Source of the DNA: Thalassoglobus polymorphus
Lineage (GTDB): Bacteria; Planctomycetota; Planctomycetia; Planctomycetales; Planctomycetaceae
NCBI RefSeq assembly: GCF_007744255.1
Contig: NZ_CP036267.1
Coordinates: forward strand, 1,985,500 to 2,049,499
Direction of reading: 5' to 3'
Length of the DNA stretch: 64,000 bases
Part shown: piece after piece, positions 1 through 64,000 of the stretch
How positions within the stretch are numbered: position 1 is the first letter of the stretch
How the letters are laid out: every line of letters begins with the position of its first letter
Program-made: the position numbers and the translations under genes
The notes under the pieces: model-generated
What the model was told of the DNA's origin: nothing
What the model saw: only the letters and a program-made list of their open reading frames with translations
Databases searched by the model: none

Positions 1-1662
1 CGCCAACTGGCCAAGATGGGCTGTGTGGTTTGGCAGTGGGACATGCTCGGTGATTCGGATTCCATTCAGCTCTCGCGTGAGCTTGTCCACGGTTTCGCAA
101 AACAGCGGGCTGAGATGAACACAACAAAAGACTGGGGACTGTTTAGTCCACAGGCCGAGTCGCACTGTCAGAATGTTCTGGGGCTGCAAACTCTCAACGC
201 CATTCGCGGGTTAGACTTTCTGCTGAGCCTTCCGGAGGTCGATCCGCAGCGTGTCGCCGTCACCGGTGCCAGCGGCGGTGGGACTCAAACAATGCTTCTG
301 GCAGCGATCGATGACCGCATCAAACTCTCTTTTCCTGTTGTCATGGTCAGTACCGCGATGCAGGGGGGATGCACTTGTGAGAACGCGAGTCTGTTGCGTG
401 TGAATACGGGCAATGTCGAGTTCGCCGCGTTGGCTGCACCGAAGCCGCAAGGCATGAACACCGCGAACGACTGGACCAAGGAGATGGCGACCAAGGGCTT
501 TCCTGAATTGCAGCAACTCTATGCGACATACGGCAAGAAGAACAACGTCCTGCTGAAACGTGGTGAGCACTTCCCGCACAACTACAACGCGGTCACTCGT
601 TCCGCTTTCTACACATTCCTGAACAAGCATTTCAAACTCGGTTCTCAAGCCCCCGTGATCGAGACTGATTTCGATCCACTTCCACCTGAGCAACTCACAG
701 TCTGGGACGAAAAGCATCCTGCACCGAAAGCGGCTGATCCCGATTTTGAACGCAACTTGCTGGCATGGTTCACTGAAGACGCCGATAAACAAATCCGGGC
801 CGCGGCAGCCTCACCTGAAGGTTTACGGGATGTGATTCTCCCAGCCGCTGAAGTCCTTATCGGTCGCACTTACGCAAATGCAGGCGATGTGCAATGGGCG
901 CTCAAACAGGAGCAGGAACAGGGCGGCTATGTGAAACATACTGGCACGTTGCTGAACAAAACATACGGCGAGGAAGTGAACGTCGTTTGGCTGTGCCCGA
1001 AGCAATGGAATGGCCGTGTTGTCATTTGGCTTGATGATTCTGGACAGGCGGCAGTTTGCGATGAGGACGGCAGCGTGAACCTCTCAGCAATGAAGCTAAT
1101 TCAGTCAGGCACTGCTGTCTTGGGCGCCGACCTGTTCAACGAAAATGACGAAACGCTGAAGCAGACTCGTGTCGTTGCGAATCCTCGAGAATTCGCAGGC
1201 TACACGTTTGGCTACAATCACGCCTTGTTTGCAAAGCGAGCCCATGATGTGTTGAGTATCGTCAGTTTCCTGCGGCACGCGGATTCTGGTCCCTGTCCGA
1301 GTTCAGACCTGAAAAACGTTGCGATTGCGGGATGGAACGGCACTGGTCCTGTCGTTGCCGCAGCTAGCGGACTTGCAGGCGATGCGATTGATCGCACAGC
1401 GATCGACACTCAAGGATTTCGCTTTGGAGAAATCCTTGACTATCGACATCCAATGTTTTTGCCCGGTGGAGCGAAGTATCTCGATCTGCCCGGTCTGATT
1501 GCACTACAGGCTCCACGTCCGCTGTGGCTGGCCGGCGAATCCGAAACGCCTGCCGCGATCACCTCCGCGTATCAAGCCACTTCTCGAACCGCTGATGTGG
1601 TAACGTTCACTGGTGAGGCCGCGCAACAACAATCTGCGGCCAGCGAGTGGCTACTGAAGTAG
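1..1662 (+). CDS. alpha/beta-hydrolase fold protein (esterase/peptidase-like), probably 5'-truncated by window edge
   Basis: Frame is open from nt 1 and the first Met is at 16. A GxSxG-like nucleophile elbow (VTGASGGG) is followed by a hydrophobic core typical of acetyl-esterase/dienelactone-hydrolase folds. Coding potential is continuous over 1.6 kb. Confidence 0.55.
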   Translation, partial: RQLAKMGCVVWQWDMLGDSDSIQLSRELVHGFAKQRAEMNTTKDWGLFSPQAESHCQNVLGLQTLNAIRGLDFLLSLPEVDPQRVAVTGASGGGTQTMLLAAIDDRIKLSFPVVMVSTAMQGGCTCENASLLRVNTGNVEFAALAAPKPQGMNTANDWTKEMATKGFPELQQLYATYGKKNNVLLKRGEHFPHNYNAVTRSAFYTFLNKHFKLGSQAPVIETDFDPLPPEQLTVWDEKHPAPKAADPDFERNLLAWFTEDADKQIRAAAASPEGLRDVILPAAEVLIGRTYANAGDVQWALKQEQEQGGYVKHTGTLLNKTYGEEVNVVWLCPKQWNGRVVIWLDDSGQAAVCDEDGSVNLSAMKLIQSGTAVLGADLFNENDETLKQTRVVANPREFAGYTFGYNHALFAKRAHDVLSIVSFLRHADSGPCPSSDLKNVAIAGWNGTGPVVAAASGLAGDAIDRTAIDTQGFRFGEILDYRHPMFLPGGAKYLDLPGLIALQAPRPLWLAGESETPAAITSAYQATSRTADVVTFTGEAAQQQSAASEWLLK

Positions 1663-1838
1663 GCCTTCACAAAATATTCTCTTTTGTTTTGCAGGCTGGT
1701 GAACGAACGAGTCTCCTTGGATTTGCGGCAGCGGGAACTGGATTTAGCTGTGCGCAACCGGGGGGCTCGGAATCACTTTATTCACTGCACGAATTGCACT
1801 CTTTACAGACACAAGAAGCAAGAAGGTGTTCTACATTG

Positions 1839-1907
1839 TTCGAATTGCTGTTCGCGTTCTGCCTTGTGGCGAACAGCAGATTTATAAACGAAACGTTTTT
1901 TCATGGG
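1839..1907 (+). repeat. Dispersed ~70-nt intergenic repeat, family 2, copy 1 (TTCGAATT...GCGAACAGC...GAAACG)
   Basis: About 80% identical to 20483-20553 over ~70 nt. Contains an internal hairpin GCTGTTCGC-N13-GCGAACAGC followed by a T-rich tail. Intergenic, between the hydrolase and DUF1559 genes. Confidence 0.6.
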
Positions 1908-2241
1908 CAACATGATAGAGCAAGCATGCTCTCTGCCGCCCAACCCGCGTGACGAGTCCATTCTGGTGACTGCTTTGCACAGCTCTTTTGCGAAAAGACA
2001 AGGGCTGGAATTTCCTGCATAGACGCATGTAGATATAAGTTTCCGTGGTTGTGTTTCCCGTGAGTAGGAATTACGATTCCTTTCGAAGGAAAGCAGCTCG
2101 AGTTTACAGGCACGAAGAGTTCGAAAAGCTGGATTGATTATTTAACCCATCGTTTGCCAGCAGTTCGAAATTTCTAACCTGAATGACCTTCTCGGTATTC
2201 GCTTTGAATGTACGGGTCTAACTTTAGAGGGAAGAAACACG

Positions 2242-3213
2242 ATGACACGGCGACGAAACGGTTTCACACTAATCGAGTTATTGGTCGTGATTGCGATCAT
2301 TGCAATTCTGGTTGCATTATTGCTTCCGGCGGTGCAACAGGCGCGAGAGGCTGCTCGACGTTCGACATGCAAGAACAAGTTGAAGCAGATTGGTTTGGCT
2401 CTTCACAACTACCACGACGTCTCAAACCAATTCCCACCCAGCGCGATTGGACTGGGGTGGTGCAATGTTTCAGGGTCCTATCCAGGTACCGACATGATTC
2501 AGAACAAGAATGGTCTGGCATTGCTGCTCCCGCATCTGGATCAAGCTCCGCTCTACAATCTGATCGATCAGTCGGCAGCACATAGCGCACAAGCGACCGG
2601 GTACTGTTGTGGATATGCAGGAAATACGGCAGGGGCTCTTGCTGTGGACCCAGCTGATAATGCTATCCACATGTCGAGATCGCTGGATGTTTTTCTTTGC
2701 CCTTCAGACGATGCAAAGACACACGTTACGGGAACCGCTTACGGTGTGACCGGTTCTTCGGGGGGAGCCCTGACGAACTACGACTTCAGTGCCGAAGCGA
2801 CGCTGACTTGTAACTATTGGTCGAAGCAAGGCAAGTCGACAAGAAAAATGTTTGGAGAGAACAGCAGGTCCAAGTTCCGTGATGTGAGAGATGGAACTTC
2901 CAACACCATCATGATTTGCGAGTCCACACGAGAGGTCGCAAACGGCGAAGCCAATCCGTGGGGGTATCGAGGGTGGGTCCAAACTGGAGGTGATGTCGAT
3001 GTCGGAATTAACGTCTGGGATGTTCCCACTGGCTCTACGATTCCAACAGTTGGAAATCTCAATAGTTGGGGACAAGTCGGGAGTCTGCATACCGGAGGAG
3101 CCCAGTTCACTTTGGCAGACGGTTCTGTTCGATTCATCTCAGAAAACATTGATCTTGCTACTCTGAGAAATCTCGGAAACATGGCTGACGGCAACACCGT
3201 CGGCGAGTTTTAA
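2242..3213 (+). CDS. DUF1559 family protein with prepilin-type N-terminal cleavage/methylation domain
   Basis: N-terminus MTRRRNGFTLIELLVVIAIIAILVALLLPAVQQAREAARR is the canonical type IV pilin-like signal of the planctomycete DUF1559 paralogs. GAGGG lies 7 nt upstream of the ATG. Confidence 0.9.
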   Translation: MTRRRNGFTLIELLVVIAIIAILVALLLPAVQQAREAARRSTCKNKLKQIGLALHNYHDVSNQFPPSAIGLGWCNVSGSYPGTDMIQNKNGLALLLPHLDQAPLYNLIDQSAAHSAQATGYCCGYAGNTAGALAVDPADNAIHMSRSLDVFLCPSDDAKTHVTGTAYGVTGSSGGALTNYDFSAEATLTCNYWSKQGKSTRKMFGENSRSKFRDVRDGTSNTIMICESTREVANGEANPWGYRGWVQTGGDVDVGINVWDVPTGSTIPTVGNLNSWGQVGSLHTGGAQFTLADGSVRFISENIDLATLRNLGNMADGNTVGEF

Positions 3214-3272
3214 TGCAGACTTGCCCGAGAAGCTCTTGATCCGAGATTGTAGGTCAAGTCTCTAAGCGTCGA

Positions 3273-3312
3273 ACCTGAATCACTGCGATTCATCGCAGTG
3301 ATTCAGGTCTTT
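3273..3312 (+). terminator. Hairpin downstream of the DUF1559 gene (16-bp perfect stem, 4-nt loop, then TCTTT)
   Basis: ACCTGAATCACTGCGA-TTCA-TCGCAGTGATTCAGGT read directly, about 60 nt after the stop. The U-tract is weak. Confidence 0.5.
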
Positions 3313-3510
3313 GGGGCTCCCTCGACTGGACACCGCAGTTGTTCCGGTTTTGCAGAGAGCAGAGCTTTCAATTCTATTTGCGATTCATCTTCACTCATTA
3401 GAACCAGTCCGAAAACCTCTGGGATAGCCGCTTTTCTTAACGTTTGAGAGAGCAATTTTAAGTCTCAAGATCAGTTCTAGTTCATTTTCAAAGACAGCAA
3501 AGCGATAAAC

Positions 3511-3960
3511 ATGCTTGGAAATTTTCCATCTCGAGAATTACTGGTATCAAGTTGCCTGTTCCTGTTAGTCGGGTGCGGTGGAAGTCCCGATACTGGACCG
3601 GAACTCGTTGATGCAGGGGGCACAGTGAAGCTTTCAGGTGAGCCTCTTGCCCATGCGGATCTCTATTTCATGCCGGCCGCCGGAACATCGGGGATCGGGG
3701 GGACTGCGAGGTCAGACGAATCTGGCAATTTCACGGTGAACTACGGTCGTGGGGGAACTGGACTTCCTGCAGGAAACTATGTCGTGACAGTGAGTCAACG
3801 ACTCATGCCTGATGGAACACCGGTTGCCGTGGACGATGACAGGGATCCCATTGAATCCCCCGCAAAGGAACAGTTACCTGAAAAGTACAGCAACGCAGAA
3901 AAGTCAAAAGTTCAGGCTGTCGTCCAGCCTGGGCAGGCGATTCAAATCGACCTTGAATAG
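3511..3960 (+). CDS. small secreted lipoprotein (hypothetical)
   Basis: Signal peptide with a lipobox-like LLVGCGG. 149 aa, rich in Gly/Thr. Small lipoproteins commonly follow DUF1559 genes in planctomycetes. Confidence 0.6.
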   Translation: MLGNFPSRELLVSSCLFLLVGCGGSPDTGPELVDAGGTVKLSGEPLAHADLYFMPAAGTSGIGGTARSDESGNFTVNYGRGGTGLPAGNYVVTVSQRLMPDGTPVAVDDDRDPIESPAKEQLPEKYSNAEKSKVQAVVQPGQAIQIDLE

Positions 3961-4132
3961 TCGACTCGATCTATTGATTCAGAATACGATTTTCAAGAGT
4001 GGCGAGGTGGACCGGTCGCAAGCACAGGCACAAGTTTCTTTCTTTTGCGTGTTTCGATAGCATCTTTGAATAATGAACGCGATCAGCCTTGTGGGTGATT
4101 CTGCTTTCTCGCAAATTTGTTGAAGTTGTTCC

Positions 4133-7100
4133 ATGCTTATCAGTACCTATCAGCGTAGATCCGTCCTCCTCGCATTTCTACTTTCGTTGACTACAACGAT
4201 TCAGGCGAATGACTGGCCGCAATGGCGTTTCGGTCCTGGGCATTCCGCATCATCGCCGGATTCATTGCCAGACCAATTGTCGCTGCAATGGACTCGCACC
4301 GATCTTCCAAGGAGGCAAGCCTGGGATGATCCACTGAATAATGATGTCATGCAGTACGATCGGATCTTTGAGCCGGTCGTCAAAGATGGTCGTATGTTCG
4401 TGCCGTACAACGATTCCGACAAAATCGTTGCAATCGATGTCGAGAGCGGTGATGAACTCTGGACGTTTTACACATCAGGTCCGATCCGCTTTGCACCAGT
4501 TGCCTGGCGAGATGTCGTCTTTTTCACAAGCGACGATGGTCATCTGTATTGTGTCTCTGCGATTAATGGTAGTGAAAAATGGAAATTCCGAGGTGGTCCA
4601 TCCGAGCGGAAAGTGATTGGGAATAGAAGAGTGATCTCCGCCTGGCCAGCGAGAGGCGGGCCTGTGGTCCACGAAGATTCAGTTTACTTCGCTGCCAGTA
4701 TCTGGCCGTTTATGGGAACTTTCATCTATTCATTGGACGCCGAGTCTGGGGCCGTACGCTGGGTCAACGACAGCACCGCTGCTCACTACATCAAACAACC
4801 GCATAGCGCGCCAGCTTTTGCTGGCGTGGCGCCCCAGGGAACAATGAGCGTCGTCGAAGAGACTCTTCTCGTTCCGGGAGGTCGGAGCGTTCCCGCTGCG
4901 CTTGATCGAAGGACTGGTGCGTTCAAGTACTTTGATCTGAATGCAGGTGGCAAAGGAAACGGTGGATCGTTTGTCATCGGTCGCGATGATGAATTCTATG
5001 TGCATACACGGGAAAGAGGCGTACGGTCCTACGATTTGAAGACAGGAAAGAAGACCGCGTTTCGAGTCACAGAACCTGTTCTCTCGTCAGACTTCGTCTA
5101 TACAGCTGATGGTACGAGCAAGGTAAAAGCCTTCGATGAGGCAAAAAAAGTTGTGTGGGAGTTGTCAGGCGTTGATGCTTCGGGAGATTTGATTCAATCA
5201 GGTGATCGACTTTACGCTGCCGGAGGCGGCAAACTTACAGCCATCCAGTTGAACAACGAGAACCGTGAGCCGGAAGTTGTCTGGACACAACCGATTGATG
5301 AACAAGTCGTAAGGCTTTTGGCTGCGAGTCAGCGTCTCTTCGCTGTGAATCTGAATGGTCAGATCATGTGCTTCGGAGAGGATGCAGGAGACGTCAAAAA
5401 AACGGAGAGAGCCGTCAAGCCATTGCCTTCAAATGAATCTTCAGACTTGACGAAGCGGTTGATAAAGCAATCCACGATGAACAGCGGGGTTGTTCTCTGG
5501 TACGGTCTGGAGAATGAGCAACTCTTGCAATCGGTCTTGCAAGAATCGGAATACCAGATTGTCCTTGTCCTCGAAGATCAACAACAGGTCGAACGCCTCA
5601 GAAGAGAGTTCGATGCTGCTGGCGTTTACGGAGAGCGCATCGCTGTGCATCACGGGACGATCGATTCGTTTCAGGCTCCACCTTACATTGCACCACTCGT
5701 CGTAATTGACGGGAACCAGGTGGAGGTTGTTAAGACGGACCAGGATCTCCTTCGCCAGGCGTATGAGTCAGTGAGACCATACGGCGGTTGCCTGGTGGCC
5801 ATTCATCCATCGTTGGGACAGACTCTCGCTGACGCATGCGAAGCGGCGAAACTCGAAAATGTCTCCGTGGAGGAATCTTCCCCCTTCATGGTTGCTCGCC
5901 GGGTTGGAGCGTTGACAGGGGCAGCGGACTGGACGCATCAATACGGAGACATCGCCAATACAGTCAAGTCGAATGACTCACGGGTCAAGCTTCCCTTGGG
6001 GTTGCTCTGGTTTGGTGGGAATTCAAACATGGACGTGTTGCCGCGACATAGTCACGCTCCACCGGAGCAAGTTGTGAGTGGGCGGCTTTACATCCAAGGT
6101 ATGAACTCGCTCAGTTGTCGTGACGTCTACACCGGCAGAGTGATATGGAAACGTGAATTTGAAGACTTGGGAACCTTCGACGTTTACTATGACTCAACAT
6201 ACAAAGACACACCGCTCGATACAGCTTACAACCAGGTTCATATTCCTGGGGCAAATGGACGGGGAACGAACTACGTCGCCACCGAAGAGGCGATCTATCT
6301 TGCAATCGGTGACTCTTGCCATGTACTCGATGTGGAAACTGGCGAAATGCTTTCTGAAATCACGCTTCCTCCAGCGAGAGATGGTCAGCAACATGAGTGG
6401 GGATTCATCGGGGTCTACGAAGATGTTTTATTCGGTGGAATTGGATTCGCAAACTATGGTGAACGACTGAGCCTTTCCTTCGAGGAGAGCGATAGTAAGT
6501 TGTCAAGAAATTCAAAAGGATTTGGTTCCAAAAGTCTGGATCGCTCTGCAAGCCAGGGACTTGTTGCCTTCAATCGCCACACCGGCGAACAGTTATGGAA
6601 AATCGAGGCGCGACACAGTTTCCTGCACAATGCGATCGTTGCAGGTGATGGCAAAGTCTTTTGTCTCGATAAGCTGCAAAAGCCAATCGAGGATAAACTG
6701 CGTCGCCGTGGGCGAACTCCTCCCGAGACCTATCGAATTATCGCAACCGATGTTCGCACCGGAAAAGAACTCTGGGAAGTGACTGAAAACATTTTTGGAA
6801 CATGGCTCGGATATTCCGAGAAACATCAACTCCTGTTGCAAGCCGGGGCAAAAGCGAGTGATCGTCTGAAGTCGGAAGTGGGCCAGGGAATGGCGGTCTA
6901 CCACGGAGAGGATGGTCAATTGAAGTGGTATGTTGCTGACCGAGCCTACGCCGGACCTTGTATTTTGCACAATGAAACGATTCTTACGAACGCCAATTCG
7001 TACCAACCTTCATCGGGGACGTTTAGCTTGCTGACTGGTGAACCTGAATTCATCGTCAATCCCATTACGCAGAAAGAGCAGGTTTGGCAAATCTGTCGTT

Positions 7101-8452
7101 CTTACGGATGCAACACGGTCATCGCGAGCGAAAATCTGCTGACCTTTCGCTCTGGTGCTGCTGGATACTACGACATGCAAACCATGAGTGGGACCGGGAA
7201 CTTAGGTGGTTTCAAATCTGGTTGCACTTCCAATCTCGTCGTCGCCAATGGCGTGTTGAACGCTCCGGATTATACCCGGACGTGCAGTTGCAGCTACCAA
7301 AATCAAACATCAGTAGCGCTCATTCATATGCCTGATATGGATATGTGGACGGTGAACCATACTGCGAAGTTCAGCAAGCCGGGCGATAGCATTGAACGAA
7401 TTGGCATTAATTTTGGTTCTCCCGGCGATCGCACCGATTCCAATGGGACGCTTTGGCTGGATTACCCTGTCGTTGGTGGTGAGTCAGCGAATATCGATGT
7501 TCAGGTGACTGGTGACGTCGAATACTATCACAATAATACACTCAAGTTTGATGGCCCTGCGACTCCATGGGTCGGCGCTTCAGGAGTTCTCAACGCCGAA
7601 ACAATTACGATTCCGTTGTCGATCAAAACCGATTCGGATGGACTCTCTTTTGCTGTCTCGAAGGCGAGTGACGATGCGGAAGAGGACCCCAGGGGAGATG
7701 TCAACCTCACAAGTAGCGATTTGGAACTCACTCTTGATAAGGAAACTCAGATCGTCGGTATTCGATTCGAAAACGTCTCCTTACCTCAATCCGTTTCCAT
7801 CGACAACGCATACATTCAGTTCACTTCTGACGAAACGAATAATGAAGAGACCAAACTGACGATTGGGATTGAAAATGTTGGCAACGCCAAGACATTTTTG
7901 GATCAGTCGAAGAATATCAGTCGACGTCAACTTCTCGAGAGTCAAGTTTCCTGGCAACCTGCACCATGGGATAAAGTCAATAGAGCACTCGAAGAACAAC
8001 GAACTCCGAACTTGGCTTCGATCTTAAGACAAGTGATTGCTCGACCAGACTGGAAGCAGGGAAATGCAGTCGCATTTGTCATTTCCGGTTCTGGAAAACG
8101 TGTCGCCAAGTCGTTTAGTGGCAACGGGAAAATGGCGGCTCGTCTTGTTGTGGAAACGAGTGATCCGCTGATGGCACAGGACTCGCATCCCACTCATCCC
8201 CATACCGTTCGACTTTACTTTGCTGAACCGGCAGAAACAGAAGTTGGTGAGCGTCTGTTCGGGGTTGAACTTAATGGGAAACTTGTCGAAGAACAATTCG
8301 ACATCGTTGCAACTGCTGGTCAGAAGCGATCGACTATTGTCCGTGAATATCGAGATGTCCCCATCGGACAAGCTTTGAAGATTCGCTTGCCGAATCATGT
8401 CGGGCAAGCAGTTTTGAGTGGAGTCGAAATCATTCGCCAGACCGCAGAATAA
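4133..8452 (+). CDS. giant secreted PQQ-like beta-propeller repeat protein
   Basis: 1439-aa ORF with an N-terminal signal peptide. Repeated PQQ/BamB-type motifs, for example DGHLYCVSAINGSEKWKF, DKIVAIDVESGDELWTF and GQIMCFGEDAG. Confidence 0.8.
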   Translation: MLISTYQRRSVLLAFLLSLTTTIQANDWPQWRFGPGHSASSPDSLPDQLSLQWTRTDLPRRQAWDDPLNNDVMQYDRIFEPVVKDGRMFVPYNDSDKIVAIDVESGDELWTFYTSGPIRFAPVAWRDVVFFTSDDGHLYCVSAINGSEKWKFRGGPSERKVIGNRRVISAWPARGGPVVHEDSVYFAASIWPFMGTFIYSLDAESGAVRWVNDSTAAHYIKQPHSAPAFAGVAPQGTMSVVEETLLVPGGRSVPAALDRRTGAFKYFDLNAGGKGNGGSFVIGRDDEFYVHTRERGVRSYDLKTGKKTAFRVTEPVLSSDFVYTADGTSKVKAFDEAKKVVWELSGVDASGDLIQSGDRLYAAGGGKLTAIQLNNENREPEVVWTQPIDEQVVRLLAASQRLFAVNLNGQIMCFGEDAGDVKKTERAVKPLPSNESSDLTKRLIKQSTMNSGVVLWYGLENEQLLQSVLQESEYQIVLVLEDQQQVERLRREFDAAGVYGERIAVHHGTIDSFQAPPYIAPLVVIDGNQVEVVKTDQDLLRQAYESVRPYGGCLVAIHPSLGQTLADACEAAKLENVSVEESSPFMVARRVGALTGAADWTHQYGDIANTVKSNDSRVKLPLGLLWFGGNSNMDVLPRHSHAPPEQVVSGRLYIQGMNSLSCRDVYTGRVIWKREFEDLGTFDVYYDSTYKDTPLDTAYNQVHIPGANGRGTNYVATEEAIYLAIGDSCHVLDVETGEMLSEITLPPARDGQQHEWGFIGVYEDVLFGGIGFANYGERLSLSFEESDSKLSRNSKGFGSKSLDRSASQGLVAFNRHTGEQLWKIEARHSFLHNAIVAGDGKVFCLDKLQKPIEDKLRRRGRTPPETYRIIATDVRTGKELWEVTENIFGTWLGYSEKHQLLLQAGAKASDRLKSEVGQGMAVYHGEDGQLKWYVADRAYAGPCILHNETILTNANSYQPSSGTFSLLTGEPEFIVNPITQKEQVWQICRSYGCNTVIASENLLTFRSGAAGYYDMQTMSGTGNLGGFKSGCTSNLVVANGVLNAPDYTRTCSCSYQNQTSVALIHMPDMDMWTVNHTAKFSKPGDSIERIGINFGSPGDRTDSNGTLWLDYPVVGGESANIDVQVTGDVEYYHNNTLKFDGPATPWVGASGVLNAETITIPLSIKTDSDGLSFAVSKASDDAEEDPRGDVNLTSSDLELTLDKETQIVGIRFENVSLPQSVSIDNAYIQFTSDETNNEETKLTIGIENVGNAKTFLDQSKNISRRQLLESQVSWQPAPWDKVNRALEEQRTPNLASILRQVIARPDWKQGNAVAFVISGSGKRVAKSFSGNGKMAARLVVETSDPLMAQDSHPTHPHTVRLYFAEPAETEVGERLFGVELNGKLVEEQFDIVATAGQKRSTIVREYRDVPIGQALKIRLPNHVGQAVLSGVEIIRQTAE

Positions 8453-8608
8453 CCTCTCCCTGCCACATTATCAGTGACATTGACATTCGAGCAGGCAACT
8501 CCATTCGATTGTTATTGCGGGAAACCACGGTTTCCCGCTGCTTGAAGATGTCATCGGTGGAATTGGTTCGGAAATCCGAAAACCAAACAGCCAATAACCC
8601 GATTTGAA

Positions 8609-9529
8609 TTAAATCTCAATCTGGCATTGAGGACGAGGAGCCTGCAGCTCTTTCACACCAGCTGGGGTGACACCGGTTTTTGTCAGGCACAACGAAGTGA
8701 TATTTTTTAAGCTTTTCAGTTTCGGCAAACCGCTGTCTGTGATATCGCAACTTCGAAGGCTGAGCGTTTCGAGCTGTTTCATCAGCTTTATGGACGCCAG
8801 TCCGCTGTCGGTGACTTGCGTCTCATCAAGTTCGAGCCAATTCAGCTGAGTCATTTTCTCAATGTACTTCAAGCCTTCGTCTGTGACTTGCGTGTTTCTT
8901 AGCCAAAGCCGCTGAATTTTTGTCAGGCCTTTCAGGTGTTTCAGCCCCGCGTCCGAAATTTTATTGTCACGTAAAAGCAACGTTTTGAGTTTTTTAAGCT
9001 TCTTGAGGTGGACCAATCCATCATCGTTGATTTGAGTTGCCGTCAAACCGAGAGCCGTAAGTTGAGTGAGTCCGGCGAGATGTTTGAGACCTGCCTGTGA
9101 AGTTCCGGTTCTCGCCAGATAAAGCTCTTCCAGCCCGCTCAGCTTAGCGAGTGTCGCCAGTCCAGAGTTTGTCACTTTAGATTTTGAGAGGATCAGAATC
9201 TGTAATTTTGGCATCGATTTCAGATGCTTGATTCCGGCATCGCCAACCATCGTGCCTGATAGACTTAAGTAACGCAGCTGTTTGAGTTTATGTACGTCCT
9301 TCAGGCCAGCATCCGTGACCTGTGTGCTGCTCAGGTTCAGCTCTGTGAGGTGTTTTAAAGTGACAACGTGCGCCATCGTTGCATCCGAAAACTTCGTTCC
9401 GGAAAAACTGAGTCGCACAATTCGGTCGTAGTCGTCCCTTTCGATCGAGGCCCCAGCTTCTTTTAAAGCGATTCGGGCACTTTCGTCCCTATCACATTCC
9501 TCCATCTCTAAACTCGAATCAACACTCAT
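8609..9529 (-). CDS. leucine-rich repeat (LRR) protein
   Basis: About ten tandem ~24-aa repeats of the form LxxLxxLxLxxTxVTDxGLxxL across 306 aa. Confidence 0.85.
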   Translation of the reverse strand: MSVDSSLEMEECDRDESARIALKEAGASIERDDYDRIVRLSFSGTKFSDATMAHVVTLKHLTELNLSSTQVTDAGLKDVHKLKQLRYLSLSGTMVGDAGIKHLKSMPKLQILILSKSKVTNSGLATLAKLSGLEELYLARTGTSQAGLKHLAGLTQLTALGLTATQINDDGLVHLKKLKKLKTLLLRDNKISDAGLKHLKGLTKIQRLWLRNTQVTDEGLKYIEKMTQLNWLELDETQVTDSGLASIKLMKQLETLSLRSCDITDSGLPKLKSLKNITSLCLTKTGVTPAGVKELQAPRPQCQIEI

Positions 9530-9801
9530 GAACCCCTCAACGATCTAATCCAATTCTCTTATATGAGGGTATTCTATCCGATCCCGGAGTGACTCTCAAA
9601 CCTCTTGTCAAGGTCGTCCCCGTGCAGCGACCGGGGAACACGAAGTTGTGAAGAATTCAAACGGCGGTCCTCAGCAACGCATCAGTCAACTCATGCGCAT
9701 CGAGAGCGTCTTTCGAATTGGTGCTCAGGTTCTGTGCGTCGTGGAAAAGGACAGGGAGAAAAGAGGCTGTGGGAAATGAGGCAGGGTCTCCTGTGAGAAC
9801 T

Positions 9802-10752
9802 TCAAGCAATCGATTTCTGGAAATCGATTGCTTGCACTTCGTTTCCCATTAAGGGAGCCATGTGGCGGTCAAAATCAAGCTTCGCCAAGACCAGCACAGT
9901 GACCAACGGGATCGAGACCAGAACGATTCGGAGGGCTCCTACTATCCCCCGCTTCCGGTTTCGAAAATATGAAAGTTCAGTCGCCCAGCAAAGTACTGGG
10001 GAAGCCAGAATGGTCAGTGCGTAATAGGTCGAGAGTCTGCCGAAAAAACATCCAATGAACAACACTCCGAATAGACTCACGACTCCAATTCCAAGGATTG
10101 CTTGACCACCGGAATATGTCGAGAGGTGCAAGCGATTGGTGATCAGCATTGTCATGATGGTCGCTGCGGTAAGTGTTCCAGTCAGCGGGACTGTAGCAGC
10201 GCCACCTTTGATGTAACCCGACATCATCACTGCCGCACCAGCACACGGCATCGCCAGACACAATGCAAGTGGAATTGAGGCTCCTGGAGAACGATTGAAG
10301 AGCCAGTCAAGCAATCCCCAAACGCCTGCAAGTAACCCGCTGCTCATAGTCAGTGCTATCGCTGCCTGCCATGCGGTCCACTCAACGTCAGCCCCACTCA
10401 GATAGACGGAACCATGCAGCAGAATTCGAGGTATCGCTAAGGCGAGACTGATCCGCAAGAACCACACGCACCATCGTGGTACGCGCTGGTTTCCTGCGAA
10501 CAACTCAATGGCAAGTGTGGCCGGGATGACAATTTCAATCAAACGGTCCATCCCGTTCATCGGGGGCCAGGCGAATTGCCAGGACATGACTCGGAACCCG
10601 ATTGAGACGCCAATTGCAATGCTGATGACACAGACCGAAGTGTGCCACAATTTGTCTTGCGTCCTTCGCAATGACAGCAGCATCAGGATGGACATAACAA
10701 CAGCGATGGAGGCTGCCCCGATTGACTTAAGGTATAGCAGCGGCTCAGGCAT
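9802..10752 (-). CDS. polytopic inner-membrane protein (hypothetical)
   Basis: 316 aa with 8-9 predicted hydrophobic helices. Separated by 3 bp from the upstream yceI-like gene, so likely co-transcribed. Confidence 0.6.
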   Translation of the reverse strand: MPEPLLYLKSIGAASIAVVMSILMLLSLRRTQDKLWHTSVCVISIAIGVSIGFRVMSWQFAWPPMNGMDRLIEIVIPATLAIELFAGNQRVPRWCVWFLRISLALAIPRILLHGSVYLSGADVEWTAWQAAIALTMSSGLLAGVWGLLDWLFNRSPGASIPLALCLAMPCAGAAVMMSGYIKGGAATVPLTGTLTAATIMTMLITNRLHLSTYSGGQAILGIGVVSLFGVLFIGCFFGRLSTYYALTILASPVLCWATELSYFRNRKRGIVGALRIVLVSIPLVTVLVLAKLDFDRHMAPLMGNEVQAIDFQKSIA

Positions 10753-10755
10753 CGG

Positions 10756-11340
10756 TTACTTTTTCACACCTTCACAATCAATCATGATCAGTGCCTTGTC
10801 GCCGATTGGCCCAATTGCTCTCTTATCGAAACCGTAGTCGCTGCGCTTGAGCGCTAATTCGGTTGAGAATGCAACGCGTTTTGTTCCCTTGAAGTCATGT
10901 TCTTTACCACCCATTAAAACGAGTGTGATTTCTTGAGTCTTTCCGTGCATCGTAAAATCACCCGTCACTTCGTATCCACCCTCGATCTTTTTTGTTTTGG
11001 TGCTTTTGAATGTGATTGTGGGAAACTGCTTTGTATCAAAGTAGTCGGGTTGTCTGAGGTGTTCGTCGCGAGCTTTATTGGCGGTGTCGATGCTGTCAGC
11101 TTTGATTGTTAATTCGAACGTAGACTTGGATGGCTGCTCGCGATCAAGAGAAAACTTGCCGGAGACGTCGTTGAATCGACCATGGATCCAACTGATGTCG
11201 AGATGTCGTGCCTTGAAGCTGACTGAAGAGTGAACCAGGTCGTACTCGTATTCGTCAGCCGCTGTGGCAGTCGCGCTGAGAGCACAAGTCAGCACACCAA
11301 GCATGAGTGTCTGAACGGAGGTTGAAAATAATAGTCGCAT
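10756..11340 (-). CDS. YceI-family periplasmic polyisoprenoid-binding protein
   Basis: Signal peptide plus the YceI-like motif SSVSFKARHLDISWIHGRFNDVSGKF. Length 194 aa is typical for the family. Confidence 0.8.
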   Translation of the reverse strand: MRLLFSTSVQTLMLGVLTCALSATATAADEYEYDLVHSSVSFKARHLDISWIHGRFNDVSGKFSLDREQPSKSTFELTIKADSIDTANKARDEHLRQPDYFDTKQFPTITFKSTKTKKIEGGYEVTGDFTMHGKTQEITLVLMGGKEHDFKGTKRVAFSTELALKRSDYGFDKRAIGPIGDKALIMIDCEGVKK

Positions 11341-11632
11341 GAGATTGTCCTTTCGGAAAAGAATCCGGAAAACTGAATTTGCACGTTACATCAACAGGTG
11401 GGTCGCCATCGTATGAGTAGGCCCGTCGTGAGTAAAGGAAGTTAGCCATTGCTGGGGCGAGACAAAAGCGGCGTGTTAAATGATCGAGACATCGAGAGAG
11501 AATTCCAACGAACCTCTTCAATCTGCTCTTATAAAGACGACAGATCGTGCATATAACGTACGCTTTGAGGTACGTCAAAGAATGCATGAATTCTCCGACC
11601 TCATCGCCTACCATGAAGTTTGAAATTCCTCA

Positions 11633-13141
11633 ATGGACCAAAATGGACCAATCATGAAATCCGTCGCTTGTCTACTACTCGTTTTCTTTGCGTTGAACTC
11701 CCCTGCTCCGGCTCAAGAACAAACAGCGCAGTTGCAACCACTTCTCCGCGTCGTGGATTTAAATCTGAAGGAAGCAGTCGATGTGAAGCTTTGCGATGGC
11801 TCGCAGGCACATGTCAAAGTCCTTGAACTGAAAGAGGCTCGCGATAATGTTTGCTTTGCAGTACGTCGCGCAGAGGTTGTTGTGGAAGTGAACGGTGAGC
11901 GGGCGACACTCGTCTCGGCAACCTACAACCTTCCGATCACCGTTGGCGGTGTGCAAATCGATTGTTCAGTCACGAAGGGGTACAACTCCAACGGGCGGTC
12001 AAGTTCGTGGGGACTGGAAAAGGATGTCCGATTACGATTGTGGCCAGCGGAGTCTCCACTCATCAAACCAGGGACCTTTATGTATCCGGTCAAACAGAAA
12101 TGGTTTGCCACGGATACACAGATGGCCAATGTCCCGGTCTTTGTGGATGGTGGCGACCAACCGGGGGAGCGCACCATCTACTACCATAGTGGTCTCGACA
12201 TCGGCGGAAGTGAAGGATTGGTGGAAGTTATCGCAGCCACCGACGGGCTGGTTGTCTCCGTGGGCGATCTGGTTCTCGAAGGACATAAGCAGAACACTCC
12301 AGTTTCTCCCCGTTACGATGTCGTTTACCTTCTCGATTCCAGAGGCTGGTATTATCGGTACAGCCACTTGAAGGAGATTGACGAGAACCTGCTGCCGGGT
12401 CGGCGGATTCAAATGGGTGACCGGATTGGATTATTGGGGAAAGAAGGCGGAAGCGGTGGCTGGTCTCATTTGCACTTTGAAATCAAATCTCGACAACCAT
12501 CGGGCCAGTGGGGAACTCAGGAAGGCTATGCGTTTCTCTGGAATGCATACGTCGAACAATATCAACCCGAACTGATCGCTGTCGCCCGTCCGCATCATTC
12601 TGTCTGGGCTGGCGATTCCGTAGTGCTCGATGCATCAAAATCATGGAGTCGATCGCACGATATCGAAAAGTTTGAGTGGACATTTCATGATGGCTCAACA
12701 GGAGCGGGGGCGAGTCTGAAGAGAACGTATCCGAAACCGGGGCGCTACAGCGAAATCGTGAAAGTCACCGACTCAGCGGGGAACGTCGGTTATGACATTG
12801 CCCCGGTCGTCGTCGCTGACCCAGACCATCCTGATCGGAAGACCCCGTCGATTCATCCAAACTACTACCCAAGCATGGGAGTCAAACCGGGTGATGATAT
12901 CACTTTCAAAGTCCGGACGTTCAACACGACTCATGGAAAAGAAGTCTGGGACTTCGGTGACGGAAGCCCGGAAGTCACTGTTCAGTCAGATGGTAACGCC
13001 GTGAAACTCTCACCCAATGGTTATGCGACGACGACTCATCAGTACGACAAACCAGGAGATTACATCGTGCGAGTTGAACGGCTGAATGAATATGGAGTCC
13101 CTGCTATCGGGCATTTGCATATTCATGTCGAAAAGGAATAA
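11633..13141 (+). CDS. secreted M23 family metallopeptidase with C-terminal PKD-like domains
   Basis: HSGLDIGG ... GDRIGLLGKEGGSGGWSHLHFEI matches the HxxxD / HxH zinc motifs of LytM/M23. C-terminal PKD-like segments such as KFEWTFHDGSTGAG. Signal peptide present; the start could instead be Met at 11654. Confidence 0.8.
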   Translation: MDQNGPIMKSVACLLLVFFALNSPAPAQEQTAQLQPLLRVVDLNLKEAVDVKLCDGSQAHVKVLELKEARDNVCFAVRRAEVVVEVNGERATLVSATYNLPITVGGVQIDCSVTKGYNSNGRSSSWGLEKDVRLRLWPAESPLIKPGTFMYPVKQKWFATDTQMANVPVFVDGGDQPGERTIYYHSGLDIGGSEGLVEVIAATDGLVVSVGDLVLEGHKQNTPVSPRYDVVYLLDSRGWYYRYSHLKEIDENLLPGRRIQMGDRIGLLGKEGGSGGWSHLHFEIKSRQPSGQWGTQEGYAFLWNAYVEQYQPELIAVARPHHSVWAGDSVVLDASKSWSRSHDIEKFEWTFHDGSTGAGASLKRTYPKPGRYSEIVKVTDSAGNVGYDIAPVVVADPDHPDRKTPSIHPNYYPSMGVKPGDDITFKVRTFNTTHGKEVWDFGDGSPEVTVQSDGNAVKLSPNGYATTTHQYDKPGDYIVRVERLNEYGVPAIGHLHIHVEKE

Positions 13142-13240
13142 ATTGATGCGTGTGCTGCTTTGATGGCACTGCTACTCAATTCAATCAAAAGCAATGACAT
13201 CTCTTAATGATCGATCCTTCAATTTGAAAACGAATCCATA

Positions 13241-14572
13241 ATGAGAATCACGACGCACATTTTGTTTGCCGGATTATCTTGCTTCTTCGTTTCTCTAGAC
13301 TTGGTGGCCGGCGAACCTGATCAAACCAAGGTGAGCAGTCCGTTTACCTGGCAAGAGAAGTCGATCGAGTATGCTCGCATCATGTCTCGTGTGAAGTGGA
13401 CACCGGTTGCTGATGGCATGCCTAAGCGAGGCGGTCATTTCACAGCTGGGAAGGAATACTCAGGAGTCCCCTACTCGAGCGTCAAGCACGTCGGTCGATA
13501 CATCGGCTTCGATATTTTTCTGAAGACATTCCTCGCTGCCGTTGAGAATCCAGAGAGCGTTCTTTACACGGAAAATCTTTACGGCAAGGTGTCGAACGCG
13601 GAATGCTATTACGGCAAAGTCTGCTCCTCCTACACAAGCTATGCCCTGCAATGTGGCATCTGGTATGTCAGTAAAATTCATGGCCCTCAGTTTCGCGATG
13701 GTGTGACGATTGTTGAACCGCAAACAGCTCAAGCTGCAAGTCCCGGCGATGTCATCTATACGCCACCGAAGAAAAAGAATGGTGGTTCTCATGTTGAATT
13801 GGTGACGGAAGTGGTCCGCAATGAAGCTGGCAAGGTGACGCATGTCCGTGTCGAAGAGAGTCGACCGCAAACCACCAGCAACACATTGCGTAGTTCAAAA
13901 GCGTTTAATGCGCATCTCGCTGCCAGAAATCGAGAGCTCTACCGCATCACAGACCTCGACGCCTGGCGCGGTGGCAACAAGGCTGAGTCATTTCTTTTCC
14001 CAAATTACGAGGAAGATTCAGCGACGCCAAAGATCAACCGTGTGTTATTGCTCGATCGCGGCGACTGGGTCCCCTACTTCAAAGGGCAGGCCGTGAAGTT
14101 TAATGTTATGGATCGCGATAAGCAGGGAGTTGTCGCATTGGTCATTAAACGCGGTGACGAAGTGGTTGAAGAGATCGCGAATCCGGGTAAGGGTGTTGTC
14201 GAACGTTCCTTCGACATTTGTGGAGATTACACGGCTCATTGCGTGCTTCAGGATGGATCGCTGAGCCAGGCGTGCGAGTTCGCAGTCTGCGAACTCGACT
14301 TTAAGCTTCCAGCTCCCGAGGTTTCGCGAGGAACGCCTTTGGAACTCGAACTTACGTCCGACAATATGAATGCGATTATTGTCTACTTCAAGAATTCGAG
14401 TGATGGTGCTGACGAACACAACGTGTTCATCACTGAGGAGGATCGCAAGGCTGGAAAGGTGACCATTCCAGCGAGCATCATGCAGAATGCGAACAAGATG
14501 CAAGTCTGGTTGATCGGCGAAAACCGTTACGGGCGACTGAAGCAACGTCAGTTGATCAATGTGGTCGATTGA
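13241..14572 (+). CDS. secreted hypothetical protein
   Basis: Signal peptide and a 443-aa ORF with no confidently recognised domain. A Cys..His pattern (KVCSSYTSY ... GGSHVELV) loosely resembles a papain-like NlpC/CHAP fold. Confidence 0.5.
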   Translation: MRITTHILFAGLSCFFVSLDLVAGEPDQTKVSSPFTWQEKSIEYARIMSRVKWTPVADGMPKRGGHFTAGKEYSGVPYSSVKHVGRYIGFDIFLKTFLAAVENPESVLYTENLYGKVSNAECYYGKVCSSYTSYALQCGIWYVSKIHGPQFRDGVTIVEPQTAQAASPGDVIYTPPKKKNGGSHVELVTEVVRNEAGKVTHVRVEESRPQTTSNTLRSSKAFNAHLAARNRELYRITDLDAWRGGNKAESFLFPNYEEDSATPKINRVLLLDRGDWVPYFKGQAVKFNVMDRDKQGVVALVIKRGDEVVEEIANPGKGVVERSFDICGDYTAHCVLQDGSLSQACEFAVCELDFKLPAPEVSRGTPLELELTSDNMNAIIVYFKNSSDGADEHNVFITEEDRKAGKVTIPASIMQNANKMQVWLIGENRYGRLKQRQLINVVD

Positions 14573-14869
14573 ATGTCAGCAAGTGTTGCCCCAGAAATCC
14601 CACATTCAAGCAAGCAGTGTCATCTGCTCCCGGCTCGTCGTTCTCACGAACTTCGGGATGACGGTGCGTGATTTGATTCTAAGATGACAGAAAAGGGATC
14701 GGAGGGGATCAGAGAATCAGTGGGTGAGAGGTCGTAATAGATCAACGAACCGGCCTCAGCCATGTTCATTTCAATTTCGGCCCGGTCGGCAGTTCTGGTG
14801 CATTTTTTATCTGGAATTTGGCAAGATCGCAACACGAATTGGATCGTTGTTTGGTGAAAGCTGAATGAG

Positions 14870-16132
14870 ATGTTTACCCCAATGAAAATTCACGACTTCG
14901 ACTTAACTTCACAAGACTTCAAACGCGATCCACGTCCGACTCTGAAAGCGATGCGAGAGGTTGGAACTGTTTTCAAAGTCAAGATGGACCTGATCGGGGA
15001 AGTCTGGGTGACGACAACTTATGAAGCAGCGCTCAGGGTGTTACGAAGCAAGGATGAATTCGTTGTCCAGCCGGACAACGCTGGTCGCAAGAAGATGGCT
15101 GGCCTGAAGTGGTGGATGCCGAGTTCTCTCAAACGTGTTGCCGTCAACATGCTGACAAAAGACGAACCGGATCACCGTCGACTGCGGCAACTGGTGGAGT
15201 CGGCATTCATGCAGCAAAGTATTGATGCCCTGCGTCCAAGGATCGCTGAACTTGTCGATAAACATCTCGATGGGCTTCAAGAACAAGCAGACATTAATAA
15301 TGGGGTCGTCGATTTCATTGAGGATTTTGCGCGCCCATTTCCTCTCGATGTGATTGGTGAACTGTTGGGGCTACCACAAGAAGATCGGCTGAAGTTTCAT
15401 AAATGGGGCACGATGATGACCCAGTTCAGCAACCTGAAGAATCCGTTAAATATCCTCACGGGGTTGCGTGGTGTCTCAAAGATCAATTCGTACCTGCAAA
15501 AACTGATCGATCAATATCGCGTGAACCCACAGCCCGGCATGATTTCAGCACTCATCGAAGCCGAAGCTGAGGGGCATCAATTAGATAAGGATGAGTTGCT
15601 TTCGTCGGTGTTTCTACTCCTGCTTGCAGGGCATGAAACAACCGTGCATCTACTGACCGTCGGTTTGTATTCACTCTTTGAACATCCGCAGCAAAAACAG
15701 GCATGGACGAACGATTGGTCAAAATCATTGACTGCTGTCGATGAGCTGTTGCGTTTCAACTCAACTGTCGAAACGACTAAGCCGCGTTATGCCGCGAAGG
15801 ACTTGGACTTCTTCGGACAACATTTAAAGCGTGGCGAAGTCATCATGCCGCTACTCATGGCAGCAAATCATGATCCCGCCAAGTTCGATGATCCAGACGA
15901 CTTTAATCTCGACCGCAACCCGAATCCGCATGTTGCCTTCGGGACCGGAATGCACGTCTGCCTGGGACAGAAACTCGCTCACGCCGAAGCAGAGATTGCT
16001 TTCGAAAGACTCTTTACTCGCTTCCCGAATCTCGAGATCGCGATCAATCGTGATGAAATCGAATGGGTGAATCGCATCGGTGCGAGAGCCATTAAACAGT
16101 TGCCTGTGAAGTTGCTTGGAGAAACCGGATGA
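14870..16132 (+). CDS. cytochrome P450
   Basis: Haem-binding loop [14 protein letters not shown] (FxxGxHxCxG), I-helix [11 protein letters not shown], and an ExxR region. 420 aa. Confidence 0.95.
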
Positions 16133-16238
16133 CAAAACACAGCTATCCCCGATCCCCGATCCGTGTGCAAGCTCTGTGCTTTGTGAGGATCTCGCCAGAC
16201 TTGCAACACGGTGGTCCATGATGGATCGGGAGTTTTGA

Positions 16239-16922
16239 CTACGCGGCTCTTGCATCATTCGCGTCCGTAGCAACTCCGTTGATCAGGCGAACTGTTCTTT
16301 TCGCGTAGGCTGCGGAGTCGCGGTCGTGGGTTACCATGACAATCGTGCGACCATCCTGATGGAACTCGGTCAGGTATTCCATCACCTGTTGACGGGTTTC
16401 CGAATCAAGATTGCCAGTCGGTTCGTCAGCCAGAATGATTTGTGGATCATTCGCCAAAGTACGAGCCATGGCAACACGCTGCTGCTGTCCCTGACTGAGT
16501 TCATTGGGTTTGTGATCGACCCGATCAGCCAACCCGACACGGTTGAGCATTTCCAGAGCACGCTGCCGTTGTTCATCAAGGGTTTTTCCCGACAGTAACA
16601 AGGGAACCTGCACATTTTCGCAAGCGGAGAGATACGGGATCAAGTTGAAGGCTTGAAACACGAATCCGATTTTCTTTCCTCGAACGGCAGTCCGTTCGTC
16701 TACCGAAAGGTCATACAGGGATTGTCCATCGAGTATGACTTGCCCCGAAGTAGGGGCCATCATCCCCCCCAGAACTGAGAGCATGGTTGTTTTTCCACTC
16801 CCGCTGGGGCCGACAATGGCAACAAAGTCATTGTCGGCAATCTCTAAGTTCGAGTGATCAAGAGCGGTCACGGTTTCATCGCGACGAGTGTAGGTCTTGG
16901 TGACCTCTTTCAGTTGATACAT
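16239..16922 (-). CDS. ABC transporter ATP-binding protein (MacB/LolD-like)
   Basis: Walker [10 protein letters not shown], signature [13 protein letters not shown], Walker [12 protein letters not shown]. Start chosen at [11 protein letters not shown], which is preceded by AAGGAG. The longer ORF start would overlap the permease gene. Confidence 0.9.
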
Positions 16923-16957
16923 GGAAGACTCCTTGGTCCAATGATCGGTTTGAGAAA

Positions 16958-18190
16958 TCAGGCGTCGTTGAACACGAGGCAAGGGTCGAGCCCCGCAGCT
17001 TTACGAGCGGGAAAGTAGCTGGCAAGTAAGGATACGACAGTTGCTGTTATCATACCGATAGCCAGTAACTGTGGCATTGGCTGAACAGCAATTCCAAGGA
17101 GTTGCGGGCCGAGGACGACTGCGACAATCGTCCCTGCCAAAAATCCGATGAATCCACCCGAGACACCAAGAAGAGTTGCCTTGCCGAGAAACAGTTGCGT
17201 CACAATCCGGCGCCCTGCTCCCAAAGCCATGAGTGTGCCAATTTCTTTGCGGCGTTCGGTGACATTCGCAAACATGACGCTGGCAATGCTCGCTCCTCCG
17301 ACAAGCAGCAGGATCGAAAAGAAGACCCAGGAGAGGCTCGACATCAATCCGTTGACGGCGACTTGCGTTTCCACAACTTGTGCAATGGTTACGATCCGGG
17401 TCTCGGGAAGGACAGCTGAGAGATCGCCAATCAGATCGCCCGCTGCTTCCTCACAGCACGCCATGATCTCGATGACATTGATGACTGGCCCGGCTCCGGA
17501 GAGATCCTGAACGGAATGTAAATGAGCGAACAGGCGACTGTCGTCGACCGTTCCTGTTTCAGGGAGTACTGCCAGGACCTGGAATTTTTCTCCCAGCAGG
17601 TTAAGTTGATCCCCCGTTTTCTTTCCGAGCTTCGTGGCAATATCTGAGCCGAGTATCACTTCTCGCTTCCCGAGAGTTTGAATGGTTCGTGTCGTTGCGA
17701 GATCTGCAGGGTTTTCGTCATCACCATTTCCGACTGAAGTCGGAGTGAGGCAGCATCCTCGACCGGAGCCGACAGGATTCGCCATCAGGTTAAGACCCTG
17801 CCAAGACGATTTCGCCTGAAATTCGGAACGGGGAAGAATTCCGGTGAGTGTGACCGGAGTGGAGTCTACCGTTTCCGCGACGCACAGTTTCGGAGCAAGG
17901 TTCTCAACTCCGGGCATTCGAGCGAGTGCCAACCTGGTGACGTACTCTTCGGGCATGGTTTGACCATGCATGTCGGCAGAATAGTAATCCTGTAGGGATG
18001 CACTGGTCGGTAGCACAAGCACATTTGCTCCCAGTGATTCCATGTCACCCGCAATTTTCTGTTCGGAAGAGACGGTAATACTTTGGATCGCAACGAGTGC
18101 TGCAACGCCGAGCGTCACTGTTAAAAGACTCGTCAGCATCGTCGTGGGACGTTGCCAGAGTTCCTTCCAGATGAGTGTTCGAAGTTTCAT
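16958..18190 (-). CDS. ABC transporter permease, FtsX/MacB/LolC-like
   Basis: N-terminal TM helix, a large periplasmic domain, then C-terminal four-helix FtsX-like region. Immediately upstream of the ATPase gene. Confidence 0.85.
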
Positions 18191-18278
18191 GAAATCAAAT
18201 CCTGAGTGTTGAGTATTAAGTTAAGCACCGAAATCACAAAGACTGCAAAGAAGCGATTCCCCTGCTTGTGGAATCGAA

Positions 18279-19061
18279 TCAACGTCGCGGTGCTTGTTTT
18301 CCACTCGCGGACTTGTGGTGCTTGCAGTTTGTGTCGTCGCAGCACTGCCCGGCAGCAGCCAGTCTCTGAGCCAGAATGCTGTGTGTGACATTCTCGTTAT
18401 AAAGGCCGAGCATAATTCCAGGAGGGGCCATAAACGCCACAATGGAAGTTGGATGGTCGGTACGGACGCGGAGTTGCTGAAGGAAGCGAGCTTCCGCCGG
18501 ATCATTTGCTTTCACAGTGACTACTTGGGTGCGATCCTTGAACAAGGCGTCGTTTTGGAACTGAGTTACACCAGCTGGAACGGCCTTTTCCTCTTCTGGA
18601 TGAGCGCACAGCAGAACGATTTTCTGATCCTGAAGTGCTTTCAGGCATTCCGCTTGCGTGGGAGAAACAATTGCTGCAGTGAGATGCTGAGGCGTGACTC
18701 GCTGAGGAAACACGCTGGCGATCGCTCCGTTTGGGGCGAGAACTGCGACGGCGGGCATCGGAATTCGAGTTGCGTCAAACTGGTCGATCAATGCTTGTTC
18801 GCGATTGTCGCTAATTTGAACCGACACAATTGAAGCGTCCTTCCGATTCGCAAGTGTCGATTGAAGGACTTGCTGCATCGACTGAGTTGCCGAGTCCTTG
18901 CTGCGATAGAACAAAACGAAACTGAATTTTCCATTCTGGGCATTCGATTCAACTGCCTGCTGGCCCGCACTGAGTTCAGCAGCGGCAGCTTGATGGTTCA
19001 GAGGGAGTGCTCCAGCTATCAGCATGAATGCTAACGTGAGTGTTTGAGTATTCTTGGTCAT
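18279..19061 (-). CDS. secreted hypothetical protein, first gene of the ABC transporter operon
   Basis: Signal peptide (MTKNTQTLTLAFMLIAGALPLNHQAAAAE), 260 aa. The 88-bp gap to the permease gene suggests co-transcription. No recognisable domain. Confidence 0.5.
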   Translation of the reverse strand: MTKNTQTLTLAFMLIAGALPLNHQAAAAELSAGQQAVESNAQNGKFSFVLFYRSKDSATQSMQQVLQSTLANRKDASIVSVQISDNREQALIDQFDATRIPMPAVAVLAPNGAIASVFPQRVTPQHLTAAIVSPTQAECLKALQDQKIVLLCAHPEEEKAVPAGVTQFQNDALFKDRTQVVTVKANDPAEARFLQQLRVRTDHPTSIVAFMAPPGIMLGLYNENVTHSILAQRLAAAGQCCDDTNCKHHKSASGKQAPRR

Positions 19062-19411
19062 GGTTGAAATCCTTTACTATGTCGAATGTGAACCGAGACC
19101 GCATCAACCGACTCGGCAGATCGGAGTCTGCGACGCAGAGAACAATGGCTCGGAAGGGTCCGGTGAAAGTCGTGTAAAGTCTGGGAATAATGATTTCGGC
19201 AGCTGGAAGCGATTCAGCAGCGACCAGGTATTTCGAAGGACGCCAGGTGAGCTCGCTCAAATGAGCGTGGGCCAGTCCCTGCCATGGGAAGAAGAATGGT
19301 CTATAACACTATTGAGCATTTTGAACGCTTGTCGTGACGCTGGAAGTCACTTTCATGACTTCTCAAACTGCTCGCCACGAGGCAAAACGTATAGACCAAT
19401 TTTGGATGACT

Positions 19412-19894
19412 CTAGACCTGCCAAACCTGCTTGATAGCGTAGAGCGGTTCAGAAGTTGTTAATAAGAATTCATCCGGTTGCTCAAGTCGATTGCCGCCGA
19501 TCAGCACGTCAAGAAAGAACGAAGCTGGCAAAACCTCTTGGACGGTCGTTAGCAGATTGCTGGAAAGAGTATCTAAAGCGTCATCGGTTCGAGCTGCAAA
19601 CACAAAGTGACAGTTCACTTCATCACAAGGCTCTTTGGGGCTCTGATGACTCTCCTCACAGGTCGACGATAGAAGACTGCTTTCTTGTTCTGATGGGGAA
19701 ATCTCCGTTTCGTCACGCTCAGATTGACAGCAGGCACATTCGCAATCATCCAAAGTCGAGTCGACGCACGTTTTGCAGGGGAAGGCACCACAATTTACAT
19801 ATGGTGAACAGCATCCCAACAGCACATGAAAGATGGCTGCCGATATGGTCCAGAGAATGAGTAAGTTGTGGAACATGAAAACCGACGAACTCAA
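19412..19894 (-). CDS. small Cys-rich membrane-anchored hypothetical protein
   Basis: N-terminal hydrophobic helix followed by CC..C..C...CEC.CC motifs. ORF-level evidence only. Confidence 0.35.
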   Translation of the reverse strand: MSSSVFMFHNLLILWTISAAIFHVLLGCCSPYVNCGAFPCKTCVDSTLDDCECACCQSERDETEISPSEQESSLLSSTCEESHQSPKEPCDEVNCHFVFAARTDDALDTLSSNLLTTVQEVLPASFFLDVLIGGNRLEQPDEFLLTTSEPLYAIKQVWQV

Positions 19895-20482
19895 AAGTCT
19901 GGGTGAAAGTACTGATGCGGAAACAACGGTCCTTCCTATTTATCGGACATTGATCAGTGACTCTGGAGGAAATCCTACCGGGGTAGACGCCTCCCGATTG
20001 AGTCATCGATTACGATGAATCCGACTGAGTTCGTTTTCAATATGAATCGTTCCCGGAAAGGGTCCTTTTCCAATGTCATCGACTGCGTGCCACGAGACAG
20101 AACCTGAATCCAGCGTTGGGGTTGCTCTAATCTCAGGCGATCTGGGACGGAGGCTGAAAAGTAACCACGAAAAATCAACAGGTGTTCCCTTTTCGTATGT
20201 GAATCCAACGCTGTCGAATTGATCCTGACTCATCTTTGAGAGTGGCAACATCACGCGCCAGACAGTGACTTAAAGAGTATGTCGTCCTGAATACCGTGGT
20301 CAGACGTATTACTTATTGGTCACGATTTCGATAAGAAAAAAGACTTGGACCGCCACATTCACGATCAAGAAGCCAGTCAGCCAGTCAGAAGGTCCGAGCG
20401 AAGAGACGAAACTCGATTGAGCATCAACCGGTCAGAACGGGAAAAAGCTGAAAAGTGACCAACAGAGGTCACTTTGGCATTT

Positions 20483-20553
20483 TTCGAATTAGCGTTCGTG
20501 TTCCGCCTTGTTGCGAACAGCCATTTCGCAGGTGAAACGCATTCTTCACAGGC
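20483..20553 (+). repeat. Dispersed ~70-nt repeat, family 2, copy 2
   Basis: Aligns with 1839-1907 (TTCGAATTAGCGTTCGTGTTCCGCCTTGTTGCGAACAGCCATTT...GTGAAACGCATTCTTCACAGGCA). Lies 22 nt upstream of the family-1 repeat copy A. Confidence 0.6.
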
Positions 20554-20574
20554 ATATGGGAGAGCGAACTGCTT

Positions 20575-20653
20575 TAGAACTGGTCCTGAAACGTGAAATT
20601 GCTCTCTCGAATGTTGAGAAAAGTGTCTATCCCGATGGTTTTCGGACTGCTTT
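20575..20653 (+). repeat. Dispersed ~79-nt structured repeat, family 1, copy A
   Basis: TAGAACTGGTCCTGAAAC..GAAATTGCTCTCTCGAATGTTGAGAAAAG...GGACTGCTTT. Shares 70-80% identity with 39985-40063 and 44668-44746, all on the same strand. Confidence 0.7.
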
Positions 20654-20694
20654 AAACAAAAAAACACCTTGCAAGCAAAGCCTGCAAGGTGAGC

Positions 20695-20783
20695 GGAGAG
20701 AGCGGGATTCGAACCCGCGGTCCCCTTTGACAGGGACACATCATTAGCAATGATGCGCATTCGGCCACTCTGCCATCTCTCCT
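20695..20783 (-). tRNA. tRNA-Ser (GCU)
   Basis: Reverse complement is GGAGAGATGGCAGAGTGG...CATCA-TTGCTAA-TGATG...long variable arm GTCCCTGTCAAAGGGGAC...GCGGGTTCGAATCCCGCTCTCTCC. Cloverleaf with anticodon GCT, long extra arm, discriminator G. Confidence 0.9.
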
Positions 20784-21168
20784 TTTGGAGCCGACACAAA
20801 AGTGTGAGTGAGGCTCCGGGGACGAAAGATAGAAGTTCCTTCGCAGAGTTTCAAGATAGAGAGCGATTTCGCTTCAAGGATTTCTCTGAGAGCCCTCAAA
20901 CTCAGTCCATATTGACGGAATTTGCCGGTATCGAATATATCTCAGCTGGAAACATTGATGTTTCGGCCTCCAAACTCCTTGCTTGCAGTGACTTTAGAAT
21001 TCCTCATGTGACTGGTGAACTCCCAAAATCGCTGAAATTGCTGTCGTTGATTCAAATGATAGTCTGCGATTTTGTTGTTGTTCGATCAGATCAAGTCCTT
21101 TTGATGTTGGGGCTTGCTTGAGGAGTGAGTTGTCGACCTGGAATGGACTTTCGGACACAACATTAGAG

Positions 21169-22356
21169 ATGCCTTTTAAAATTCCAATTTTGCAGCGATA
21201 CATCCTGTGGGAAGTGCTGCGCGTGTTTGCGTTTGTGCTCACTTGTATTACCGTTTTGCTGGTTTTCGTCGGAGTTTTTCAACAGGCGACCGAACGTGGT
21301 TTGACGCCAGCCCATGCTTTACAGGTCTTGCCGTTTGTCGTTCCACATATGCTCCCGTTCACAATTCCGGCAGCAATGTTGTTGACGGTTTCGCTGGTAT
21401 ATGGACGATTGGCAGGTGATCAGGAAGTGATTGCCGCGAAATCTGCTGGGATACATCCAGTCTCGTTGATGTTACCTGCCCTGTTTCTTGGAGCGACATT
21501 AAGTGCGGGAACGCTGGTTTTAAGCGATCAAATGATTCCGTGGTCTATGACCAAAATTGAACAGCACGCGATTTCAGTCCTGGAAGATGTTTTCATCGAG
21601 CGTTTGCGAACAGAGTTGCAATTCAGCGACCGTGGGACTGGATTACACGTGCATGTTGCTGCCGTGGACGATCGTAAACTGATACATCCGGTCTTTCGCT
21701 ACGCGAAGAATGGTCGGATCGTAACGATGCAGGCTGAAGAAGCAGAACTACGACTCGATCTCAAACGTCAAGAGGTCGTGATTGCGATGACAAACGGGTT
21801 TATTGAGTTGCCGGGCGACCATCGTGTGTTTTTTAGTGGAACGCAGGAAGAACGAATTCGCTGGGAGCGCGAGGATGAAGTCCGCAAGGCACGAGATCTT
21901 CCAATTCTCTCAATCGGAACAGAAATTGAGCAGATCGAATCGTTTCGGGAGACTCAAAAGAAGAAACGAGCCATTCAAGCATTCATGTCGATGACTGGGG
22001 CGAATTTTCAGCAACTCGTAGGGGATGTCAAAACGACCACGAAAGAGCTGAACGGCGATCGCAAACGATACAACAAGCTCAACACCGAAGTGCATAGCCG
22101 CTACGCAATGGCCTGCAGCTGCTTCTTCTTTGCACTTCTGGGAAGTCCAGTCGCCATTCGGTTTGGACAGTCTCAGTTCTTGAAGAGTTTCATGCTCTGC
22201 TTCGTTCCAATTGTGTGTGGATATTATCCGTTAATGCTCGGTTTGATGGCGCAATCCAAAAACGGTCATATTTCTCCAGTATGGTCCATGTGGATCGCGA
22301 ACTTGATTGTGATTGCGTTGTCCTGGTTTGTCATGCGGAAAGTGGTTCGATACTAA
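21169..22356 (+). CDS. LptF/LptG family permease (YjgP/YjgQ)
   Basis: Start MPFKIPILQRYILWEVLRVF is the characteristic LptF/G N-terminus. Six TM segments with a large periplasmic domain between TM3 and TM4. Confidence 0.85.
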   Translation: MPFKIPILQRYILWEVLRVFAFVLTCITVLLVFVGVFQQATERGLTPAHALQVLPFVVPHMLPFTIPAAMLLTVSLVYGRLAGDQEVIAAKSAGIHPVSLMLPALFLGATLSAGTLVLSDQMIPWSMTKIEQHAISVLEDVFIERLRTELQFSDRGTGLHVHVAAVDDRKLIHPVFRYAKNGRIVTMQAEEAELRLDLKRQEVVIAMTNGFIELPGDHRVFFSGTQEERIRWEREDEVRKARDLPILSIGTEIEQIESFRETQKKKRAIQAFMSMTGANFQQLVGDVKTTTKELNGDRKRYNKLNTEVHSRYAMACSCFFFALLGSPVAIRFGQSQFLKSFMLCFVPIVCGYYPLMLGLMAQSKNGHISPVWSMWIANLIVIALSWFVMRKVVRY

Positions 22357-22471
22357 GTGTTCGGAGATGATCTTGTTTTTCAACTGTCCTGCGGAATGTT
22401 GAATGTTCGGATCGTTGTGGCAAGTCCATATCTATCAAATAGTTACGAGTCCTTTTCTGTTTTGGAAGACG

Positions 22472-22499
22472 TTGACACACATGTTGCCCTCCCTATAAT
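22472..22499 (+). promoter_or_regulatory. sigma70-like promoter upstream of trxA (TTGACA-16 nt-TATAAT)
   Basis: Consensus -35 and -10 hexamers read directly from the sequence, about 73 nt upstream of the trxA ATG. Confidence 0.55.
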
Positions 22500-22572
22500 C
22501 CGGTAGTTCGAAGCACAAGCCAATCTCATTTGACCCAGTCTCTTTTGACTAAGCGTAATAAGGATTCAAGTC

Positions 22573-22902
22573 ATGGCAGGTAATGTAGTAGATTTTTCTG
22601 ACGCCACTTTCCAGGATGAAGTGTTGTCCAGCGATCAGCCCGTACTCGTCGATTTTTGGGCTCCCTGGTGCGGTCCGTGTAAAGCGTTGACACCTACCAT
22701 CGAAGCCCTGGCAGATGAATACGCTGGCAAAGTGAAAATTGGAAAATTGAACACTGACGAAAATCGTCAAGTGGCAATCAATTACCAGATCAACAGCATC
22801 CCGACTCTGATCGTTTTTAAAGGTGGAGAACCGGTTCAACGAATCGTTGGTGGCCCTCCAAAAGCACAACTTGCAGAAATGCTTGATGGCTTTACCGGCT
22901 AG
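22573..22902 (+). CDS. trxA: thioredoxin
   Basis: WCGPC active site. 109 aa, full-length similarity to TrxA (VLVDFWAPWCGPCK...IPTLIVFKGGEP). Confidence 0.95.
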   Translation: MAGNVVDFSDATFQDEVLSSDQPVLVDFWAPWCGPCKALTPTIEALADEYAGKVKIGKLNTDENRQVAINYQINSIPTLIVFKGGEPVQRIVGGPPKAQLAEMLDGFTG

Positions 22903-23080
22903 AGCACTTTTGAAAGATGTCCGCGAATAGTCTCGTGGAGATGGGTGATTCATCACATAGAAAGTCAGTCTTCACAGAGTTTGTTTTCACTGAGACGACA
23001 AGCATTGAAAATGCTTGACTTGGGTCTGCTCTGAGAGCAGACCGATTTCATCTTCACATGATCTCGGGGAAGGAGTCCCC

Positions 23081-25318
23081 ATGTCCGAACGAATGGAATC
23101 GTTCCCCATGAATTCTACTCAGAACTCTGACCGGCTTGAACAAGCCGGTCAGATTCTTTCTCATTTGCAGGCTCAACTCTCTGAGCTTGATCGCCGTGAG
23201 CAAAATCTGAATCAGCAAATGTCTGTGCTGATGGAACAACAACGCTCGACGCAGCAAAGCCAGGCAGTTGCGGAACGCAAGGCGAACGAATTGCGACAGG
23301 AACTTCTCGAACGCGAGCAAAAAGTTTCGGCAATCGAGAAAGAGGTCAACGAGCGTCGAACCGCAGCTGAACAACAAGAGGAGTCTGTTCGAAAGAAAGC
23401 AGACGCTCTGGAGTCTCAAAGAGCTCAGTTTGAACGCGAAATGCAGAAGAAGAGAGATGCCTTCGCTGCTGAGTGTCGCGAGAAACAAATTCGTCAACAG
23501 GCGGAACTTGCTAAAGAGTTGGAAGCATCTCGCAAGACGTTTGAAGAGGAATGCAAACAGCGCGAATCGACACTCGACGAACTGATTCGAGAACACGAAC
23601 AAGAATTCGCGGAAAAATCAGAGCGGTTCGAGAGCGAAAAAACGCGGCATCGGCAAAATGTCGAGGATTGGGCGAAGGAAAAAGTTCTCGAAAAGCAAAG
23701 ACTCCAACTCGAACGGCAAGCAAAACTGGAGCAGTTGGAAGCGGACTTCAACAACGAAGTGGCTGAGCATCAAGCGAAGATGTTACAAGAACGACATCAG
23801 CTCGATGAAGAAATTCGTTTGCATCAGCAGTCTGTCGAAGAATGGGAGACCCGACAGAAGGCCGAGAAAGAGGCCTTCGAAACTGAGATGCTGAGTCGCA
23901 CTCAGACATTCGAAACCGAGATGCTGGCGCGCACTCAGGCGTTCGAGCAGGAATCTCTTGAAAAGCAGACTCAATTCGAAGCCGAAGTTCAACGGCAACA
24001 AGAAGAAATCAAAACAGCTCGTCAAGCGTTCGAAGGGGAACAGCTGAGCCATCTCGAACAGGTAGAAGCCTGGGAACTCCAACAGGCAGCGGAAGAGAAG
24101 AAGCTCAAGGAGCAACTGAGAACTGAACGAGAAAATTTTGACGCACAATTAAAGCTGGAGAAAGAAACCTTCAATGAAGAATGTCGTGTTCTGGAAGAAG
24201 AGTTCTCACAGAAAGTTCAGATTGAGAAAGAAAATCTTCTCGAAGAACGGCGACGTCTGAAAGAAGAACTCTCTAAAGAGCTTTCCGAAGAAGCAGCTGC
24301 TTTGAAGGAAGCAAGGCGTCAACTTGAACTGGATCAGCGAGAGCAAAATCGACTGAATGAAGAATGGTCCAGTCAGCGAACAACTGAGCGTTCTCGACTA
24401 CTCGAAGAGCTTGAAGATGTGAAAAAGGAGAAGCTCGCTGCGCTCGATTTGCGTGAGAAGAATCTTCAGCGACGCGAGATCGATTTCGAGAAGCGAACTC
24501 AACTTCATGAAAGACACCTCGATCGTGTCCGGAATGATCTCAATGCAGAGTCAGCAGATTTAGAAAAGCAGCGTCAGAAGCAAAGGTTGTGGAAAGAGGA
24601 AGTTGAACGTGGGATTCGCTTACGGCTCACTCATATGAAACGTTTCCGTGACCTCGTTGGAAAGCGAGAGGACTGCCTGGAAGAAGAACAGAATCTGTTT
24701 GCGGAAACTCGTCGGACTACCGAACGTGACCTTGCTCGCTCGAAGGAACAATTTCTGGAAGAACGTCAACTGTGGTTGCAGCAACGTGCTTTGACACAAG
24801 AGCGGCTTCAGAATCAGGAGAAACGTCTCGACGAAGAGTATGCCTCACTTGTTGAGTCTCACAAACAGGTTGAAGCGCTCAGCGATGAACTGGAAGATTC
24901 ACTTCAAGAGACTTCAAAAACACCTAGCAACCAACCGGTTCAGGCATCGCGGCATCTGAATGGTTTGCTGGCAATCTTAGGGCGGCAGCGCCGTGAGGTG
25001 GAGCAGTCAATTCAACGTCTTCAAGAACGACTCATTGAGATGCGATCAGAAGGTGCCGAACTCTCTTCCTGGCTTGCTGATCAAGATCAGGTTGTCGCTG
25101 AGCGAGAACTTTCGCATCAAGAGAATCTGGAATCACTTTCAACTCGGGAGCAGGAATTCTCCGCGATTCGTGATCAATGGAACGTTGATCGACTTCAGGC
25201 GGAACATATCATTCGAGATTTGGTCACTCAATTGGAAGTGGCCCTTGATCAAATCGCGCGTTTGCAATCAGAACAAGATAAGGATGACGGATTCAGCTCG
25301 ATTTCACAGGCAGCTTAA
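23081..25318 (+). CDS. long coiled-coil protein (E/Q/R/K-rich, about 745 aa)
   Basis: Start at MSERMES, preceded by GGAAGGAG. Almost entirely heptad-like low-complexity sequence with internal repeats (FETEMLSRTQTFETEMLARTQAFEQE). Many spurious antisense ORFs overlap it. Confidence 0.75.
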   Translation: MSERMESFPMNSTQNSDRLEQAGQILSHLQAQLSELDRREQNLNQQMSVLMEQQRSTQQSQAVAERKANELRQELLEREQKVSAIEKEVNERRTAAEQQEESVRKKADALESQRAQFEREMQKKRDAFAAECREKQIRQQAELAKELEASRKTFEEECKQRESTLDELIREHEQEFAEKSERFESEKTRHRQNVEDWAKEKVLEKQRLQLERQAKLEQLEADFNNEVAEHQAKMLQERHQLDEEIRLHQQSVEEWETRQKAEKEAFETEMLSRTQTFETEMLARTQAFEQESLEKQTQFEAEVQRQQEEIKTARQAFEGEQLSHLEQVEAWELQQAAEEKKLKEQLRTERENFDAQLKLEKETFNEECRVLEEEFSQKVQIEKENLLEERRRLKEELSKELSEEAAALKEARRQLELDQREQNRLNEEWSSQRTTERSRLLEELEDVKKEKLAALDLREKNLQRREIDFEKRTQLHERHLDRVRNDLNAESADLEKQRQKQRLWKEEVERGIRLRLTHMKRFRDLVGKREDCLEEEQNLFAETRRTTERDLARSKEQFLEERQLWLQQRALTQERLQNQEKRLDEEYASLVESHKQVEALSDELEDSLQETSKTPSNQPVQASRHLNGLLAILGRQRREVEQSIQRLQERLIEMRSEGAELSSWLADQDQVVAERELSHQENLESLSTREQEFSAIRDQWNVDRLQAEHIIRDLVTQLEVALDQIARLQSEQDKDDGFSSISQAA

Positions 25319-25326
25319 ATGAGTCG

Positions 25327-28300
25327 TCAATCTCGATCCTGTGCTGCTTCGAGTTTATTGAGTAAGCGTTGATAGTTGCTCAAGCACTCCTCAATTTTGG
25401 GCTGCAGGTTCGAAATTTGTTGGTGTTGACTCATCGAGAGTTCTGTCAGCGGTTTGAGCCATTGCTGCATGAGTTCGAACTGAGACTCCAGAACTCCGTA
25501 AACCGTTTTCGGCAAACGATTGACGATTGTAATGCGCTCGTCTGACTTCGTGTTTTCGCCCTCTTCTTCGTCTACGATCTTTGGTCTGTTCTGATCCGAG
25601 GTGCTTCTCGGCTCTTCTGATCGCGCCGAATCAGGAGCAGTGGTGGTCGGAAATGTATCCGGCCATTTCATTTCAAGTGGCGGGACGCTCACATTGATGG
25701 GACGGTTCGAAAGTCGAGCAATTTGTTCCAGTCCGTCTGCCAGTTGTAAGGACATTGCACGAAGTTCTTCACGTAGGACATCCTCGTCAGGGGTGTCGCT
25801 CTGAGAATCTGACTTCGCTGAGAGGGTGGTTGCTCCCTCGTTGACTGCTTTACGAATTGAATCGAGACCATCGCTGAATGTCGTGAGTGTAGCGATCACT
25901 TGACCGACTTTGTCGTCTGATCCGATACCCCGCATTTTGATGTTCTGCTTGAACGTCCGTTTGATGTCGTCCCAACGTTCTTGCTCGCCTGCGGTGAGTG
26001 TTCCTGTCAATTCCTTAAACTTCAACAGGTTGGCTTCTGTTCCGGAGGTCAGTGTCTGAGCATCGTTCTGGTAGCTACTCTGGATCAGCGACTCGATCTC
26101 GTCGCCATTCATGACCGGCAGCACTTTCTCTGCGATACGGTTCATATTTCGATAAGAACCTTGCAGGAGAAATGGTGGCTCGGTGCGGTAATCATCATGC
26201 TGAGCCGCTGAGGTGATGTACTCCTGATTCACCCGCAGAACAACATCGCGGACTCGCATCAGTTTCATCATTGTGTCGACGAAATCGTTCAGCTCTTCCA
26301 TCGAGTAGTTGGCTTCGAAGTCGATTCCCTCAGAGGGAGCTGCGTCCCCACGCAGGGTTCGCTCCGCCATTTTTACAACGGCATACACATCCTTTTGAGA
26401 ACGAGATGCAAGTTTCCCCAGAACGGAATTCGAAGTGAGTGCGTTTTCGATATAGCTCAGTTCAAAGGCATCAGCAGTGTCGCCGATAATTTCACCGAGG
26501 TTGTAGATGTCGGCCCGATTGCTGAGCATGTCCGGGATCTGGAATTTCTCGCCGCTCTCCGTATACGGGTTTCCCGCCATCACAACGGCAACTTTTTTCC
26601 CCCGGAAATCATACGTCTGTGTTTTGCCTTTATAGACACCCTCAATTTTTCGTTGAGCATCGCACAAGCTGATAAACTTTTGCAGGAACTCGGTATGACA
26701 GTGCTGAATGTCGTCGAGATAGATGAGAACGTTGTCACCCATCTCGAAGGCCAGATTCAACTTCTCGACCTCTTCTCGTGCCCCAGCATTTGGAGCAGCT
26801 GCCGGATCGAGTGACGTCACCTCATGTCCCAATGCAGGGCCGTTGACCTTCATGAAGATGATGCCCAGACGATTGGCGATGTACTCCATCAGTGTTGTTT
26901 TTCCGTACCCAGGGGGAGAGATTAACAACAATAGACCTTGGCGATCGGTCCGTTTCCCTTCTCCAGTTGTCCCGATTTGTTTCGCGAGGTTATCCCCGAC
27001 TAACGGCAGATAGACCTGGTCGATCAATTGGTTGCGCACAAACGATGTGAGGACGCGAGGTTGGAATTCCGTGAGCTTCATCGCGTCTCGGTGTTCATCA
27101 ACCAGCTGAGATTTCAACTCATGATAGCGTTTGAAGCGAGGGATGGTCTCGCGTTCAAAAGTGCTCAAGCGATCCAGAAAGTGGTTAAATCGTAACTCAT
27201 AATTTCCGGACTGAATGACAGGGTGTGTCCCGATCATCTTGGTGAGTTTACGTTCCATCTGAGCTGCCACGACAGCCCGTTCATCGACTTGACCATCCAT
27301 GATCAGCTTGGCGATTTCTTCACGATAGTCGAAAACTTCCTCTCCGTTTCCGTAGTTCAGCAGAAAAGCTGTGGTCCAGTCACGTGCAAGTTCGAAAGAT
27401 GCCAGCGTATCGCGCTGAACCGCTTTCATCGCTTTCGTGAAACGTTCCTGCGCATCCAATCGTTTTAAGTGATCATGGAACTCACGAAACAGATCGGCTG
27501 CTGTTTGCGACACAACAAACTGGTTTCCGCGTACTCTGCGTGAATCATCGGTCAGTTCATCAAACAGATACTCAGCAGCTTCATGAACTCGCCCAGACGG
27601 GACTTCGGATGTTCCGTAGAATTCACTTTCTTCGATAAACTCGAGCAGCATCTCGCGAAGATCCGCAAGATACTCTTGTTGTTGATCCGTGCCTGGGAAG
27701 AATTGCGAGATCGTCCCGAAACCGGTTAGAACCTGCTCTTTGAGCTTTTTCGTTTTCGAATCTCCAAAGTTCCACCAGAATAAATTTGCCAAAACGCGGC
27801 TTTGTGAAGAGTACCGCAACAGTCCACAGGCGTTATCAATTTCAAGGAGTGCGTGAAGGATCTTGACGGCATCTTGATCGTGCACCCCTTTCGAGTACCC
27901 TTCCTGATAACGTGGTCCCATGAACTTCTGAACTTCGCTGAGAAGATCAACTTCGTTCATCAGCTGTTTCGCGGACTGCGGCGACGATTGGTCTTCGTAA
28001 GGATTCCACTGTCCGTTTCGTGCGGCCTGTAACATTGTGTAGGCCAGGAATTCAGCCCGGTAGACATCCTTGTTCTCGCTGACAACTTCCATCGTCCAGA
28101 CTGATTGTGTAGAGTTCAGCTCTTCGCTGTTCACCGGTTCGTAGAAGTCTGTCCCTGTCAAATGGTAATTGAGTTCCCCATCGCGAAGGACGGTCGTCAG
28201 GTCGAGGACCTGCGTGTTGACCGAGAAGCGGTGGTTGCCGAATCGGATGACGTGATCGCCATCTTCATACAGTTCCTTCTTGTCTTTCAGTTGCCGGACT

Positions 28301-30804
28301 GCATCTTCGCGAATTGTTTTCAGCCGCGACTGGATATCGTCAACCTTGACGCTGTCTCCCAAGCCTTCCAGATCCGAGATGATATTGCGAACCTTGTCGA
28401 TCATCAGGTCGGAGGCGAAATATCCATGGATATCACTGATCTCCTGGAAGGATTCGATGCGATTCTTCACACCTTTCAGGATACGATCAGCAGCATCGGC
28501 AAGTGCATTGGCCCGTTTGTTTCTCTTCTCGACAAGTTGCATTCGCCGTGAACCAAACGCGCCAGCAACTTCTTCTCGTTTGTCAGCAAGCTGGACGATG
28601 AACTCATCAAACTCGGCAAATTTTCCCTCGAGTTCCTCAAGCTGAACCATTAACTTGGTGAGGTATTCTTCACACTTTTCGGGGGAGTCGCAAACATCGA
28701 GGTAGTTGACAACCGACTGGTTCATCAACTTCAACTGACTCGAAAACTCCGCGGAGCCTTCTACGGATGCCAGTTCCTGAATCTTTCGTTTCAGCGACGC
28801 CCGAGCTGCATTGACGTGCGAGAAGATTCCAGAAATGTTGTCGATGATCGTCGTACGTTGCGTGGCGTCATCGATTTTGAGATTGCTGACAATTTCGATC
28901 AGCATTTCTAATTCGTGCGACGACTCTGCAATCTTCTCTTCGACCTGTTTCGCATCAGCAACCTTGTTGAGATCGTCAATCCCCGCTTGTTCAATCGCGA
29001 CAGCATCGGCATAGGGCTGTAATGCGTCGTCGTTTAACAAAAACTCAACACATCGATGCGAAAGCTGTTCCGCCTGTTCTGCAACTTCTGTTTCCAGCTG
29101 CTCAATCAGTTCCGTGTCGGCATATCGTAAGTCGCGCAAGCCGATAATCTCGCCACGAACACGTCGCAGCCCTGCCAGGGATTTTACGAAGGAGTCGATG
29201 TTGTCAAATCGTCGCCGACCGACTTCATTCAACAATTCACGAGTTTCGCCAGCGACCTGCTGAGTCTGCTCGCGAGTGTTTTGTCGGACACGAACAACTT
29301 TCTCGAACTCATCAACCGCCGATGTCGCTGCGACTTTGATTTGTTGTAACGGTTCACCAAGGTTGGCGGCTTCGGCGTTGTTGATCCAAAAGTAACTGTC
29401 GAGAATATCGCCGGCGTACTTGACCAGATCGACGTACAGGTCTGAGTAGCTGTCTTCTTTCTCGATAAGATTCAAGATCTCGTGACACTCCGCCATTCCG
29501 CGAACGATGTCTCGATTGCCGATCTTGTACAGATAGGAATCTGTGTTCTCAAAAGTTTCGTAATCCTCTCCAACGTACGGAGTTTGCCAGACCTGAACCG
29601 CGTGGTGCTTTTGTGGCTCACCATGAGATTTGAAGAGGATCGTTTCGCCGCCACGGAACATCGTAAAACCGTTACAGATGACCGGAGTGTCGACAACTTG
29701 CTCAATGAGATTGTAACCGAGTAAAACGTACGCACCTTGGACCGGTTGGTAAAAAACATACAGCGTATCCTCGCCATTCGGGGAAGAGACGCGTCGGTCG
29801 AAAATCAATCCTTGAATGCTGGTGTCAAACGTTTTCCGTTCACCACTTTGCAGATAGTACCCGTTGGAAAAAATCAGCCCATGATCATCTGGCAGCAAGA
29901 CGCATGCGTCAGCGATTGAATCGACGCGGCTCGCTTTTTGAATCTTTTCATTGAAGACGATGTAGCGCCAATCCTGCTCCTGGTAAGGCCTGATTTTGAG
30001 CAGAATCGTGTGACCAACCAATGCGTAGAAAATGTCCGCATCGTCGAGCGTCTGGTCCGCATTCTCGACAGGTTCCTCATAGATCCCTGCTCCCGATTCC
30101 GTATTATTCTCAACCTTAATGGTCAGGTCACCGCCGACGGTCTCAACGAAAATTCGGTCATCAATCGAGATATGCGGATGCTCCCCATGTCGCTGCATGT
30201 CTCGCGTGGTCTTCTGCCATTCGAATTCGTGCTGAGCCGGAAAACGAACTTCGTGGTCGCTGCGATTATCGAGATACCGCAGCGTGCTCCCTTCAACCAG
30301 CCACTTAAAAGATTTGATGTCGGTCGGACTTTTCCCAACCTGAAAGACCATATAAAGATGAACACCACGTTTGTAAAACTTCGCGAATGTGGCGCTCTTG
30401 TAATATCGATAGACATCCTGAAAGTCTTTTTCGAACGTCGCATTTTGGAGGAGATCTAAAGGCTCCGGGCTGAACGTTTTGGTCTCATTGTCGAACGAGT
30501 ACACCGCAAACACATCTGCAACATTTCGTTCGGTACGAAGTCCAAACTGGACATTGTATCCGAATAAAAACTGATCCCCAACCGCCACCATGTCGCGCGG
30601 GACACAGTTGTGCTCGGTTGTGATTCTCTCAGTGTTCAGGAGCTTTAGATCGATCGAACCGAAAACTTCTTTGCGGTTCTCATTCAGTTGATCCAAGCGA
30701 CTCCGCAACTCCTCCCCGTGCGACCGCAGCCGATTCCGCAGGATCTCATAGGTCCCGGATTCAAGTTGCGTGGCAGCTTCAGGTTGTTGTGGAGAAGAGT
30801 CCAT
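25327..30804 (-). CDS. giant (1825 aa) protein with one AAA+ ATPase module; function unknown; third gene of the flotillin operon
   Basis: Uninterrupted 5.5-kb ORF. Walker A LLLLISPPGYGKTTLMEY (coding nt about 26899-26907), Walker B VLIYLDDIQH, sensor-1-like VVMAGNP, and Arg residues downstream. The rest is alpha-helical and acidic with no recognisable domain. Confidence 0.9.
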   Translation of the reverse strand: MDSSPQQPEAATQLESGTYEILRNRLRSHGEELRSRLDQLNENRKEVFGSIDLKLLNTERITTEHNCVPRDMVAVGDQFLFGYNVQFGLRTERNVADVFAVYSFDNETKTFSPEPLDLLQNATFEKDFQDVYRYYKSATFAKFYKRGVHLYMVFQVGKSPTDIKSFKWLVEGSTLRYLDNRSDHEVRFPAQHEFEWQKTTRDMQRHGEHPHISIDDRIFVETVGGDLTIKVENNTESGAGIYEEPVENADQTLDDADIFYALVGHTILLKIRPYQEQDWRYIVFNEKIQKASRVDSIADACVLLPDDHGLIFSNGYYLQSGERKTFDTSIQGLIFDRRVSSPNGEDTLYVFYQPVQGAYVLLGYNLIEQVVDTPVICNGFTMFRGGETILFKSHGEPQKHHAVQVWQTPYVGEDYETFENTDSYLYKIGNRDIVRGMAECHEILNLIEKEDSYSDLYVDLVKYAGDILDSYFWINNAEAANLGEPLQQIKVAATSAVDEFEKVVRVRQNTREQTQQVAGETRELLNEVGRRRFDNIDSFVKSLAGLRRVRGEIIGLRDLRYADTELIEQLETEVAEQAEQLSHRCVEFLLNDDALQPYADAVAIEQAGIDDLNKVADAKQVEEKIAESSHELEMLIEIVSNLKIDDATQRTTIIDNISGIFSHVNAARASLKRKIQELASVEGSAEFSSQLKLMNQSVVNYLDVCDSPEKCEEYLTKLMVQLEELEGKFAEFDEFIVQLADKREEVAGAFGSRRMQLVEKRNKRANALADAADRILKGVKNRIESFQEISDIHGYFASDLMIDKVRNIISDLEGLGDSVKVDDIQSRLKTIREDAVRQLKDKKELYEDGDHVIRFGNHRFSVNTQVLDLTTVLRDGELNYHLTGTDFYEPVNSEELNSTQSVWTMEVVSENKDVYRAEFLAYTMLQAARNGQWNPYEDQSSPQSAKQLMNEVDLLSEVQKFMGPRYQEGYSKGVHDQDAVKILHALLEIDNACGLLRYSSQSRVLANLFWWNFGDSKTKKLKEQVLTGFGTISQFFPGTDQQQEYLADLREMLLEFIEESEFYGTSEVPSGRVHEAAEYLFDELTDDSRRVRGNQFVVSQTAADLFREFHDHLKRLDAQERFTKAMKAVQRDTLASFELARDWTTAFLLNYGNGEEVFDYREEIAKLIMDGQVDERAVVAAQMERKLTKMIGTHPVIQSGNYELRFNHFLDRLSTFERETIPRFKRYHELKSQLVDEHRDAMKLTEFQPRVLTSFVRNQLIDQVYLPLVGDNLAKQIGTTGEGKRTDRQGLLLLISPPGYGKTTLMEYIANRLGIIFMKVNGPALGHEVTSLDPAAAPNAGAREEVEKLNLAFEMGDNVLIYLDDIQHCHTEFLQKFISLCDAQRKIEGVYKGKTQTYDFRGKKVAVVMAGNPYTESGEKFQIPDMLSNRADIYNLGEIIGDTADAFELSYIENALTSNSVLGKLASRSQKDVYAVVKMAERTLRGDAAPSEGIDFEANYSMEELNDFVDTMMKLMRVRDVVLRVNQEYITSAAQHDDYRTEPPFLLQGSYRNMNRIAEKVLPVMNGDEIESLIQSSYQNDAQTLTSGTEANLLKFKELTGTLTAGEQERWDDIKRTFKQNIKMRGIGSDDKVGQVIATLTTFSDGLDSIRKAVNEGATTLSAKSDSQSDTPDEDVLREELRAMSLQLADGLEQIARLSNRPINVSVPPLEMKWPDTFPTTTAPDSARSEEPRSTSDQNRPKIVDEEEGENTKSDERITIVNRLPKTVYGVLESQFELMQQWLKPLTELSMSQHQQISNLQPKIEECLSNYQRLLNKLEAAQDRD

Positions 30805-30911
30805 TAATAATCAATATTGAAAACAGGGATTGAAGACGACTGTAAATAGAGAATGTTCTACGTGCCTACGAAATTCAGTAGTGGCGGCGATTTACTGAAT
30901 AATTCCTAAGG

Positions 30912-30940
30912 TTTTCCGGACACATCAAGTGTCCGGAAAA
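30912..30940. promoter_or_regulatory. Perfect 12-bp palindromic stem-loop in the flotillin-ATPase intergenic spacer
   Basis: TTTTCCGGACAC-ATCAA-GTGTCCGGAAAA. Begins 11 nt after the flotillin stop, within the 146-bp spacer. There is no U-tract on either strand. Confidence 0.5.
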
Positions 30941-30950
30941 CTCGCAGCGG

Positions 30951-33065
30951 TTATGCATTCCCTTCTTCACTTGCCAGAACCCCCAAGCCTAAGGTCGCGA
31001 CTTTCTTGTCCATGAGACCGGCGTTTTTGAAGTATTTCTGCAGCTTCTTTAAACCCGATGTTGTTTTTTCGTCGTCAGATTCAAGAAGCATCTTGCCGAG
31101 GACGGCGGAGACGCTGAGGTCTTTGACGTCTTCGAATGAAATTCCGAACTGGCTGGTGAATTTCAGCAGGTTTTCTTTGAAGTCACCGTCGGCATCTCCC
31201 ACGAAGAAAGTATTCTTGACGTCAGTGACGACCTCGGAATTGTTCACGTAGCGGTCAACAGCTTTCCCGGCCTGAATAGAACCGACGATCTTGTCGAAGA
31301 ACTCGGTTTCGCCACCGACAATGTCGATGCGGGCGTTGCCGAGTGCGGCTCCGACAATCTCGGATTGTTCGCGGGCGATCTCTGTTTGTGCGTTGATGGC
31401 TGCGATTTCGATGTCTTTGTCTTTGTTGAGTCGAAGTTTGAATTCTTCGTGCTCGCGTCCCACTCCATCGAAGAGCTTCATCGCTTCGGCTTTCTGCTCG
31501 ATGCCCTTTGCGTCGGCGTAGTACTTCTGTTCGATGACAGTCGCTTCGGCCATACCTTCTTTCTCGAGTGCTTCCGCCTTGGCCTTTTGACCTTTGGCTT
31601 CTGCAACAATTTTCTTCTCGATAACGTTGGCTTCGGCGGACCCTTCTTTCTCAATGGCTTCCGCACGGACGCTCATGACTTGAGCTTCAGCCAATCCCTC
31701 AGCGGCAACTTCCGCCTGGCGAGCTTCTGCGAGCATTTTCTTGGCTGCGGTTTCTTTCTCAGCTGCAGAGCGGGAAGCTTCCGCTTCGATGACCACTTTC
31801 TCTGCTTCGAACCCGGCTGCCTGTTTTTGGGCCTCGGCTGCTTTGATCTCTTTGACTAATGCTTCTTCGGCATCTCGTTCGGCATTGGTAATCGCAACTT
31901 TCTTGGATCGATCTGCAGTGGCGAATTCTTCTGTGTCAAAGATACGTTGTTGTTCTTCGACCACTGAGCGTTCGACAGCGACTCGCTCGCGGATCACATC
32001 TTGAATGTTTCGTTTCTCAATTTCGATGGCTTTCTCTTTTTCAATCTCCGCTAAGCCAACGATTCGTTCGCGTTCGGTCACTTCGAGCAAACGGTCTTTC
32101 TCAACCCGTTCAATTTCAACCGCTTCTGTTCGTTCTTTATTTTTCTGAGCGACAACAATTTGACGAAGTTTGTTTTCTTCAGCGACCTGCAATTCTTCTT
32201 CTGTCGCAATGCGAGCTGAGTCTGCTCGGAGCCGTTGTTCTTCCTGGACTTTGGCAGCTTCTGCATGCTCACGGGCAGAGATTTCAGCGATTTCACGTTT
32301 TTGCTTTTCGACCGCTTCAACGCGTTGCTTTTCAAGTTCCAGGATTGCTTCCTGAGCATCAACGTCCTGCTTCTTGATCGTCTTTTCTTTCTCACGCAGA
32401 ATCTCATTCGATTGAATATGTTCCTGAGCCGTGAGGTTGGTGATCTTCTTGATTCCCTCCGCGTCGAGGATGTTCATCTCGCTGAGATGCTCGATGGGGG
32501 TCTGTTCCAGAAAATCAATGGCACAGTCGTCGAGAATGTATCCGTTGAGATCAGTCCCGATGTGCTTCAGGATTTCTTCTTTGAACTGATCACGCTCGGT
32601 GTAAAGATCGACGAAGTCGAAATGTTTTCCGACAGTCTTGAGTGCTTCTGAAAACTTGGCATCAAAGAGTTCAACCAGTGCAGCTTTCTCTGAGGCACGC
32701 TTACAGCCAAGAGCCTGAGCCACCTGAAGAATGTCTTGTGACGTATTGTTCACACGGACGAAGAAGGCGACTTCGATATCTGCTCGGACGTTATCTTTGC
32801 AAATCAATCCGGAGACATCACGTCGTGAAATTTCGATTCGTTTGACCGAAAGATCCATGTGTTCGACACGGTGTGCGATGGGAATCACCCACATCCCGCC
32901 ACCCGAGACGACCCTCATGCCGCCCCAACCCGTTTTGACCAATGCCTCTTCTGGTCCCACCTTGCGGTAGAAGCGTGACATCGCAAAGAGAAAGCCGACG
33001 AAGATGAAACCGCAGGCAAAAGCTATCGGTACGAAAATTTCCCAAGGCATGTGATCGCCCTTCAT
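30951..33065 (-). CDS. flotillin-like SPFH/band-7 protein (YqiK-like) with long Ala/Glu-rich coiled-coil
   Basis: N-terminal TM hairpin, SPFH core (GGMRVVSGGGMWVIPIAHRVEHMDLSVKRIEISRRD...), then about 350 aa of EA-rich coiled-coil and a C-terminal domain, as in YqiK/FloT. Confidence 0.85.
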   Translation of the reverse strand: MKGDHMPWEIFVPIAFACGFIFVGFLFAMSRFYRKVGPEEALVKTGWGGMRVVSGGGMWVIPIAHRVEHMDLSVKRIEISRRDVSGLICKDNVRADIEVAFFVRVNNTSQDILQVAQALGCKRASEKAALVELFDAKFSEALKTVGKHFDFVDLYTERDQFKEEILKHIGTDLNGYILDDCAIDFLEQTPIEHLSEMNILDAEGIKKITNLTAQEHIQSNEILREKEKTIKKQDVDAQEAILELEKQRVEAVEKQKREIAEISAREHAEAAKVQEEQRLRADSARIATEEELQVAEENKLRQIVVAQKNKERTEAVEIERVEKDRLLEVTERERIVGLAEIEKEKAIEIEKRNIQDVIRERVAVERSVVEEQQRIFDTEEFATADRSKKVAITNAERDAEEALVKEIKAAEAQKQAAGFEAEKVVIEAEASRSAAEKETAAKKMLAEARQAEVAAEGLAEAQVMSVRAEAIEKEGSAEANVIEKKIVAEAKGQKAKAEALEKEGMAEATVIEQKYYADAKGIEQKAEAMKLFDGVGREHEEFKLRLNKDKDIEIAAINAQTEIAREQSEIVGAALGNARIDIVGGETEFFDKIVGSIQAGKAVDRYVNNSEVVTDVKNTFFVGDADGDFKENLLKFTSQFGISFEDVKDLSVSAVLGKMLLESDDEKTTSGLKKLQKYFKNAGLMDKKVATLGLGVLASEEGNA

Positions 33066-33108
33066 AAAGTGTCACTGTACGAGCGAAGCCGTACATCGGT
33101 TCATGGTG

Positions 33109-33732
33109 TTAAGCCAGGTGGTCACCTGTCTCTTTGACGTAATAAATTCCGGTATCAGGTGAGAAATCCACAATCTGGACAACCGCATCTTTTGGAATCG
33201 AGCCTTCAATTGTTCGGATATTCAACCGCAGTGGGGCTCCATCCTCGACATGACAGATTCCATTTCCGAACTTGGGCGTCACTTCACTGGTAATCACCGA
33301 ACATGTTCGCCCTAACATGTCCTGAACTGTGTTTGGCTCCTTGGATCGTAACTTGCCCCGCATTGGATTCGTCAGGATTTTCGCCGCGAGTATTCCAATT
33401 CCCAGGCTCCTCCCAATCGCAACAGCATTCTGTTGAAAAGTTGGATTGACCATGTCTCGATCGAACACCATCGTTACGACCCATGCAGCGAGTGCGACGA
33501 TTGACATCCACAACATGACCGGAACTTCACCAAGGTTCAGCCATTTTAACCCCAACATTCCCAGGTCAGTGACCGAGGCATCCATGTCCGGATCGAGATC
33601 CAGATCGAAATCGATTGCGTCCATGTCGATCCCTCCCAGTATGACGAGCAGCCAGTACGCGCATACGAGACAGAGCAGGATGCTGAAAGGCAGAACCGGC
33701 CACTGGAAGTAGGTTTCAACAATGTCAATCAT
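33109..33732 (-). CDS. NfeD-like membrane protein (YqiJ family) with C-terminal OB-fold
   Basis: 207 aa with two or three TM helices, an acidic DxD-rich loop, and a C-terminal NfeD-type beta-barrel (GRTCSVITSEVTPKFGNGICHVEDG...AVVQIVDF). Lies 43 bp upstream of the flotillin gene. GGAG RBS. Confidence 0.8.
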   Translation of the reverse strand: MIDIVETYFQWPVLPFSILLCLVCAYWLLVILGGIDMDAIDFDLDLDPDMDASVTDLGMLGLKWLNLGEVPVMLWMSIVALAAWVVTMVFDRDMVNPTFQQNAVAIGRSLGIGILAAKILTNPMRGKLRSKEPNTVQDMLGRTCSVITSEVTPKFGNGICHVEDGAPLRLNIRTIEGSIPKDAVVQIVDFSPDTGIYYVKETGDHLA

Positions 33733-33744
33733 GACTGAACTCCG

Positions 33745-33764
33745 ATGTTGCCATTATGCAACAT
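33745..33764. promoter_or_regulatory. Palindrome ATGTTGC-N6-GCAACAT in the 5' leader of the NfeD/flotillin operon
   Basis: Perfect 7-bp inverted repeat, 13-32 nt upstream of the NfeD start on the mRNA and immediately 5' of its GGAG RBS. Confidence 0.35.
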
Positions 33765-34268
33765 GAATGAGGGGCTTCATTGGGAAAACGCAGAATCGAA
33801 GAATTGGATCAAAGAAACCAGGGGGATTTCGGTCGGTTTTCGAATTCTAATGGCTCAACGGATTCTGCCGGCCGTTTTGACTCTACTGAATGAGCACTTT
33901 AATTCTGATATGTCAGCGAGGAGATCGGCCTGTTACGAGAGTCGGCGTCCGGTCCTGACGCTCATGCCATTCGTTCTGAGTGTAAGCAAAAGACTGCTGA
34001 CGGCGGTTCCCTGTGGTCGAAGCAGACGGTATCAACGGTTGTGCCGTAATTGTGGGGAGCTGACCTGTCCACTCGCCTATTGCAAGGCTCGTAACACAAT
34101 ACAGCATAACAGGTTGTGTAACTCGTTAGATTTTTCCTCTCGCTATTTCAGAACCGGACGTAAAATTCCCTGAGGACCGGGTCCTCAGAGCTTTGCACAG
34201 TCATCGTTTCTCTGGCAAGCTTCCTAAGTGAAGCCTTGCCACAAGTCATTGTGGTGAAGGGAAAAATC

Positions 34269-34718
34269 ATGGCGAGAAAAGACGCACTTTTGAAATTGCA
34301 TCATCGGTTAACGGAACAACGTGATGAGTTAAGACGCAAGCTGACTCACCAGATGGAATCGGTGGGCGAGCAACGTGGCCCGGGTGACTTGGGGGATCAA
34401 TCGACGATTGATGCTGATCAGGAACTTGGTTCACAACTGGCAGCTCTCGAAAGTCGAGAACTGTCTCGTATTGAAAATGCACTCGAAGCAATTCGGTCGG
34501 GAACCTATGGGAAGTGTGAACATTGTGAAAAGCCGATTCCAATCACTCGACTGAAAGCCTTGCCTCACACCTCTTGCTGTATTCAATGTCAGCGAGAGTA
34601 TGAAATGGTCGGGGGCTCCGAAAAGGAGGTCGACAACTGGGAATCAGCATGGGAGCATCTGGCTCGCGAGAATGATCGTGAATTAACAGTTCGAGATGTT
34701 AAGATGGATGCTCGGTAA
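34269..34718 (+). CDS. DksA/TraR family C4-type zinc-finger protein
   Basis: Coiled-coil N-region and C-terminal CEHC...(17 aa)...CCIQC zinc finger. Start taken at MARKDALLK. Divergent from the flotillin operon. Confidence 0.8.
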   Translation: MARKDALLKLHHRLTEQRDELRRKLTHQMESVGEQRGPGDLGDQSTIDADQELGSQLAALESRELSRIENALEAIRSGTYGKCEHCEKPIPITRLKALPHTSCCIQCQREYEMVGGSEKEVDNWESAWEHLARENDRELTVRDVKMDAR

Positions 34719-34776
34719 AAATCCGGAAGCCTTTCAATTGGAACAGGCTGTCGGTTGAACTTCTGACTGGAACGAG

Positions 34777-36258
<1,482 letters not shown>

Positions 36259-36428
36259 CGCGTCGACGAACTCTTAATTCTTGAGACTCAAGTAGAGCAG
36301 GAAACTCTGATCATCTCGGTCTATTCTGAGCAACCGTCCGAAGCACTCATCTGAGAAGTCTCCAGTGCTGCACTCTGAGTGCATGTCACGGTTGTTCTAC
36401 AGGGATATCGCTGCAGCTTTGGCATTCA

Positions 36429-36461
36429 TTTAGCCCCCGGATTACTCACTCGGGGGCTAAA
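36429..36461 (+). terminator. 11-bp perfect hairpin (TTTAGCCCCCG-N11-CGGGGGCTAAA) about 170 nt downstream of htrA
   Basis: Read directly from the sequence. No clean U-tract follows, so terminator function is uncertain. Confidence 0.35.
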
Positions 36462-36570
36462 TGGATGGTCATTACAATTGACAAGATCGGTAAAATCGGT
36501 AGAATCAGAACCGTCTCAGGTAGTAATTCCTCAACGTTTTCACTCTCTTTCCACATGACTGGAGAGCGAT

Positions 36571-37374
36571 GTGATGAAAGTGTGGACGGATTTCACTTCA
36601 TGTAATGAGGCTGTTTCTTTAGCGTGGCAAGCCGCTGAACGCCGCGATTTCTCTCTGGCCAACAAACAGTTTCAGGATCTCCTGCAGAGTGATTCTTCTG
36701 TTTATCTGATGCTCGAGTACGCTCAATTTCTTTTCGATTGCGTCTCGCAAAAAAATGCTACTGATTTTCTATTGGAGTCAGCTGACACGTTTCTTGGATC
36801 TTTGGACTTTAGAAATTGTTGTCTGATCTATAACCGTCTGGCAGCCTTTTACCGAGAGTCTGAAAACGCCCATCTTGCCAGGCAGTATCAGCAGTTGGCG
36901 ATCTCGAACAACTTGAAATCCGTCACGGAGCAGGATTGCTTCCATATTGATCAGACCACTCTTTTCGGGCGTGCTCATGATCACTTTTTGGACGGCGAAT
37001 TGAACGAGGCAATCACCCTGCTCTTCTCGCTCAGGGAAGGGAATGATTTCATCGCAGCAAAGGCCAATCTCCTTCTAGCTGAACTCTATTGGCAAATTGA
37101 CGACGTCGAAGCAGGACTCTTTGTGCTCGAAGAAGCGATTGGCTGGGCAACCGTCAACGAAGACTCCGTTTTGTCGCTCGCAGCATACGAATTAAAAAGC
37201 AAGTTGTCCGCTCAAAACGAAGACGATCATTCGGCGAAGGAATCGCTCGATGCGGCACTTCGAATCGCTCGCAGTTCCGGACGCTGTCGTCGACAGTTGA
37301 AACGATTAGAACAGAAGCAAAAAAGACTCAACTCGCAAATTACGCTTCGCGCGTTCCAGGCTGAATGGAATTAA
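36571..37374 (+). CDS. hypothetical helical-repeat (TPR-like) protein
   Basis: 267 aa with alpha-helical repeat character. No strong motif recognised. Confidence 0.5.
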   Translation: MMKVWTDFTSCNEAVSLAWQAAERRDFSLANKQFQDLLQSDSSVYLMLEYAQFLFDCVSQKNATDFLLESADTFLGSLDFRNCCLIYNRLAAFYRESENAHLARQYQQLAISNNLKSVTEQDCFHIDQTTLFGRAHDHFLDGELNEAITLLFSLREGNDFIAAKANLLLAELYWQIDDVEAGLFVLEEAIGWATVNEDSVLSLAAYELKSKLSAQNEDDHSAKESLDAALRIARSSGRCRRQLKRLEQKQKRLNSQITLRAFQAEWN

Positions 37375-37586
37375 AGCATTGCCAGATTCTTCAGGCCTAT
37401 CAAGCACAAGTCCGCTCAACGAAACCTTGCAGCTTCACTATGTTGATCTCTTACTGCAATGTTAATTTTGTATAGCAGTTGGAAAAAGATTTTGGTACTA
37501 CGCTCAACCCGATAGCGAGTTTTTCGTTATGCCTTATGTCGAACAGCCTGTGAATTCACGAAAGTGGTCTTCACGGGCTTGAGAAA

Positions 37587-38558
37587 CTAGGCAGCGGCTC
37601 GAGGGTTTCTGAGCAGGCGAAACTCTTCGTCTTCGATGATGTTTTGCATGCAGTGCCCGCGTTGAGTTGCCTTGAGTCGACGTTTTAGCGACCGCCGCAT
37701 CGCTGAGTGATACCCGACAGTTGTCGTAAAGAGTGTGATGAGATCGAGAAACTTTCGATCTTTGGCCAATGTCTGTTCGTACACGTAGACGTGAGCGTTG
37801 TAACCCAACCCGATGAGAGCTCCGTCGATTTCGCCGATCGGTTGATTGCTCGCTTCGATGACAAAGTCTGCACCGATGGAGATCCATTTTCTTTTAATTT
37901 TCAGGTACCACATTTTCTCAAGTCGTTCATCGAAGTAGCTGAAACTGAAAATGGAGGGGATGCGAAAAGTGCGATTGTTCTCCTGCATGTACGTCATGTA
38001 CTCGTAACCTTGCAGGTTGGTGACAAACGAAAGGATGGTTCTTTTGACGCCGAGTGAATTGTGCAACTCCCGAGTTACCATCTCCTCGACAGATCCGGTC
38101 CAGCGAATTTGCTCTCCCGTCGTTTTAAATATCTTCATCACAAGTCGACGGTTCTCGATGTCCTGTGGTCGCATTTTATTCACAGGGTCGCGTTCGAGTT
38201 GTCGTTCAAGATTCTTCTTTTGTGATTGACTGAGACGTCCGCTTCGTTTGATTTCTTTACGTAACTGAGTCTGACGGTCTGCTTGCAAGCGGTTCAGAAT
38301 GGAAGATTGTTGTGCTGCGTCCGGGTTCCAGATATCGGTACGAATTCCGACCATGTGCGACTGATTCCATTCTCCGCTTTTCATGTTCTTTTCGGAGATG
38401 GTTCCGCAGACATCCATGTTTGCACCGAACCGCTGATCCTCTGCTTTTTTCAGTTTTTGCAGCAGGTCAATGTTCGTCGGATGCAGACCCATAAAGGCCC
38501 ACATGTCGACGTATCGATGTGCGAAAGAACGTGACACTTTTGACTTTGGCCAAAACAT
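37587..38558 (-). CDS. hypothetical protein
   Basis: 323-aa ORF downstream of cdaA on the same strand after a 240-bp gap. A basic, Q/R-rich middle is followed by a beta-rich C-terminal region. No confident family assignment. Confidence 0.5.
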   Translation of the reverse strand: MFWPKSKVSRSFAHRYVDMWAFMGLHPTNIDLLQKLKKAEDQRFGANMDVCGTISEKNMKSGEWNQSHMVGIRTDIWNPDAAQQSSILNRLQADRQTQLRKEIKRSGRLSQSQKKNLERQLERDPVNKMRPQDIENRRLVMKIFKTTGEQIRWTGSVEEMVTRELHNSLGVKRTILSFVTNLQGYEYMTYMQENNRTFRIPSIFSFSYFDERLEKMWYLKIKRKWISIGADFVIEASNQPIGEIDGALIGLGYNAHVYVYEQTLAKDRKFLDLITLFTTTVGYHSAMRRSLKRRLKATQRGHCMQNIIEDEEFRLLRNPRAAA

Positions 38559-38798
38559 GTTGAAGCTTCACCACTGCCAGAGAGAATGGACGAATTCCAA
38601 AGTTTCGGTGATATCCTGCGTTCGACTTCTTTCGCAATAGCGACCGGGTGCGAACGGGTGAATCTGTCACTTCACCGGCAAAGACTGCCCTCGTACTGCC
38701 CACATGCTGTGCAAGTCGTGATCGCGACAGGCAATTTTCGCCGCCCGGAGGGTTAATTATCAAGAATGTACCCTGAAAACAGCCGATTCTCGTTGAGG

Positions 38799-39980
38799 CT
38801 ACTGCTCACTTTTTTCCCGTAACGATACGATCACTTGCCGAGGCTCAATTTGCTCGACGCTCAATTCACTCGGGATATTCTTCAAGTTTGACTCGCTCTC
38901 CCATTGAGGAAAGCGAGTCCCTTTTGCGATAGGTTTCACTTCCAGTGAGACAACTGCCGAGGCAGGTTTCAAAAGGTTGAAGGCCGGCTCTGGGCCGGAG
39001 AGTGTTAGCTCGGCAAAAGTCGGTTTCGGTTCCGCAATCTCCCAACCTTCGGGGACATTTCGGTATTCGATGGGGATCACAAAAGTGCGCTGGATCGTGT
39101 CGGTGTTGTAGGCAAATGTGAACCATAGCATCGTTGCGGTGGCGATTGACACAAGCAGCGTCACCCCGTGGTAGCGTGGGCGTCTCTTCCCGCCAGCGAA
39201 ATGTCCATCTTTAAGAGATGCTCTTAATCGGTCAGCCAGTTGCGTTGGGTCAACGACTTGCATCTCACCATCTTTAGCAATCGTAATCGTTCCGCGTTCC
39301 TCGGAGACTGCCACTACCATTGCGTCACAGCATTCTGCAAGTCCTAAGGCTGCTGCATGTCGGGTGCCGCTGCCCTGCAGTTTCTCGACTTGCCTGGAAA
39401 GTGGAAGATGGACTCCAAGCGTCGCGATTCGTTCACGTTCAATCAGAACGGCACCGTCATGACCGGGAGATTTTGGGTGGAAGATGCTCAGCAAAAGTGG
39501 CAGACTGATTTTCGCGTCCACATCGACTCCGCCCTGAATGTGACGTCCCAGTGGGTCACGCATTGGGATGACGACCAAGGCTCCAATCCGCTGACGAGCC
39601 ATGAAGATCATCGCTTCGGTTAAAGTTCCTGTCAGATTCTCTGAGGGACCGCTGACCGAAGAACGTAAGAAAAACTGCGAGGCAGCCAGTTTTTCGAAAC
39701 CGTACCGAATGTCACTTTGAAAGATCACCACAAATGTGATCAGAATTGCGATGGAACCGTACTGGTACGCCAATGTCGTAAGGTAAAGGTCAAACCATTG
39801 AGCCAGTCCGAAGAGGACAACCAACCCGACAGCCACAATTCCCAATGACCGTGAGGCTTTTTGCCGCAACCAGATGATGACGACATACAACAGCATGGAA
39901 ACGATTGCGACATCGAGCAAGTCCGCGAATCGCACGCGTTCAAACAGTTCACGAACATATTGTGGCATCGAGTCTAACAT
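38799..39980 (-). CDS. cdaA: diadenylate cyclase CdaA fused to a YbbR/CdaR-like C-terminal domain
   Basis: Three N-terminal TM helices and a DAC domain with HDGAVLIERERI, GTRHAAALGLAE and VVAVSEERGTITIA (canonical DGA / RHR-like / SEETG motifs). An extra TM and about 150 aa of YbbR-like beta-rich sequence follow at the C-terminus. Confidence 0.85.
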   Translation of the reverse strand: MLDSMPQYVRELFERVRFADLLDVAIVSMLLYVVIIWLRQKASRSLGIVAVGLVVLFGLAQWFDLYLTTLAYQYGSIAILITFVVIFQSDIRYGFEKLAASQFFLRSSVSGPSENLTGTLTEAMIFMARQRIGALVVIPMRDPLGRHIQGGVDVDAKISLPLLLSIFHPKSPGHDGAVLIERERIATLGVHLPLSRQVEKLQGSGTRHAAALGLAECCDAMVVAVSEERGTITIAKDGEMQVVDPTQLADRLRASLKDGHFAGGKRRPRYHGVTLLVSIATATMLWFTFAYNTDTIQRTFVIPIEYRNVPEGWEIAEPKPTFAELTLSGPEPAFNLLKPASAVVSLEVKPIAKGTRFPQWESESNLKNIPSELSVEQIEPRQVIVSLREKSEQ

Positions 39981-39984
39981 TTAA

Positions 39985-40063
39985 TAGAACTGGTCCTGAA
40001 ACTCGAAATTGCTCTCTCAAACGTTGAGAAAAGCGACGATTCCAGAGGTTTTCGAACTGGTTC
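39985..40063 (+). repeat. Dispersed ~79-nt structured repeat, family 1, copy B (abuts cdaA start codon, opposite strand)
   Basis: TAGAACTGGTCCTGAAACTCGAAATTGCTCTCTCAAACGTTGAGAAAAGCG...CGAACTGGTTC. The 5' GAACUGGUCC and 3' GAACUGGUUC ends pair fully if G.U wobbles are allowed. Confidence 0.7.
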
Positions 40064-40197
40064 AAAAGTACTGACGCACTTTCTGTGCCCAGGAAGAACG
40101 GCTCTCTGGTAAATGCTGAACTTCACAGGGCAGGCTTCGAACACCAATTCGAAACCCATTCGACAACAGTGAATCGCTTTCAAATTGTGGCCCAGTA

Positions 40198-40309
40198 ACA
40201 ATCGTCCCGGAAAGCAACCGTGCCAGAAAGCAACCGTGCCAGAAAACAATCGTGCCAGAAAACAATCGTGCCAGAAAACAATCGTCCCGGAAATCAACCG
40301 TGATTGTAA
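40198..40309. repeat. 16-bp tandem repeat array, about 7 copies (CAAYCGTSCCRGAAAR)
   Basis: caatcgtcccggaaag / caaccgtgccagaaag / caaccgtgccagaaaa / caatcgtgccagaaaa x2 / caatcgtcccggaaat / caaccgtgattgtaat, contiguous. Lies in the 750-bp divergent region between cdaA and the BON/CsbD cluster. Confidence 0.8.
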
Positions 40310-40730
40310 TAAGGTTCTCCCGGTGACCAATCGGATCGCACGAATAAAATATAGCCGCTTCTCGTCAGAAACGAGCCTGATCTTCTTCTGGAACTCGACT
40401 GAGACATGTGTAAACCCTTGCAGAGAAATTGCAGGGAAAGTGCAAAAACATCACATGGTCGTCATTTGAACGCGCTGGTCGTCCACGGACCAGCAATGCA
40501 TGGTCTCGCCTTTTCGAAAGTGTGATGAAACAAGTCTCCACGTGGAACTTCTCTAAATGAATCGTGCTGTCGGACTTGGTTTTTAACTCAGTAAAACTAC
40601 ATCCTCTGCGAAAACCGAGAGTGAAAGTTATCAGGATAAGAGCATCTGGCATGACGGTTGCAAAATGAATCAGGAACATCGAGTTGACGAACAGATTCGA
40701 TTATTCATTTGGTAAAAACAGGAGGCTTCT

Positions 40731-40994
40731 ATGCCAAACGCGATATCTCATGAAACATCCACCAGTAAGGATCTTGTACGACGAGTTTGTCGCGCAATCA
40801 CCGAACTTGGCTACCCAGAACATTCATCTGTGAAGTGCGAGTCCGATGGTTCCACAGTGACGCTCAATGGCAAACTTTCATCTTTCTACCTGCTGCAAAT
40901 CGCGCAGGCCATCGCCATGGAAGTGCCCGGCGTTCGAACGGTGGTCAACAAAATTGAAGTCTGTGGGAAATCGCGTAAATCTCGATGGTATTGA
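40731..40994 (+). CDS. BON domain protein (OsmY-like)
   Basis: 87 aa. VKCESDGSTVTLNGKLSSFYLLQIAQAIAMEVPGVRTVVNKIEV matches the BON domain pattern. AGGAGG RBS. Confidence 0.75.
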   Translation: MPNAISHETSTSKDLVRRVCRAITELGYPEHSSVKCESDGSTVTLNGKLSSFYLLQIAQAIAMEVPGVRTVVNKIEVCGKSRKSRWY

Positions 40995-41069
40995 AGAAAA
41001 TCGAACTATCTGTGTCTGGAATTGTGTTCAGTAGCTTAGGTGAGATTACTCATAACAAGGAGACGAAAG

Positions 41070-41273
41070 ATGAATTGGGATCAAATTCAAGGAAAGTGGA
41101 AACAAGTCAAAGGACAGGCCCAACAGAAGTGGGGCAAGCTGTCGGAGGACGACCTCGACGTCATCGATGGGAAGCGTGAGGAACTCGTCGGCAAAGTCCA
41201 AGAGCAATACGGAGTTGCTAAAGAAGAGGCAGAGAAGCAGGTCTCCGAGTTCGAAAGTTCCTGCAGCTGCTGA
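41070..41273 (+). CDS. CsbD-family general stress protein
   Basis: MNWDQIQGKWKQVKGQAQQKWGKLSEDDLDVIDGKREELVGKVQEQYG is the classic CsbD signature. AAGGAG RBS. Confidence 0.85.
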   Translation: MNWDQIQGKWKQVKGQAQQKWGKLSEDDLDVIDGKREELVGKVQEQYGVAKEEAEKQVSEFESSCSC

Positions 41274-41289
41274 GTCCATCAAACTTTTT

Positions 41290-41316
41290 CCGGGCGAGCG
41301 TTCAACGCTCGCCCGG
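41290..41316 (+). terminator. GC-rich hairpin CCGGGCGAGCG-TTCAA-CGCTCGCCCGG between csbD-like and the Cys-rich gene
   Basis: 11-bp perfect stem. Followed by a T-containing but imperfect tract (TCGCGTTTACGCTTTC), so possibly a partial terminator or attenuator. Confidence 0.5.
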
Positions 41317-41355
41317 TCGCGTTTACGCTTTCAACTATTCAGGAAGGAGAAACAA

Positions 41356-41676
41356 ATGTCAGTTCAGGATCCTTGTATTGAAGCCTGTCAAAAATGTGCA
41401 GTTGCATGTGAGAATTGCTTGAGCGAGATGCTCGATGAGCAGAGTGATAACGATTGTCCTCGCTGCTGTCGTGAGTGCATCGACCTTTGTTTGCTGTGTG
41501 CGCAAGCAGTCGCGAGAAACAGTCGATTCAGCGAAGAGATCTGCAGACTGTGCGCCGATGCCTGTGAGTGGTGTGCTGAGCAGTGTGGAGCTCATGATCA
41601 TGATCACTGCCAGAAATGCGCAGAAGCGTGCCGCGCCTGCGTCAAAAGTTGTCGAAGCATGGCTCAAGCCTCTTAG
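41356..41676 (+). CDS. Cys-rich four-helix-bundle protein (DUF326 / Csp-like copper-binding family)
   Basis: 107 aa with 18 Cys in repeated CxxxC / CxxC spacings on predicted helices (CIEACQKCAVACENC...CPRCCRECIDLCLLCAQ...CRLCADACEWCAEQC...CQKCAEACRACVKSC). No signal peptide. AGGAAGGAG RBS. Confidence 0.75.
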   Translation: MSVQDPCIEACQKCAVACENCLSEMLDEQSDNDCPRCCRECIDLCLLCAQAVARNSRFSEEICRLCADACEWCAEQCGAHDHDHCQKCAEACRACVKSCRSMAQAS

Positions 41677-41850
41677 GCATTGTCTTGTTCATGGAAATCA
41701 CTCTTAGAACTTCATCGTTGGCTTACCACGAGACCGGACATGAAGCTGCGATTGGCTTTTGTCCGCAGTGAATCGCGGCTTATGTCGTTGCTTTTGAGTT
41801 TCCCTGCTTGAACGAACTCGAACGAATTAAAACCAAAACTGGAGCAGATC

Positions 41851-43263
41851 ATGTTTGTCCTGGAAACCGTTTTGACAGACGGAATTGCACAACTCTCGTA
41901 TTTCGTCGGCGACACAGAAACCGGTCGAGCTGCAGTGATCGATCCTCGCACCGACGTTGAAATCTATGAGGAGCTTGCTCGCAAACATGGCGTTTCAATT
42001 ACTCACATTTTTGAGACCCATATTCATGCCGACTTCGTCTCGGGGAGTCTTTCACTCTCTGCCAGACTGGGCACCGCCGAGATCTGGTTAAGTGGTGAAA
42101 ATGCAGGTTACCAATTCCCCGGAAATGTCATCAGCGACGGTGAGACGTTTGATTTCGGAGGTTTTCTTCTGGTCGCGCGCCACACACCCGGTCACACGCC
42201 AGAGCATCTTTCATTTGAAATTTGTGAAGCAAAGAATCCTGATCGACCTTTTGCAATTTTCACTGGTGATTCGCTCTTTGTTGGTTCAGCGGGGCGTCCA
42301 GATTTGCTAGGCGGGGATCAGACAGAAGCTCTGAGTGAAGACCTTTATCGGACATTGTATGACTATTATCTTAAGCTGGACGACTTCGTCACGATCTATC
42401 CCGGACACGGGGCTGGTTCAGCTTGTGGTGCCGATATCGGCGATCGGCTTTGCAGCACGATTGGTTATGAGCGTCGCACAAATGCTTTCTTGAAGTTCCC
42501 GGACTTGCAGACATTTCAAGAATTCGTAATCAACGATGCTCCGCCTGTACCGTGGCACTATCCTGAGCTGAAGAAGGTGAACGCCTCCGGCCCCGAAGTG
42601 ATGGATCGGCTGCCGACCATTCGCGCACTCCCCCCGGACAAGTTTCGCAAAGTCATGCGCGAAGCCGGCGTGGTCATTCTTGACACACGCTCAATGTTGG
42701 CGTTCGGAGGAGGTCATGTCTCAGGAGCTATCAACATTGGCGATCGACCGGAGATGTCGGCATGGGTTGGGCAACTGTTCGATTTGGATCAACGGTTGTT
42801 ACTGATTGTCGATGATGACAAAGAGGTCGAGCAGGTTCAGCGTCTTATTGTCAGGACCGGCCACTCACGGTTTGCTGGTTATCTGGCAGGTGGGATGAAG
42901 GCCTGGGAAGTCGCCGGCTTACCAATGGAGTCAACACGGCAAGTCACTGTCGAGGAGCTTCGTGAAATGCAGATAAGTGAGGGTGATTTTACACTCTTGG
43001 ATGTCCGTTCACCGGCTGAGTGGGAATCAGGACGCATTCCTGGAGCTCAGCATCAGTTTATTGCCGACATGCGTGACCGAATCAGTGGGTTGGACAAGGC
43101 GGGGCGATACATCACCTATTGCGCGAGCGGATACCGAGCCAGTATTGCATCAAGTTTGATGCAATCTCGTGGATTCTCGGATGTCTCCAATGTTCCGGGT
43201 AGCTGGGGTGCTTGGAAGGCAGTTGGGTATGACATCGAAAAACCGGAGGAGGCGACAGTATGA
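41851..43263 (+). CDS. metallo-beta-lactamase-fold persulfide dioxygenase fused to two rhodanese domains (CstB-like)
   Basis: N-terminal MBL motifs (ETHIHADFVSG, HTPGHTPEH, PGHGAGSACG) and two C-terminal rhodanese modules, the second with the active-site loop YCASGYRAS. Confidence 0.85.
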   Translation: MFVLETVLTDGIAQLSYFVGDTETGRAAVIDPRTDVEIYEELARKHGVSITHIFETHIHADFVSGSLSLSARLGTAEIWLSGENAGYQFPGNVISDGETFDFGGFLLVARHTPGHTPEHLSFEICEAKNPDRPFAIFTGDSLFVGSAGRPDLLGGDQTEALSEDLYRTLYDYYLKLDDFVTIYPGHGAGSACGADIGDRLCSTIGYERRTNAFLKFPDLQTFQEFVINDAPPVPWHYPELKKVNASGPEVMDRLPTIRALPPDKFRKVMREAGVVILDTRSMLAFGGGHVSGAINIGDRPEMSAWVGQLFDLDQRLLLIVDDDKEVEQVQRLIVRTGHSRFAGYLAGGMKAWEVAGLPMESTRQVTVEELREMQISEGDFTLLDVRSPAEWESGRIPGAQHQFIADMRDRISGLDKAGRYITYCASGYRASIASSLMQSRGFSDVSNVPGSWGAWKAVGYDIEKPEEATV

Positions 43264-43820
43264 ATATGATTCTTTCAAGGCTTTCAGTGTTGGGGGAGGC
43301 AGACCCTCTGCAATATCCCGGACCGGCCTGGTCACCGTACGTCGTCGGCGCTCTGATCGGTGTTTTGTCGATGTTCACATTCTATATCTCGAACAAACCG
43401 CTGGGGGCATCGACGGCCTACGCCCGGATATCGGGAATGCTCGGAGACCTCTTTACCCCTAAACATACTCGGTCGCTGAAGTATTTTCAGGACAACCCAC
43501 CTCGTCCTGGATGGGAGTTGATGCTTGTCTTCGGGGTGATCATCGGATCGTTCTTTGCAGCATGGAGTGGAGGCGAGTTCACAGGTCAGCTGCTACCGGC
43601 AATGTGGGTAGAGCGTTTCGGTGCAGACAGCAATTTGCTGCGGATCAGTGTTGCACTTGCGGGCGGTATGCTGATGGCATTTGGTGCTCGGATGGCAGGC
43701 GGATGCACAAGTGGTCATGGCATCAGCGGGACGTTGCAGCTGGGGATCGGTTCGTGGATCGCAGCGATCTGCTTCTTTGTTGGCGGCATCATCACAGCCA
43801 TGTTGATGTTCGGCCTGTAA
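43260..43820 (+). CDS. YeeE/YedE family sulfur-compound transporter, half-size paralog 1
   Basis: Four TM helices and the signature GGCTSGHGISG. Its ATG overlaps the upstream stop (ATGA), indicating translational coupling. Confidence 0.8.
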   Translation: MNMILSRLSVLGEADPLQYPGPAWSPYVVGALIGVLSMFTFYISNKPLGASTAYARISGMLGDLFTPKHTRSLKYFQDNPPRPGWELMLVFGVIIGSFFAAWSGGEFTGQLLPAMWVERFGADSNLLRISVALAGGMLMAFGARMAGGCTSGHGISGTLQLGIGSWIAAICFFVGGIITAMLMFGL

Positions 43821-43964
43821 GAATCACTAGAGTAGTTTGCTCCACCGTGAGCCCGTGAAGAACGTATTTCTCTAGTAAAAATGCTATTCGCCACGAGACA
43901 GAACTGTTAAGGCAAATCATAAAGATTCAGTCATCCCATGAACCAAAACTGTGGAGTATCGACA

Positions 43965-44579
43965 ATGGCCACGACGCTCGAAAAAACGCAACTCGACGAA
44001 GCACCCAAAAAAGAATCAGAAGAATCGGAAAGCAGAAATCCCGCTCCGACCAAGTCGCTCGTTCAGGGGCTTCTCTTTGGAGTGGTCTTCGGATTCCTGT
44101 TGCAAAAAGGTGGAGTCGCGAAGTTCCATGTTTTAATTGGTCAACTCCTGCTCGAAGATTTTACTGTCGTGAAGGTGATGCTCTCGGCAGTTGTTGTTGG
44201 GACATTAGGGGTTCATTTAATGCATCATCTGAAGCTTGTTGAGCTACATGTTAAACCAACACGAATCGCATCGAATGTCATCGGAGGTTTGCTCTTCGGA
44301 GCTGGCTTCGCGTTGTCAGCTTACTGTCCCGGAACCGGTGCAGCTGCATTGGGGCAAGGTAATTTCGATGCACTTGCGATGGTTGCTGGCATGATCGCCG
44401 GTTCGTTCATGTTTGCAGAAGCCTCGAGCTGGATCAGTCGAAACATCGATCCGATGGGAGATCAAGGCAAGCTGACTTTACATGACATTCTGCCGTTCAA
44501 TCGGGCTGTCGTCGTCATCGGCAGCGCAGCGATCCTGGCTGTTGTATTGGCCATTCTCGAAGTGACCACGGTCCGTTAG
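43965..44579 (+). CDS. YeeE/YedE family sulfur-compound transporter, half-size paralog 2
   Basis: TM protein with AYCPGTGAAALGQG (the second-repeat YeeE motif). Start at MATTLEK is preceded by GGAG. Confidence 0.75.
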   Translation: MATTLEKTQLDEAPKKESEESESRNPAPTKSLVQGLLFGVVFGFLLQKGGVAKFHVLIGQLLLEDFTVVKVMLSAVVVGTLGVHLMHHLKLVELHVKPTRIASNVIGGLLFGAGFALSAYCPGTGAAALGQGNFDALAMVAGMIAGSFMFAEASSWISRNIDPMGDQGKLTLHDILPFNRAVVVIGSAAILAVVLAILEVTTVR

Positions 44580-44667
44580 AGCATTTCCAATGCTTCTCTT
44601 CTCCGCGAAGTACGTTTTCACAAGTTCATACGCTGATGCCACGCGACAGTACTGTTAAGACGAGTTT

Positions 44668-44746
44668 TAGAACTGATCCTGAAACCTGAACTTGTGCTCT
44701 TAAACACTGAGAAAAGTCATCATTCCACAAGTTTCCGGACTGGTTC
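44668..44746 (+). repeat. Dispersed ~79-nt structured repeat, family 1, copy C
   Basis: TAGAACTGATCCTGAAACCTGAACTTGTGCTCTTAAACACTGAGAAAAGTC...CCGGACTGGTTCC. Lies 89 nt downstream of the second yeeE-like gene. Confidence 0.7.
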
Positions 44747-45431
44747 CAGATTTGCTCTAGGTGGACATAGACATTGAGCGATTCTCTCAACAGTTGAAGA
44801 GGAAGATTTCTGACAGCGAGCTGGAAGAGGCACGCTTTCGCCGGAGATGTTTTCAAGAAGCCACTTGACCACCCGGTCAATGAAGCTGCTTCTCTTGAGC
44901 AACAGATGCCGCGTCTGGATGGCGACCAGACTGCAATTCGTTTCTCGGAAAGTCGATCGACTCAGCTCAGGTTGTCGAAGCTGTTTCACGACTCACCCCG
45001 TCAACGGACTCTCCCGTCCTTGGTAAGACCGACTCTGACTGGCTTGGTTTCATCTACAAAGGTTCGTCTGCCTGATAAAGCGAGTCGACGTCACGATGGT
45101 TGCTCAGCGACCACGCTGATTGCGGGGCGACCGTAAATCGTTATAGCACGGCGAGACGTTGCTGGCTGAGAATTCCTGGCGGGGATTTGAAGCGGGGCAG
45201 ATACGTTTTCATATGTTTCAAATGGTACGAACATTCAGAAGGTCGATAAAGGAGTTGGTATGCGCTTTGCATTTCTGTATTGACGAGTGAGCTGAAGAGC
45301 TTGAACAAGCACTGAAGTAGATTGAGCTTCGCTAAATAGGATCCATCACCAAGGCGTTTTTCAATCTCTTCTCTCACTCTGTTTTACACTTTGCTCATTT
45401 GTTTTTTTGCCATACATCAAAGAGGATAAAA

Positions 45432-45941
45432 ATGCCTTACGTTCCCCCTCTGGAAATTGAAGAAGCCCCGGAAGATTCGAAACCATTGCTCAAAGCAATC
45501 AAGGAGAAATTTGGGAAGTCACTAAACTTATTCAGCACATTAGCTCATCAGCCGGATGTTCTCGGCGGTGTCACCCAGATCAATGACGGCATTCAAAATG
45601 ACTTGCCAGATCTTTATCGGGAACTGGCATATTATAAGGTCTCACGGGTTAATTCATGCGACTACTGCTCACATTACCATCGCCAGGCTGCTAAGAAAGC
45701 GGGGCTGTCGGAGGAGCAGCTCGATTCAATGGACGTTAACTCCAAGCTGTTCGATGATAAAGAGCGTGTCATTTTGAGTTATGCTGAAGAACTTACGAAG
45801 ACGAAGAAAGTCGATCCTCAGGTGATGGCGAACTTGAAGAACTTTCTTGACGAACAGCAAATCGTCACGCTGGCTGCAACGGTCGCGTTTGCGAATTTCA
45901 CAAATCGAGTCAACCACGGATTGGACATTGAATTGCCATGA
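45432..45941 (+). CDS. carboxymuconolactone decarboxylase / AhpD-like family protein
   Basis: CxxCxxxH motif (NSCDYCSHYH) in an AhpD-like helical fold. GAGGA RBS. The stop overlaps the next gene start (ATGA). Confidence 0.8.
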   Translation: MPYVPPLEIEEAPEDSKPLLKAIKEKFGKSLNLFSTLAHQPDVLGGVTQINDGIQNDLPDLYRELAYYKVSRVNSCDYCSHYHRQAAKKAGLSEEQLDSMDVNSKLFDDKERVILSYAEELTKTKKVDPQVMANLKNFLDEQQIVTLAATVAFANFTNRVNHGLDIELP

Positions 45942-47290
45942 ATTCATCTCATTTTGACGTCATTGTACTCGGGACGGGACCGGCTGGCTCAACGATTGCA
46001 CGCAAGGCCGCGAAGTCTGGACACAACACTGCGATTATCGAATCGCGAGAATTCGGTGGAACGTGTGCCCTGCGCGGCTGCAATCCTAAGAAGGTCTATG
46101 TGAATGCTGCGTCCATCGTTGATCAGGTTCAGAGAGCGGATGGAAAACTGATTAACGACTGTGGAGTTGCAATCGACTGGGCGCAGTTACTGGCATTCAA
46201 AAAAACATTCACTGAGCCTGTCGCAGAAAAGAGCGAAAGGTCGTTTCATGATGACGGGATCGCGACATTTCAGGGCATTCCGGCATTCACAAGTCAGAAT
46301 GAAATTACGGTCAACGAGCTGAGACTCAGGGCCAAAAAAATCGTCATCGCAACCGGGGCAAAACCGGCACCACTCGACATCCCAGGTGAAGAATGGGTCA
46401 TTCAAAGTGACCAGTTTATGGAGTTAAAGAGTCTTCCAGATCGTGTCTTGTTTGTCGGTGGTGGATATGTTTCGATGGAGTTTGCACATGTCGTTGCTCG
46501 TTGCGGCAAGTCAGTGACAGTTGTCGATCATCACGAACGAGTTCTTAACAGCTTCGATCCTGACTTAGTCAAACTGCTTCAGGGATATTCCGAAAAGTGC
46601 GGAATTCGCTTTCGATTTGGAAGTCGGGTCGTCGCCGTTGAAATTGCAGCGGAAGATTCTCTGAAGGTCGTTCTGGAGGGAGGGGACACCATTGACTGTG
46701 ATCTGGTTGTCCACGGAGCTGGGCGGGTTCCAAGTATTTCCGATCTTCAACTTGAAGCCGGTAACGTCAAATATGAAGCAAATGGAATCGTTGTCGACGA
46801 TTCTATGCGGAGCGTTTCAAACCCGGATGTCTATGCCGCCGGAGACTGTGCAGCGAGCGGACAGCCGAAACTGACCCCCACCGCAAACGAGGAAGCCCGT
46901 ATCATTGCGAAGAATTTATTCGCAGACAATCCTGAGCTCCAACCAAGTTACGGTCAGATCCCCCAGGTTGTATTCACAATTCCCTCAATTGCAGCAGTCG
47001 GAATGTCTGAGCAGCAGGCTCGAGAGATGAGCCCAGATATCGACGTCCGATTTAATGAGACGTCGAGATGGGGCAGTAACCGTAAGACCGGCGATACGGT
47101 TGCGGGCTTCAAAGTGATTCTCGACAAGCAATCCAACAAAATTCTAGGGGCCCACCTTCTCGGTCCTGATGCAGATGAAATGATCAACCTGTTTGCACTC
47201 GCGCAGCGTTTCAACCTGAGTGCCAAAGATTTGAAATCGGCACTCTTCGCCTTTCCCACCAGCTCTGCCGATTTGCGGCAAATGGTTTGA
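45938..47290 (+). CDS. class I FAD-dependent pyridine nucleotide-disulfide oxidoreductase (lipoamide dehydrogenase / glutathione reductase-like)
   Basis: FAD-binding DVIVLGTGPAG, redox-active disulfide GGTCALRGCNPKK, NAD(P)-binding VLFVGGGYVSMEF, and a C-terminal dimerisation domain. Confidence 0.9.
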   Translation: MNSSHFDVIVLGTGPAGSTIARKAAKSGHNTAIIESREFGGTCALRGCNPKKVYVNAASIVDQVQRADGKLINDCGVAIDWAQLLAFKKTFTEPVAEKSERSFHDDGIATFQGIPAFTSQNEITVNELRLRAKKIVIATGAKPAPLDIPGEEWVIQSDQFMELKSLPDRVLFVGGGYVSMEFAHVVARCGKSVTVVDHHERVLNSFDPDLVKLLQGYSEKCGIRFRFGSRVVAVEIAAEDSLKVVLEGGDTIDCDLVVHGAGRVPSISDLQLEAGNVKYEANGIVVDDSMRSVSNPDVYAAGDCAASGQPKLTPTANEEARIIAKNLFADNPELQPSYGQIPQVVFTIPSIAAVGMSEQQAREMSPDIDVRFNETSRWGSNRKTGDTVAGFKVILDKQSNKILGAHLLGPDADEMINLFALAQRFNLSAKDLKSALFAFPTSSADLRQMV

Positions 47291-47831
47291 CCGAACTGTC
47301 AGAGACAAATTTGCTCTCGCAAAATTCTGAATAAGAGTTCGGAGCTGAACAGAGTCACAACGCTTTCTGTGTCTCTGTTCACTTTCATGACGATTGCCTT
47401 CATGACGATTACCTGCCCAAAATACACAGGCGTTGCTCAGCTTTGAAAATCGTTCACGGTTCGAAAATCTGAAATGAAGAGTCAAGTCAAAGCCCCTTTT
47501 CATTTACTGCTATTGCCTTTCTGATGCCCCTCCCCCCCTGCTCTCCTCTTCCTCCCCCTGCTCTTCAATGCTCTCGCTGCTTGAGGTCCCCGTTTTACTG
47601 CCTCTCGCAAGGATTGCGATGAGTCTTCTACTGCCGAATTTCATGAACATCACAGCATCACCTTGCAGAGTCGGATGTCCTGTTTCTAAAGTGAACGGCT
47701 TGATCTGGAAAACAAGGACGTTAGAAGCAGTCTCAAGACCTATGGAATTGCGATCTTTCTCTGTATCAGAGAAGTGAACAGCAAGATTTGAGACCAGTTC
47801 TAAAACGTTCAGAGCTTGTCGAGGAGTTGTT

Positions 47832-50279
47832 ATGAGAGTTTGCTGTCACAGCATCTCTATTGTGGTTTTTGTTTCTCTCTGTGTCATTCAGTCTTCGTCG
47901 CATGTTCACGCCGAGCCTGCGAAGCATTTCATCGCAGCCTTTGACCGGTTTGGGAAGCATGACGAAATTGATGAAGCCCTCACCCGCGAATTATTAATCA
48001 CGGAGTTGAGTTGTACTGCATGTCATCAATCGGATGAGGAAGCCCTTGTTGCTAAAGGAGGGCCGAATCTTGAGGGAGCCGGGACCCGTCTTTCAGCGGA
48101 ATGGCTGCACGACTATCTCATTAACCCGCAAGGAGTGAAGCCGGGGACAACGATGCCGGACGTCCTGCATGGGCTCTCCGATGCTGAGAAAGAAAAGGTC
48201 GCAGTTGCACTCACTGCATTTTTATCTACGCAGCAAAGTCCTTTCCCGCAACTCAAAGCCACAGGGCTGATCCCGGTCACTCATGAATTCTGGCTGAAAG
48301 GATCTGTTGAAGAAGGTGGCAAGCTTTATCATTCCGTCGGATGCGTCGCCTGTCATGCACCCGATTCCGATTTCGAAACAGCTGGAAGCACTTCTTCGGC
48401 GCTTGACAGGTTGATCGAACAACTTGACCCAGAGGAATTAAAAGAACTGGGCTTGAGTGGAGCAGCGCGGACTGTCAATTCGATTCCACATGGCGATTTA
48501 AACAAGAAGTACACTCTTCTTTCACTCTCCCATTTTCTCCATAACCCAGACCGTGACCGTCCATCGGGCCGCATGCCAAATCTCAAGCTGCTTCCCTCTG
48601 AAGCAGCTGATATTGCGGCCTATTTGCTACGCAGCCAAAAAAAATCTGCAGCAAGCATTGTTCCATCCCAGGATGCGCAACTCATCGCAGAAGGGAAAAA
48701 GTATTTTATGGAACTTCGTTGTGTGAACTGCCACAACATCAAGGGAATCGAATCGAATCCCGCGAAGACGCCACTTGCGAATCTGAATTTGAAGTCTGAA
48801 CAATCCTGTTTTACGAACTCGACTATGAAACAACCGGCGTATGTTTTAAGCGAAGAACAGATAACAAAACTTGTTGCGGATTCTGACAAGAGTGAATCGC
48901 AGGCGACTGCCAGCCACCACGATCTACGAATGTTGCAGTTAAATTGCTTCGCCTGTCACGAACGGGATACGCTTGGCGGCGTGGGCCGGAAGCGTCAACA
49001 ATATTTTGAAACGGTCGGTCATGTTGATATCGGTGACGAAGGTCGTTTGCCGCCCTCCCTCACACATGTTGGCAAGAAGTTGACTCCGTCGTGGTTTGCG
49101 AGGGTTCTGGATGGAAAAGGCGATATCCGTCCCCACATGACAATTCGGATGCCGATTTTCTCAAAAGCTTTGACACGACAGCTTCCCAAGCAAATTGCCA
49201 TTGCGGACGAGGTGAATGCAGCGAGTGAAAAGGAAGTCTTTGGCGACCTTGCAAATCTGGCTCAGCCTGGCCGGCAACTTCTCAATACCGGATGCATCCA
49301 GTGTCATCCGCTGCGAGGGGAAAGTTTGGCGAGTGTCGTCGGGACAGATTTGAACGGTGTTCACAATCGTGTTCGACCTGCCTGGTTCAAAGAATTCCTG
49401 CGGAATCCGATCGACCTGAAGCAACGGACGCGCATGCCGACCTTCTTTCCGAATGGAGTCAGTTCGAATCCGGATATTCTCGCCGGAGATGTCGATCAAC
49501 AAATCGCAGCGATTTGGGCGTACTTGAAAGAGAATGGAAAGCATCCACTCCCGGAGAAAATTCTGGAAGCTCGTTCAAAGAGTTTTGAACTCGTTCCAAC
49601 CGACAAGCCAATCGTGCTGCGAACCTTTATGGGCAAAGCAGGAATGCACGCAATCGCAGTTGGCTTTCCTGAGAAAATTCACTTTGCCTTTGATGCAGAA
49701 ACGTGTCAATTGGTCGAAGCCTGGAAAGGTCGTTTCCTTGATGCTCACGGAACCTGGTTCGACCGATTCACCCCCTTGGCTGAACCACTCGGGACAAATC
49801 GGATTGACTTTCACAATTCTCTCTCATACGGCAACTCCAAACCTGGCGGCGGAAGCACTGATGTGCTTCAGCATTTTGGAAAACTGATAAAAAAAGATTT
49901 TGTTGGGTATCAACTCGATCAGGCCGGGATTCCAACCTTCCGTTACAAGATGGGGGGATACTTAATCGAAGAACGTATCGTTCCTGCCAAGAGTGGAGAA
50001 CTGCATCGTCAGTTTGTGATCAAAAGCTCAGCCGAGGAAACAACGGTCGAAACTTCAAAGGTCGTATTCCTGTTCAAGCTCCTGACTGGGAAGAAGATTG
50101 AAAAGGTCGATGACAAGACATTCGTCAACGAGAGCGGACTAACGGTGAAGTTACCCGCCAACTCTCCTTTGACACCTTACGTGATGCACACTCCTGAGAG
50201 GCCGCTTGAAAATTTTTGCCTCTCCACAATCCACTCTCAACCTGAACGAATTGAATTTGAGGTCGTTTACAAATGGTGA
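47832..50279 (+). CDS. secreted multihaem c-type cytochrome domain protein (planctomycete type)
   Basis: Signal peptide. Five CxxCH motifs (CTACH, CVACH, CVNCH, CFACH, CIQCH). 815 aa. Confidence 0.8.
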   Translation: MRVCCHSISIVVFVSLCVIQSSSHVHAEPAKHFIAAFDRFGKHDEIDEALTRELLITELSCTACHQSDEEALVAKGGPNLEGAGTRLSAEWLHDYLINPQGVKPGTTMPDVLHGLSDAEKEKVAVALTAFLSTQQSPFPQLKATGLIPVTHEFWLKGSVEEGGKLYHSVGCVACHAPDSDFETAGSTSSALDRLIEQLDPEELKELGLSGAARTVNSIPHGDLNKKYTLLSLSHFLHNPDRDRPSGRMPNLKLLPSEAADIAAYLLRSQKKSAASIVPSQDAQLIAEGKKYFMELRCVNCHNIKGIESNPAKTPLANLNLKSEQSCFTNSTMKQPAYVLSEEQITKLVADSDKSESQATASHHDLRMLQLNCFACHERDTLGGVGRKRQQYFETVGHVDIGDEGRLPPSLTHVGKKLTPSWFARVLDGKGDIRPHMTIRMPIFSKALTRQLPKQIAIADEVNAASEKEVFGDLANLAQPGRQLLNTGCIQCHPLRGESLASVVGTDLNGVHNRVRPAWFKEFLRNPIDLKQRTRMPTFFPNGVSSNPDILAGDVDQQIAAIWAYLKENGKHPLPEKILEARSKSFELVPTDKPIVLRTFMGKAGMHAIAVGFPEKIHFAFDAETCQLVEAWKGRFLDAHGTWFDRFTPLAEPLGTNRIDFHNSLSYGNSKPGGGSTDVLQHFGKLIKKDFVGYQLDQAGIPTFRYKMGGYLIEERIVPAKSGELHRQFVIKSSAEETTVETSKVVFLFKLLTGKKIEKVDDKTFVNESGLTVKLPANSPLTPYVMHTPERPLENFCLSTIHSQPERIEFEVVYKW

Positions 50280-51829
50280 AACTGACACGAACACTGACCC
50301 TGTTTTTCGTTTTCACCTCGTTGTTGATGTCATCACATTCGCAAGCTGGTGAAGAAGAATACTACCCACTGATTTCAATTGTGACATCGGCTGCGAAAAC
50401 GGATTCGCGCTCGAAGAACTGGAAACCGGCTCCAGACGATCTCGTTCTTGAAGTGAGTGGGATCGCGGCACTTGAGGATGGTCGAATAGCGGTCGCCATT
50501 CGTAAGGGGGAAATCTGGATTCTGGATGGAGTTTATGAAAACCCGCCAAAGAATGTGACGTATCAAAAATTTGCAACAGCTCTTCATGAACCACTCGGGT
50601 TGATCTGGAATGATGGAGCATTCTATACGACACAACGTTCTGAATTGACGCGAATTAAAGACAACGATGGCGACGGAGTCGCGGACGAATACACAACCGT
50701 TGCCAAAGGTTGGGGCGTGACCGGGCATTATCACGAGTATGCTTTCGGTCCTAAGCTCGACTGCGACGGGAACATGTGGGTCACTCTGAACATCGGTCTT
50801 GGATTGAAAGGAGATCTTCTCAAACGAACAATTCAGGATCCCAAGCTTGGATATCGACAGGCATTGTGGCGCGGCTGGGGAATGAAGATTACTCCGAAAG
50901 GTGAGCTGATTCCGGTTTGTGCCGGGATGCGTTCTCCGAGCGGAATAGGGAGTAATGCCGAAGGAGACATGTTCTACACCGATCAGCAGGGAAACTGGGT
51001 TGCCACGAATACATTACACCACATGCGCGAGGGGGCCTTCTTCCATCACGTCGAAGCCCTCGCTTCGATGAGCCAACCGGGTTCGACAATACACGATGTC
51101 GAGAACATTCCGAACGGAGTTCCATTTCCGCAAGCAATCGAAAAGTTCCCACAACTCGTTCCACCGGCAATCTGGTTTCCGTACAAGAAAGTTGGTCAAT
51201 CGGGAACGGATATTATGCTCGATAAAAGCGAAGGAAAATTCGGCCCATTCGCCGGACAGTTCTTCGTCGGCGAGTTTACACAAGCTGCGATAAATCGTGT
51301 CTTCTTAGAGAAAGTTGACGGCGAGTATCAGGGAGCTTGCTTCCCGTTTCGACATGGATTCGCGTCAGCGGTTCTGCGTCTCGAACAGGGAGAAGATGGC
51401 AGCGTCTTCGCCGGACTGACGAATCGCGGTTGGAGTAGTTTGGGGGCAGCTTCATACGGACTGCAACGACTTGTTTGGTCCGGAAAAACACCATTCGAAA
51501 TCAAAGAAATGCACGCTACGAAGAATGGGTTCGATCTGATATTCACGGAACCTGTCGATCCTGAGACCGCGACGAATCCAGAGTCTTATACGCTCAGCAA
51601 CTACACATATTTGTATCACTCGACATATGGAAGCGATGAAATTCAGACTCAACGCAACTCAATTTCAAAAATCACCGTGTCGGATGATGGGCTCAAAGTC
51701 GCATTGAAAGTCGAGGGAAGGCGAGAACTTTATGTGCATGAATTGGAAGCAAAGGGAATTCGCAGCCGCGACAACGAACCATTGCTTCACCCTCAAGCGT
51801 ATTACACACTGAATCGCATCCCCGATTAA
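50273..51829 (+). CDS. secreted beta-propeller protein, putative sugar (sorbosone/glucose) dehydrogenase-like domain
   Basis: Signal peptide. Motifs GLIWNDGAFYTTQ, DNDGDGVADE and TDQQGNW recur in soluble PQQ-type dehydrogenase-like propellers. Overlaps the cytochrome gene by 7 bp, so co-translated. Family assignment is tentative. Confidence 0.5.
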   Translation: MVKLTRTLTLFFVFTSLLMSSHSQAGEEEYYPLISIVTSAAKTDSRSKNWKPAPDDLVLEVSGIAALEDGRIAVAIRKGEIWILDGVYENPPKNVTYQKFATALHEPLGLIWNDGAFYTTQRSELTRIKDNDGDGVADEYTTVAKGWGVTGHYHEYAFGPKLDCDGNMWVTLNIGLGLKGDLLKRTIQDPKLGYRQALWRGWGMKITPKGELIPVCAGMRSPSGIGSNAEGDMFYTDQQGNWVATNTLHHMREGAFFHHVEALASMSQPGSTIHDVENIPNGVPFPQAIEKFPQLVPPAIWFPYKKVGQSGTDIMLDKSEGKFGPFAGQFFVGEFTQAAINRVFLEKVDGEYQGACFPFRHGFASAVLRLEQGEDGSVFAGLTNRGWSSLGAASYGLQRLVWSGKTPFEIKEMHATKNGFDLIFTEPVDPETATNPESYTLSNYTYLYHSTYGSDEIQTQRNSISKITVSDDGLKVALKVEGRRELYVHELEAKGIRSRDNEPLLHPQAYYTLNRIPD

Positions 51830-52187
51830 AAAGTTTTTCGAATTTTCAAACTTCGGCGTGAAGAGGCACGTCGCTTTTCGGTTCTCGCAGAATAAAGAGA
51901 GAAGGAAACGAAGGGTTACAGGAATTCACAAAGACGCACCATGATCACCCAGTCTTTGGCTGCTCAAGTCGGTGTGTTAATAATTTGGATGTATTCGAGG
52001 TATTTGAAACTGAACAGCACCGACGCAGGTATGATCTCATAAGTCGCTGTTCAAACAGAGCAATTTCAGGTTTCAGGCTCAATTCTGGATAAAGTGGAAA
52101 ATATTCAACGATTTGAAACGAATATTTCGTAGTCATTCGAAGCTTCTCTGCTCAACTTCAATTCCTCACGTTGAAAGAATCGATCTG

Positions 52188-53108
52188 ATGCGCCGTATTT
52201 TCTATTCACTTCTCGTCGTCTCCTCAATTGGCGTTTCTCAACTTTTCGCCGATGCAGAGCTTGTCCACGCCCCTGAGTATCGAAAAGGTCAGGTTGTAAA
52301 GACGGAGATCGAAACCAATATTGAACAAACATTGATCATCGCAGGAATGAACGTCGAAACCGGCGCCGAGAACTTTCTCACAACTGAAGAGACCGTGAAG
52401 GAAGTTGACTCAGACAAAGCCGTTCTCGGTGGAAGATTTAGTGCAGTACTGATGGAGTTGAAGTTGCCCGGTGGTCAAAGCATTTCGTTCGACTCTGGGA
52501 ATCCAAATGTTGAGATCCCCCCTGCCCCATTTGGAGACGTTGTCAAGTTCCTCAAACTGATGGCAAGTTCAACATGGACCACCGAGCTAGACGGAAATCG
52601 CCAGGTGACCGGTCTGAAATATCATGACGACTTTCTGAGTAAGGTTCCAGAAGGGTTCAAGGACCAAGTCTCTCAAGAGCAGCGGATCATTGATTCTAAA
52701 ACAACAATCAATCGGCTCCCGGGCAAAACCGTCAAGGTCGGAGAGAAGTGGGAACGTAACGAAGAGGCGAACTTGGGCAACGGTCAGACATTCTACTCCG
52801 TTCGTGAATACACTTACGTGGGGACTGAAGAGCATAACGGCAAGAAAATGGAGAAGATCAAAGCTGTCACAAAGTCCATTCAATATGACATCACGGGGGG
52901 GGGTGCATTACCGGTGGAGTTGAAGGATAGCGACTTAAAGGTCGAATCATCCAAAGGTGTTTTGTGGTATGATCCAGAGCTCAAGCAAGTGGTTGAGTCG
53001 TCAGATGTGACTCATGTTGTCGGTGAATTGACCTTCCTCACTTCCGGCATGGAGCTCCCAGCTAAACTCGATTTGACGATGAAGATAAAGTCGAAAAACA
53101 TCAAGTAA
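52188..53108 (+). CDS. secreted hypothetical protein
   Basis: Signal peptide (MRRIFYSLLVVSSIGVSQLFA). No recognised domain. Contains a G9 homopolymer at 52895-52903. Confidence 0.55.
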   Translation: MRRIFYSLLVVSSIGVSQLFADAELVHAPEYRKGQVVKTEIETNIEQTLIIAGMNVETGAENFLTTEETVKEVDSDKAVLGGRFSAVLMELKLPGGQSISFDSGNPNVEIPPAPFGDVVKFLKLMASSTWTTELDGNRQVTGLKYHDDFLSKVPEGFKDQVSQEQRIIDSKTTINRLPGKTVKVGEKWERNEEANLGNGQTFYSVREYTYVGTEEHNGKKMEKIKAVTKSIQYDITGGGALPVELKDSDLKVESSKGVLWYDPELKQVVESSDVTHVVGELTFLTSGMELPAKLDLTMKIKSKNIK

Positions 53109-53487
53109 TGAAAGTCCTCCCCGGTCCCGGGGGACGAGAGGATCTGTCCAATCGAAACAATTCGAGTCACGTGAGATGTTACTCCCCTCACTTTGTCAAC
53201 GCTAACTGGGTGAACCTCACTCTTCCACCAGAAGATTGACAATAGATCTCGAAAGCGACGACATGTGACCCACAGACGTTCTTCAATCGTCGGCACTTTC
53301 AATCTCGGGAATTTATCGGATAGATGGAGTTTGAAGGATCAAATTAGGATAATCGCTCGTTTTTGCTTATCATACTTCTACGATGATAAAGTCCTCGCAG
53401 GACCACTGTCCTGCGAGGACTTATAACGTTCGCTGAGTAGAATCGCTCTTTCGATATTTTTTCGAATTTATAATTGAAGCTGTAAGT

Positions 53488-55590
53488 ATGTTGAAAGCAT
53501 TTAAGGAACTCGACTTCACGATCTCCCTCAAGGAGTTCTGCGTTTTTGCAACGAGAACAATTTCTTCATGGGCGCGGGAATTGCGAAACTGCTTCAGGGT
53601 CTTCACTCCATCTCATTTCGCGATTTCACTCTGTGGTGTCATTCTGTTTTCATCCGTGGCTCAAGCTGCCGATGAGACGAAACGGGTTCTTTCGCCGTAT
53701 CAGTTTGAACTCCCCTCGACTCAAGGGAAGCTTGTCGAAATTTTTAGAGAATCCGGCACAACGTTGACGGTTGTCTGCTTTCTGGGAACGGAGTGTCCTC
53801 TTGCGAAACTTTACGGTCCAAGGTTGCAGCAACTTTCGGAGACGTATGCTTCGCAAAATGTCGAGTTCATTGGGGTGAACAGTAACCTGCACGATTCAAT
53901 GGAAGAGTGTCGCAGCTATGCGAAATCTCACGGGGTCACGTTCCCCATGCTCAAGGATGTGGGCAACAAGGTTGCCGACGCATATGAAGTGACACGCACG
54001 CCAGAAGTCGTCGTCGTCGACAGTAAATTTGAAATTCGATACCGAGGCCGTATCGACGATCAGTATCAACCGGGAATGAGCAGAGCCAAGCCTGCCCGTC
54101 AAGATCTCAAAGAGGCGCTCGACGAATTGATCGCAGGAAAGCCGGTCTCGCGCGCTTTGACGGAACCGGTCGGATGTCTGATTGGACGCGTTCCACCAAC
54201 TGAAACGACGACGTCACTCACTTATGCGAAAGAGATTTCACGCGTCCTTCAAAAGCATTGTGTGGAGTGTCACCAAGCAGGCGAAATTGGCCCGTTTGCA
54301 TTGACGGAATATGACGAAGTCGTTGGTTGGGGAGAGATGCTTGTCGAAGTTGTTGACCAAAAACGAATGCCACCTTGGCACGCTAGCCCATCTCACGGAG
54401 ACTTCGCAAATGCCCGGTGGATGTCTGAAGAAGACAAAGAGTCACTTCGAAATTGGGTCGCAGGGGGCATGCCGTTCGGAAAGAAAGAAGATCTTCCACC
54501 CCCGTTGAAACCGCAAACTGTCTGGCAGCTTGGGAGTCAGCCTGATCTCGTCCTCAACATGAGTCCCAAGCCGTTTCAGGTTCCCTCTGAGGGGATTGTT
54601 GAGTATCAATATTTTGTCGTCGATCCTGAATTCAAAGAAGACAAGTGGGTCACAGGGGCACAAGTGATTCCAGGAAATCGATCTGTTGTCCATCACGCGA
54701 TCGTTTTTATCCGCCCGCCTGATGGCAGCGACTTTCAGGGCATCGGCTGGCTTTCCGGATACGTGCCCGGACAGAAGCCGCTCACCATGCAATCAGGGTA
54801 CGCTCGTTTAATCCCAGCTGGTTCGAAGCTCGTCTTTCAAATGCACTACACTCCCACCGGAGTACCACAAGCTGACACAACCCAGATTGGTCTGCTGTTT
54901 GGTGATGAACAGGAGATCACACACGAGGTCTTTACGCTGGTCGGAATCAATCAGGATTTTGAAATTCCTCCAAATGACCCAAATTTCAAAGTGCATGGAA
55001 AGATCAAACAGCTCCCGAGTCACGGCGAACTGCTTGCGATGACGCCACACATGCACCTCCGTGGTAAGTCGTTTCAGACATCGCTGACGAGTCAGGGAGA
55101 AAAAGAAATCTTACTCGATGTCCCCCACTACGATTTTAACTGGCAGCACTTTTACGAGCTTCAAAATCCAGTTTCGCTAGAGGAAATTGACTCGCTGAAT
55201 TTTACAGCGACCTTTGACAACTCAAGTAAGAATCCAGTCAATCCAGCACCGCATGAATACGTGAGTTGGGGCGATCAGACATGGGAAGAAATGGCTGTGG
55301 TGTTTTATGCAGTTGCACAACCCCGAAAATTTGTCTCCACAACGTCCAAAACTTACGATACGGATTCCAGCCAAGCAAAAACAAAAAACGATGTTGAAGC
55401 CGATCGGATTGTTGCACAGTTTTTCGAACGATTCGACAAAAACAAAGATGGGAAAATCTACCGTGAAGAGCTTCCAATCTCCATGAACTCTTTTGGATTC
55501 AACAGATTGAACCGAGACGGGAATCAATATCTCAGCAAGGATGAAATTTACAGACTCGCCATCCAGCAATTGAAGAGACGCAAAAAGTAG
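53488..55590 (+). CDS. secreted thioredoxin-like (redoxin) / haem c / EF-hand multidomain protein
   Basis: Redoxin-like region (VVCFLGTECPLAKLYGPRL...), a CVECH haem-binding site, and two C-terminal EF-hand loops (DKNKDGKIYREEL, NRDGNQYLSKDEI). A TTG start at 53581 is an alternative. Confidence 0.7.
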   Translation: MLKAFKELDFTISLKEFCVFATRTISSWARELRNCFRVFTPSHFAISLCGVILFSSVAQAADETKRVLSPYQFELPSTQGKLVEIFRESGTTLTVVCFLGTECPLAKLYGPRLQQLSETYASQNVEFIGVNSNLHDSMEECRSYAKSHGVTFPMLKDVGNKVADAYEVTRTPEVVVVDSKFEIRYRGRIDDQYQPGMSRAKPARQDLKEALDELIAGKPVSRALTEPVGCLIGRVPPTETTTSLTYAKEISRVLQKHCVECHQAGEIGPFALTEYDEVVGWGEMLVEVVDQKRMPPWHASPSHGDFANARWMSEEDKESLRNWVAGGMPFGKKEDLPPPLKPQTVWQLGSQPDLVLNMSPKPFQVPSEGIVEYQYFVVDPEFKEDKWVTGAQVIPGNRSVVHHAIVFIRPPDGSDFQGIGWLSGYVPGQKPLTMQSGYARLIPAGSKLVFQMHYTPTGVPQADTTQIGLLFGDEQEITHEVFTLVGINQDFEIPPNDPNFKVHGKIKQLPSHGELLAMTPHMHLRGKSFQTSLTSQGEKEILLDVPHYDFNWQHFYELQNPVSLEEIDSLNFTATFDNSSKNPVNPAPHEYVSWGDQTWEEMAVVFYAVAQPRKFVSTTSKTYDTDSSQAKTKNDVEADRIVAQFFERFDKNKDGKIYREELPISMNSFGFNRLNRDGNQYLSKDEIYRLAIQQLKRRKK

Positions 55591-55657
55591 ACGCCCAGTA
55601 TCTTTCGTTTTTCGAACAATTTCCTTAGCAATAGTTCCTTAGCAATAGAATTTTCCC

Positions 55658-57967
55658 TTGTCTCGACCTTTCAATCGCGTCTTTGGATGGACGCTGGATC
55701 ACCGCTGGCTCACTTTACTTCTACTCAGCTTGATGAGTGGAATTGCATTCCTGGGCTATTACTCACCCAGTACGATTCGAAGTTTATTCGAATCTGCTCC
55801 AGAGCAAGTCTCAAAATCTGAATCAGAACGACCGAAGGAAATCGAGCAATCGCCCGATGTCGAAGCGATTGAACTCGCCAAAGCGGAAGTCGTTCTGGTG
55901 ATCGACTCAGAAGATTTTTTTACGAAAGAATCTTCCCAAGGCTTGCGCAAAGTTGTCGAGGCAATCGAGTCGCTGGACTATATCGACGATGTTTTGTGGA
56001 TGGACTCCGCTCCGCCGTTGAACCTCTTCGGGTTGCGCGAACCGATTCTTCCGAAACCGTCAGCTTCCGAGAGACAGTTCGACCTAGCCAAAGAGCGGGC
56101 CCTCAACCATCCACTCATTGGCGGGCAGTTTCTCTCCGAGGATGGCAAGACCACTCTGTTGATGCTGTCGATCAATTGGTTGTTCGTTGAACGTGATGAA
56201 GATGTGATGGACGGCTTGAAAGCCGTCTCGCAGAACGCTGTAGAAGATTTACCTGGTGTCGATTTTTCATTTTTGGTGACGGGTCGCGTTCCGATGTATC
56301 TCACATTCTACAAGGCGAACCAAACAAATCGTATCAAATATCAGGCGATTGGTTATACGATGGTTTTGCTGATGGCGATCATCCTGTTTCGCGGAATCCG
56401 TGCCGTTCTGATCGTCTCGATCGCCCCGATCTTGGGAGTCTTCTGGTCCTTGGGGGTGATTCGCTTTTTTGACTTTGCCAACAACCCATTTAACGACGTC
56501 GTCCTGCCGGTCATGCTGAGCCTCGTGGGGCTGACCGATGGCGTTCACTTAATGGTTGAAATCCGTCGACAACGTGCAGCTGGGCTTTCAGAAAAAGAGG
56601 CCGCTCGGGCTGGGATTCACAAAGTCGGACTCGCCTGCGCTCTCACTTCCCTCACAACTGCGATCGGCTTTGGCTCTCTCTCACTGGCCCATCATGAAAT
56701 TGTGCGTGAATTTGGTTGGAGCTGTGTTATGGGAGTCATTCTGACTTTCTTCGCAGTCATAACGTCGATCCCTTTGGCCTGTTCAACATGGTTAGGGGGC
56801 AAGATTCATCACGGCCACGAGAAGGGAATCATCGACAGAAATCTGCATCACATCAGCGGGGTCATCGATTTCGTATTACGCTGGCCCAAAGTGATCGGTA
56901 CGATTGGAATCTTGTTAACGATCCTCCTCGCGTCGATATCACTGACGCTCAGCCCCGACGAAAAACAAATCACGTCTCTCCCCACAGGATCGGAAGCCTC
57001 TCGTGCATTGCTTCACATGGACAAAGCTTTCGGAGGCCTTGAGCAAGGTCGAATCGATATCAACTGGAGTGAAAAGGTCAATTCCAAATCCCCGGCCGTT
57101 TTGGAAGTTGTCGGGAAGGTGACCGAGGTTCTGGAAAATGAAGACCTCATTGGAACACCGGTCTCCATCAGCAAACTCGTCGATGCACTCCCCGGTGAAG
57201 GTGAAGTTGCAGACCGCGTCTCACTCATCGAACTCCTCCCACCCCCGCTCAAGCGTGCATTTTTCACTCCCGAGCAACGCCACGCGACTGTTCAATTCCG
57301 GGTTCAGGACTTAGGCATCGCACGATACAGCCCAGTTTTTGAACGTGTCAAAGTCCAACTTGCTCAGCTGAAGGCCGAATACCCGGAGTTTGTTTTTAAG
57401 ATGTCCGGGTCAGCTGTCTGGAGATGGGAAAATTTGTATCAAATCGTTGTTGATCTCGCGACCAGTTTGGGAAGTGCTTCAATCATCATTCTGATTGTCC
57501 TTGGAATCTCCTATCGATCGCTCAGGCTTGGTCTGATTTCAATTGTCCCCAATATGTTCCCATTAGCTGTCACAGGAGCCGCTCTTGCCTTGACTGGGCA
57601 TACCCTTGAAGTTGTGAGTGTTTGTGCATTTACAGTTTGCTTGGGAATTGCAGTCGATGACACAATTCACTTTCTGACCCGATACCTCGAAGAAGGCCGC
57701 ACGGCGAGGACGTCTCATGATGCAATTCGAAAAGCGTTCATCGGGACCGGGACCGCTTTGATCATGACCACGTTGGTGCTCGACGTCGGTTTTGCAACAG
57801 TCCTGTTCAGCGACATGCGGGATCAGCAAATTTTCGGAGCCATGGCCGGCATAACCATCACCGCAGCCCTTTTCGGTGACCTTGTCTTCCTCCCTGCTCT
57901 CCTGTCAATGTTTGGCGTCGCACCAAAGCGAGATCAAAACTCATCTGCATCTGACAAAACGATCTAA
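55658..57967 (+). CDS. MMPL/RND-superfamily membrane exporter
   Basis: 769 aa with a 12-TM topology of two repeated 6-TM bundles and large periplasmic loops. Sterol-sensing-like region (VLPVMLSLVGLTDGVHLMVEIRR). Confidence 0.8.
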   Translation: MSRPFNRVFGWTLDHRWLTLLLLSLMSGIAFLGYYSPSTIRSLFESAPEQVSKSESERPKEIEQSPDVEAIELAKAEVVLVIDSEDFFTKESSQGLRKVVEAIESLDYIDDVLWMDSAPPLNLFGLREPILPKPSASERQFDLAKERALNHPLIGGQFLSEDGKTTLLMLSINWLFVERDEDVMDGLKAVSQNAVEDLPGVDFSFLVTGRVPMYLTFYKANQTNRIKYQAIGYTMVLLMAIILFRGIRAVLIVSIAPILGVFWSLGVIRFFDFANNPFNDVVLPVMLSLVGLTDGVHLMVEIRRQRAAGLSEKEAARAGIHKVGLACALTSLTTAIGFGSLSLAHHEIVREFGWSCVMGVILTFFAVITSIPLACSTWLGGKIHHGHEKGIIDRNLHHISGVIDFVLRWPKVIGTIGILLTILLASISLTLSPDEKQITSLPTGSEASRALLHMDKAFGGLEQGRIDINWSEKVNSKSPAVLEVVGKVTEVLENEDLIGTPVSISKLVDALPGEGEVADRVSLIELLPPPLKRAFFTPEQRHATVQFRVQDLGIARYSPVFERVKVQLAQLKAEYPEFVFKMSGSAVWRWENLYQIVVDLATSLGSASIIILIVLGISYRSLRLGLISIVPNMFPLAVTGAALALTGHTLEVVSVCAFTVCLGIAVDDTIHFLTRYLEEGRTARTSHDAIRKAFIGTGTALIMTTLVLDVGFATVLFSDMRDQQIFGAMAGITITAALFGDLVFLPALLSMFGVAPKRDQNSSASDKTI

Positions 57968-58206
57968 TCTGTATTCGTCGATGATTCGGAGGAAATCAAA
58001 ACTGCCTGACACATCTACACAGATGCAGGCTTTATTCTGTTTTTCTGCCATCATTGAGACGTCAGATGAGCAAACACTAATGCGACCAGCTCTCCACACT
58101 CACATTCGAGCGGCAATCTCTGCGAGAAACTGAAATTTCTTGGAATCTCCCCCAAACTTTGATTGACGAGACGAACCTCACATCCCTATCCTGCGTCCAG
58201 ACAAAC

Positions 58207-58284
<78 letters not shown>

Positions 58285-58533
58285 ATCTTTCAGACAAAGC
58301 CCATCGTCGTTTTCGGCGGTGGGCTTTTTGCTTGGTCTCACGGCGTTTCTCGCTCATCTCGCTTGGTTCAAACGATGTCCTTTTCTCTGAGGGTTGCCGA
58401 AGCGACTTTGCTGCAAGTCATTGGCAGTCATTAGCTTCGCATCGTTCAAACCGGCCTTGTCTGATGAAATAGCACTTGCGATTTGCTAAGATAAGTTATC
58501 GCATTGCTCCGATTCCTTCAGGAAGATTGAATC

Positions 58534-58722
58534 ATGAATCTGGCTGACCGATCAAAACTTGCCGCCGCAGGTGGTATTGGAGGTCTTTTGTCTTCATTTC
58601 TGATATCGAAATCGGGGTTGCAGCCGTCCATCAGCACACCGCTCGCCGTAGTGCTTACAGCACTATGCGTTTTCATCGTAGCCAGCCTTCCGGCTCGTAA
58701 CGGCGACGAGAAAAAACACTGA
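58534..58722 (+). CDS. small hydrophobic protein (hypothetical)
   Basis: 62 aa with two predicted TM helices. ORF-level evidence only. Confidence 0.3.
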   Translation: MNLADRSKLAAAGGIGGLLSSFLISKSGLQPSISTPLAVVLTALCVFIVASLPARNGDEKKH

Positions 58723-59085
58723 TCTCTCGACCGGAATATTACTCACGCCGCCATTACCAACCGAACGACATCGCCATCCCACTCAGCGACGGAGGCGACA
58801 AAAAGTTTAACTGCGCCTCTGAACTCTCGACTTGATGGAAACCCAGAAACGACGATAGTTTCAAGGTTTTCTCATTTCTGTCCTTTTTGAAGTTTTCCAC
58901 GCATATCCCCAATCTCGTCCCTAAAATGAGGACAACAGGGGAAAACTATGCAAAAGCCATTCTTCAAAAAGTCTCATGGTCCTTGGTATGTTTACCATTA
59001 AGGATGATCGAAAACCGATTGTGATTCGGGATCTACGACTTGAACCGAGACGTCAGTTCGCCTCTTCGCAAATAGGCTCTATGAG

Positions 59086-59907
59086 ATGAGTACAGCCGTC
59101 AAACGACACAAGGTTGATGTCGGTTATTGCACCTGGCAGTTAGATGATCACCGCAAGGCGCTTGTCGAGGATGTTGCAGATGCCTGTGCTGATCCTAATA
59201 ATCTCTCGATCCTCGCATCCAACGCAATGGCGCTGGCAAGCTATGCGAGCGTCGCCGATCCGTGTGCTGTTGATATCAATTCAAGCCTTCGGATCGCAGG
59301 TCAGGCTTTGGCCGCTCACTTTAAAGTGGCAGTGCATTCGTCATTGCCCGTCGAATGTGAATTGGCTGGGAAGAATACACGTTTTGAAGGTGTTGTCGAC
59401 GAGTCGAAAGTGGAAGCGACAAAATGGCTGAACGCTTACTGGCTCAGTCTGATATTTGCTGACACTGTTGCGATTGAGCAGCTATGTCAAGTGCCGATGT
59501 CAATGTTGCGAAATTCGACGACGAAACATCCTGAACATCGGTATCTCTTGATCGAATCGCTCATTTCATTCTGGCACGAATATGATGAAACGGGATCACT
59601 TCTGTTACAGGCGATGCGAGCGACAGACCCCGAACAGGGTGATGTCAAAAAGTCTTGGGTACTTCACATCGATGTCCCTCTCATTCACGCGGTGACCCAC
59701 GCAGTTTCGGAAGACGGCCGATTTAGCAACACGCTGAAGGAAGGGGTCAAGAAACACAAGAAGTACTGGTCCGCCACTACATCACGCAAAGACGATTGGG
59801 AAGGCTTTCTGTCGATCGGCTTATCGGGGGCCGCCAAATTGGCTTTCGAAAGCGGTTTGAATGTCGGAATCGTCAGTGATTACTTGATCAACGACAAGTC
59901 TTCTTAG
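59086..59907 (+). CDS. hypothetical protein (islet downstream of tRNA-Pro)
   Basis: 273-aa ORF with AGGCT..ATG spacing and no recognised domain. Confidence 0.5.
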   Translation: MSTAVKRHKVDVGYCTWQLDDHRKALVEDVADACADPNNLSILASNAMALASYASVADPCAVDINSSLRIAGQALAAHFKVAVHSSLPVECELAGKNTRFEGVVDESKVEATKWLNAYWLSLIFADTVAIEQLCQVPMSMLRNSTTKHPEHRYLLIESLISFWHEYDETGSLLLQAMRATDPEQGDVKKSWVLHIDVPLIHAVTHAVSEDGRFSNTLKEGVKKHKKYWSATTSRKDDWEGFLSIGLSGAAKLAFESGLNVGIVSDYLINDKSS

Positions 59908-59932
59908 CACCTCAAGTGAGGACAGAATTAAC

Positions 59933-60970
59933 ATGGAACCGATTAGTGAGATCGATGGATTACCGCAAGTGGAAGTCACGCCTGACTCTTTGCTTGGAAA
60001 CTGGTGTCATTGGACCCCCTTGAGTGTCGGGACAATTGTGACTGATGAGTTCATCTTTGAGCAGAAGCAATTTGTTTTGAATTCGACATTTCTGACCGAT
60101 ACAAATGACTTGGTCACCTATCGCACCATGGGAACATGGCAGTTGGCGGGGGACACATTGAAGCTGACGCTCTCTGAGCGTCCAGTAGACAGCGGCTGGC
60201 CGCATCGAAACGCTCAATATGTGATTCGAATGCGTCGTCGCGATGGAAAGTGTCAACTTATCATGGAGCCGATCGTCTATGATGATGAGCGGCTGGCCGA
60301 GGATGCCGGAGCTTGGTTGTTTCCATACGAAGCGACTCCCGACGAAGCCGAAAAGAACCATGCGACATATCGTGAAAAGCGTCAAAAGAAAGTTGTACTT
60401 GACGGTCCGTACAAAGACGTCTCGCAGCGTCTCGTAAAAGTGATTCCGCAGGCCGTAGGCGAATTGGAAATTCCAGAAGAGATTTTCTGTGTCCGGCTGA
60501 TCTTTTTCGACAGCCATGCTCCGCGCGAGGACTACAAGTGCATTGTTCGCTGTCTCGGCGAAAGATTGCGGCAGCATAAGCTGGCCACCGAACCTGCTCA
60601 TAATGTTTCCGACGCTCTCTGGCATCCAACGATGGGAATTGCGGAAACCTTGCCAGAACAAGATAATGGTGTGTTTGATGCGGACTTGTCTTCGAATACT
60701 GAACTGATGCAAAGCTTTCAAGTGATCTATTCATTGCTTGAATGGGATCTGGAATCCAATATGTTCTTGCTTCGCGAGACTCTCCGACGTGTGTCACTTA
60801 TGCTTCATATGAGCATGTGGCCAGGCAAAATCAAACGCACCGACGATTTCGTGATTTTCCCGGCAGATGGTTCGAATCACTTTGCTGGAGATTACGTTGA
60901 AGACATGCAGAAAAGCGTCCCAAGCCTTAAGAGAAAACTACTCACCGAGCGAGGCTTCCTGAAGCAATAA
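59933..60970 (+). CDS. hypothetical protein
   Basis: 345-aa ORF, 25 bp after the previous gene. No recognised domain. Confidence 0.5.
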   Translation: MEPISEIDGLPQVEVTPDSLLGNWCHWTPLSVGTIVTDEFIFEQKQFVLNSTFLTDTNDLVTYRTMGTWQLAGDTLKLTLSERPVDSGWPHRNAQYVIRMRRRDGKCQLIMEPIVYDDERLAEDAGAWLFPYEATPDEAEKNHATYREKRQKKVVLDGPYKDVSQRLVKVIPQAVGELEIPEEIFCVRLIFFDSHAPREDYKCIVRCLGERLRQHKLATEPAHNVSDALWHPTMGIAETLPEQDNGVFDADLSSNTELMQSFQVIYSLLEWDLESNMFLLRETLRRVSLMLHMSMWPGKIKRTDDFVIFPADGSNHFAGDYVEDMQKSVPSLKRKLLTERGFLKQ

Positions 60971-61472
60971 AGTCGCCACCTTGAACTCCCAGCTTTACCG
61001 TCTATCGAAAATCGTACGTACATTGAGTTTGAGATGACACCGAATGGGAGGATGAGGGAAATCCGCTCAGTCCGGGTGGGAAGGCGCTCACGCAGTTCCT
61101 GAGATCACAACTGACAGAAGCGGGTGTGAAGTGTTCCGAGGTCGAGATTCACAGCTTTTACGGTTGGTGATTTGACGCCGAGTGCAACGAAGCGAAACTT
61201 TGGTGTTTACTTCAGATCGCAGAAAAATGGATGTTGATCGTTAAGCCAAAACGCACACTTGTCGACTGGTTGCTCGCCCGCCATTACGATGATGCACTCC
61301 AGTCGATTCTGCATCACGTTCAGCAGGTATTTGAGTCGGACAAGCGCATTGATCACGTACGGTGGTTCACTCAGCAGGAATATGACTCAAACAAAATGCA
61401 ACAGGGCACAAAGCACCGCAATCTCTGACTCGGCGTACCGGTTAGCGGAGGCAATCAGAAGGAGGGATCTGC

Positions 61473-61976
61473 ATGACTGAATTAGAAGGCCATTGGCAGC
61501 TTGTGGGTTACGAACACCTTGTCGATGAAATTTTGTATGAGGAAGGCGCTGCTGATCCTCGAATCACTGAGTTGTACGGATGGTTGCTCGGAAGAAGTGA
61601 CGTCAATTCACTCCCCTCGCTCGAATCGCAGGCCGGTCTTGTCTTGCGGATCTGCGATTCGAAATTCGAGGAGGAAGTCACTGGATTTGAGAGACTAATG
61701 TTTGACGCCGATGGCATCCAGGTCAACGACTACCGACCGATGACTGGGGTCGTTTACCAGCGTGAGAGAATCTCTTTTATCAAGCCTTTTGATGCATTTG
61801 TCCAGTCAGATGTCGAACGGTTTCCCAAACTCATTCTCAGATATGACGATGGCGACACTCAAGTCTGTGACAGCCTGCGCCGGTTCGAAGAGAAACTCAT
61901 TCGGCAAGTATCGGTCGTTACGGACGAGATTTATCTTGAACGCATCCTGATGGTGTACTCACGGTATCTTGAGTGA
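61473..61976 (+). CDS. hypothetical protein
   Basis: 167-aa ORF preceded by GGAGG. No recognised domain. Confidence 0.5.
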   Translation: MTELEGHWQLVGYEHLVDEILYEEGAADPRITELYGWLLGRSDVNSLPSLESQAGLVLRICDSKFEEEVTGFERLMFDADGIQVNDYRPMTGVVYQRERISFIKPFDAFVQSDVERFPKLILRYDDGDTQVCDSLRRFEEKLIRQVSVVTDEIYLERILMVYSRYLE

Positions 61977-62116
61977 GAGTTAAGACATGAAAGCAGATTT
62001 AGGTCGTTGCCTGTAGGTCGTTGGGTTTTCGTTGTGTGCGACGATCGTCATTGGAGGGCTGCGGCAGATCGGAATAGGTAAGAACAAAGCTCACCTGGGA
62101 ACTTCACATCACGCGA

Positions 62117-62350
62117 ATGATCAGAATGGACACGAATACCCGTTACAGCGTGCTGGATTATGCCGACTTCAGAAGTGAATATCGTAAAGCTTTCGAAGCA
62201 CAGTCGGTCGTCACCGAAGCTGAACAAGAACGGTTTCGAGAGAAAGTGTTCTCTGTTCAATATGCGATCGAAAGTGAACTTCTTAAGAAGTGGGGATCAG
62301 GTGTCGATTTTGAGATGAGTTGGGATGTGAACTACTGGTACTACGCCTGA
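62117..62350 (+). CDS. small hypothetical protein
   Basis: 77-aa ORF. Weak evidence. Confidence 0.3.
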   Translation: MIRMDTNTRYSVLDYADFRSEYRKAFEAQSVVTEAEQERFREKVFSVQYAIESELLKKWGSGVDFEMSWDVNYWYYA

Positions 62351-62701
62351 GGAGGAATTTACAGCGAGGAAATCTTTAGCAAAGAATATCTCTGGGCGAT
62401 TCGTGAAGCACTACAGTCCGTCGAAGAGAGTGAACGGTGGACTCACACACGGTCTGTGAGATCGAAGTCGATCCGCATGGTAAAACGGCGGCGGAGGCAA
62501 CTTGGTTGTCCAGATTGAATCGATGAGGTTAATGAGTGTTGAGCGAACGTCTTGGCATTGTCCGAGTTGTTACGCAGTTCAGCAATGGGGGATCACAGGA
62601 GTACCTCGACCAAGTCGTCGGCATCGATCATCCGCGAGCGGTGGCCATCGGCGATGGACTTCTGGATCGCGACGGTCACCTCACGAATTACATCTGCCAT
62701 C

Positions 62702-63613
62702 TTACCGAAATTTGTCATATTGAGAATGGGTGAAGAAGACGATTTTGTTCTGTTTGGCAAGTGTTTCAATTTTTCTTAACTGTCCCTTCCAGAACTCTTG
62801 TGCTTTTTCGCTGTTGAGGTAATTTCCCCAGGCTGGCTGTTTCGATTTGTGTTTTGGAGTGTTGTTTTCTGAGGCGAACAGCGAGCTGGGATCGCTGTCG
62901 AAGGTTGATGGTTTTTTCTCAGGGAGTGGTTCACCGACCATCGACTTAAGTTTGTCATAGATGTCTTTGTCTACAAGGTATTTGTTTCTCGAAGCATCCC
63001 AGCGGATTAGATCGAAAGCTTCCTGTGAAAGCTTTACGGACATTTTTTCATAGTAATGTTTCCGATCAAGATGCTTTACATAGATTTCATTTTGATCGAC
63101 GAATGGTTTCATCTTGTCAAAATACTCTGGGTTTCTACGACGATCTGAGTCATAGAAATTCAAATCTTCGGGGGCATCCGCAGCGGCAAGAAAAAAAGCA
63201 TAACGCAAATCATAGGCTTGCCATCGACGCCATGTGTATTTCCCATCGTCTCTGTGTTCCTTCAGGTCACGCATATGCGTTTTGGCATCCTCTTGTTCTG
63301 TTCTGACATGTCGCTTTCGCGTTGCTTCGTAGCTCCATAAAATCTCTTTGACGTTTTTGTGAATACGTCTGCGTTCTTCTATTTCAACTGGTGTTAACGA
63401 GGTTTCTGGTACCTCCTCGCCCGCTTCAGGGATATCAGGAGTCTTCTTCCCAAACACTTCTGCTGGTGACGGAACATTATCGGATTGACCACAGGAAACA
63501 CTCGTGAAACAAACTCCCATCAACATGAAAGCAAAAAGAGTTCGAGCAAATTGAATAGCTGCATTTGAAGGTGCGCTGCAGTATTTATCATATTTATCAA
63601 ACGAAAATATCAT
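62702..63613 (-). CDS. secreted/lipoprotein-like hypothetical protein, Lys/Asp/Tyr-rich
   Basis: 303 aa with a hydrophobic N-terminus (TLFAFMLMGVCFTSVSCG). AT-rich codon usage that is atypical for the window. Confidence 0.5.
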   Translation of the reverse strand: MIFSFDKYDKYCSAPSNAAIQFARTLFAFMLMGVCFTSVSCGQSDNVPSPAEVFGKKTPDIPEAGEEVPETSLTPVEIEERRRIHKNVKEILWSYEATRKRHVRTEQEDAKTHMRDLKEHRDDGKYTWRRWQAYDLRYAFFLAAADAPEDLNFYDSDRRRNPEYFDKMKPFVDQNEIYVKHLDRKHYYEKMSVKLSQEAFDLIRWDASRNKYLVDKDIYDKLKSMVGEPLPEKKPSTFDSDPSSLFASENNTPKHKSKQPAWGNYLNSEKAQEFWKGQLRKIETLAKQNKIVFFTHSQYDKFR

Positions 63614-63699
63614 TCTGTCGCCTTATTCATATACTATAGATACCTAAGTCCAAACGGTGATGATCTCCTCGCGTGTGAATGATAGATCTTGGTCCAAGA

Positions 63700-63957
63700 T
63701 CACCTCGACTCCAACCGATAGACAGCGATCTCACCTTTCACCAGCTTTGTTAAGAACGCGTACCGTCCAGAATAATCCAATCCGATTAGTTCGGTACCAA
63801 TTGGTTTGACGTACTCAAGACCATGATCGACGCCGAATGGAAGAGGATACTTCTTAATTAACCCCTCTTTAATGTCTGCATAATAGAGCCACCGCTTTTG
63901 AAAATTATCCGACTCATCACACTCTAATGTGAACCATGCAACACGATGACCACTCAT
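63700..63957 (-). CDS. hypothetical protein (short ORF near window edge)
   Basis: 85-aa ORF. Weak evidence. Confidence 0.3.
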   Translation of the reverse strand: MSGHRVAWFTLECDESDNFQKRWLYYADIKEGLIKKYPLPFGVDHGLEYVKPIGTELIGLDYSGRYAFLTKLVKGEIAVYRLESR

Positions 63958-64000
63958 ACGAAATGGATTTGAGGGTACTATTTTAAATGTCTCTTGATTT

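What the first reader, a model, noticed from the sequence alone, without database searches (positions are those of the whole stretch)
20575..44746. Family of ~79-nt structured repeats (3 copies, same strand), possibly a small RNA or miniature mobile element
Copies at 20575-20653, 39985-40063 and 44668-44746 share TAGAACTG(G/A)TCCTGAAAC..GAA.TTG.CTCT.AA...TGAGAAAAG...GTTT(T/C)CG(G/A)ACTG(G/C)TTC. In each copy the 5' end (GAACUGGUCC) and the 3' end (GAACUGGUUC, partly diverged to GGACUG.UU. in copies A and C) can pair over 10 bp only if two G.U wobbles are allowed. That pairing works on the + strand RNA but not on its complement. It argues for a transcribed, strand-specific RNA structure rather than DNA-level terminal inverted repeats. 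All copies are intergenic. Copy B abuts the cdaA start codon on the opposite strand, so it would be antisense to the cdaA leader.
Basis: seen in the sequence. Interest (0 to 1): 0.65.

Follow-up and report, generated by a model that had tools for sequence, protein, structure and literature searches.

The report
TA-inserting miniature transposon family (MITE)
The three ~80-nt repeats belong to a large family of tiny non-coding "jumping DNA" elements (MITEs) in a Thalassoglobus-like planctomycete, which insert at TA dinucleotides on either strand; they are not a strand-specific small RNA, so the finding is real but ordinary.

Summary
The three copies exist exactly where stated, but the window holds six copies: three on + and three on -. 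The missed ones are D 3399-3479, F 47722-47802 and a decayed E at about 52010-52087. A related genome (Thalassoglobus sp. MAG EC21-04) carries at least 103 copies in the 524 kb I could fetch. The element has a 77-nt core with imperfect 18-nt terminal inverted repeats and is flanked by a duplicated TA.

Mobility is shown directly in two ways:
- The site upstream of cdaA is empty in the related genome, which has a single TA there.
- A second repeat family has a 10-nt centre (CTC-TA-GTAAA) in 34 copies. In 15 copies the centre is 79 nt longer, with the element inserted in either orientation.

The RNA argument fails. Predicted folding energy is the same on both strands over 89 copies (-23.0 vs -23.3 kcal/mol, p = 0.54). 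There is no Rfam match and no promoter- or terminator-like site in the copies scanned. The hairpin potential follows from the inverted repeats.

Verdict: a new family of a well-known kind, a TA-duplicating MITE like RUP or Correia. It is probably moved in trans by an IS630/Tc1-mariner-type transposase, which I did not find. One open point is an orientation bias: antisense to co-directional flanking genes 34:14.

The parts
20575..20655 (+). MITE copy A: TA + 77-nt core + degenerate TA (AA). It directly abuts a copy of the second repeat family R (20485-20573, - strand) and lies about 40 nt from the terminator-like hairpin after tRNA-Ser.
39985..40065 (+). MITE copy B: TA + 77-nt core + AA. Its 5' end is 4 nt from the ATG of the cdaA-type gene (38799-39980, - strand). 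The site is empty in the orthologous locus of the related genome.
44668..44748 (+). MITE copy C, of the C subfamily (CCTGAACTTGTGCTC...CACAAGTTTCC). It lies 89 nt downstream of the sulphur-transport gene 43938-44579. It is 95% identical to MAG copies L117, L112 and L051.
3399..3479 (-). It is full length with TA at both ends, 32 nt upstream of the + strand gene 3511-3960 and in the orientation opposite to it.
47722..47802 (-). It belongs to a diverged subfamily with ends TAGAACTGGTCTCAAATC / GTCTTGAGACTGCTTCTA and central hairpin TTCTCTG-ATA-CAGAGAA. It lies 30 nt upstream of the cytochrome c gene 47832-50279.
52010..52087 (-). Decayed copy E. The 5' half (52055-52087) is significant. The 3' half is only tentatively alignable. 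It lies about 26 nt upstream of the ORF 52113-53108.

Best explanation
The repeats are copies of a non-autonomous miniature inverted-repeat transposable element (MITE).

Anatomy. The core is 77 nt and non-coding. Its ends are imperfect inverted repeats: 5' GAACTGRTCCTGAAAC and 3' GTTTTCGGACTGGTTC, 14 of 18 positions when the flanking TA is counted. There is a small central hairpin (CTCTCAA-ACG-TTGAGA).

Mechanism. The element inserts at a TA within a loosely palindromic W-Y-TA-R-W target, often CTAG, and duplicates that TA. This signature points to cut-and-paste mobilisation in trans by a DDE transposase of the IS630/Tc1-mariner type, or less likely an IS5-group enzyme. That step is inferred, because the transposase gene was not found.

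History. The family has several subfamilies shared between the window's organism and a related Thalassoglobus MAG. Insertion sites differ between the two, so it moved after they diverged.

RNA folding. Any RNA that reads through a copy can fold into a long hairpin. This is a by-product of the inverted repeats and holds equally for both strands.

Effects on genes. Insertions land in short intergenic regions, often within 5-40 nt of start codons (cdaA, a cytochrome c gene and others). They may therefore alter leaders, but no such effect is shown.
For: Shown:
- Six copies in the window, 3 on + and 3 on -.
- At least 103 copies in 67 loci (524 kb) of Thalassoglobus sp. EC21-04 and one in another Planctomycetaceae MAG.
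- Core length is 77 nt in 80 of 89 copies. TA lies on the left in 86 of 89 and on the right in 74 of 89. Flanks beyond the TA are unrelated.
- Orthologous empty site: the MAG has ...CATCTGA-TA-AAGCAC... where the window has ...CATTTAA-TA-[77 nt]-AA-AAGTAC... upstream of cdaA. Flanking DNA is 85-90% identical.
- Paralogous empty and filled sites: the centre of repeat R is 10 nt (CTCTAGTAAA) in 34 copies and 89 nt in 15 copies, which is 77 + TA longer. The insert occurs in both orientations, and one insert is from the F subfamily.
- The duplication is 2 bp, not 4. The base before the left TA and the base after the right TA vary, while the element-side bases are constant.
- Tandem and nested copies sharing or splitting at a TA: L050 2298+2380, L098 5134-5279.
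- Bacterial MITEs such as RUP, Correia and ERIC are described as under 200 bp, with TIRs, a TSD, 5'-TA-3' termini and transcripts that fold into long stem-loops. RUP is attributed to IS630-Spn1 on the basis of TA targets and TIR similarity (PMC2229807).
Against: - No autonomous element with matching ends was found. There are no IS-sized repeats in the 524 kb sampled. Inverted end pairs 0.3-4 kb apart are two MITEs or chance matches. No transposase domain appeared in 20 window ORFs. MAG assemblies often drop IS copies, and I had no complete genome.
- Orientation relative to co-directional flanking genes is not random (34 antisense, 14 sense, p = 0.0055). A purely neutral MITE does not predict this.
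- G.T-compatible cells outnumber A.C cells in the arms (505 vs 165). This asymmetry stems from about 7 vs 3 inherited positions and does not translate into a difference in energy.
Confidence: 0.9

Rival explanations
1. A family of small structured RNA genes or cis-acting RNA elements. The + strand transcript folds into a hairpin closed by the terminal stem with G.U pairs, and copy B acts antisense to the cdaA leader.
For: - 89% of cells in a 33-pair hairpin model form standard pairs on the element's forward strand. 14 pairs show changes on both sides, against 7.2 in shuffles.
- G.T cells 505 vs A.C cells 165.
- The central hairpin is kept with different sequences in subfamilies F and E.
- Orientation is biased relative to genes.
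Against: - Both strands fold equally well: -23.0 vs -23.3 kcal/mol, 45 vs 43 copies, Wilcoxon p = 0.54.
- Window copies have unremarkable z-scores, -0.4 to -2.8, the same on both strands.
- No Rfam match at gathering thresholds, nor at E<=1 around copy B.
- No sigma-70-like promoter or intrinsic-terminator-like site in B, C or F.
- TA duplication, empty sites, and insertion in both orientations into the same host repeat.
- Covariation comes mainly from whole subfamilies and is equally expected for transposon inverted repeats.
- The forward strand is usually the non-mRNA strand.
Confidence: 0.04
2. A MITE family that has been partly co-opted. Copies next to start codons act as orientation-dependent leader or regulatory modules, as reported for Correia elements. 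Selection on these effects causes the orientation bias. This is compatible with the main explanation and adds a function to it.
For: - Antisense 34 vs sense 14 in co-directional gene pairs. A cruder gene call gives 26 vs 10.
- Four of six window copies lie 4-32 nt upstream of a start codon, all opposite in orientation to that gene.
- Correia and other MITEs are reported to carry functional motifs (PMC2229807).
Against: - No promoter- or terminator-like motif was found in the copies scanned.
- The bias could arise from insertion preference, from replication-strand effects, or from purifying selection against one orientation, without any gain of function.
- The cdaA site is empty in the sister genome, so that copy is not needed for cdaA expression.
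- My gene calls are home-made ORF and codon-usage calls.
Confidence: 0.1
3. REP/BIME-type palindromic elements spread by a RAYT (IS200/IS605-like) single-strand transposase.
For: The elements are intergenic, palindromic, abundant and orientation-biased. T.G mismatches in the arms would be tolerated in a single-stranded DNA hairpin.
Against: - REPs are 20-40 bp with a GTAG or CGTC tag at one end (PMC3733652 abstract). This element is 77 nt with GAAC/GTTC ends.
- It duplicates its TA target. To my knowledge IS200/IS605-type transposition does not do that.
- DNA-parameter folding is also the same on both strands.
Confidence: 0.02

Closest known systems
RUP (repeat unit of pneumococcus), an IS630-Spn1-associated MITE of Streptococcus pneumoniae
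   Same: Both are ~100 nt, non-coding and intergenic, with about 100 copies per genome. Both have terminal inverted repeats and insert at a TA that ends up at both termini. RUP tends to insert into other mobile elements; here the element inserts into a second repeat family (PMC2229807).
   Different: I saw no sequence similarity. The host phylum differs (Planctomycetota). This element is shorter (77-nt core). For RUP a matching IS630-family element is known, whereas none was found here.
Correia / NEMIS elements of Neisseria
   Same: Both are TA-flanked MITEs with inverted repeats and occur as several length or sequence subfamilies. Both often lie close to gene starts, and their transcripts fold into long hairpins (PMC2229807).
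   Different: Correia elements are 107-155 bp with ~24-bp TIRs and an optional IHF site. Promoter activity and RNase III processing of Correia elements are from my own knowledge and were not tested here. The scan found no promoter-like site in the copies.
IS630 / Tc1-mariner transposons
   Same: Both duplicate a TA target. The target is palindromic and often CTAG, which I know as the classical IS630 target. Here the target is W-Y-TA-R-W, and CTAG within repeat R.
   Different: This element has no transposase gene. Whether its ends match those of an IS630-family element in the same genome is unknown.
REP/BIME elements
   Same: Both are abundant intergenic palindromic repeats.
   Different: REPs are 20-40 bp, carry a GTAG or CGTC tag and make no target duplication (PMC3733652). 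These features were tested here and not met.

Membership tests
Bacterial MITE (non-autonomous DNA transposon) | Small size, too short to encode a transposase | tested here: met
   The core is 77 nt in 80 of 89 copies, or 81 nt with both TAs.
Bacterial MITE (non-autonomous DNA transposon) | Terminal inverted repeats | tested here: met
   5' TAGAACTGRTCCTGAAAC against the reverse complement of the 3' end, TAGAACCAGTCCGAAAAC, gives 14 of 18. The arms are 89% paired across 89 copies.
Bacterial MITE (non-autonomous DNA transposon) | Target-site duplication | tested here: met
   A single TA at empty sites and TA on both sides at filled sites. One orthologous pair; 34 empty vs 15 filled paralogous sites differing by exactly 79 nt; flank statistics.
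Bacterial MITE (non-autonomous DNA transposon) | Many dispersed copies, in both orientations, with insertion polymorphism | tested here: met
   6 copies in the window (3+/3-) and at least 103 in 524 kb of a related MAG. The cdaA site is filled in the window and empty in the MAG.
Bacterial MITE (non-autonomous DNA transposon) | An autonomous partner with the same ends in the same or a related genome | tested here: inconclusive
   None in the 64-kb window or the 524 kb of MAG loci.
IS630/Tc1-mariner-mobilised MITEs | Strict TA target, 2-bp duplication | tested here: met
   A 4-bp duplication is excluded because the bases outside the TA vary independently.
IS630/Tc1-mariner-mobilised MITEs | Ends recognised by an IS630-family DDE transposase | not testable with these tools
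   Needs the complete genome or a binding/transposition assay.
Structured small RNA / Rfam family | Match to a curated covariance model | tested here: not met
   Only two tRNAs in the window at gathering thresholds. Nothing at E<=1 in 39900-40400.
Structured small RNA / Rfam family | Structure specific to one strand | tested here: not met
   Mean MFE -23.0 (forward) vs -23.3 (reverse) kcal/mol over 89 copies, 45 vs 43, p = 0.54. Window copies.
Structured small RNA / Rfam family | Own promoter and terminator, and a discrete transcript | tested here: inconclusive
   No sigma-70-type promoter or intrinsic-terminator-like site in B, C or F. Planctomycete signals may differ, and no RNA-seq was available.
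REP/BIME | 20-40 bp palindrome with a GTAG/CGTC tag and no target duplication | tested here: not met
   77 nt, GAAC/GTTC ends, TA duplicated. Definition from PMC3733652.

The most novel reading that the evidence does not exclude
The MITE family is not neutral. Its strong preference for the orientation antisense to flanking co-directional genes (34:14), and its frequent position within a few tens of nt of start codons, may reflect orientation-dependent effects on expression. These could be hairpin-containing leaders, or antisense transcripts over translation start regions, including that of the c-di-AMP synthase gene cdaA. If so, part of the family has been recruited as regulatory modules in a phylum whose promoters and leaders are poorly known.
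Probability: 0.12. Interest if true: 0.45.

Novelty: new member of a known kind. Interest (0 to 1): 0.22.

Why it matters
Mainly for annotation. These repeats, and a second more abundant family found alongside them, should be masked or labelled as MITEs in Thalassoglobus-like planctomycete genomes rather than proposed as small RNA genes.

They also give a marker of recent genome dynamics, because insertion sites differ between sister species. One insertion lies 4 nt from the start codon of cdaA and is evidently tolerated.

MITEs have hardly been described in Planctomycetota. My two literature searches found no report for Thalassoglobus. The family is therefore a small addition to the catalogue, not a new principle.

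Tried and rejected
- Pairs of the end motif 1696 nt apart in three uncultured Bacilli MAGs looked like a candidate autonomous IS. They lie in fusA (EF-G) coding sequence, where the 18-mer encodes YRTDPET, so this is coincidence.
- The other non-planctomycete hits of the 18-mer in genome contigs, and all six in viral contigs, match only the 18-21 nt motif and not the element.
- Orphan end motifs in L110 and L081 are chance or decayed matches.
- Self-BLAST of 588 kb found no IS-sized repeats.
- Pfam on 20 window ORFs found no transposase.
- BLAST of the consensus against PLSDB plasmids found no match.
- The L036 and L038 copies upstream of homologous genes are not at orthologous positions, so they say nothing about ancient retention.
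- An exact-protein look-up of the cdaA product, meant to identify the source genome, found it is not on record.
- A 4-bp (YTAR, IS5-like) duplication was considered and rejected on flank statistics.
- A reading as two direct repeats of a GAAC-TG-GTYC operator 63 nt apart was considered. It was dropped once the target duplication and empty sites were seen.
Full report
**Observation**

They align without gaps at 71-83% identity over about 82 nt, and similarity stops abruptly at both ends. The 17-nt 5' motif is found 9 times with up to 3 mismatches against 1.55 expected from shuffles.

The count and strand claim is incomplete. A repeat search shows a full copy on the minus strand at 3399-3479 (D, 84% complementary to B). 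A second minus-strand copy lies at 47722-47802 (F, a diverged subfamily). A decayed one lies at about 52010-52087 (E). The window therefore holds six copies, three on each strand.

**Context**

The window comes from a planctomycete. It has a DUF1559 plus N-terminal-methylation gene and multihaem cytochromes. All copies are intergenic by ORF and codon-usage gene calls. D, E and F lie 26-32 nt upstream of + strand genes and are also opposite in orientation to them.

**Family size**

I scanned one genome per species for TAGAACTGRTCYTGARAC. About 70 loci come from a single MAG, Thalassoglobus sp. EC21-04. The rest are chance 18-mers in unrelated taxa. One example of a chance hit is the fusA coding sequence of some Bacilli.

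A profile built from the window copies finds 103 copies in those Thalassoglobus loci (524 kb), on both strands. It also finds one diverged copy in another Planctomycetaceae MAG. The window is a different but related species. Its cdaA region is 85-90% identical to locus L118.

**Anatomy**

- Across 89 distinct copies the core between the flanking dinucleotides is 77 nt in 80 cases.
- The left dinucleotide is TA in 86 copies and the right is TA in 74.
- Sequence beyond that is unrelated between copies.
- The ends are imperfect inverted repeats: TAGAACTGRTCCTGAAAC against the reverse complement of the 3' end, TAGAACCAGTCCGAAAAC.
- There is a central hairpin, CTCTCAA-ACG-TTGAGA.
- Subfamilies exist and are shared by the window and the MAG. 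Window B, C and D are 94-95% identical to MAG copies. In the F subfamily both arms and the central hairpin have changed together.

**Mobility**

Two independent comparisons show insertion with duplication of a TA.

- Orthologous site. The cdaA upstream region of the MAG reads CATCTGA-TA-AAGCAC. The window reads CATTTAA-TA-[77 nt]-AA-AAGTAC. Both flanks are well conserved.
- Paralogous sites. Many copies sit inside another repeat, R. Its centre is the 10-mer CTC-TA-GTAAA in 34 copies and an 89-mer in 15 copies. The 89-mer is exactly 77 + 2 nt longer. The element occurs there in either orientation, and once as the F subfamily.

The duplication is 2 bp, not 4. The base before the left TA and the base after the right TA vary freely, while the element-side bases are fixed. 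The target consensus is a loose palindrome, W-Y-TA-R-W. Tandem and nested copies join at a TA (L050, L098).

**The RNA argument**

- A 33-pair hairpin model is 89% paired on the forward strand, and some pairs change on both sides. Those changes come largely from whole subfamilies. The tool itself warns that related sequences exceed the shuffles without any structure.
- G.T-compatible cells outnumber A.C cells (505 vs 165). They derive from about seven versus three inherited positions.
- Predicted stability does not differ between strands. Over 89 copies the mean is -23.0 vs -23.3 kcal/mol. The forward strand is more stable in 45 copies and the reverse in 43 (Wilcoxon p = 0.54). DNA parameters give the same result.
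- The window copies have ordinary z-scores on both strands.
- Rfam gives only two tRNAs in the window, and nothing at E<=1 around B.
- A consensus scan puts no promoter- or terminator-like site in B, C or F.

A published review of bacterial MITEs lists the same properties. They are under 200 bp, with TIRs, a TSD, TA termini and transcripts that fold into long stem-loops (PMC2229807). The hairpin is therefore expected and says nothing about a dedicated RNA function.

**Mechanism**

Shown: a non-coding 77-nt element with inverted ends that inserts at TA, duplicates it, exists in over 100 copies, and has moved since two sister species split.

Inferred: trans-mobilisation by a DDE transposase of the IS630/Tc1-mariner type. 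TA duplication and a CTAG-like target are that family's signature, by my knowledge and by the RUP precedent in PMC2229807.

I could not find the enzyme or a full-length element. There are no IS-sized repeats in the sample. Inverted end pairs are two MITEs or chance. No transposase domains appeared in 20 window ORFs. MAGs often lack IS copies, so this absence is weak evidence.

**An unexplained feature**

Where both neighbouring genes run the same way, the element's forward strand is antisense to them in 34 cases and sense in 14 (p = 0.0055). A cruder gene call gives 26 vs 10.

It could reflect selection on one orientation, an insertion bias, or a replication-strand effect. I cannot separate these without a closed genome.

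**Comparison and verdict**

The element meets every tested defining feature of a bacterial MITE. It shares the TA-target signature of RUP and Correia. It fails the tests for REP elements and for a strand-specific RNA.

I found no description of MITEs in Thalassoglobus. It is therefore a new family of a known kind. Interest is low to modest.

Noticed in passing
window 43830-43917 (+), 20485-20573 (-), 1841-1925 (-); weaker 40084-40151 (+), 19358-19401 (+), 37525-37578 (-): A second, more abundant repeat family 'R' of about 108 nt: TA-GAGCAGTTTGCTCTACCGTGTGCCCGTGAAGAACGCATTTCTCTAGTAAAAATGCTGTTCGCCACGAGGCAGAACCTGCAAACCAATTCGAAAGATGCTC-TA. It has short inverted ends TAGAGCA/TGCTCTA and TA at both termini. 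Tandem copies share the TA. It gave 125 profile hits in 588 kb. It looks like another TA-targeting MITE and is a favoured landing site for the element studied here, at its central CTAG and at its terminal TA. No empty-site test was done for R itself.
   Followed up: partly
window 40181-40324: A tandem array of a 16-nt unit (AACAATCGTGCCAGAA and variants, about 7-9 units) between copy B and the next gene. A 96-nt block of it is absent from the orthologous locus of the related MAG.
   Followed up: partly
window about 40410-40441: A 32-nt segment GTGTAAACCCTTGCAGAGAAATTGCAGGGAAA containing a hairpin (CCCTTGCA / TGCAGGG). It is present in the window and absent from the orthologous MAG locus. It may be another small insertion or deletion.
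   Followed up: no
L118 2952-3082 versus window 38799 and leftwards: Synteny between the window and the related MAG ends right after the cdaA stop codon. At that point the MAG carries a copy of repeat R, suggesting a rearrangement at a repeat.
   Followed up: no
L036 about 1580-1663 (Planctomycetaceae bacterium ABC1.68): A diverged relative of the element in another genus-level MAG. Its inner inverted repeat is nearly perfect (CCTGAAACCC / GGGTTTCAGG). It is not at the position orthologous to the copy near the homologous gene in L038.
   Followed up: partly
window 20655-20782: tRNA-Ser(GCT) on the - strand (20693-20782) is followed by a terminator-like hairpin (CCTTGCAGGCTTTGCTTGCAAGG plus a T run, 20655-20690). 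Copy A and a copy of R come directly after it.
   Followed up: no

Follow-up and report, generated by a model that had tools for sequence, protein, structure and literature searches.

The window analysed here, a 64-kb stretch of DNA, contains three minus-strand genes that encode an NfeD-like protein, a flotillin-like protein and a giant soluble ATPase. This operon is the abbreviated, PspA-less form of the module described by Ravi et al. 2024 (mSystems 9:e00847-23; PMC11237479; preprint 2020) and is not a new system. Using comparative genomics, those authors found operons for the same three proteins, with or without a CesT/Tir-PspA pair, noted that the abbreviated ones are "more widely distributed", and gave the ANH61663.1 neighbourhood of Dokdonia donghaensis as an example. 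Their prediction, made without experiments, was a role in sub-membrane assembly and remodelling ("assembly/membrane dynamics"). Consequently, the suggestion of a first-pass annotation that the association of an NfeD-SPFH pair with a giant ATPase was undescribed does not survive. Our literature searches on the module returned in-silico description only and no experimental work. The function that we lean towards, with moderate confidence, is ATP-driven remodelling of flotillin under membrane stress by this conserved NfeD-flotillin-AAA+ operon, present here in its abbreviated form.

Gene order and the two membrane proteins

Transcription of the unit would begin with the gene for a YqiJ/YuaF-type NfeD-like protein of 207 aa (33109-33732, minus strand). 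A spacer of 43 bp (33066-33108) separates it from the gene for the flotillin-like SPFH protein of 704 aa (30951-33065, minus strand), and a second spacer of 146 bp (30805-30950) precedes the gene for the ATPase, a protein of 1825 aa belonging to a DUF3686 + DUF7902 + AAA+ family (25327-30804, minus strand). Each gene starts with ATG. Neither spacer contains a terminator-like site, and the unit is flanked on both sides by ORFs of the opposite strand, 23015-25318(+) and 33745-34173(+). The ORF list thus bears out the first-pass layout of three co-directional genes with spacers of 43 and 146 bp; the gene identities first proposed (NfeD-like, flotillin, AAA+ ATPase) agree with the Pfam profiles, and the organization, with a shared strand and tight spacing, is indeed operon-like. 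The remainder of the window consists of ordinary chromosomal genes, including those for LptF/G, cytochromes, a P450 and an MMPL transporter. HMMs built from 16 PspA and 13 CesT neighbours gave no match in the six-frame ORFs of the 64-kb window; because it lacks both a CesT/Tir and a PspA gene, the operon is assigned to the abbreviated form of the module.

The NfeD-like protein is polytopic. Its hydropathy profile, with hydrophobic segments at residues 10-40 and 65-91 and a weaker one at about 103-122, is compatible with two to three transmembrane (TM) segments and fits the 3TM YqiJ/YuaF type. The YqiJ_N profile scores 21.3 bits, slightly below the Pfam cut-off of 23, and is present in 9 of 21 orthologues (best E 3.6e-08). 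Alignment of the family reveals a conserved poly-Asp loop (residues 36-56) and a beta-rich C-terminal domain with a conserved GQ motif. The Pfam model for the partner-binding, OB-like C-terminal domain of NfeD, PF01957, does not match the window protein and matches a single one of the 21 orthologues (E 0.0049). When the family profile is compared with the PDB, the sole match is to the C-terminal domain of YuaF (2k14), and it is weak (E 0.35).

The 704-aa protein contains a Band_7/SPFH domain (Pfam, E 1.4e-10, 42 bits against a cut-off of 23.6). Hydropathy indicates one TM helix only, at the N-terminus (residues 6-33); the SPFH/band-7 domain begins at about residue 35 and an E/A/K-rich coiled-coil region extends from about 215 to 525. 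A conservation profile of 59 orthologues shows that the C-terminal region from 526 to 600 is also conserved. Because the TM helix is followed by SRFYRK, the positive-inside rule predicts that the SPFH domain and the coiled-coil body lie in the cytoplasm. Searches of the PDB with the flotillin gave no significant match. The FloT model of NCBIfam, NF058507, aligns with residues 36-415 but yields 30.7 bits, far below its equivalog cut-off of 700. Judged by its sequence, the protein is flotillin-like, but of a distinct, longer subfamily than FloT.

A polytopic NfeD-like gene followed by a flotillin gene is also the arrangement of E. coli YqiJK and B. subtilis YuaF-FloT. The window flotillin differs from these in its length and its low score with the FloT model, and to our knowledge neither pair has a linked giant ATPase. 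At the nucleotide level, the operon has no match among complete E. coli genomes.

Architecture of the giant ATPase

The ATPase had been described at first as an AAA+ module with no other recognisable domain. This is incorrect; the protein contains both DUF3686 and DUF7902 and belongs to their family over its full length. At least 6505 relatives are present in the databases, among them P0001 from a Thalassoglobus sp., which is 97% identical. Domain-profile searches do support the accompanying statement that no nuclease, peptidase or VWA effector domain is present. The protein lacks a TM segment (hydropathy maximum 1.07), and sequence and profile searches against the PDB gave P-loop-level matches only.

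The N-terminal portion (residues 32-472; 29389-30711, minus strand) corresponds to DUF3686 (PF12458; E 2.5e-194, 646.4 bits against a cut-off of 25) and is modelled as a helix followed by a beta-propeller. In the AlphaFold model, residues 71-378 form repeated beta-hairpin blades, and a Foldseek search pairs the fold with known propellers, those of prolyl oligopeptidase, Sec12, DCAF1 (WD40) and the N-terminal domain of clathrin, with probabilities as high as 1.00 and E ~4e-4. Residues 480-845 (28270-29367, minus strand) are helical throughout, as a coiled coil or helical bundle, and include DUF7902 (PF25472; residues 593-677, E 5.5e-28, 97.4 bits against a cut-off of 26); the modelled helices, from 483 to 845, have block pLDDT values mostly of 75-93. 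The next region (residues 851-1250; 27055-28254, minus strand) contains a small beta domain at 851-890 and then a helical domain at about 915-1170. The latter is modelled with a pLDDT of about 90, and fold searches with it gave no convincing structural match.

The AAA+ module occupies residues 1285-1600 (26005-26952, minus strand) and is recognized from its motifs, from matches to the Pfam families AAA, AAA_22 and AAA_5 (residues 1287-1417), and from its fold. It contains a Walker A motif (SPPGYGKTT, 1296-1304), a Walker B motif in which Asp-Asp replaces Asp-Glu (YLDDIQH, 1362-1368), a sensor-1 residue (N1412), a candidate Arg finger (R1430) and a candidate sensor-2 motif (QGSYR, 1548-1552). 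This single module is extremely conserved: within the ATPase family, GYGKTT, YLDDIQH, MAGNPY and NR(A/M)D vary little or not at all. The protein is thus a member of the AAA+ superfamily, with a fold that matches many AAA+ structures, albeit one with a DD Walker B. The invariant Asp-Asp suggests that ATP hydrolysis is slow or regulated. No aromatic residue is present in the loop at the pore-loop-1 position (GPALGH, 1323-1328), and because of this and the Walker B DD, the activity of a classical threading unfoldase is not assured.

The best structural neighbours of the AAA+ fold are of the MoxR and HCLR types, and the model has a beta-hairpin (1386-1399, moderate confidence in this part) between alpha3 and beta4. 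Sequence matches to p97 are confined to the P-loop region. Since the pLDDT of the modelled AAA+ module is 40-83, assignment to a clade is tentative. Likeness to the MoxR-type ATPases NorQ and CbbQ is limited to the generic AAA+ fold; unlike these, the window module has no VWA partner gene, and its ATPase has a much larger multi-domain body.

The protein ends in a tail (residues 1650-1825; 25330-25857, minus strand) that is partly disordered, with pLDDT below 50 at residues 1697-1768, and finishes in a long helix. The tail is conserved only within Planctomycetota relatives, and there in part; its occupancy in a cross-phylum alignment is 0.1-0.4.

Conservation of the module across genomes

Linkage was assessed at 62 informative loci, each from another species and with at least 3.5 kb of upstream DNA, drawn from six phyla (Planctomycetota, Bacteroidota, Verrucomicrobiota, Desulfobacterota, Clostridia and Kiritimatiellota). 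Across phyla the ATPase is 47-58% identical. Directly upstream of it, on the same strand, 59 of the 62 loci contain an orthologous flotillin (37-68% identical to that of the window), and at least 52 have an NfeD gene that precedes the flotillin. A divergent relative, P0262 (26% identity with the window ATPase across the N-terminal 700 residues), led to four more distant members; all four, one of them from the actinomycete Natronoglycomyces albus, keep the NfeD-flotillin-ATPase order. Orthologues of the three genes remain neighbours in one order in at least seven phyla. The arrangement is far beyond chance. The proposal of a functional tie between the giant ATPase and the NfeD-SPFH pair had been staked in advance on synteny, and the comparison (59/62 and 4/4) clearly favoured it. 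At three loci with ample upstream DNA (L016, L026 and L038), flotillin is absent; thus, the ATPase can exist unlinked.

In 15 Bacteroidota loci, CesT_Tir_1 and PspA_IM30 genes are present just upstream, giving the order CesT_Tir_1-PspA-NfeD-flotillin-ATPase. The window operon shares with those of Ravi et al. 2024 the same three core architectures in the same order; it differs from the full operons in lacking the CesT/Tir-PspA pair, and its planctomycete ATPase carries the lineage-specific C-terminal tail of about 175 residues. The flotillin/ATPase junction in Bacteroidota and Verrucomicrobiota holds variable inserted small genes. A conserved fourth gene at this position was considered and rejected, as the intervening ORFs are heterogeneous. 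Fusion of flotillin to the ATPase was likewise rejected in two cases. The metagenomic relative P0128 has an NfeD1b_N domain ahead of DUF3686, a possible fusion, but contains no flotillin part. In P0246 the N-terminus is extended by about 400 residues that include an E/A-rich stretch but give no SPFH match, and this extension may be a gene-calling artefact.

In the GTDB genome set, at least 593 species from at least seven phyla carry the module, which is therefore a widespread, as well as well-defined, candidate for a Vps4-like role. Cultivated genera have it too, Flavobacterium, Hymenobacter and Gimesia among them, and some of these may be open to genetic work. To this set the window adds one more clean, minimal three-gene example.

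Possible functions of the module

In the mechanism that we favour, the flotillin, together with its NfeD-like partner, would form a membrane-attached SPFH ring or cage that faces the cytoplasm. Contacts made by its beta-propeller and helical regions would bring the soluble ATPase to this assembly, where, as an AAA+ oligomer, it would spend ATP on building up the flotillin scaffold, taking it apart or pulling components out of it. PspA polymers would be a further target where the operon adds CesT/Tir-PspA. The module would serve in the response to membrane or envelope stress, a link supported by the CesT_Tir_1 and PspA_IM30 genes of the 15 Bacteroidota loci. A broader claim, possible but in our judgement rather doubtful, is that the ATPase is the missing ATP-driven remodeller of SPFH cages and, where co-encoded, of PspA polymers, and so an independent, non-classical counterpart of Vps4/NSF. 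If this is true, bacterial flotillin microdomains gain an energy-dependent cycle of assembly and disassembly. The module bears on what bacterial flotillins do and on how SPFH cages and PspA polymers are turned over.

FtsH is membrane-anchored and combines a classical-clade AAA module with a protease domain, and its partner HflK/C faces the periplasm. In contrast, the window ATPase is soluble and protease-free and has a predicted pre-sensor-1 beta-hairpin, and the flotillin is predicted to face the cytoplasm. What the window has in common with HflK/C-FtsH and with prohibitin/m-AAA protease is an SPFH scaffold that is coupled, genetically or physically, to an AAA+ ATPase at the membrane. Published work provides the precedent for the mechanism above: SPFH proteins build cages attached to the membrane, and one of them, HflK/C, has the AAA+ protease FtsH as its partner. 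A second parallel is Vps4/ESCRT-III of archaea and eukaryotes, where genetic coupling likewise links an AAA+ ATPase to a polymer that remodels membranes; PspA, encoded in the extended operon, is an ESCRT-III relative.

An alternative that we judge unlikely, although it is the best of those considered, is that ESCRT-III-like PspA is the true substrate. The ATPase would then be a functional Vps4 analogue, and flotillin and NfeD would serve only as a membrane platform, with PspA encoded elsewhere in the genome represented by the window. CesT_Tir_1 and PspA do share the operon in the 15 Bacteroidota loci, and in L083 a PspA gene lies 6 kb downstream. Furthermore, according to a 2025 review a Vps4-like ATPase is apparently absent in bacteria, leaving the role vacant, and the B. 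subtilis SPFH protein YdjI is reported to be needed for the membrane localisation of PspA. However, PspA is present in just 15 of the 62 informative loci compared with 59 for flotillin, and the 64-kb window has neither gene of the pair. In addition, the ATPase lacks an MIT-like domain and its AAA+ fold is nearer to MoxR/HCLR than to Vps4.

A role in quality control is somewhat less probable again. Here the flotillin cage would corral membrane proteins, which the ATPase would unfold or extract for unlinked proteases, much as in HflK/C-FtsH or prohibitin/m-AAA protease. The recurrent pairing of SPFH proteins with AAA+ proteases, described in PMC13220708, is consistent with this, as is the presence of the unfoldases ClpA, ClpB/Skd3 and Lon among the nearest structural neighbours. 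However, the ATPase has no protease domain, the module includes no conserved protease gene, and both the aromatic missing from the pore-loop position and the DD of Walker B argue against an unfoldase. A divergent gene for an HtrA-like protease does lie nearby (34777-36258), but this neighbour is not kept in other loci with listed called genes.

The first-pass annotation also raised the possibility of a conflict or defence function, which finds no support in PADLOC, in viral contigs or in the context of the window and which we consider very improbable. In such an anti-phage system, SPFH and NfeD would form a membrane effector under a large NTPase sensor. Conflict systems often use large NTPases of several domains in which propellers or repeats act as sensors, and genes for DUF559 (endonuclease-like), Uma2, an IS200 transposase and DMP19 (a DNA mimic) lie beside or inside the module in some Bacteroidota. 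However, these inserted small genes are heterogeneous and outside the module proper, and the chromosomal context is ordinary. The ATPase gave no significant match in PADLOC-DB 2.0 (P-loop-level hits only: IetA, E 5e-4, over 30 residues, and mad8, E 0.0097), the flotillin and the NfeD-like protein gave no match in it at all, and no relative of the ATPase was found in viral contigs. The module is also unlike fast-evolving defence genes, since its sequence is strongly conserved across phyla.

Finally, we give almost no credence to a function in DNA repair, which is stated in the Pfam description of DUF3686 and in NCBI product names ('DNA repair ATPase' for the window protein) and is accompanied by weak RuvB matches, because those matches are limited to 36-45 residues around the P-loop (E ~5e-4), the ATPase has no DNA-binding, nuclease or helicase domain, literature searches for DUF3686 and PF12458 returned no papers, and the conserved neighbours are membrane proteins. 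The family's name probably came from old COG labels for coiled-coil ATPases. The window, in which the gene stands behind those for an NfeD-like protein and a flotillin, corrects this misleading annotation.

The operon and its membrane-anchored proteins

The operon consists of three minus-strand genes, encoding an NfeD-like protein of 207 aa (33109-33732), a flotillin-like protein of 704 aa (30951-33065), and a giant ATPase of 1825 aa (25327-30804). The genes are separated by spacers of 43 bp (NfeD-like/flotillin) and 146 bp (flotillin/ATPase), neither of which contains a terminator-like hairpin. These coordinates and spacers, taken from the ORF list, agree exactly with those of the first-pass annotation. 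On both sides the unit is flanked by opposite-strand ORFs. At the ATPase end, the neighbor is a convergent plus-strand ORF of 767 aa (23015-25318) without a Pfam match at E up to 0.001; its stop codon and that of the ATPase gene are only 8 bp apart. At the other end, the start codon of the NfeD-like gene lies 12 bp from that of a plus-strand ORF of 142 aa (33745-34173), which also lacks a Pfam assignment; because the operon promoter and 5' region must fall within this ORF, it may be spurious. Near it, a strong terminator-like hairpin is present on the minus strand at 34190-34168. Transcribed divergently from the operon (34236-36258, plus strand) are genes for a 160-aa zinc-finger protein of the DksA/TraR type and a 493-aa HtrA-like protease (Trypsin_2+PDZ). 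These neighbors have an envelope-stress flavor, and they are not kept in the other loci with called genes listed. Unrelated to the operon, the window also encodes a 393-aa DAC-domain protein, a candidate diadenylate cyclase (38799-39980, minus strand), and a 1439-aa protein that combines PQQ/BamB-like beta-propeller repeats with a malectin domain at the C terminus (4133-8452, plus strand).

Hydropathy marks two segments of the NfeD-like protein as clearly hydrophobic and a third as more weakly so, and the alignment of this protein reveals a C-terminal beta-rich domain and a conserved poly-aspartate loop joining the first two segments. It scores 21.3 bits against Pfam YqiJ_N, slightly below the cut-off of 23, and YqiJ_N is matched in 9 of 21 orthologues (best E 3.6e-08). 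The sole match of the family profile in the PDB is a weak one (E 0.35), to the soluble domain of B. subtilis YuaF. In the loop (residues 36-56, window 33565-33627) the aspartates alternate (DMDAIDFDLDLDPDMDASVTD). Its acidity is kept across phyla, with a length of about 15 to 60 residues, and the loop may bind cations or polyamines.

The flotillin-like protein contains a single N-terminal hydrophobic helix (residues 6-33, by hydropathy), an SPFH/Band_7 domain (Pfam E 1.4e-10, over the cut-off), and a long helical region rich in E/A/K; a C-terminal block at 526-600 is conserved. A basic cluster, SRFYRK, follows the transmembrane (TM) helix, so by the positive-inside rule most of the chain is predicted to lie on the cytoplasmic side. 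The FloT model matches residues 36-415 with 30.7 bits, far under its equivalog cut-off of 700; thus, the protein represents a separate, longer subfamily of flotillin-like proteins.

Anatomy of the giant ATPase

The first-pass annotation had seen one AAA+ module and no other recognizable domain in the ATPase. Pfam places AAA, AAA_22, and AAA_5 matches at residues 1287-1417, and it also identifies DUF3686 (PF12458) at 32-472 (E 2.5e-194) and DUF7902 at 593-677. No TM segment is found by hydropathy. Two AlphaFold models, of residues 1-900 (mean pLDDT 74) and 851-1825 (mean pLDDT 72), predict an N-terminal helix (16-48), a beta-propeller (about 70-380), an all-helical region (424-845), a small beta domain (851-890), a confident helical domain (about 915-1170, pLDDT about 90), the AAA+ module (about 1285-1600), and a tail (after about 1650) whose conservation is limited to planctomycete relatives. 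Foldseek searches match the propeller to its counterparts in prolyl oligopeptidases, Sec12, DCAF1, and the clathrin N-terminal domain.

No other part of the protein is nearly as conserved as the AAA+ module (column conservation about 0.75 versus 0.3-0.5 elsewhere), whose motifs are invariant or nearly so family-wide, even in members only 26% identical N-terminally. These motifs are Walker A (SPPGYGKTT), Walker B (YLDDIQH, residues 1362-1368, window 26701-26721), sensor 1 (MAGNPY), a candidate arginine finger (NR(A/M)D), and a candidate sensor 2 (QGSYR). In Walker B an Asp-Asp pair replaces the usual Asp-Glu, and D1364, D1365, Q1367, and H1368 are invariant in 32 family members with 26% to 57% N-terminal identity; the enzyme may be a slow or switch-like ATPase. 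The loop at the pore-loop position, GPALGH, is non-aromatic; together with the Asp-Asp Walker B, this makes a classical threading mechanism uncertain. A modeled beta-hairpin at 1386-1399, immediately before beta4, occupies the pre-sensor-1 hairpin position. Sequence similarity to solved structures is restricted to about 40-80 residues around the P-loop, which marks the module as a divergent AAA+ lineage lacking any close relative of solved structure.

Conservation and prior description of the operon

Synteny was assessed in the 80 best of at least 593 GTDB loci, and in two further ones of metagenomic or genomic origin, by tblastn with the window flotillin and NfeD-like proteins and by clustering of neighboring ORFs. 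The sampled loci cover Planctomycetota, Bacteroidota, Verrucomicrobiota, Desulfobacterota, Clostridia, and Kiritimatiellota, and counts were made on the 62 whose upstream DNA extends for at least 3.5 kb. In 59 of these 62 (all but L016, L026, and L038), the ATPase gene immediately follows a same-strand flotillin orthologue with 37-68% identity; an NfeD-like gene is upstream in at least 52, and PspA in 15. The far edge of the family was probed with P0262, a relative 26% identical to the window ATPase over the N-terminal 700 residues. All four divergent loci, one from the actinomycete Natronoglycomyces albus, place the ATPase gene behind two others, the first coding for about 190-220 aa and the second for about 650-680 aa, and the NfeD-like and flotillin HMMs built here match these upstream genes. 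Since the order is kept in common and divergent loci alike, the linkage belongs to the whole ATPase family. The synteny with flotillin and NfeD on which the first-pass annotation had staked its proposal is therefore present elsewhere, and a functional linkage of the ATPase with both proteins is strongly supported.

In 15 Bacteroidota loci, two extra genes, matching CesT_Tir_1 (E about 1e-56) and PspA_IM30 (E about 1e-41) in Pfam, precede the NfeD-like gene; neither is found across the 64-kb window. The loci have no conserved fourth gene at the flotillin/ATPase junction. In Planctomycetota the junction is only 30-300 bp; in Bacteroidota and Verrucomicrobiota it holds unrelated small genes (L017:8490-9958, L053:7611-9970, L051:8307-9973, L025:9368-9997, L028:5456-6370), encoding DMP19 (DNA mimic-like), DUF3997, DUF559 (endonuclease-like), an IS200-type Y1 transposase, and DUF3592 membrane proteins. 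Within an operon that is otherwise conserved, this junction resembles a hot spot for insertions.

The system had been proposed as undescribed. However, Pfam already has a family for its core protein, and Ravi et al. 2024 (mSystems 9:e00847-23, PMC11237479; preprint 2020) reported in silico operons that join CesT/Tir-PspA with three further genes, for example, in the flavobacterium Dokdonia donghaensis (supplement), CesT_Tir, YqiJ-YuaF, Band-7+coiled-coil+flotillin, and beta-propeller+coiled-coil+AAA-ATPase, in this order. The full form recurs in the Bacteroidota loci examined here, and the abbreviated form is the one in the window; thus, the association is already published as a comparative-genomics prediction, and it is near certain that the window locus belongs to that module. 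No experimental study of the ATPase was found in the literature searched.

Proposed function and unusual family members

The operon links a soluble ATPase with an extremely conserved AAA+ module to two membrane-anchored partners. The flotillin and NfeD-like proteins would form a cytoplasm-facing SPFH ring or cage, for which the reported structures of eukaryotic flotillin, prohibitin, and HflK/C provide the model. The ATPase would dock through its propeller and helical regions, oligomerize through the AAA+ module, and use ATP to assemble, disassemble, or extract scaffold components under envelope or membrane stress, with PspA as a further client where co-encoded. As a whole, this ATP-driven remodeling of a flotillin scaffold (and PspA where co-encoded) in membrane stress is moderately probable. 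The extended operons with CesT/Tir-PspA could instead point to a PspA-specific analogue of Vps4, but PspA is linked far more rarely than flotillin (24% versus 95% of loci), which argues that flotillin is the core partner and leaves such an analogue unlikely. A quality-control extraction machine like HflK/C-FtsH is doubtful indeed, given that the module has no linked protease. The defense or conflict role suggested by the first-pass annotation is very improbable: there is no significant PADLOC match, the family was not found in viral contigs, its sequence is strongly conserved across phyla, and the window context is ordinary chromosomal DNA. DNA repair, the role in the database name of the closest protein among the matches listed (P0001, 'DNA repair ATPase', 97% identical, Thalassoglobus sp., Planctomycetota), is scarcely credible for a protein whose RuvB similarity is limited to the P-loop, which has no DNA-related domain, and whose conserved neighbors are membrane proteins. 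A 2025 review assigns Band-7 partners of PspA 'undetermined roles' and states that a Vps4-like ATPase 'appears absent in bacteria'. For the role of an ATP-driven remodeler of bacterial flotillin and PspA assemblies, the module is a plausible candidate.

At the 90% level, database relatives of the ATPase fall into at least 6505 clusters, and the GTDB species set contains at least 593 stretches encoding one. With residues 1-700 as the query (E up to 0.001), 1010 representatives were recovered at the 50% level; those of full length measure 1550-2040 aa. The metagenomic relative P0128 (1345 aa) carries NfeD1b_N (ClpP-class protease-like) at 74-215, then DUF3686 at 498-970 and DUF7902; it may be an NfeD-type/giant-ATPase fusion or a gene-calling artifact. 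In the divergent member P0283 (L086:3188-8818), ankyrin repeats are fused to the ATPase, and in the divergent locus L083 ankyrin-repeat genes (1-807, 2416-3978) lie just upstream of the module, with a PspA gene about 6 kb downstream. P0079 (eukprot g33011.t1, 1711 aa) comes from a eukaryotic gene set and shares 62% identity with the planctomycete ATPase, probably through bacterial contamination of the eukaryotic assembly. Pfam notes DUF3686 as occurring in eukaryotes, which may be based on cases like this one.

Follow-up and report, generated by a model that had tools for sequence, protein, structure and literature searches.

A giant DUF3686-family ATPase with a single AAA+ module, encoded beside a flotillin in Thalassoglobus polymorphus and a candidate remodeller of its membrane scaffold

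Described relatives and the protein family

AAA+ machines are recurrent partners of SPFH scaffolds, as in HflK/C-FtsH, prohibitin and the m-AAA protease, or SLP2-YME1L; we know of no dedicated ATPase that has been demonstrated for bacterial flotillin/SPFH cages or for PspA polymers. Vps4, according to a 2025 review, 'appears absent in bacteria' (PMC7619361). The closest described system is the PSP-linked operon of Ravi et al. 2024 (mSystems, PMC11237479), one product of which joins beta-propeller repeats and a coiled coil to a novel AAA+ ATPase, and for which the authors also described an 'abbreviated operon' variant. The words 'propeller', 'DUF3686' and 'YqiJ' are all absent from the text supplement of that paper, and SPFH2-NfeD2 operons had been described earlier without an ATPase (Hinderhofer et al. 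2009, PMC2636767). In Pfam terms the AAA+ ATPase of Ravi et al. corresponds to PF12458, PF25472 and AAA, and the same full-length architecture is found in the ATPase analysed here, which is encoded in a 64,000-nucleotide stretch of the Thalassoglobus polymorphus chromosome (NZ_CP036267.1, positions 1,985,500 to 2,049,499; henceforth the window).

The DUF3686-DUF7902-AAA+ family comprises more than 6,500 database proteins from at least nine phyla, and complete members that carry the N-domain are about 1600-1930 aa long. Our ATPase has the full-length PF12458 match, PF25472, a single C-terminal AAA+ module and the propeller with long helices that define the family, and shares 36-97% identity with named members along ~90-100% of its length, the closest (97%) being from another Thalassoglobus sp. 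Between phyla identity is 47-58%, with about 50% over 1,650 residues. The protein is a typical, newly added member of a family already known though uncharacterised; neither the type of protein nor its observation is new. Family members go by the name 'DNA repair ATPase' in NCBI and UniRef, and the Pfam text for DUF3686 reads 'ATPase involved in DNA repair'.

Domain anatomy of the ATPase

A preliminary description made from the letters alone had recognised at 25327-30804 a giant protein that is acidic and devoid of a TM segment or signal peptide. All of this was confirmed by the ORF list and translation, which give a single minus-strand ORF of 1825 aa (Table 1), by a pI of 4.9 for the whole protein (4.8-5.3 for every segment) and by a highest 19-residue Kyte-Doolittle mean of 1.07, with no TM-like stretch. 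With neither signal peptide nor TM segment in its sequence, the ATPase is therefore taken to be cytoplasmic. The same description had left some 1250 N-terminal residues unassigned and called everything outside the ATPase module helical. Neither view survived, as DUF3686 and DUF7902 both match this region far above their Pfam cut-offs (25 bits for PF12458, 26 bits for PF25472) and the propeller is all-beta. Nor are the flanks the reservoir of novel domains that had been suspected: DUF3686, DUF7902 and AAA are already catalogued in Pfam, so that the composition is well known in the database sense, though not functionally, the parts all being DUFs.

Table 1. Features of the ATPase gene, its product and the upstream operon genes, with positions in the window
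Feature	Residues or length	Position	Strand	Basis
ATPase ORF, DUF3686-DUF7902-AAA+ family	1825 aa	25327..30804	minus	ORF list and translation
DUF3686 (PF12458)	32-472	29389..30711	minus	Pfam, E 2.5e-194, 646.4 bits, profile positions 1-448 of 448
Beta-propeller, ~27 strands	54-407	29584..30645	minus	AF2 model, pLDDT mostly 86-95
Long-helix bundle/arm, helices of up to 58 residues	483-845	28270..29358	minus	AF2 DSSP, pLDDT ~70-90
DUF7902 (PF25472), within helical arm	593-677	28774-29028	minus	Pfam, E 5.5e-28, 97.4 bits
Small five-stranded beta domain	852-890	28135..28251	minus	Both AF2 models; no Pfam match
All-alpha domain, ~11 helices	916-1170	27295..28059	minus	AF2; no Pfam match
Beta-hairpin and long connecting helix into ATPase module	1184-1205, 1206-1242	27079..27255	minus	AF2 DSSP
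AAA+ large (alpha-beta-alpha) lobe	1259-1440	26485..27030	minus	
Walker A, SPPGYGKT	1296-1303	26896-26919	minus	
Walker B, LIYLDD, ending D1364-D1365	1360-1365	26710-26730	minus	
Pre-sensor-1 beta-hairpin	1386-1399	26608-26649	minus	AF2
Enlarged helical lid and extension	1444-1600	26005..26475	minus	AF2 DSSP; invariance
Three long C-terminal helices	1605-1699	25708..25992	minus	AF2; alignment occupancy 0.77
Lineage-specific C-terminal tail		25336..25704	minus	AF2; alignment occupancy 0.26 and 0.47
Perfect stem-loop	13 bp	30911..30941	minus	Sequence; 10 nt past flotillin stop codon
Flotillin-like SPFH protein, directly upstream	704 aa	30951..33065	minus	Pfam Band_7, E 1.4e-10
YqiJ/YuaF-type (NfeD2-like) membrane protein, first operon gene	207 aa	33109..33732	minus	Pfam YqiJ_N, E 3e-4, below gathering cut-off

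In the AF2 models an N-terminal helix (16-48) precedes the propeller, which, judged from its number of strands, probably has seven blades and resembles peptide- or protein-binding propellers such as those of clathrin, WD40 and Kelch proteins; its Foldseek matches in the PDB (E 5e-7 to 1e-4) are Elp1, clathrin heavy chain, WD40, prolyl oligopeptidase and Kelch. Further along come two domains with no assigned family or fold. The small beta domain has 33% of its columns at least 90% identical, and the alpha domain that follows, modelled with pLDDT of about 91-97 over most of its length (70-92 at 930-970), is the most variable folded part of the protein and in profile comparisons resembled neither the lobe nor the lid of the AAA+ module. 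All models are of monomeric fragments (pTM 0.58-0.68) in which the relative placement of domains is uncertain, and fold searches run with whole models mainly picked up the AAA module.

The C-terminal region had also been regarded as unassigned, which no longer applies to the AAA+ lid and its extension and still holds in that residues 1440-1825, like residues 851-1250, are free of Pfam matches. The last ~170 residues form a tail that is found in Planctomycetota and in a small number of other long members, whereas Bacteroidota, Clostridia and many other members lack it, those outside Planctomycetota ending at about residue 1655 as judged from tblastn match extents. It consists of a disordered acidic, Pro-rich linker (1701-1764, pLDDT 31-49) and a terminal 58-residue helix (1766-1823, pLDDT ~74-83), and contains a motif that is conserved within Planctomycetota.

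About 70% of the protein mass is non-ATPase scaffold, and such a proportion could befit an ATP-switched structural, coat-like protein rather than a disassembly motor, with propeller and helical arm building a lattice or tether on flotillin microdomains and the AAA+ module acting as a slow nucleotide switch for oligomerisation. The clathrin heavy chain among the Foldseek matches, itself a propeller followed by a helical leg, can be read in the same way, as can two features of the ATPase site detailed below (a DD Walker B and a missing aromatic pore loop) that fit slow or regulatory hydrolysis. We nevertheless consider a coat unlikely: the clathrin TM-scores are very low (0.13-0.22), the helical region is made of long antiparallel helices and not of an alpha-solenoid, and conservation peaks in the AAA lobe, with the candidate Arg finger and sensors included, which suggests real catalysis.

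A single AAA+ module with an invariant nucleotide site

The motifs first noticed by eye were recovered at residues 1295-1304 (ISPPGYGKTT), 1359-1368 (VLIYLDDIQH) and 1407-1413 (VVMAGNP), and the claim that they belong to the only AAA+ module of the protein was upheld. There is one P-loop, the other GK[ST] strings being GKS157 within the propeller and GKT1393 within the pre-sensor-1 hairpin, and one alpha-beta-alpha domain across the AF2 models. The search for degenerate AAA lobes that the preliminary description had proposed returned none: hhalign comparisons of residues 851-915, 916-1180, 1181-1250 and 1601-1700 with the AAA large lobe and lid gave probabilities below 1%, Pfam searches of sub-segments at E up to 10 found no extra lobe, and further Walker A or B motifs are lacking. 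Cryptic additional lobes were thus rejected, and with them a midasin/dynein-type ring within one chain, as those proteins carry six modules per chain and this one has a single module.

An alignment of 113 homologues from Planctomycetota and Clostridia revealed that S1296, K1302, T1303 (Walker A), D1364, D1365 (Walker B), N1412 (sensor-1), R1430 (a candidate Arg finger) and R1552 (a candidate sensor-2, within the invariant GSYRNMN motif of the lid) are invariant. The family motifs were located at 1296-1304 (SPPGYGKTT), 1364-1368 (DDIQH), 1429-1432 (NRAD) and 1549-1555 (GSYRNMN), and the homologue encoded on plasmid pQBR103 also keeps them, together with K1302, T1303, D1364, D1365, N1412, R1430 and R1552. 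The large lobe is the best-conserved part of the protein, with 67% of its columns at least 90% identical. This degree of conservation and the invariance of the nucleotide-site residues point, at the level of sequence, to an active enzyme. Walker B ends with DD in place of DE, and residues 1321-1345, the loop that follows beta-2, are without the aromatic-hydrophobic pore-loop motif known from polypeptide-threading AAA+ unfoldases, so that a Vps4-like threading mechanism is not implied. Both features count against a remodelling function, as does the missing VWA partner (see below).

As to affiliation, classical-clade AAA proteins are without a pre-sensor-1 hairpin. The window ATPase has one (modelled strands 1386-1391 and 1394-1399, between alpha-3 and beta-4), and although Pfam AAA (PF00004) and p97/Rpt/Vps4 chains match its P-loop region, the profile is covered only from position 1 to 72 of 131 (32 bits); we therefore rejected membership of the classical clade of Vps4, p97 and FtsH. 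Sequence and profile searches of the PDB likewise gave matches confined to ~40-70 residues around the P-loop. The resemblance to MoxR/McrB/dynein-type, AAA_5-like modules that had been noted earlier was borne out by an AAA_5 match above the gathering score and by the hairpin, and the nearest structural relatives of the module are the MoxR-type CbbQ and NorQ, at 10-14% sequence identity. It was not borne out with respect to partners: CbbQ and NorQ work with VWA proteins, whereas we found no VWA/MIDAS partner for the window ATPase, a VWA domain being absent from the protein itself and from all conserved neighbours. MoxR proteins also differ in size (~300 aa, against ~1250 residues N-terminal to the module alone here) and in Walker B (DD here). 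As for a hairpin insert in helix 2, the single predicted model has none and shows residues 1322-1339 as a loop with short helical turns. It is quite improbable, in our view, that the ATPase is a MoxR-like maturation chaperone whose ring inserts a cofactor into, or activates, a specific membrane complex in the flotillin domain, as CbbQ, NorQ and RavA do for Rubisco, NO reductase and others.

The structure searches also touch on the family name. RuvB is the top Foldseek match (E 1.9e-5) and gave weak Pfam/NCBIfam matches around the P-loop, and the pre-sensor-1 hairpin is rich in Lys and Arg; with the naming in NCBI, UniRef and Pfam, this is what could speak for a DNA-repair ATPase, such as a RuvB-like branch-migration motor or an SMC/SbcC-like coiled-coil ATPase. 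The RuvB NCBIfam models, however, reach 20.6 and 18.6 bits, where 282 and 299 would be required, and cover 43-45 residues around the P-loop, Pfam detected no DNA-binding domain, and the conserved neighbours are membrane-scaffold genes in ~95% of loci, with no repair gene among them. A literature search for DUF3686, PF12458 and 'DNA repair ATPase' in combination with flotillin returned no paper, nor did we find one backing the name. We thus rejected RuvB membership and hold a DNA-repair function to be highly improbable; the family name is unsupported and probably wrong, in which case it steers researchers in the wrong direction.

A conserved YqiJ-flotillin operon and a proposed function

The most informative fact about the ATPase, missed in the preliminary description, is the conserved YqiJ-flotillin operon directly upstream, in which the ATPase gene is the third of three. 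In the flotillin an N-terminal TM segment is accompanied by a Band_7 domain and a long coiled coil rich in Glu, Ala and Lys. Of 58 related loci whose upstream flank spans 3 kb or more, about 55 (~95%; from Planctomycetota, Bacteroidota, Verrucomicrobiota, Desulfobacterota, Clostridia, Kiritimatiellota and Omnitrophota) have the order YqiJ-flotillin-ATPase on one strand, which is also kept in Pseudomonas pQBR103 and in Streptomyces. In these counts tblastn was trusted over ORF picking for the flotillin, whose Glu/Ala-rich coiled-coil region carries long antisense ORFs. In at least 44 loci the corresponding place is taken by a YqiJ-type homologue, and the pairwise identities of ATPase and flotillin covary (Pearson r = 0.79, 44 loci). 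The gap between the two genes has a median of 115 nt (12 nt in Clostridia) and is 146 nt in the window, where the spacer RNA folds at -40.2 kcal/mol (z = -4.3 versus shuffles); its stem-loop is not followed by a T-run and the terminator scan made no call.

Gaps of 0.6-2.4 kb in some Bacteroidota loci are filled by genes that vary from locus to locus and are mutually unrelated (DMP19, DUF3997, DUF559 and unknowns); we rejected the idea that a further conserved gene separates flotillin from ATPase, and the fillers look like insertions rather than parts of the system. Three loci (L015, L026 and L038) have no flotillin within 8 kb upstream, and the upstream ORFs of L015 and L038 encode unrelated or mobile-type products (Pfam STAND/TPR, DUF4258, Uma2, TonB_C) from which no alternative scaffold partner emerged. 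These loci, and the lack of a PspA gene in the window, are further points against a remodelling role.

PspA is encoded directly upstream of the triad in 15 Bacteroidota loci, in 14 of which CesT/Tir is present as well, and downstream on the opposite strand in a sixteenth, while on pQBR103 YjfI-PspA heads a longer operon, six genes upstream of the SPFH gene. These Bacteroidota and pQBR103 arrangements agree with the published operon (PMC11237479). The window differs from its full form in having no CesT/Tir-PspA dyad nearby: tblastn of the window found no homologue of PspA (best E 1.9) or CesT/Tir (best E 0.022), and because of this we take its operon, from gene content, for the 'abbreviated' variant of the PSP-linked operon, which has no PspA.

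Flotillin and ATPase might instead form a pair that senses infection and damages or seals the membrane, as part of a mobile conflict or anti-phage module. Family copies lie on large plasmids (pQBR103, Streptomyces and Deinococcus plasmids), the phyletic pattern is patchy despite 47-58% identity between phyla, suggesting horizontal transfer, and some loci have restriction-like or STAND genes beside or inside the operon. These inserted genes are not constant among loci, however, and the conserved partners are envelope-stress genes (PspA, CesT/Tir, YqiJ) rather than nucleases or toxins. PADLOC gave nothing past a trivial P-loop match of the ATPase (IetA P-loop, 30 residues, E 5e-4; the mad8 P-loop region, E 0.0097, with no stretch passing alone) and no match for the flotillin and YqiJ proteins. 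A defence function accordingly appears very improbable to us.

The ATPase is nearly always encoded beside a flotillin and hence most likely remodels the flotillin scaffold. We therefore lean, with somewhat better than even confidence, towards a DUF3686-family mechano-enzyme of the AAA+ type that works in the cytoplasm and uses ATP to remodel assemblies of flotillin (and PspA). The cage of an N-terminally anchored flotillin sits on the cytoplasmic side. The single MoxR/dynein-like module would form ring-shaped oligomers, most likely hexamers of ~1.2 MDa, from which each subunit would project an arm of ~1250 residues made of propeller, long-helix bundle, small beta domain and alpha domain. Propeller and arm would dock, from the cytoplasm, on the flotillin/YqiJ cage or on a client held there, which would be PspA in lineages that encode it alongside, and ATP binding and hydrolysis would drive assembly, disassembly or turnover of the membrane scaffold during envelope stress. 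What the analysis shows is the domain anatomy, the single AAA+ module with its intact and invariant nucleotide-site residues, and the conservation of the operon across phyla; from the proposed mechanism we infer the oligomeric state, the contact with flotillin and the sense in which the scaffold is remodelled.

By analogy, such an enzyme would be comparable in function to Vps4 on ESCRT-III, NSF on SNAREs or FtsH inside HflK/C. As in Vps4-ESCRT-III and FtsH-HflK/C, the AAA+ protein belongs with a scaffold, being encoded with an SPFH protein and, in many lineages, with PspA of the ESCRT-III superfamily; homology to Vps4 and FtsH is nonetheless limited to the generic AAA+ core, and the window ATPase has no MIT domain, protease domain, TM anchor or aromatic pore loop. 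The family is an obvious candidate for the assembly, opening and recycling of flotillin/SPFH cages and PspA polymers because it is very large, unusually conserved and almost always encoded with a flotillin. Only tentatively, and with clearly less confidence than for the flotillin-directed role, do we extend this to the whole family as the ATP-driven factor, so far missing, that remodels membrane scaffolds in bacteria, a ring with propellers and arms that would seize flotillin cages, and PspA/ESCRT-III polymers where present, to assemble, open or recycle them under envelope stress; if so, bacteria would gain a non-homologous functional counterpart of Vps4. Family members occur in tractable hosts, including Pseudomonas fluorescens SBW25 with pQBR103, Proteus mirabilis, Clostridium and Flavobacteriia, which together with the domain map and the invariant catalytic residues make the remodeller hypothesis directly testable.

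Domain architecture and nucleotide site

The ORF at 25327..30804 (-) is single and uninterrupted, both in the ORF list of the window and on translation, and encodes an 1825-aa protein (hereafter the ATPase). The preliminary description of this product is a real observation, as its three sequence motifs lie where it had placed them (see the table) and its picture of an acidic protein devoid of TM segments agrees with a pI of 4.9, acidity throughout the chain and the lack of any TM-like segment (top 19-residue hydropathy mean 1.07). Across 113 aligned homologues from two phyla, S1296, G1299, G1301, K1302, T1303, D1364, D1365, Q1367, H1368, N1412, R1430 and R1552 are invariant, and the nucleotide site is therefore intact and conserved rather than a chance motif match. 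Unlike typical unfoldases, the ATPase has an invariant Asp-Asp Walker B (not Asp-Glu) and a loop after beta-2 (1321-1345) without an aromatic-hydrophobic pair.

The flanks of the AAA+ module had been described as unassigned, which holds for residues 851-1250 and 1440-1825 (no Pfam match at E up to 10), but not for residues 32-472, which match DUF3686 (PF12458, 'ATPase involved in DNA repair') at full length (E 2.5e-194), nor for residues 593-677, which match DUF7902 (PF25472; E 5.5e-28). Weak Pfam matches to AAA, AAA_22, AAA_5 and RuvB_N fall at residues 1283-1417. Two overlapping AlphaFold2 models built from 113-sequence alignments (residues 1-1000, mean pLDDT 83.5; residues 840-1825, mean pLDDT 83.6) yielded the domain map in the table. 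The PDB matches of the N-terminal model in Foldseek are beta-propellers (Elp1, clathrin heavy chain, WD40, prolyl oligopeptidase and Kelch; E 5e-7 to 1e-4), and DUF3686 is therefore a propeller, probably seven-bladed judging from the strand count of the model. The ATPase is a cytoplasmic protein with one AAA+ module, a propeller and a long helical arm. A hidden midasin/dynein-like ring was considered and rejected: there is one P-loop and one alpha-beta-alpha domain in the models, and the other segments resemble an AAA lobe or lid with a profile-profile probability below 1%, so that the claim of a single module stands.

Features of the ATPase, its operon partners and the flotillin/ATPase junction in related loci of other genomes (L numbers)
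Feature	Position	Note
SPFH/Band_7 flotillin-like gene, 704 aa	30951-33065	(-), same strand as ATPase, directly upstream
YqiJ-type gene, 207 aa	33109-33732	(-), same strand as ATPase, upstream of flotillin-like gene
ISPPGYGKTT	residues 1295-1304	ATPase
VLIYLDDIQH	residues 1359-1368	ATPase
VVMAGNP	residues 1407-1413	ATPase
Helix	residues 16-48	AlphaFold2
All-beta domain, about 27 strands	residues 54-407	AlphaFold2
Helices	residues 424-475	AlphaFold2
Bundle of very long helices	residues 483-845	AlphaFold2
Small beta domain, five strands	residues 852-890	AlphaFold2
All-alpha domain	residues 916-1170	AlphaFold2
Hairpin and long helix	residues 1184-1242	AlphaFold2
AAA+ alpha-beta-alpha lobe	residues 1259-1440	AlphaFold2
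Enlarged helical lid	residues 1444-1600	AlphaFold2
Three long helices	residues 1605-1699	AlphaFold2
Disordered linker	residues 1701-1764	AlphaFold2, pLDDT 31-49
Terminal helix	residues 1766-1823	AlphaFold2
Junction insertion, L016	6615-7701
Junction insertion, L025	7536-7958
Junction insertion, L051	5859-7759
Junction insertion, L050	6519-7943
Junction insertion, L031	6618-7784

Spread of the family and its operon

The ATPase belongs to a catalogued family, of which it is a typical member; the family has so far been described by computation, and we found no solved structure. A search of 5.8 billion proteins (8,000 candidates scored) returned at least 6,505 relatives at E up to 1e-10; the same three-Pfam-domain set occurs in 120/120 among the matches listed, and the best match is a Thalassoglobus sp. 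protein (97% identical) named 'DNA repair ATPase', which places the window in a planctomycete of this genus or a close neighbour. Scanning one genome per species revealed at least 570 loci, the best 80 of which (45-58% identity over residues about 10-1655) belong to Planctomycetota, Bacteroidota, Verrucomicrobiota, Desulfobacterota, Clostridia, Kiritimatiellota and Omnitrophota, and further members, at 36-42% identity, came from a search of plasmids (Pseudomonas, Proteus, Vibrio, Photobacterium, Halomonas, Streptomyces, Nonomuraea and Deinococcus). With the N-terminal domain alone as query, 783 clusters (50% identity level) were recovered at E up to 0.001, and in complete proteins, which are about 1600-1930 aa long, this domain is invariably N-terminal. 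Conservation peaks in the AAA lobe (67% of columns at least 90% identical), followed by the propeller (38%), and the alpha domain 916-1170 and the C-terminal tail are the least conserved parts; only between about a quarter and a half of aligned sequences have the tail, and matches end at about residue 1655 in most non-planctomycete loci. A 1711-aa homologue in a eukaryotic proteome set (eukprot g33011.t1, P0079) is 62% identical, and since this is the planctomycete level of identity it probably represents bacterial contamination and not a eukaryotic member.

Genomic context is the most informative evidence on the ATPase, whose operonic linkage to flotillin and YqiJ is near-obligate. The window operon has gaps of 43 nt (YqiJ-type/flotillin-like) and 146 nt (flotillin-like/ATPase), the latter having a median of 115 nt across loci and 12 nt in Clostridia. 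By tblastn, the order YqiJ, flotillin, ATPase is kept in about 55/58 loci with enough upstream sequence, the exceptions being L015, L026 and L038, which lack an upstream flotillin, and ATPase and flotillin covary in pairwise identity (r = 0.79, 44 loci). All-against-all clustering of neighbouring ORFs uncovered no other gene conserved across phyla beside the ATPase. A literal role in DNA repair is very improbable, and we regard the database name as misleading: matches to the RuvB models reach 20.6 and 18.6 bits where the cut-offs are 282 and 299, no DNA-binding domain was detected in the ATPase and repair genes are absent from its context. A module for conflict or defence is only slightly less improbable, PADLOC being negative.

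STAND-NTPase/TPR, DUF4258 toxin-like or Uma2 endonuclease-like genes precede intact, flotillin-less ATPase genes in L015 (2336-6721) and L038 (5921-6508), which suggests that mobile or defence-island insertions split these operons. The flotillin/ATPase junction itself seems to tolerate or attract insertions: in several Bacteroidota it holds small genes unrelated to one another (DMP19-like, DUF3997, DUF559 endonuclease-like and unknowns) that span 0.6-2.4 kb. In L026, a Cytophagaceae MAG, tblastn matched ATPase residues 12-1634 at 53% identity (8001-12857) and no long sense ORF was recovered there, only short antisense ORFs; this copy of the gene may have suffered a frameshift or decayed. Antisense ORFs of about 700 aa, as long as the real gene, occur in the Glu/Ala/Lys-rich coiled-coil part of flotillin in L039 (4647-6767, -) and five other loci (ORF cluster 8); they misled gene picking by longest ORF, but not tblastn, and are likely to cause annotation errors in automated pipelines.

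The system containing the ATPase was described by Ravi et al. 2024 (PMC11237479), who note that PspA-less abbreviated operons 'are more widely distributed'. The window operon is such an abbreviated form, with no PspA or CesT/Tir homologue within the 64 kb. Bacteroidota carry a PspA/IM30 gene at 16 ATPase loci (15/16 upstream on the same strand), a CesT_Tir_1 gene at 14 and a divergently transcribed HTH regulator at 13, and Streptomyces shows the order hypothetical, flotillin, 'DNA repair ATPase'. On the 425-kb plasmid pQBR103 of Pseudomonas fluorescens SBW25 (NC_009444.1, 84452-105326), a YjfI-PspA polyamine-type operon lies head-to-tail with the YqiJ-like/SPFH/ATPase triad as ten genes on one strand (annotated YjfI, PspA, rhomboid, DUF2491, DUF350, DUF1190, glutathionylspermidine-synthase family, hypothetical, SPFH, 'DNA repair ATPase'), offering a tractable model for the whole PspA-flotillin-ATPase system.

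Proposed function

The ATPase is very probably coupled functionally to the flotillin module; that remodelling is its activity we consider a roughly even call. Its AAA+ modules would assemble into a ring, the propeller and arm may bind the flotillin/YqiJ assembly on its cytoplasmic side, or else a client such as PspA, and ATP turnover could power the assembly, opening or recycling that the scaffold would undergo during envelope stress. Such a scheme would parallel HflK/C-FtsH, prohibitin with the m-AAA protease, and Vps4-ESCRT-III. DD in Walker B, a pore loop that is not aromatic and a fold resembling MoxR all speak against classical polypeptide threading; a grip-and-pull or switch-like action is more likely. 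A structural or coat-like scaffold switched by ATP is an unlikely alternative to remodelling, and a MoxR-like maturation chaperone of an unnamed client is more doubtful still, as no VWA partner was found.

According to a 2025 review (PMC7619361), an ATPase of the Vps4 type 'appears absent in bacteria', and we found no experimental work in the literature on any family member; this family is a strong, testable candidate for the driver of bacterial PspA and flotillin remodelling. The architecture and the flotillin link were already known; new here are a domain map at residue resolution, the ruling out of further, hidden AAA modules, the assignment of the module to the MoxR/dynein-like type (it has a pre-sensor-1 hairpin and DD in Walker B), the quantified operon conservation in at least nine phyla and the case against the database name.

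Flanking genes and intergenic hairpin

A 767-aa ORF (23015-25318, +) is convergent with the ATPase gene and stops 9 nt short of the ATPase stop codon; neither Pfam nor NCBIfam matches it, and in none of the 80 related loci does a homologue of it adjoin the ATPase. A DegP/HtrA-type protease gene (34777-36258, +; Trypsin_2 and two PDZ) is divergent about 1 kb upstream of yqiJ, and an LptF/LptG permease gene (21118-22356, +) lies downstream of the operon; both are envelope-related flanks and not conserved neighbours in other phyla. The 151-nt flotillin/ATPase spacer RNA folds at -40.2 kcal/mol (z = -4.3) and contains, starting 10 nt past the flotillin stop codon, a perfect 13-bp stem-loop (30911-30941, -; GUUUUCCGGACAC-UUGAU-GUGUCCGGAAAAC) with no U-run downstream, which could limit read-through by attenuation or make the upstream transcript more stable, and in this way set the flotillin-to-ATPase expression ratio.
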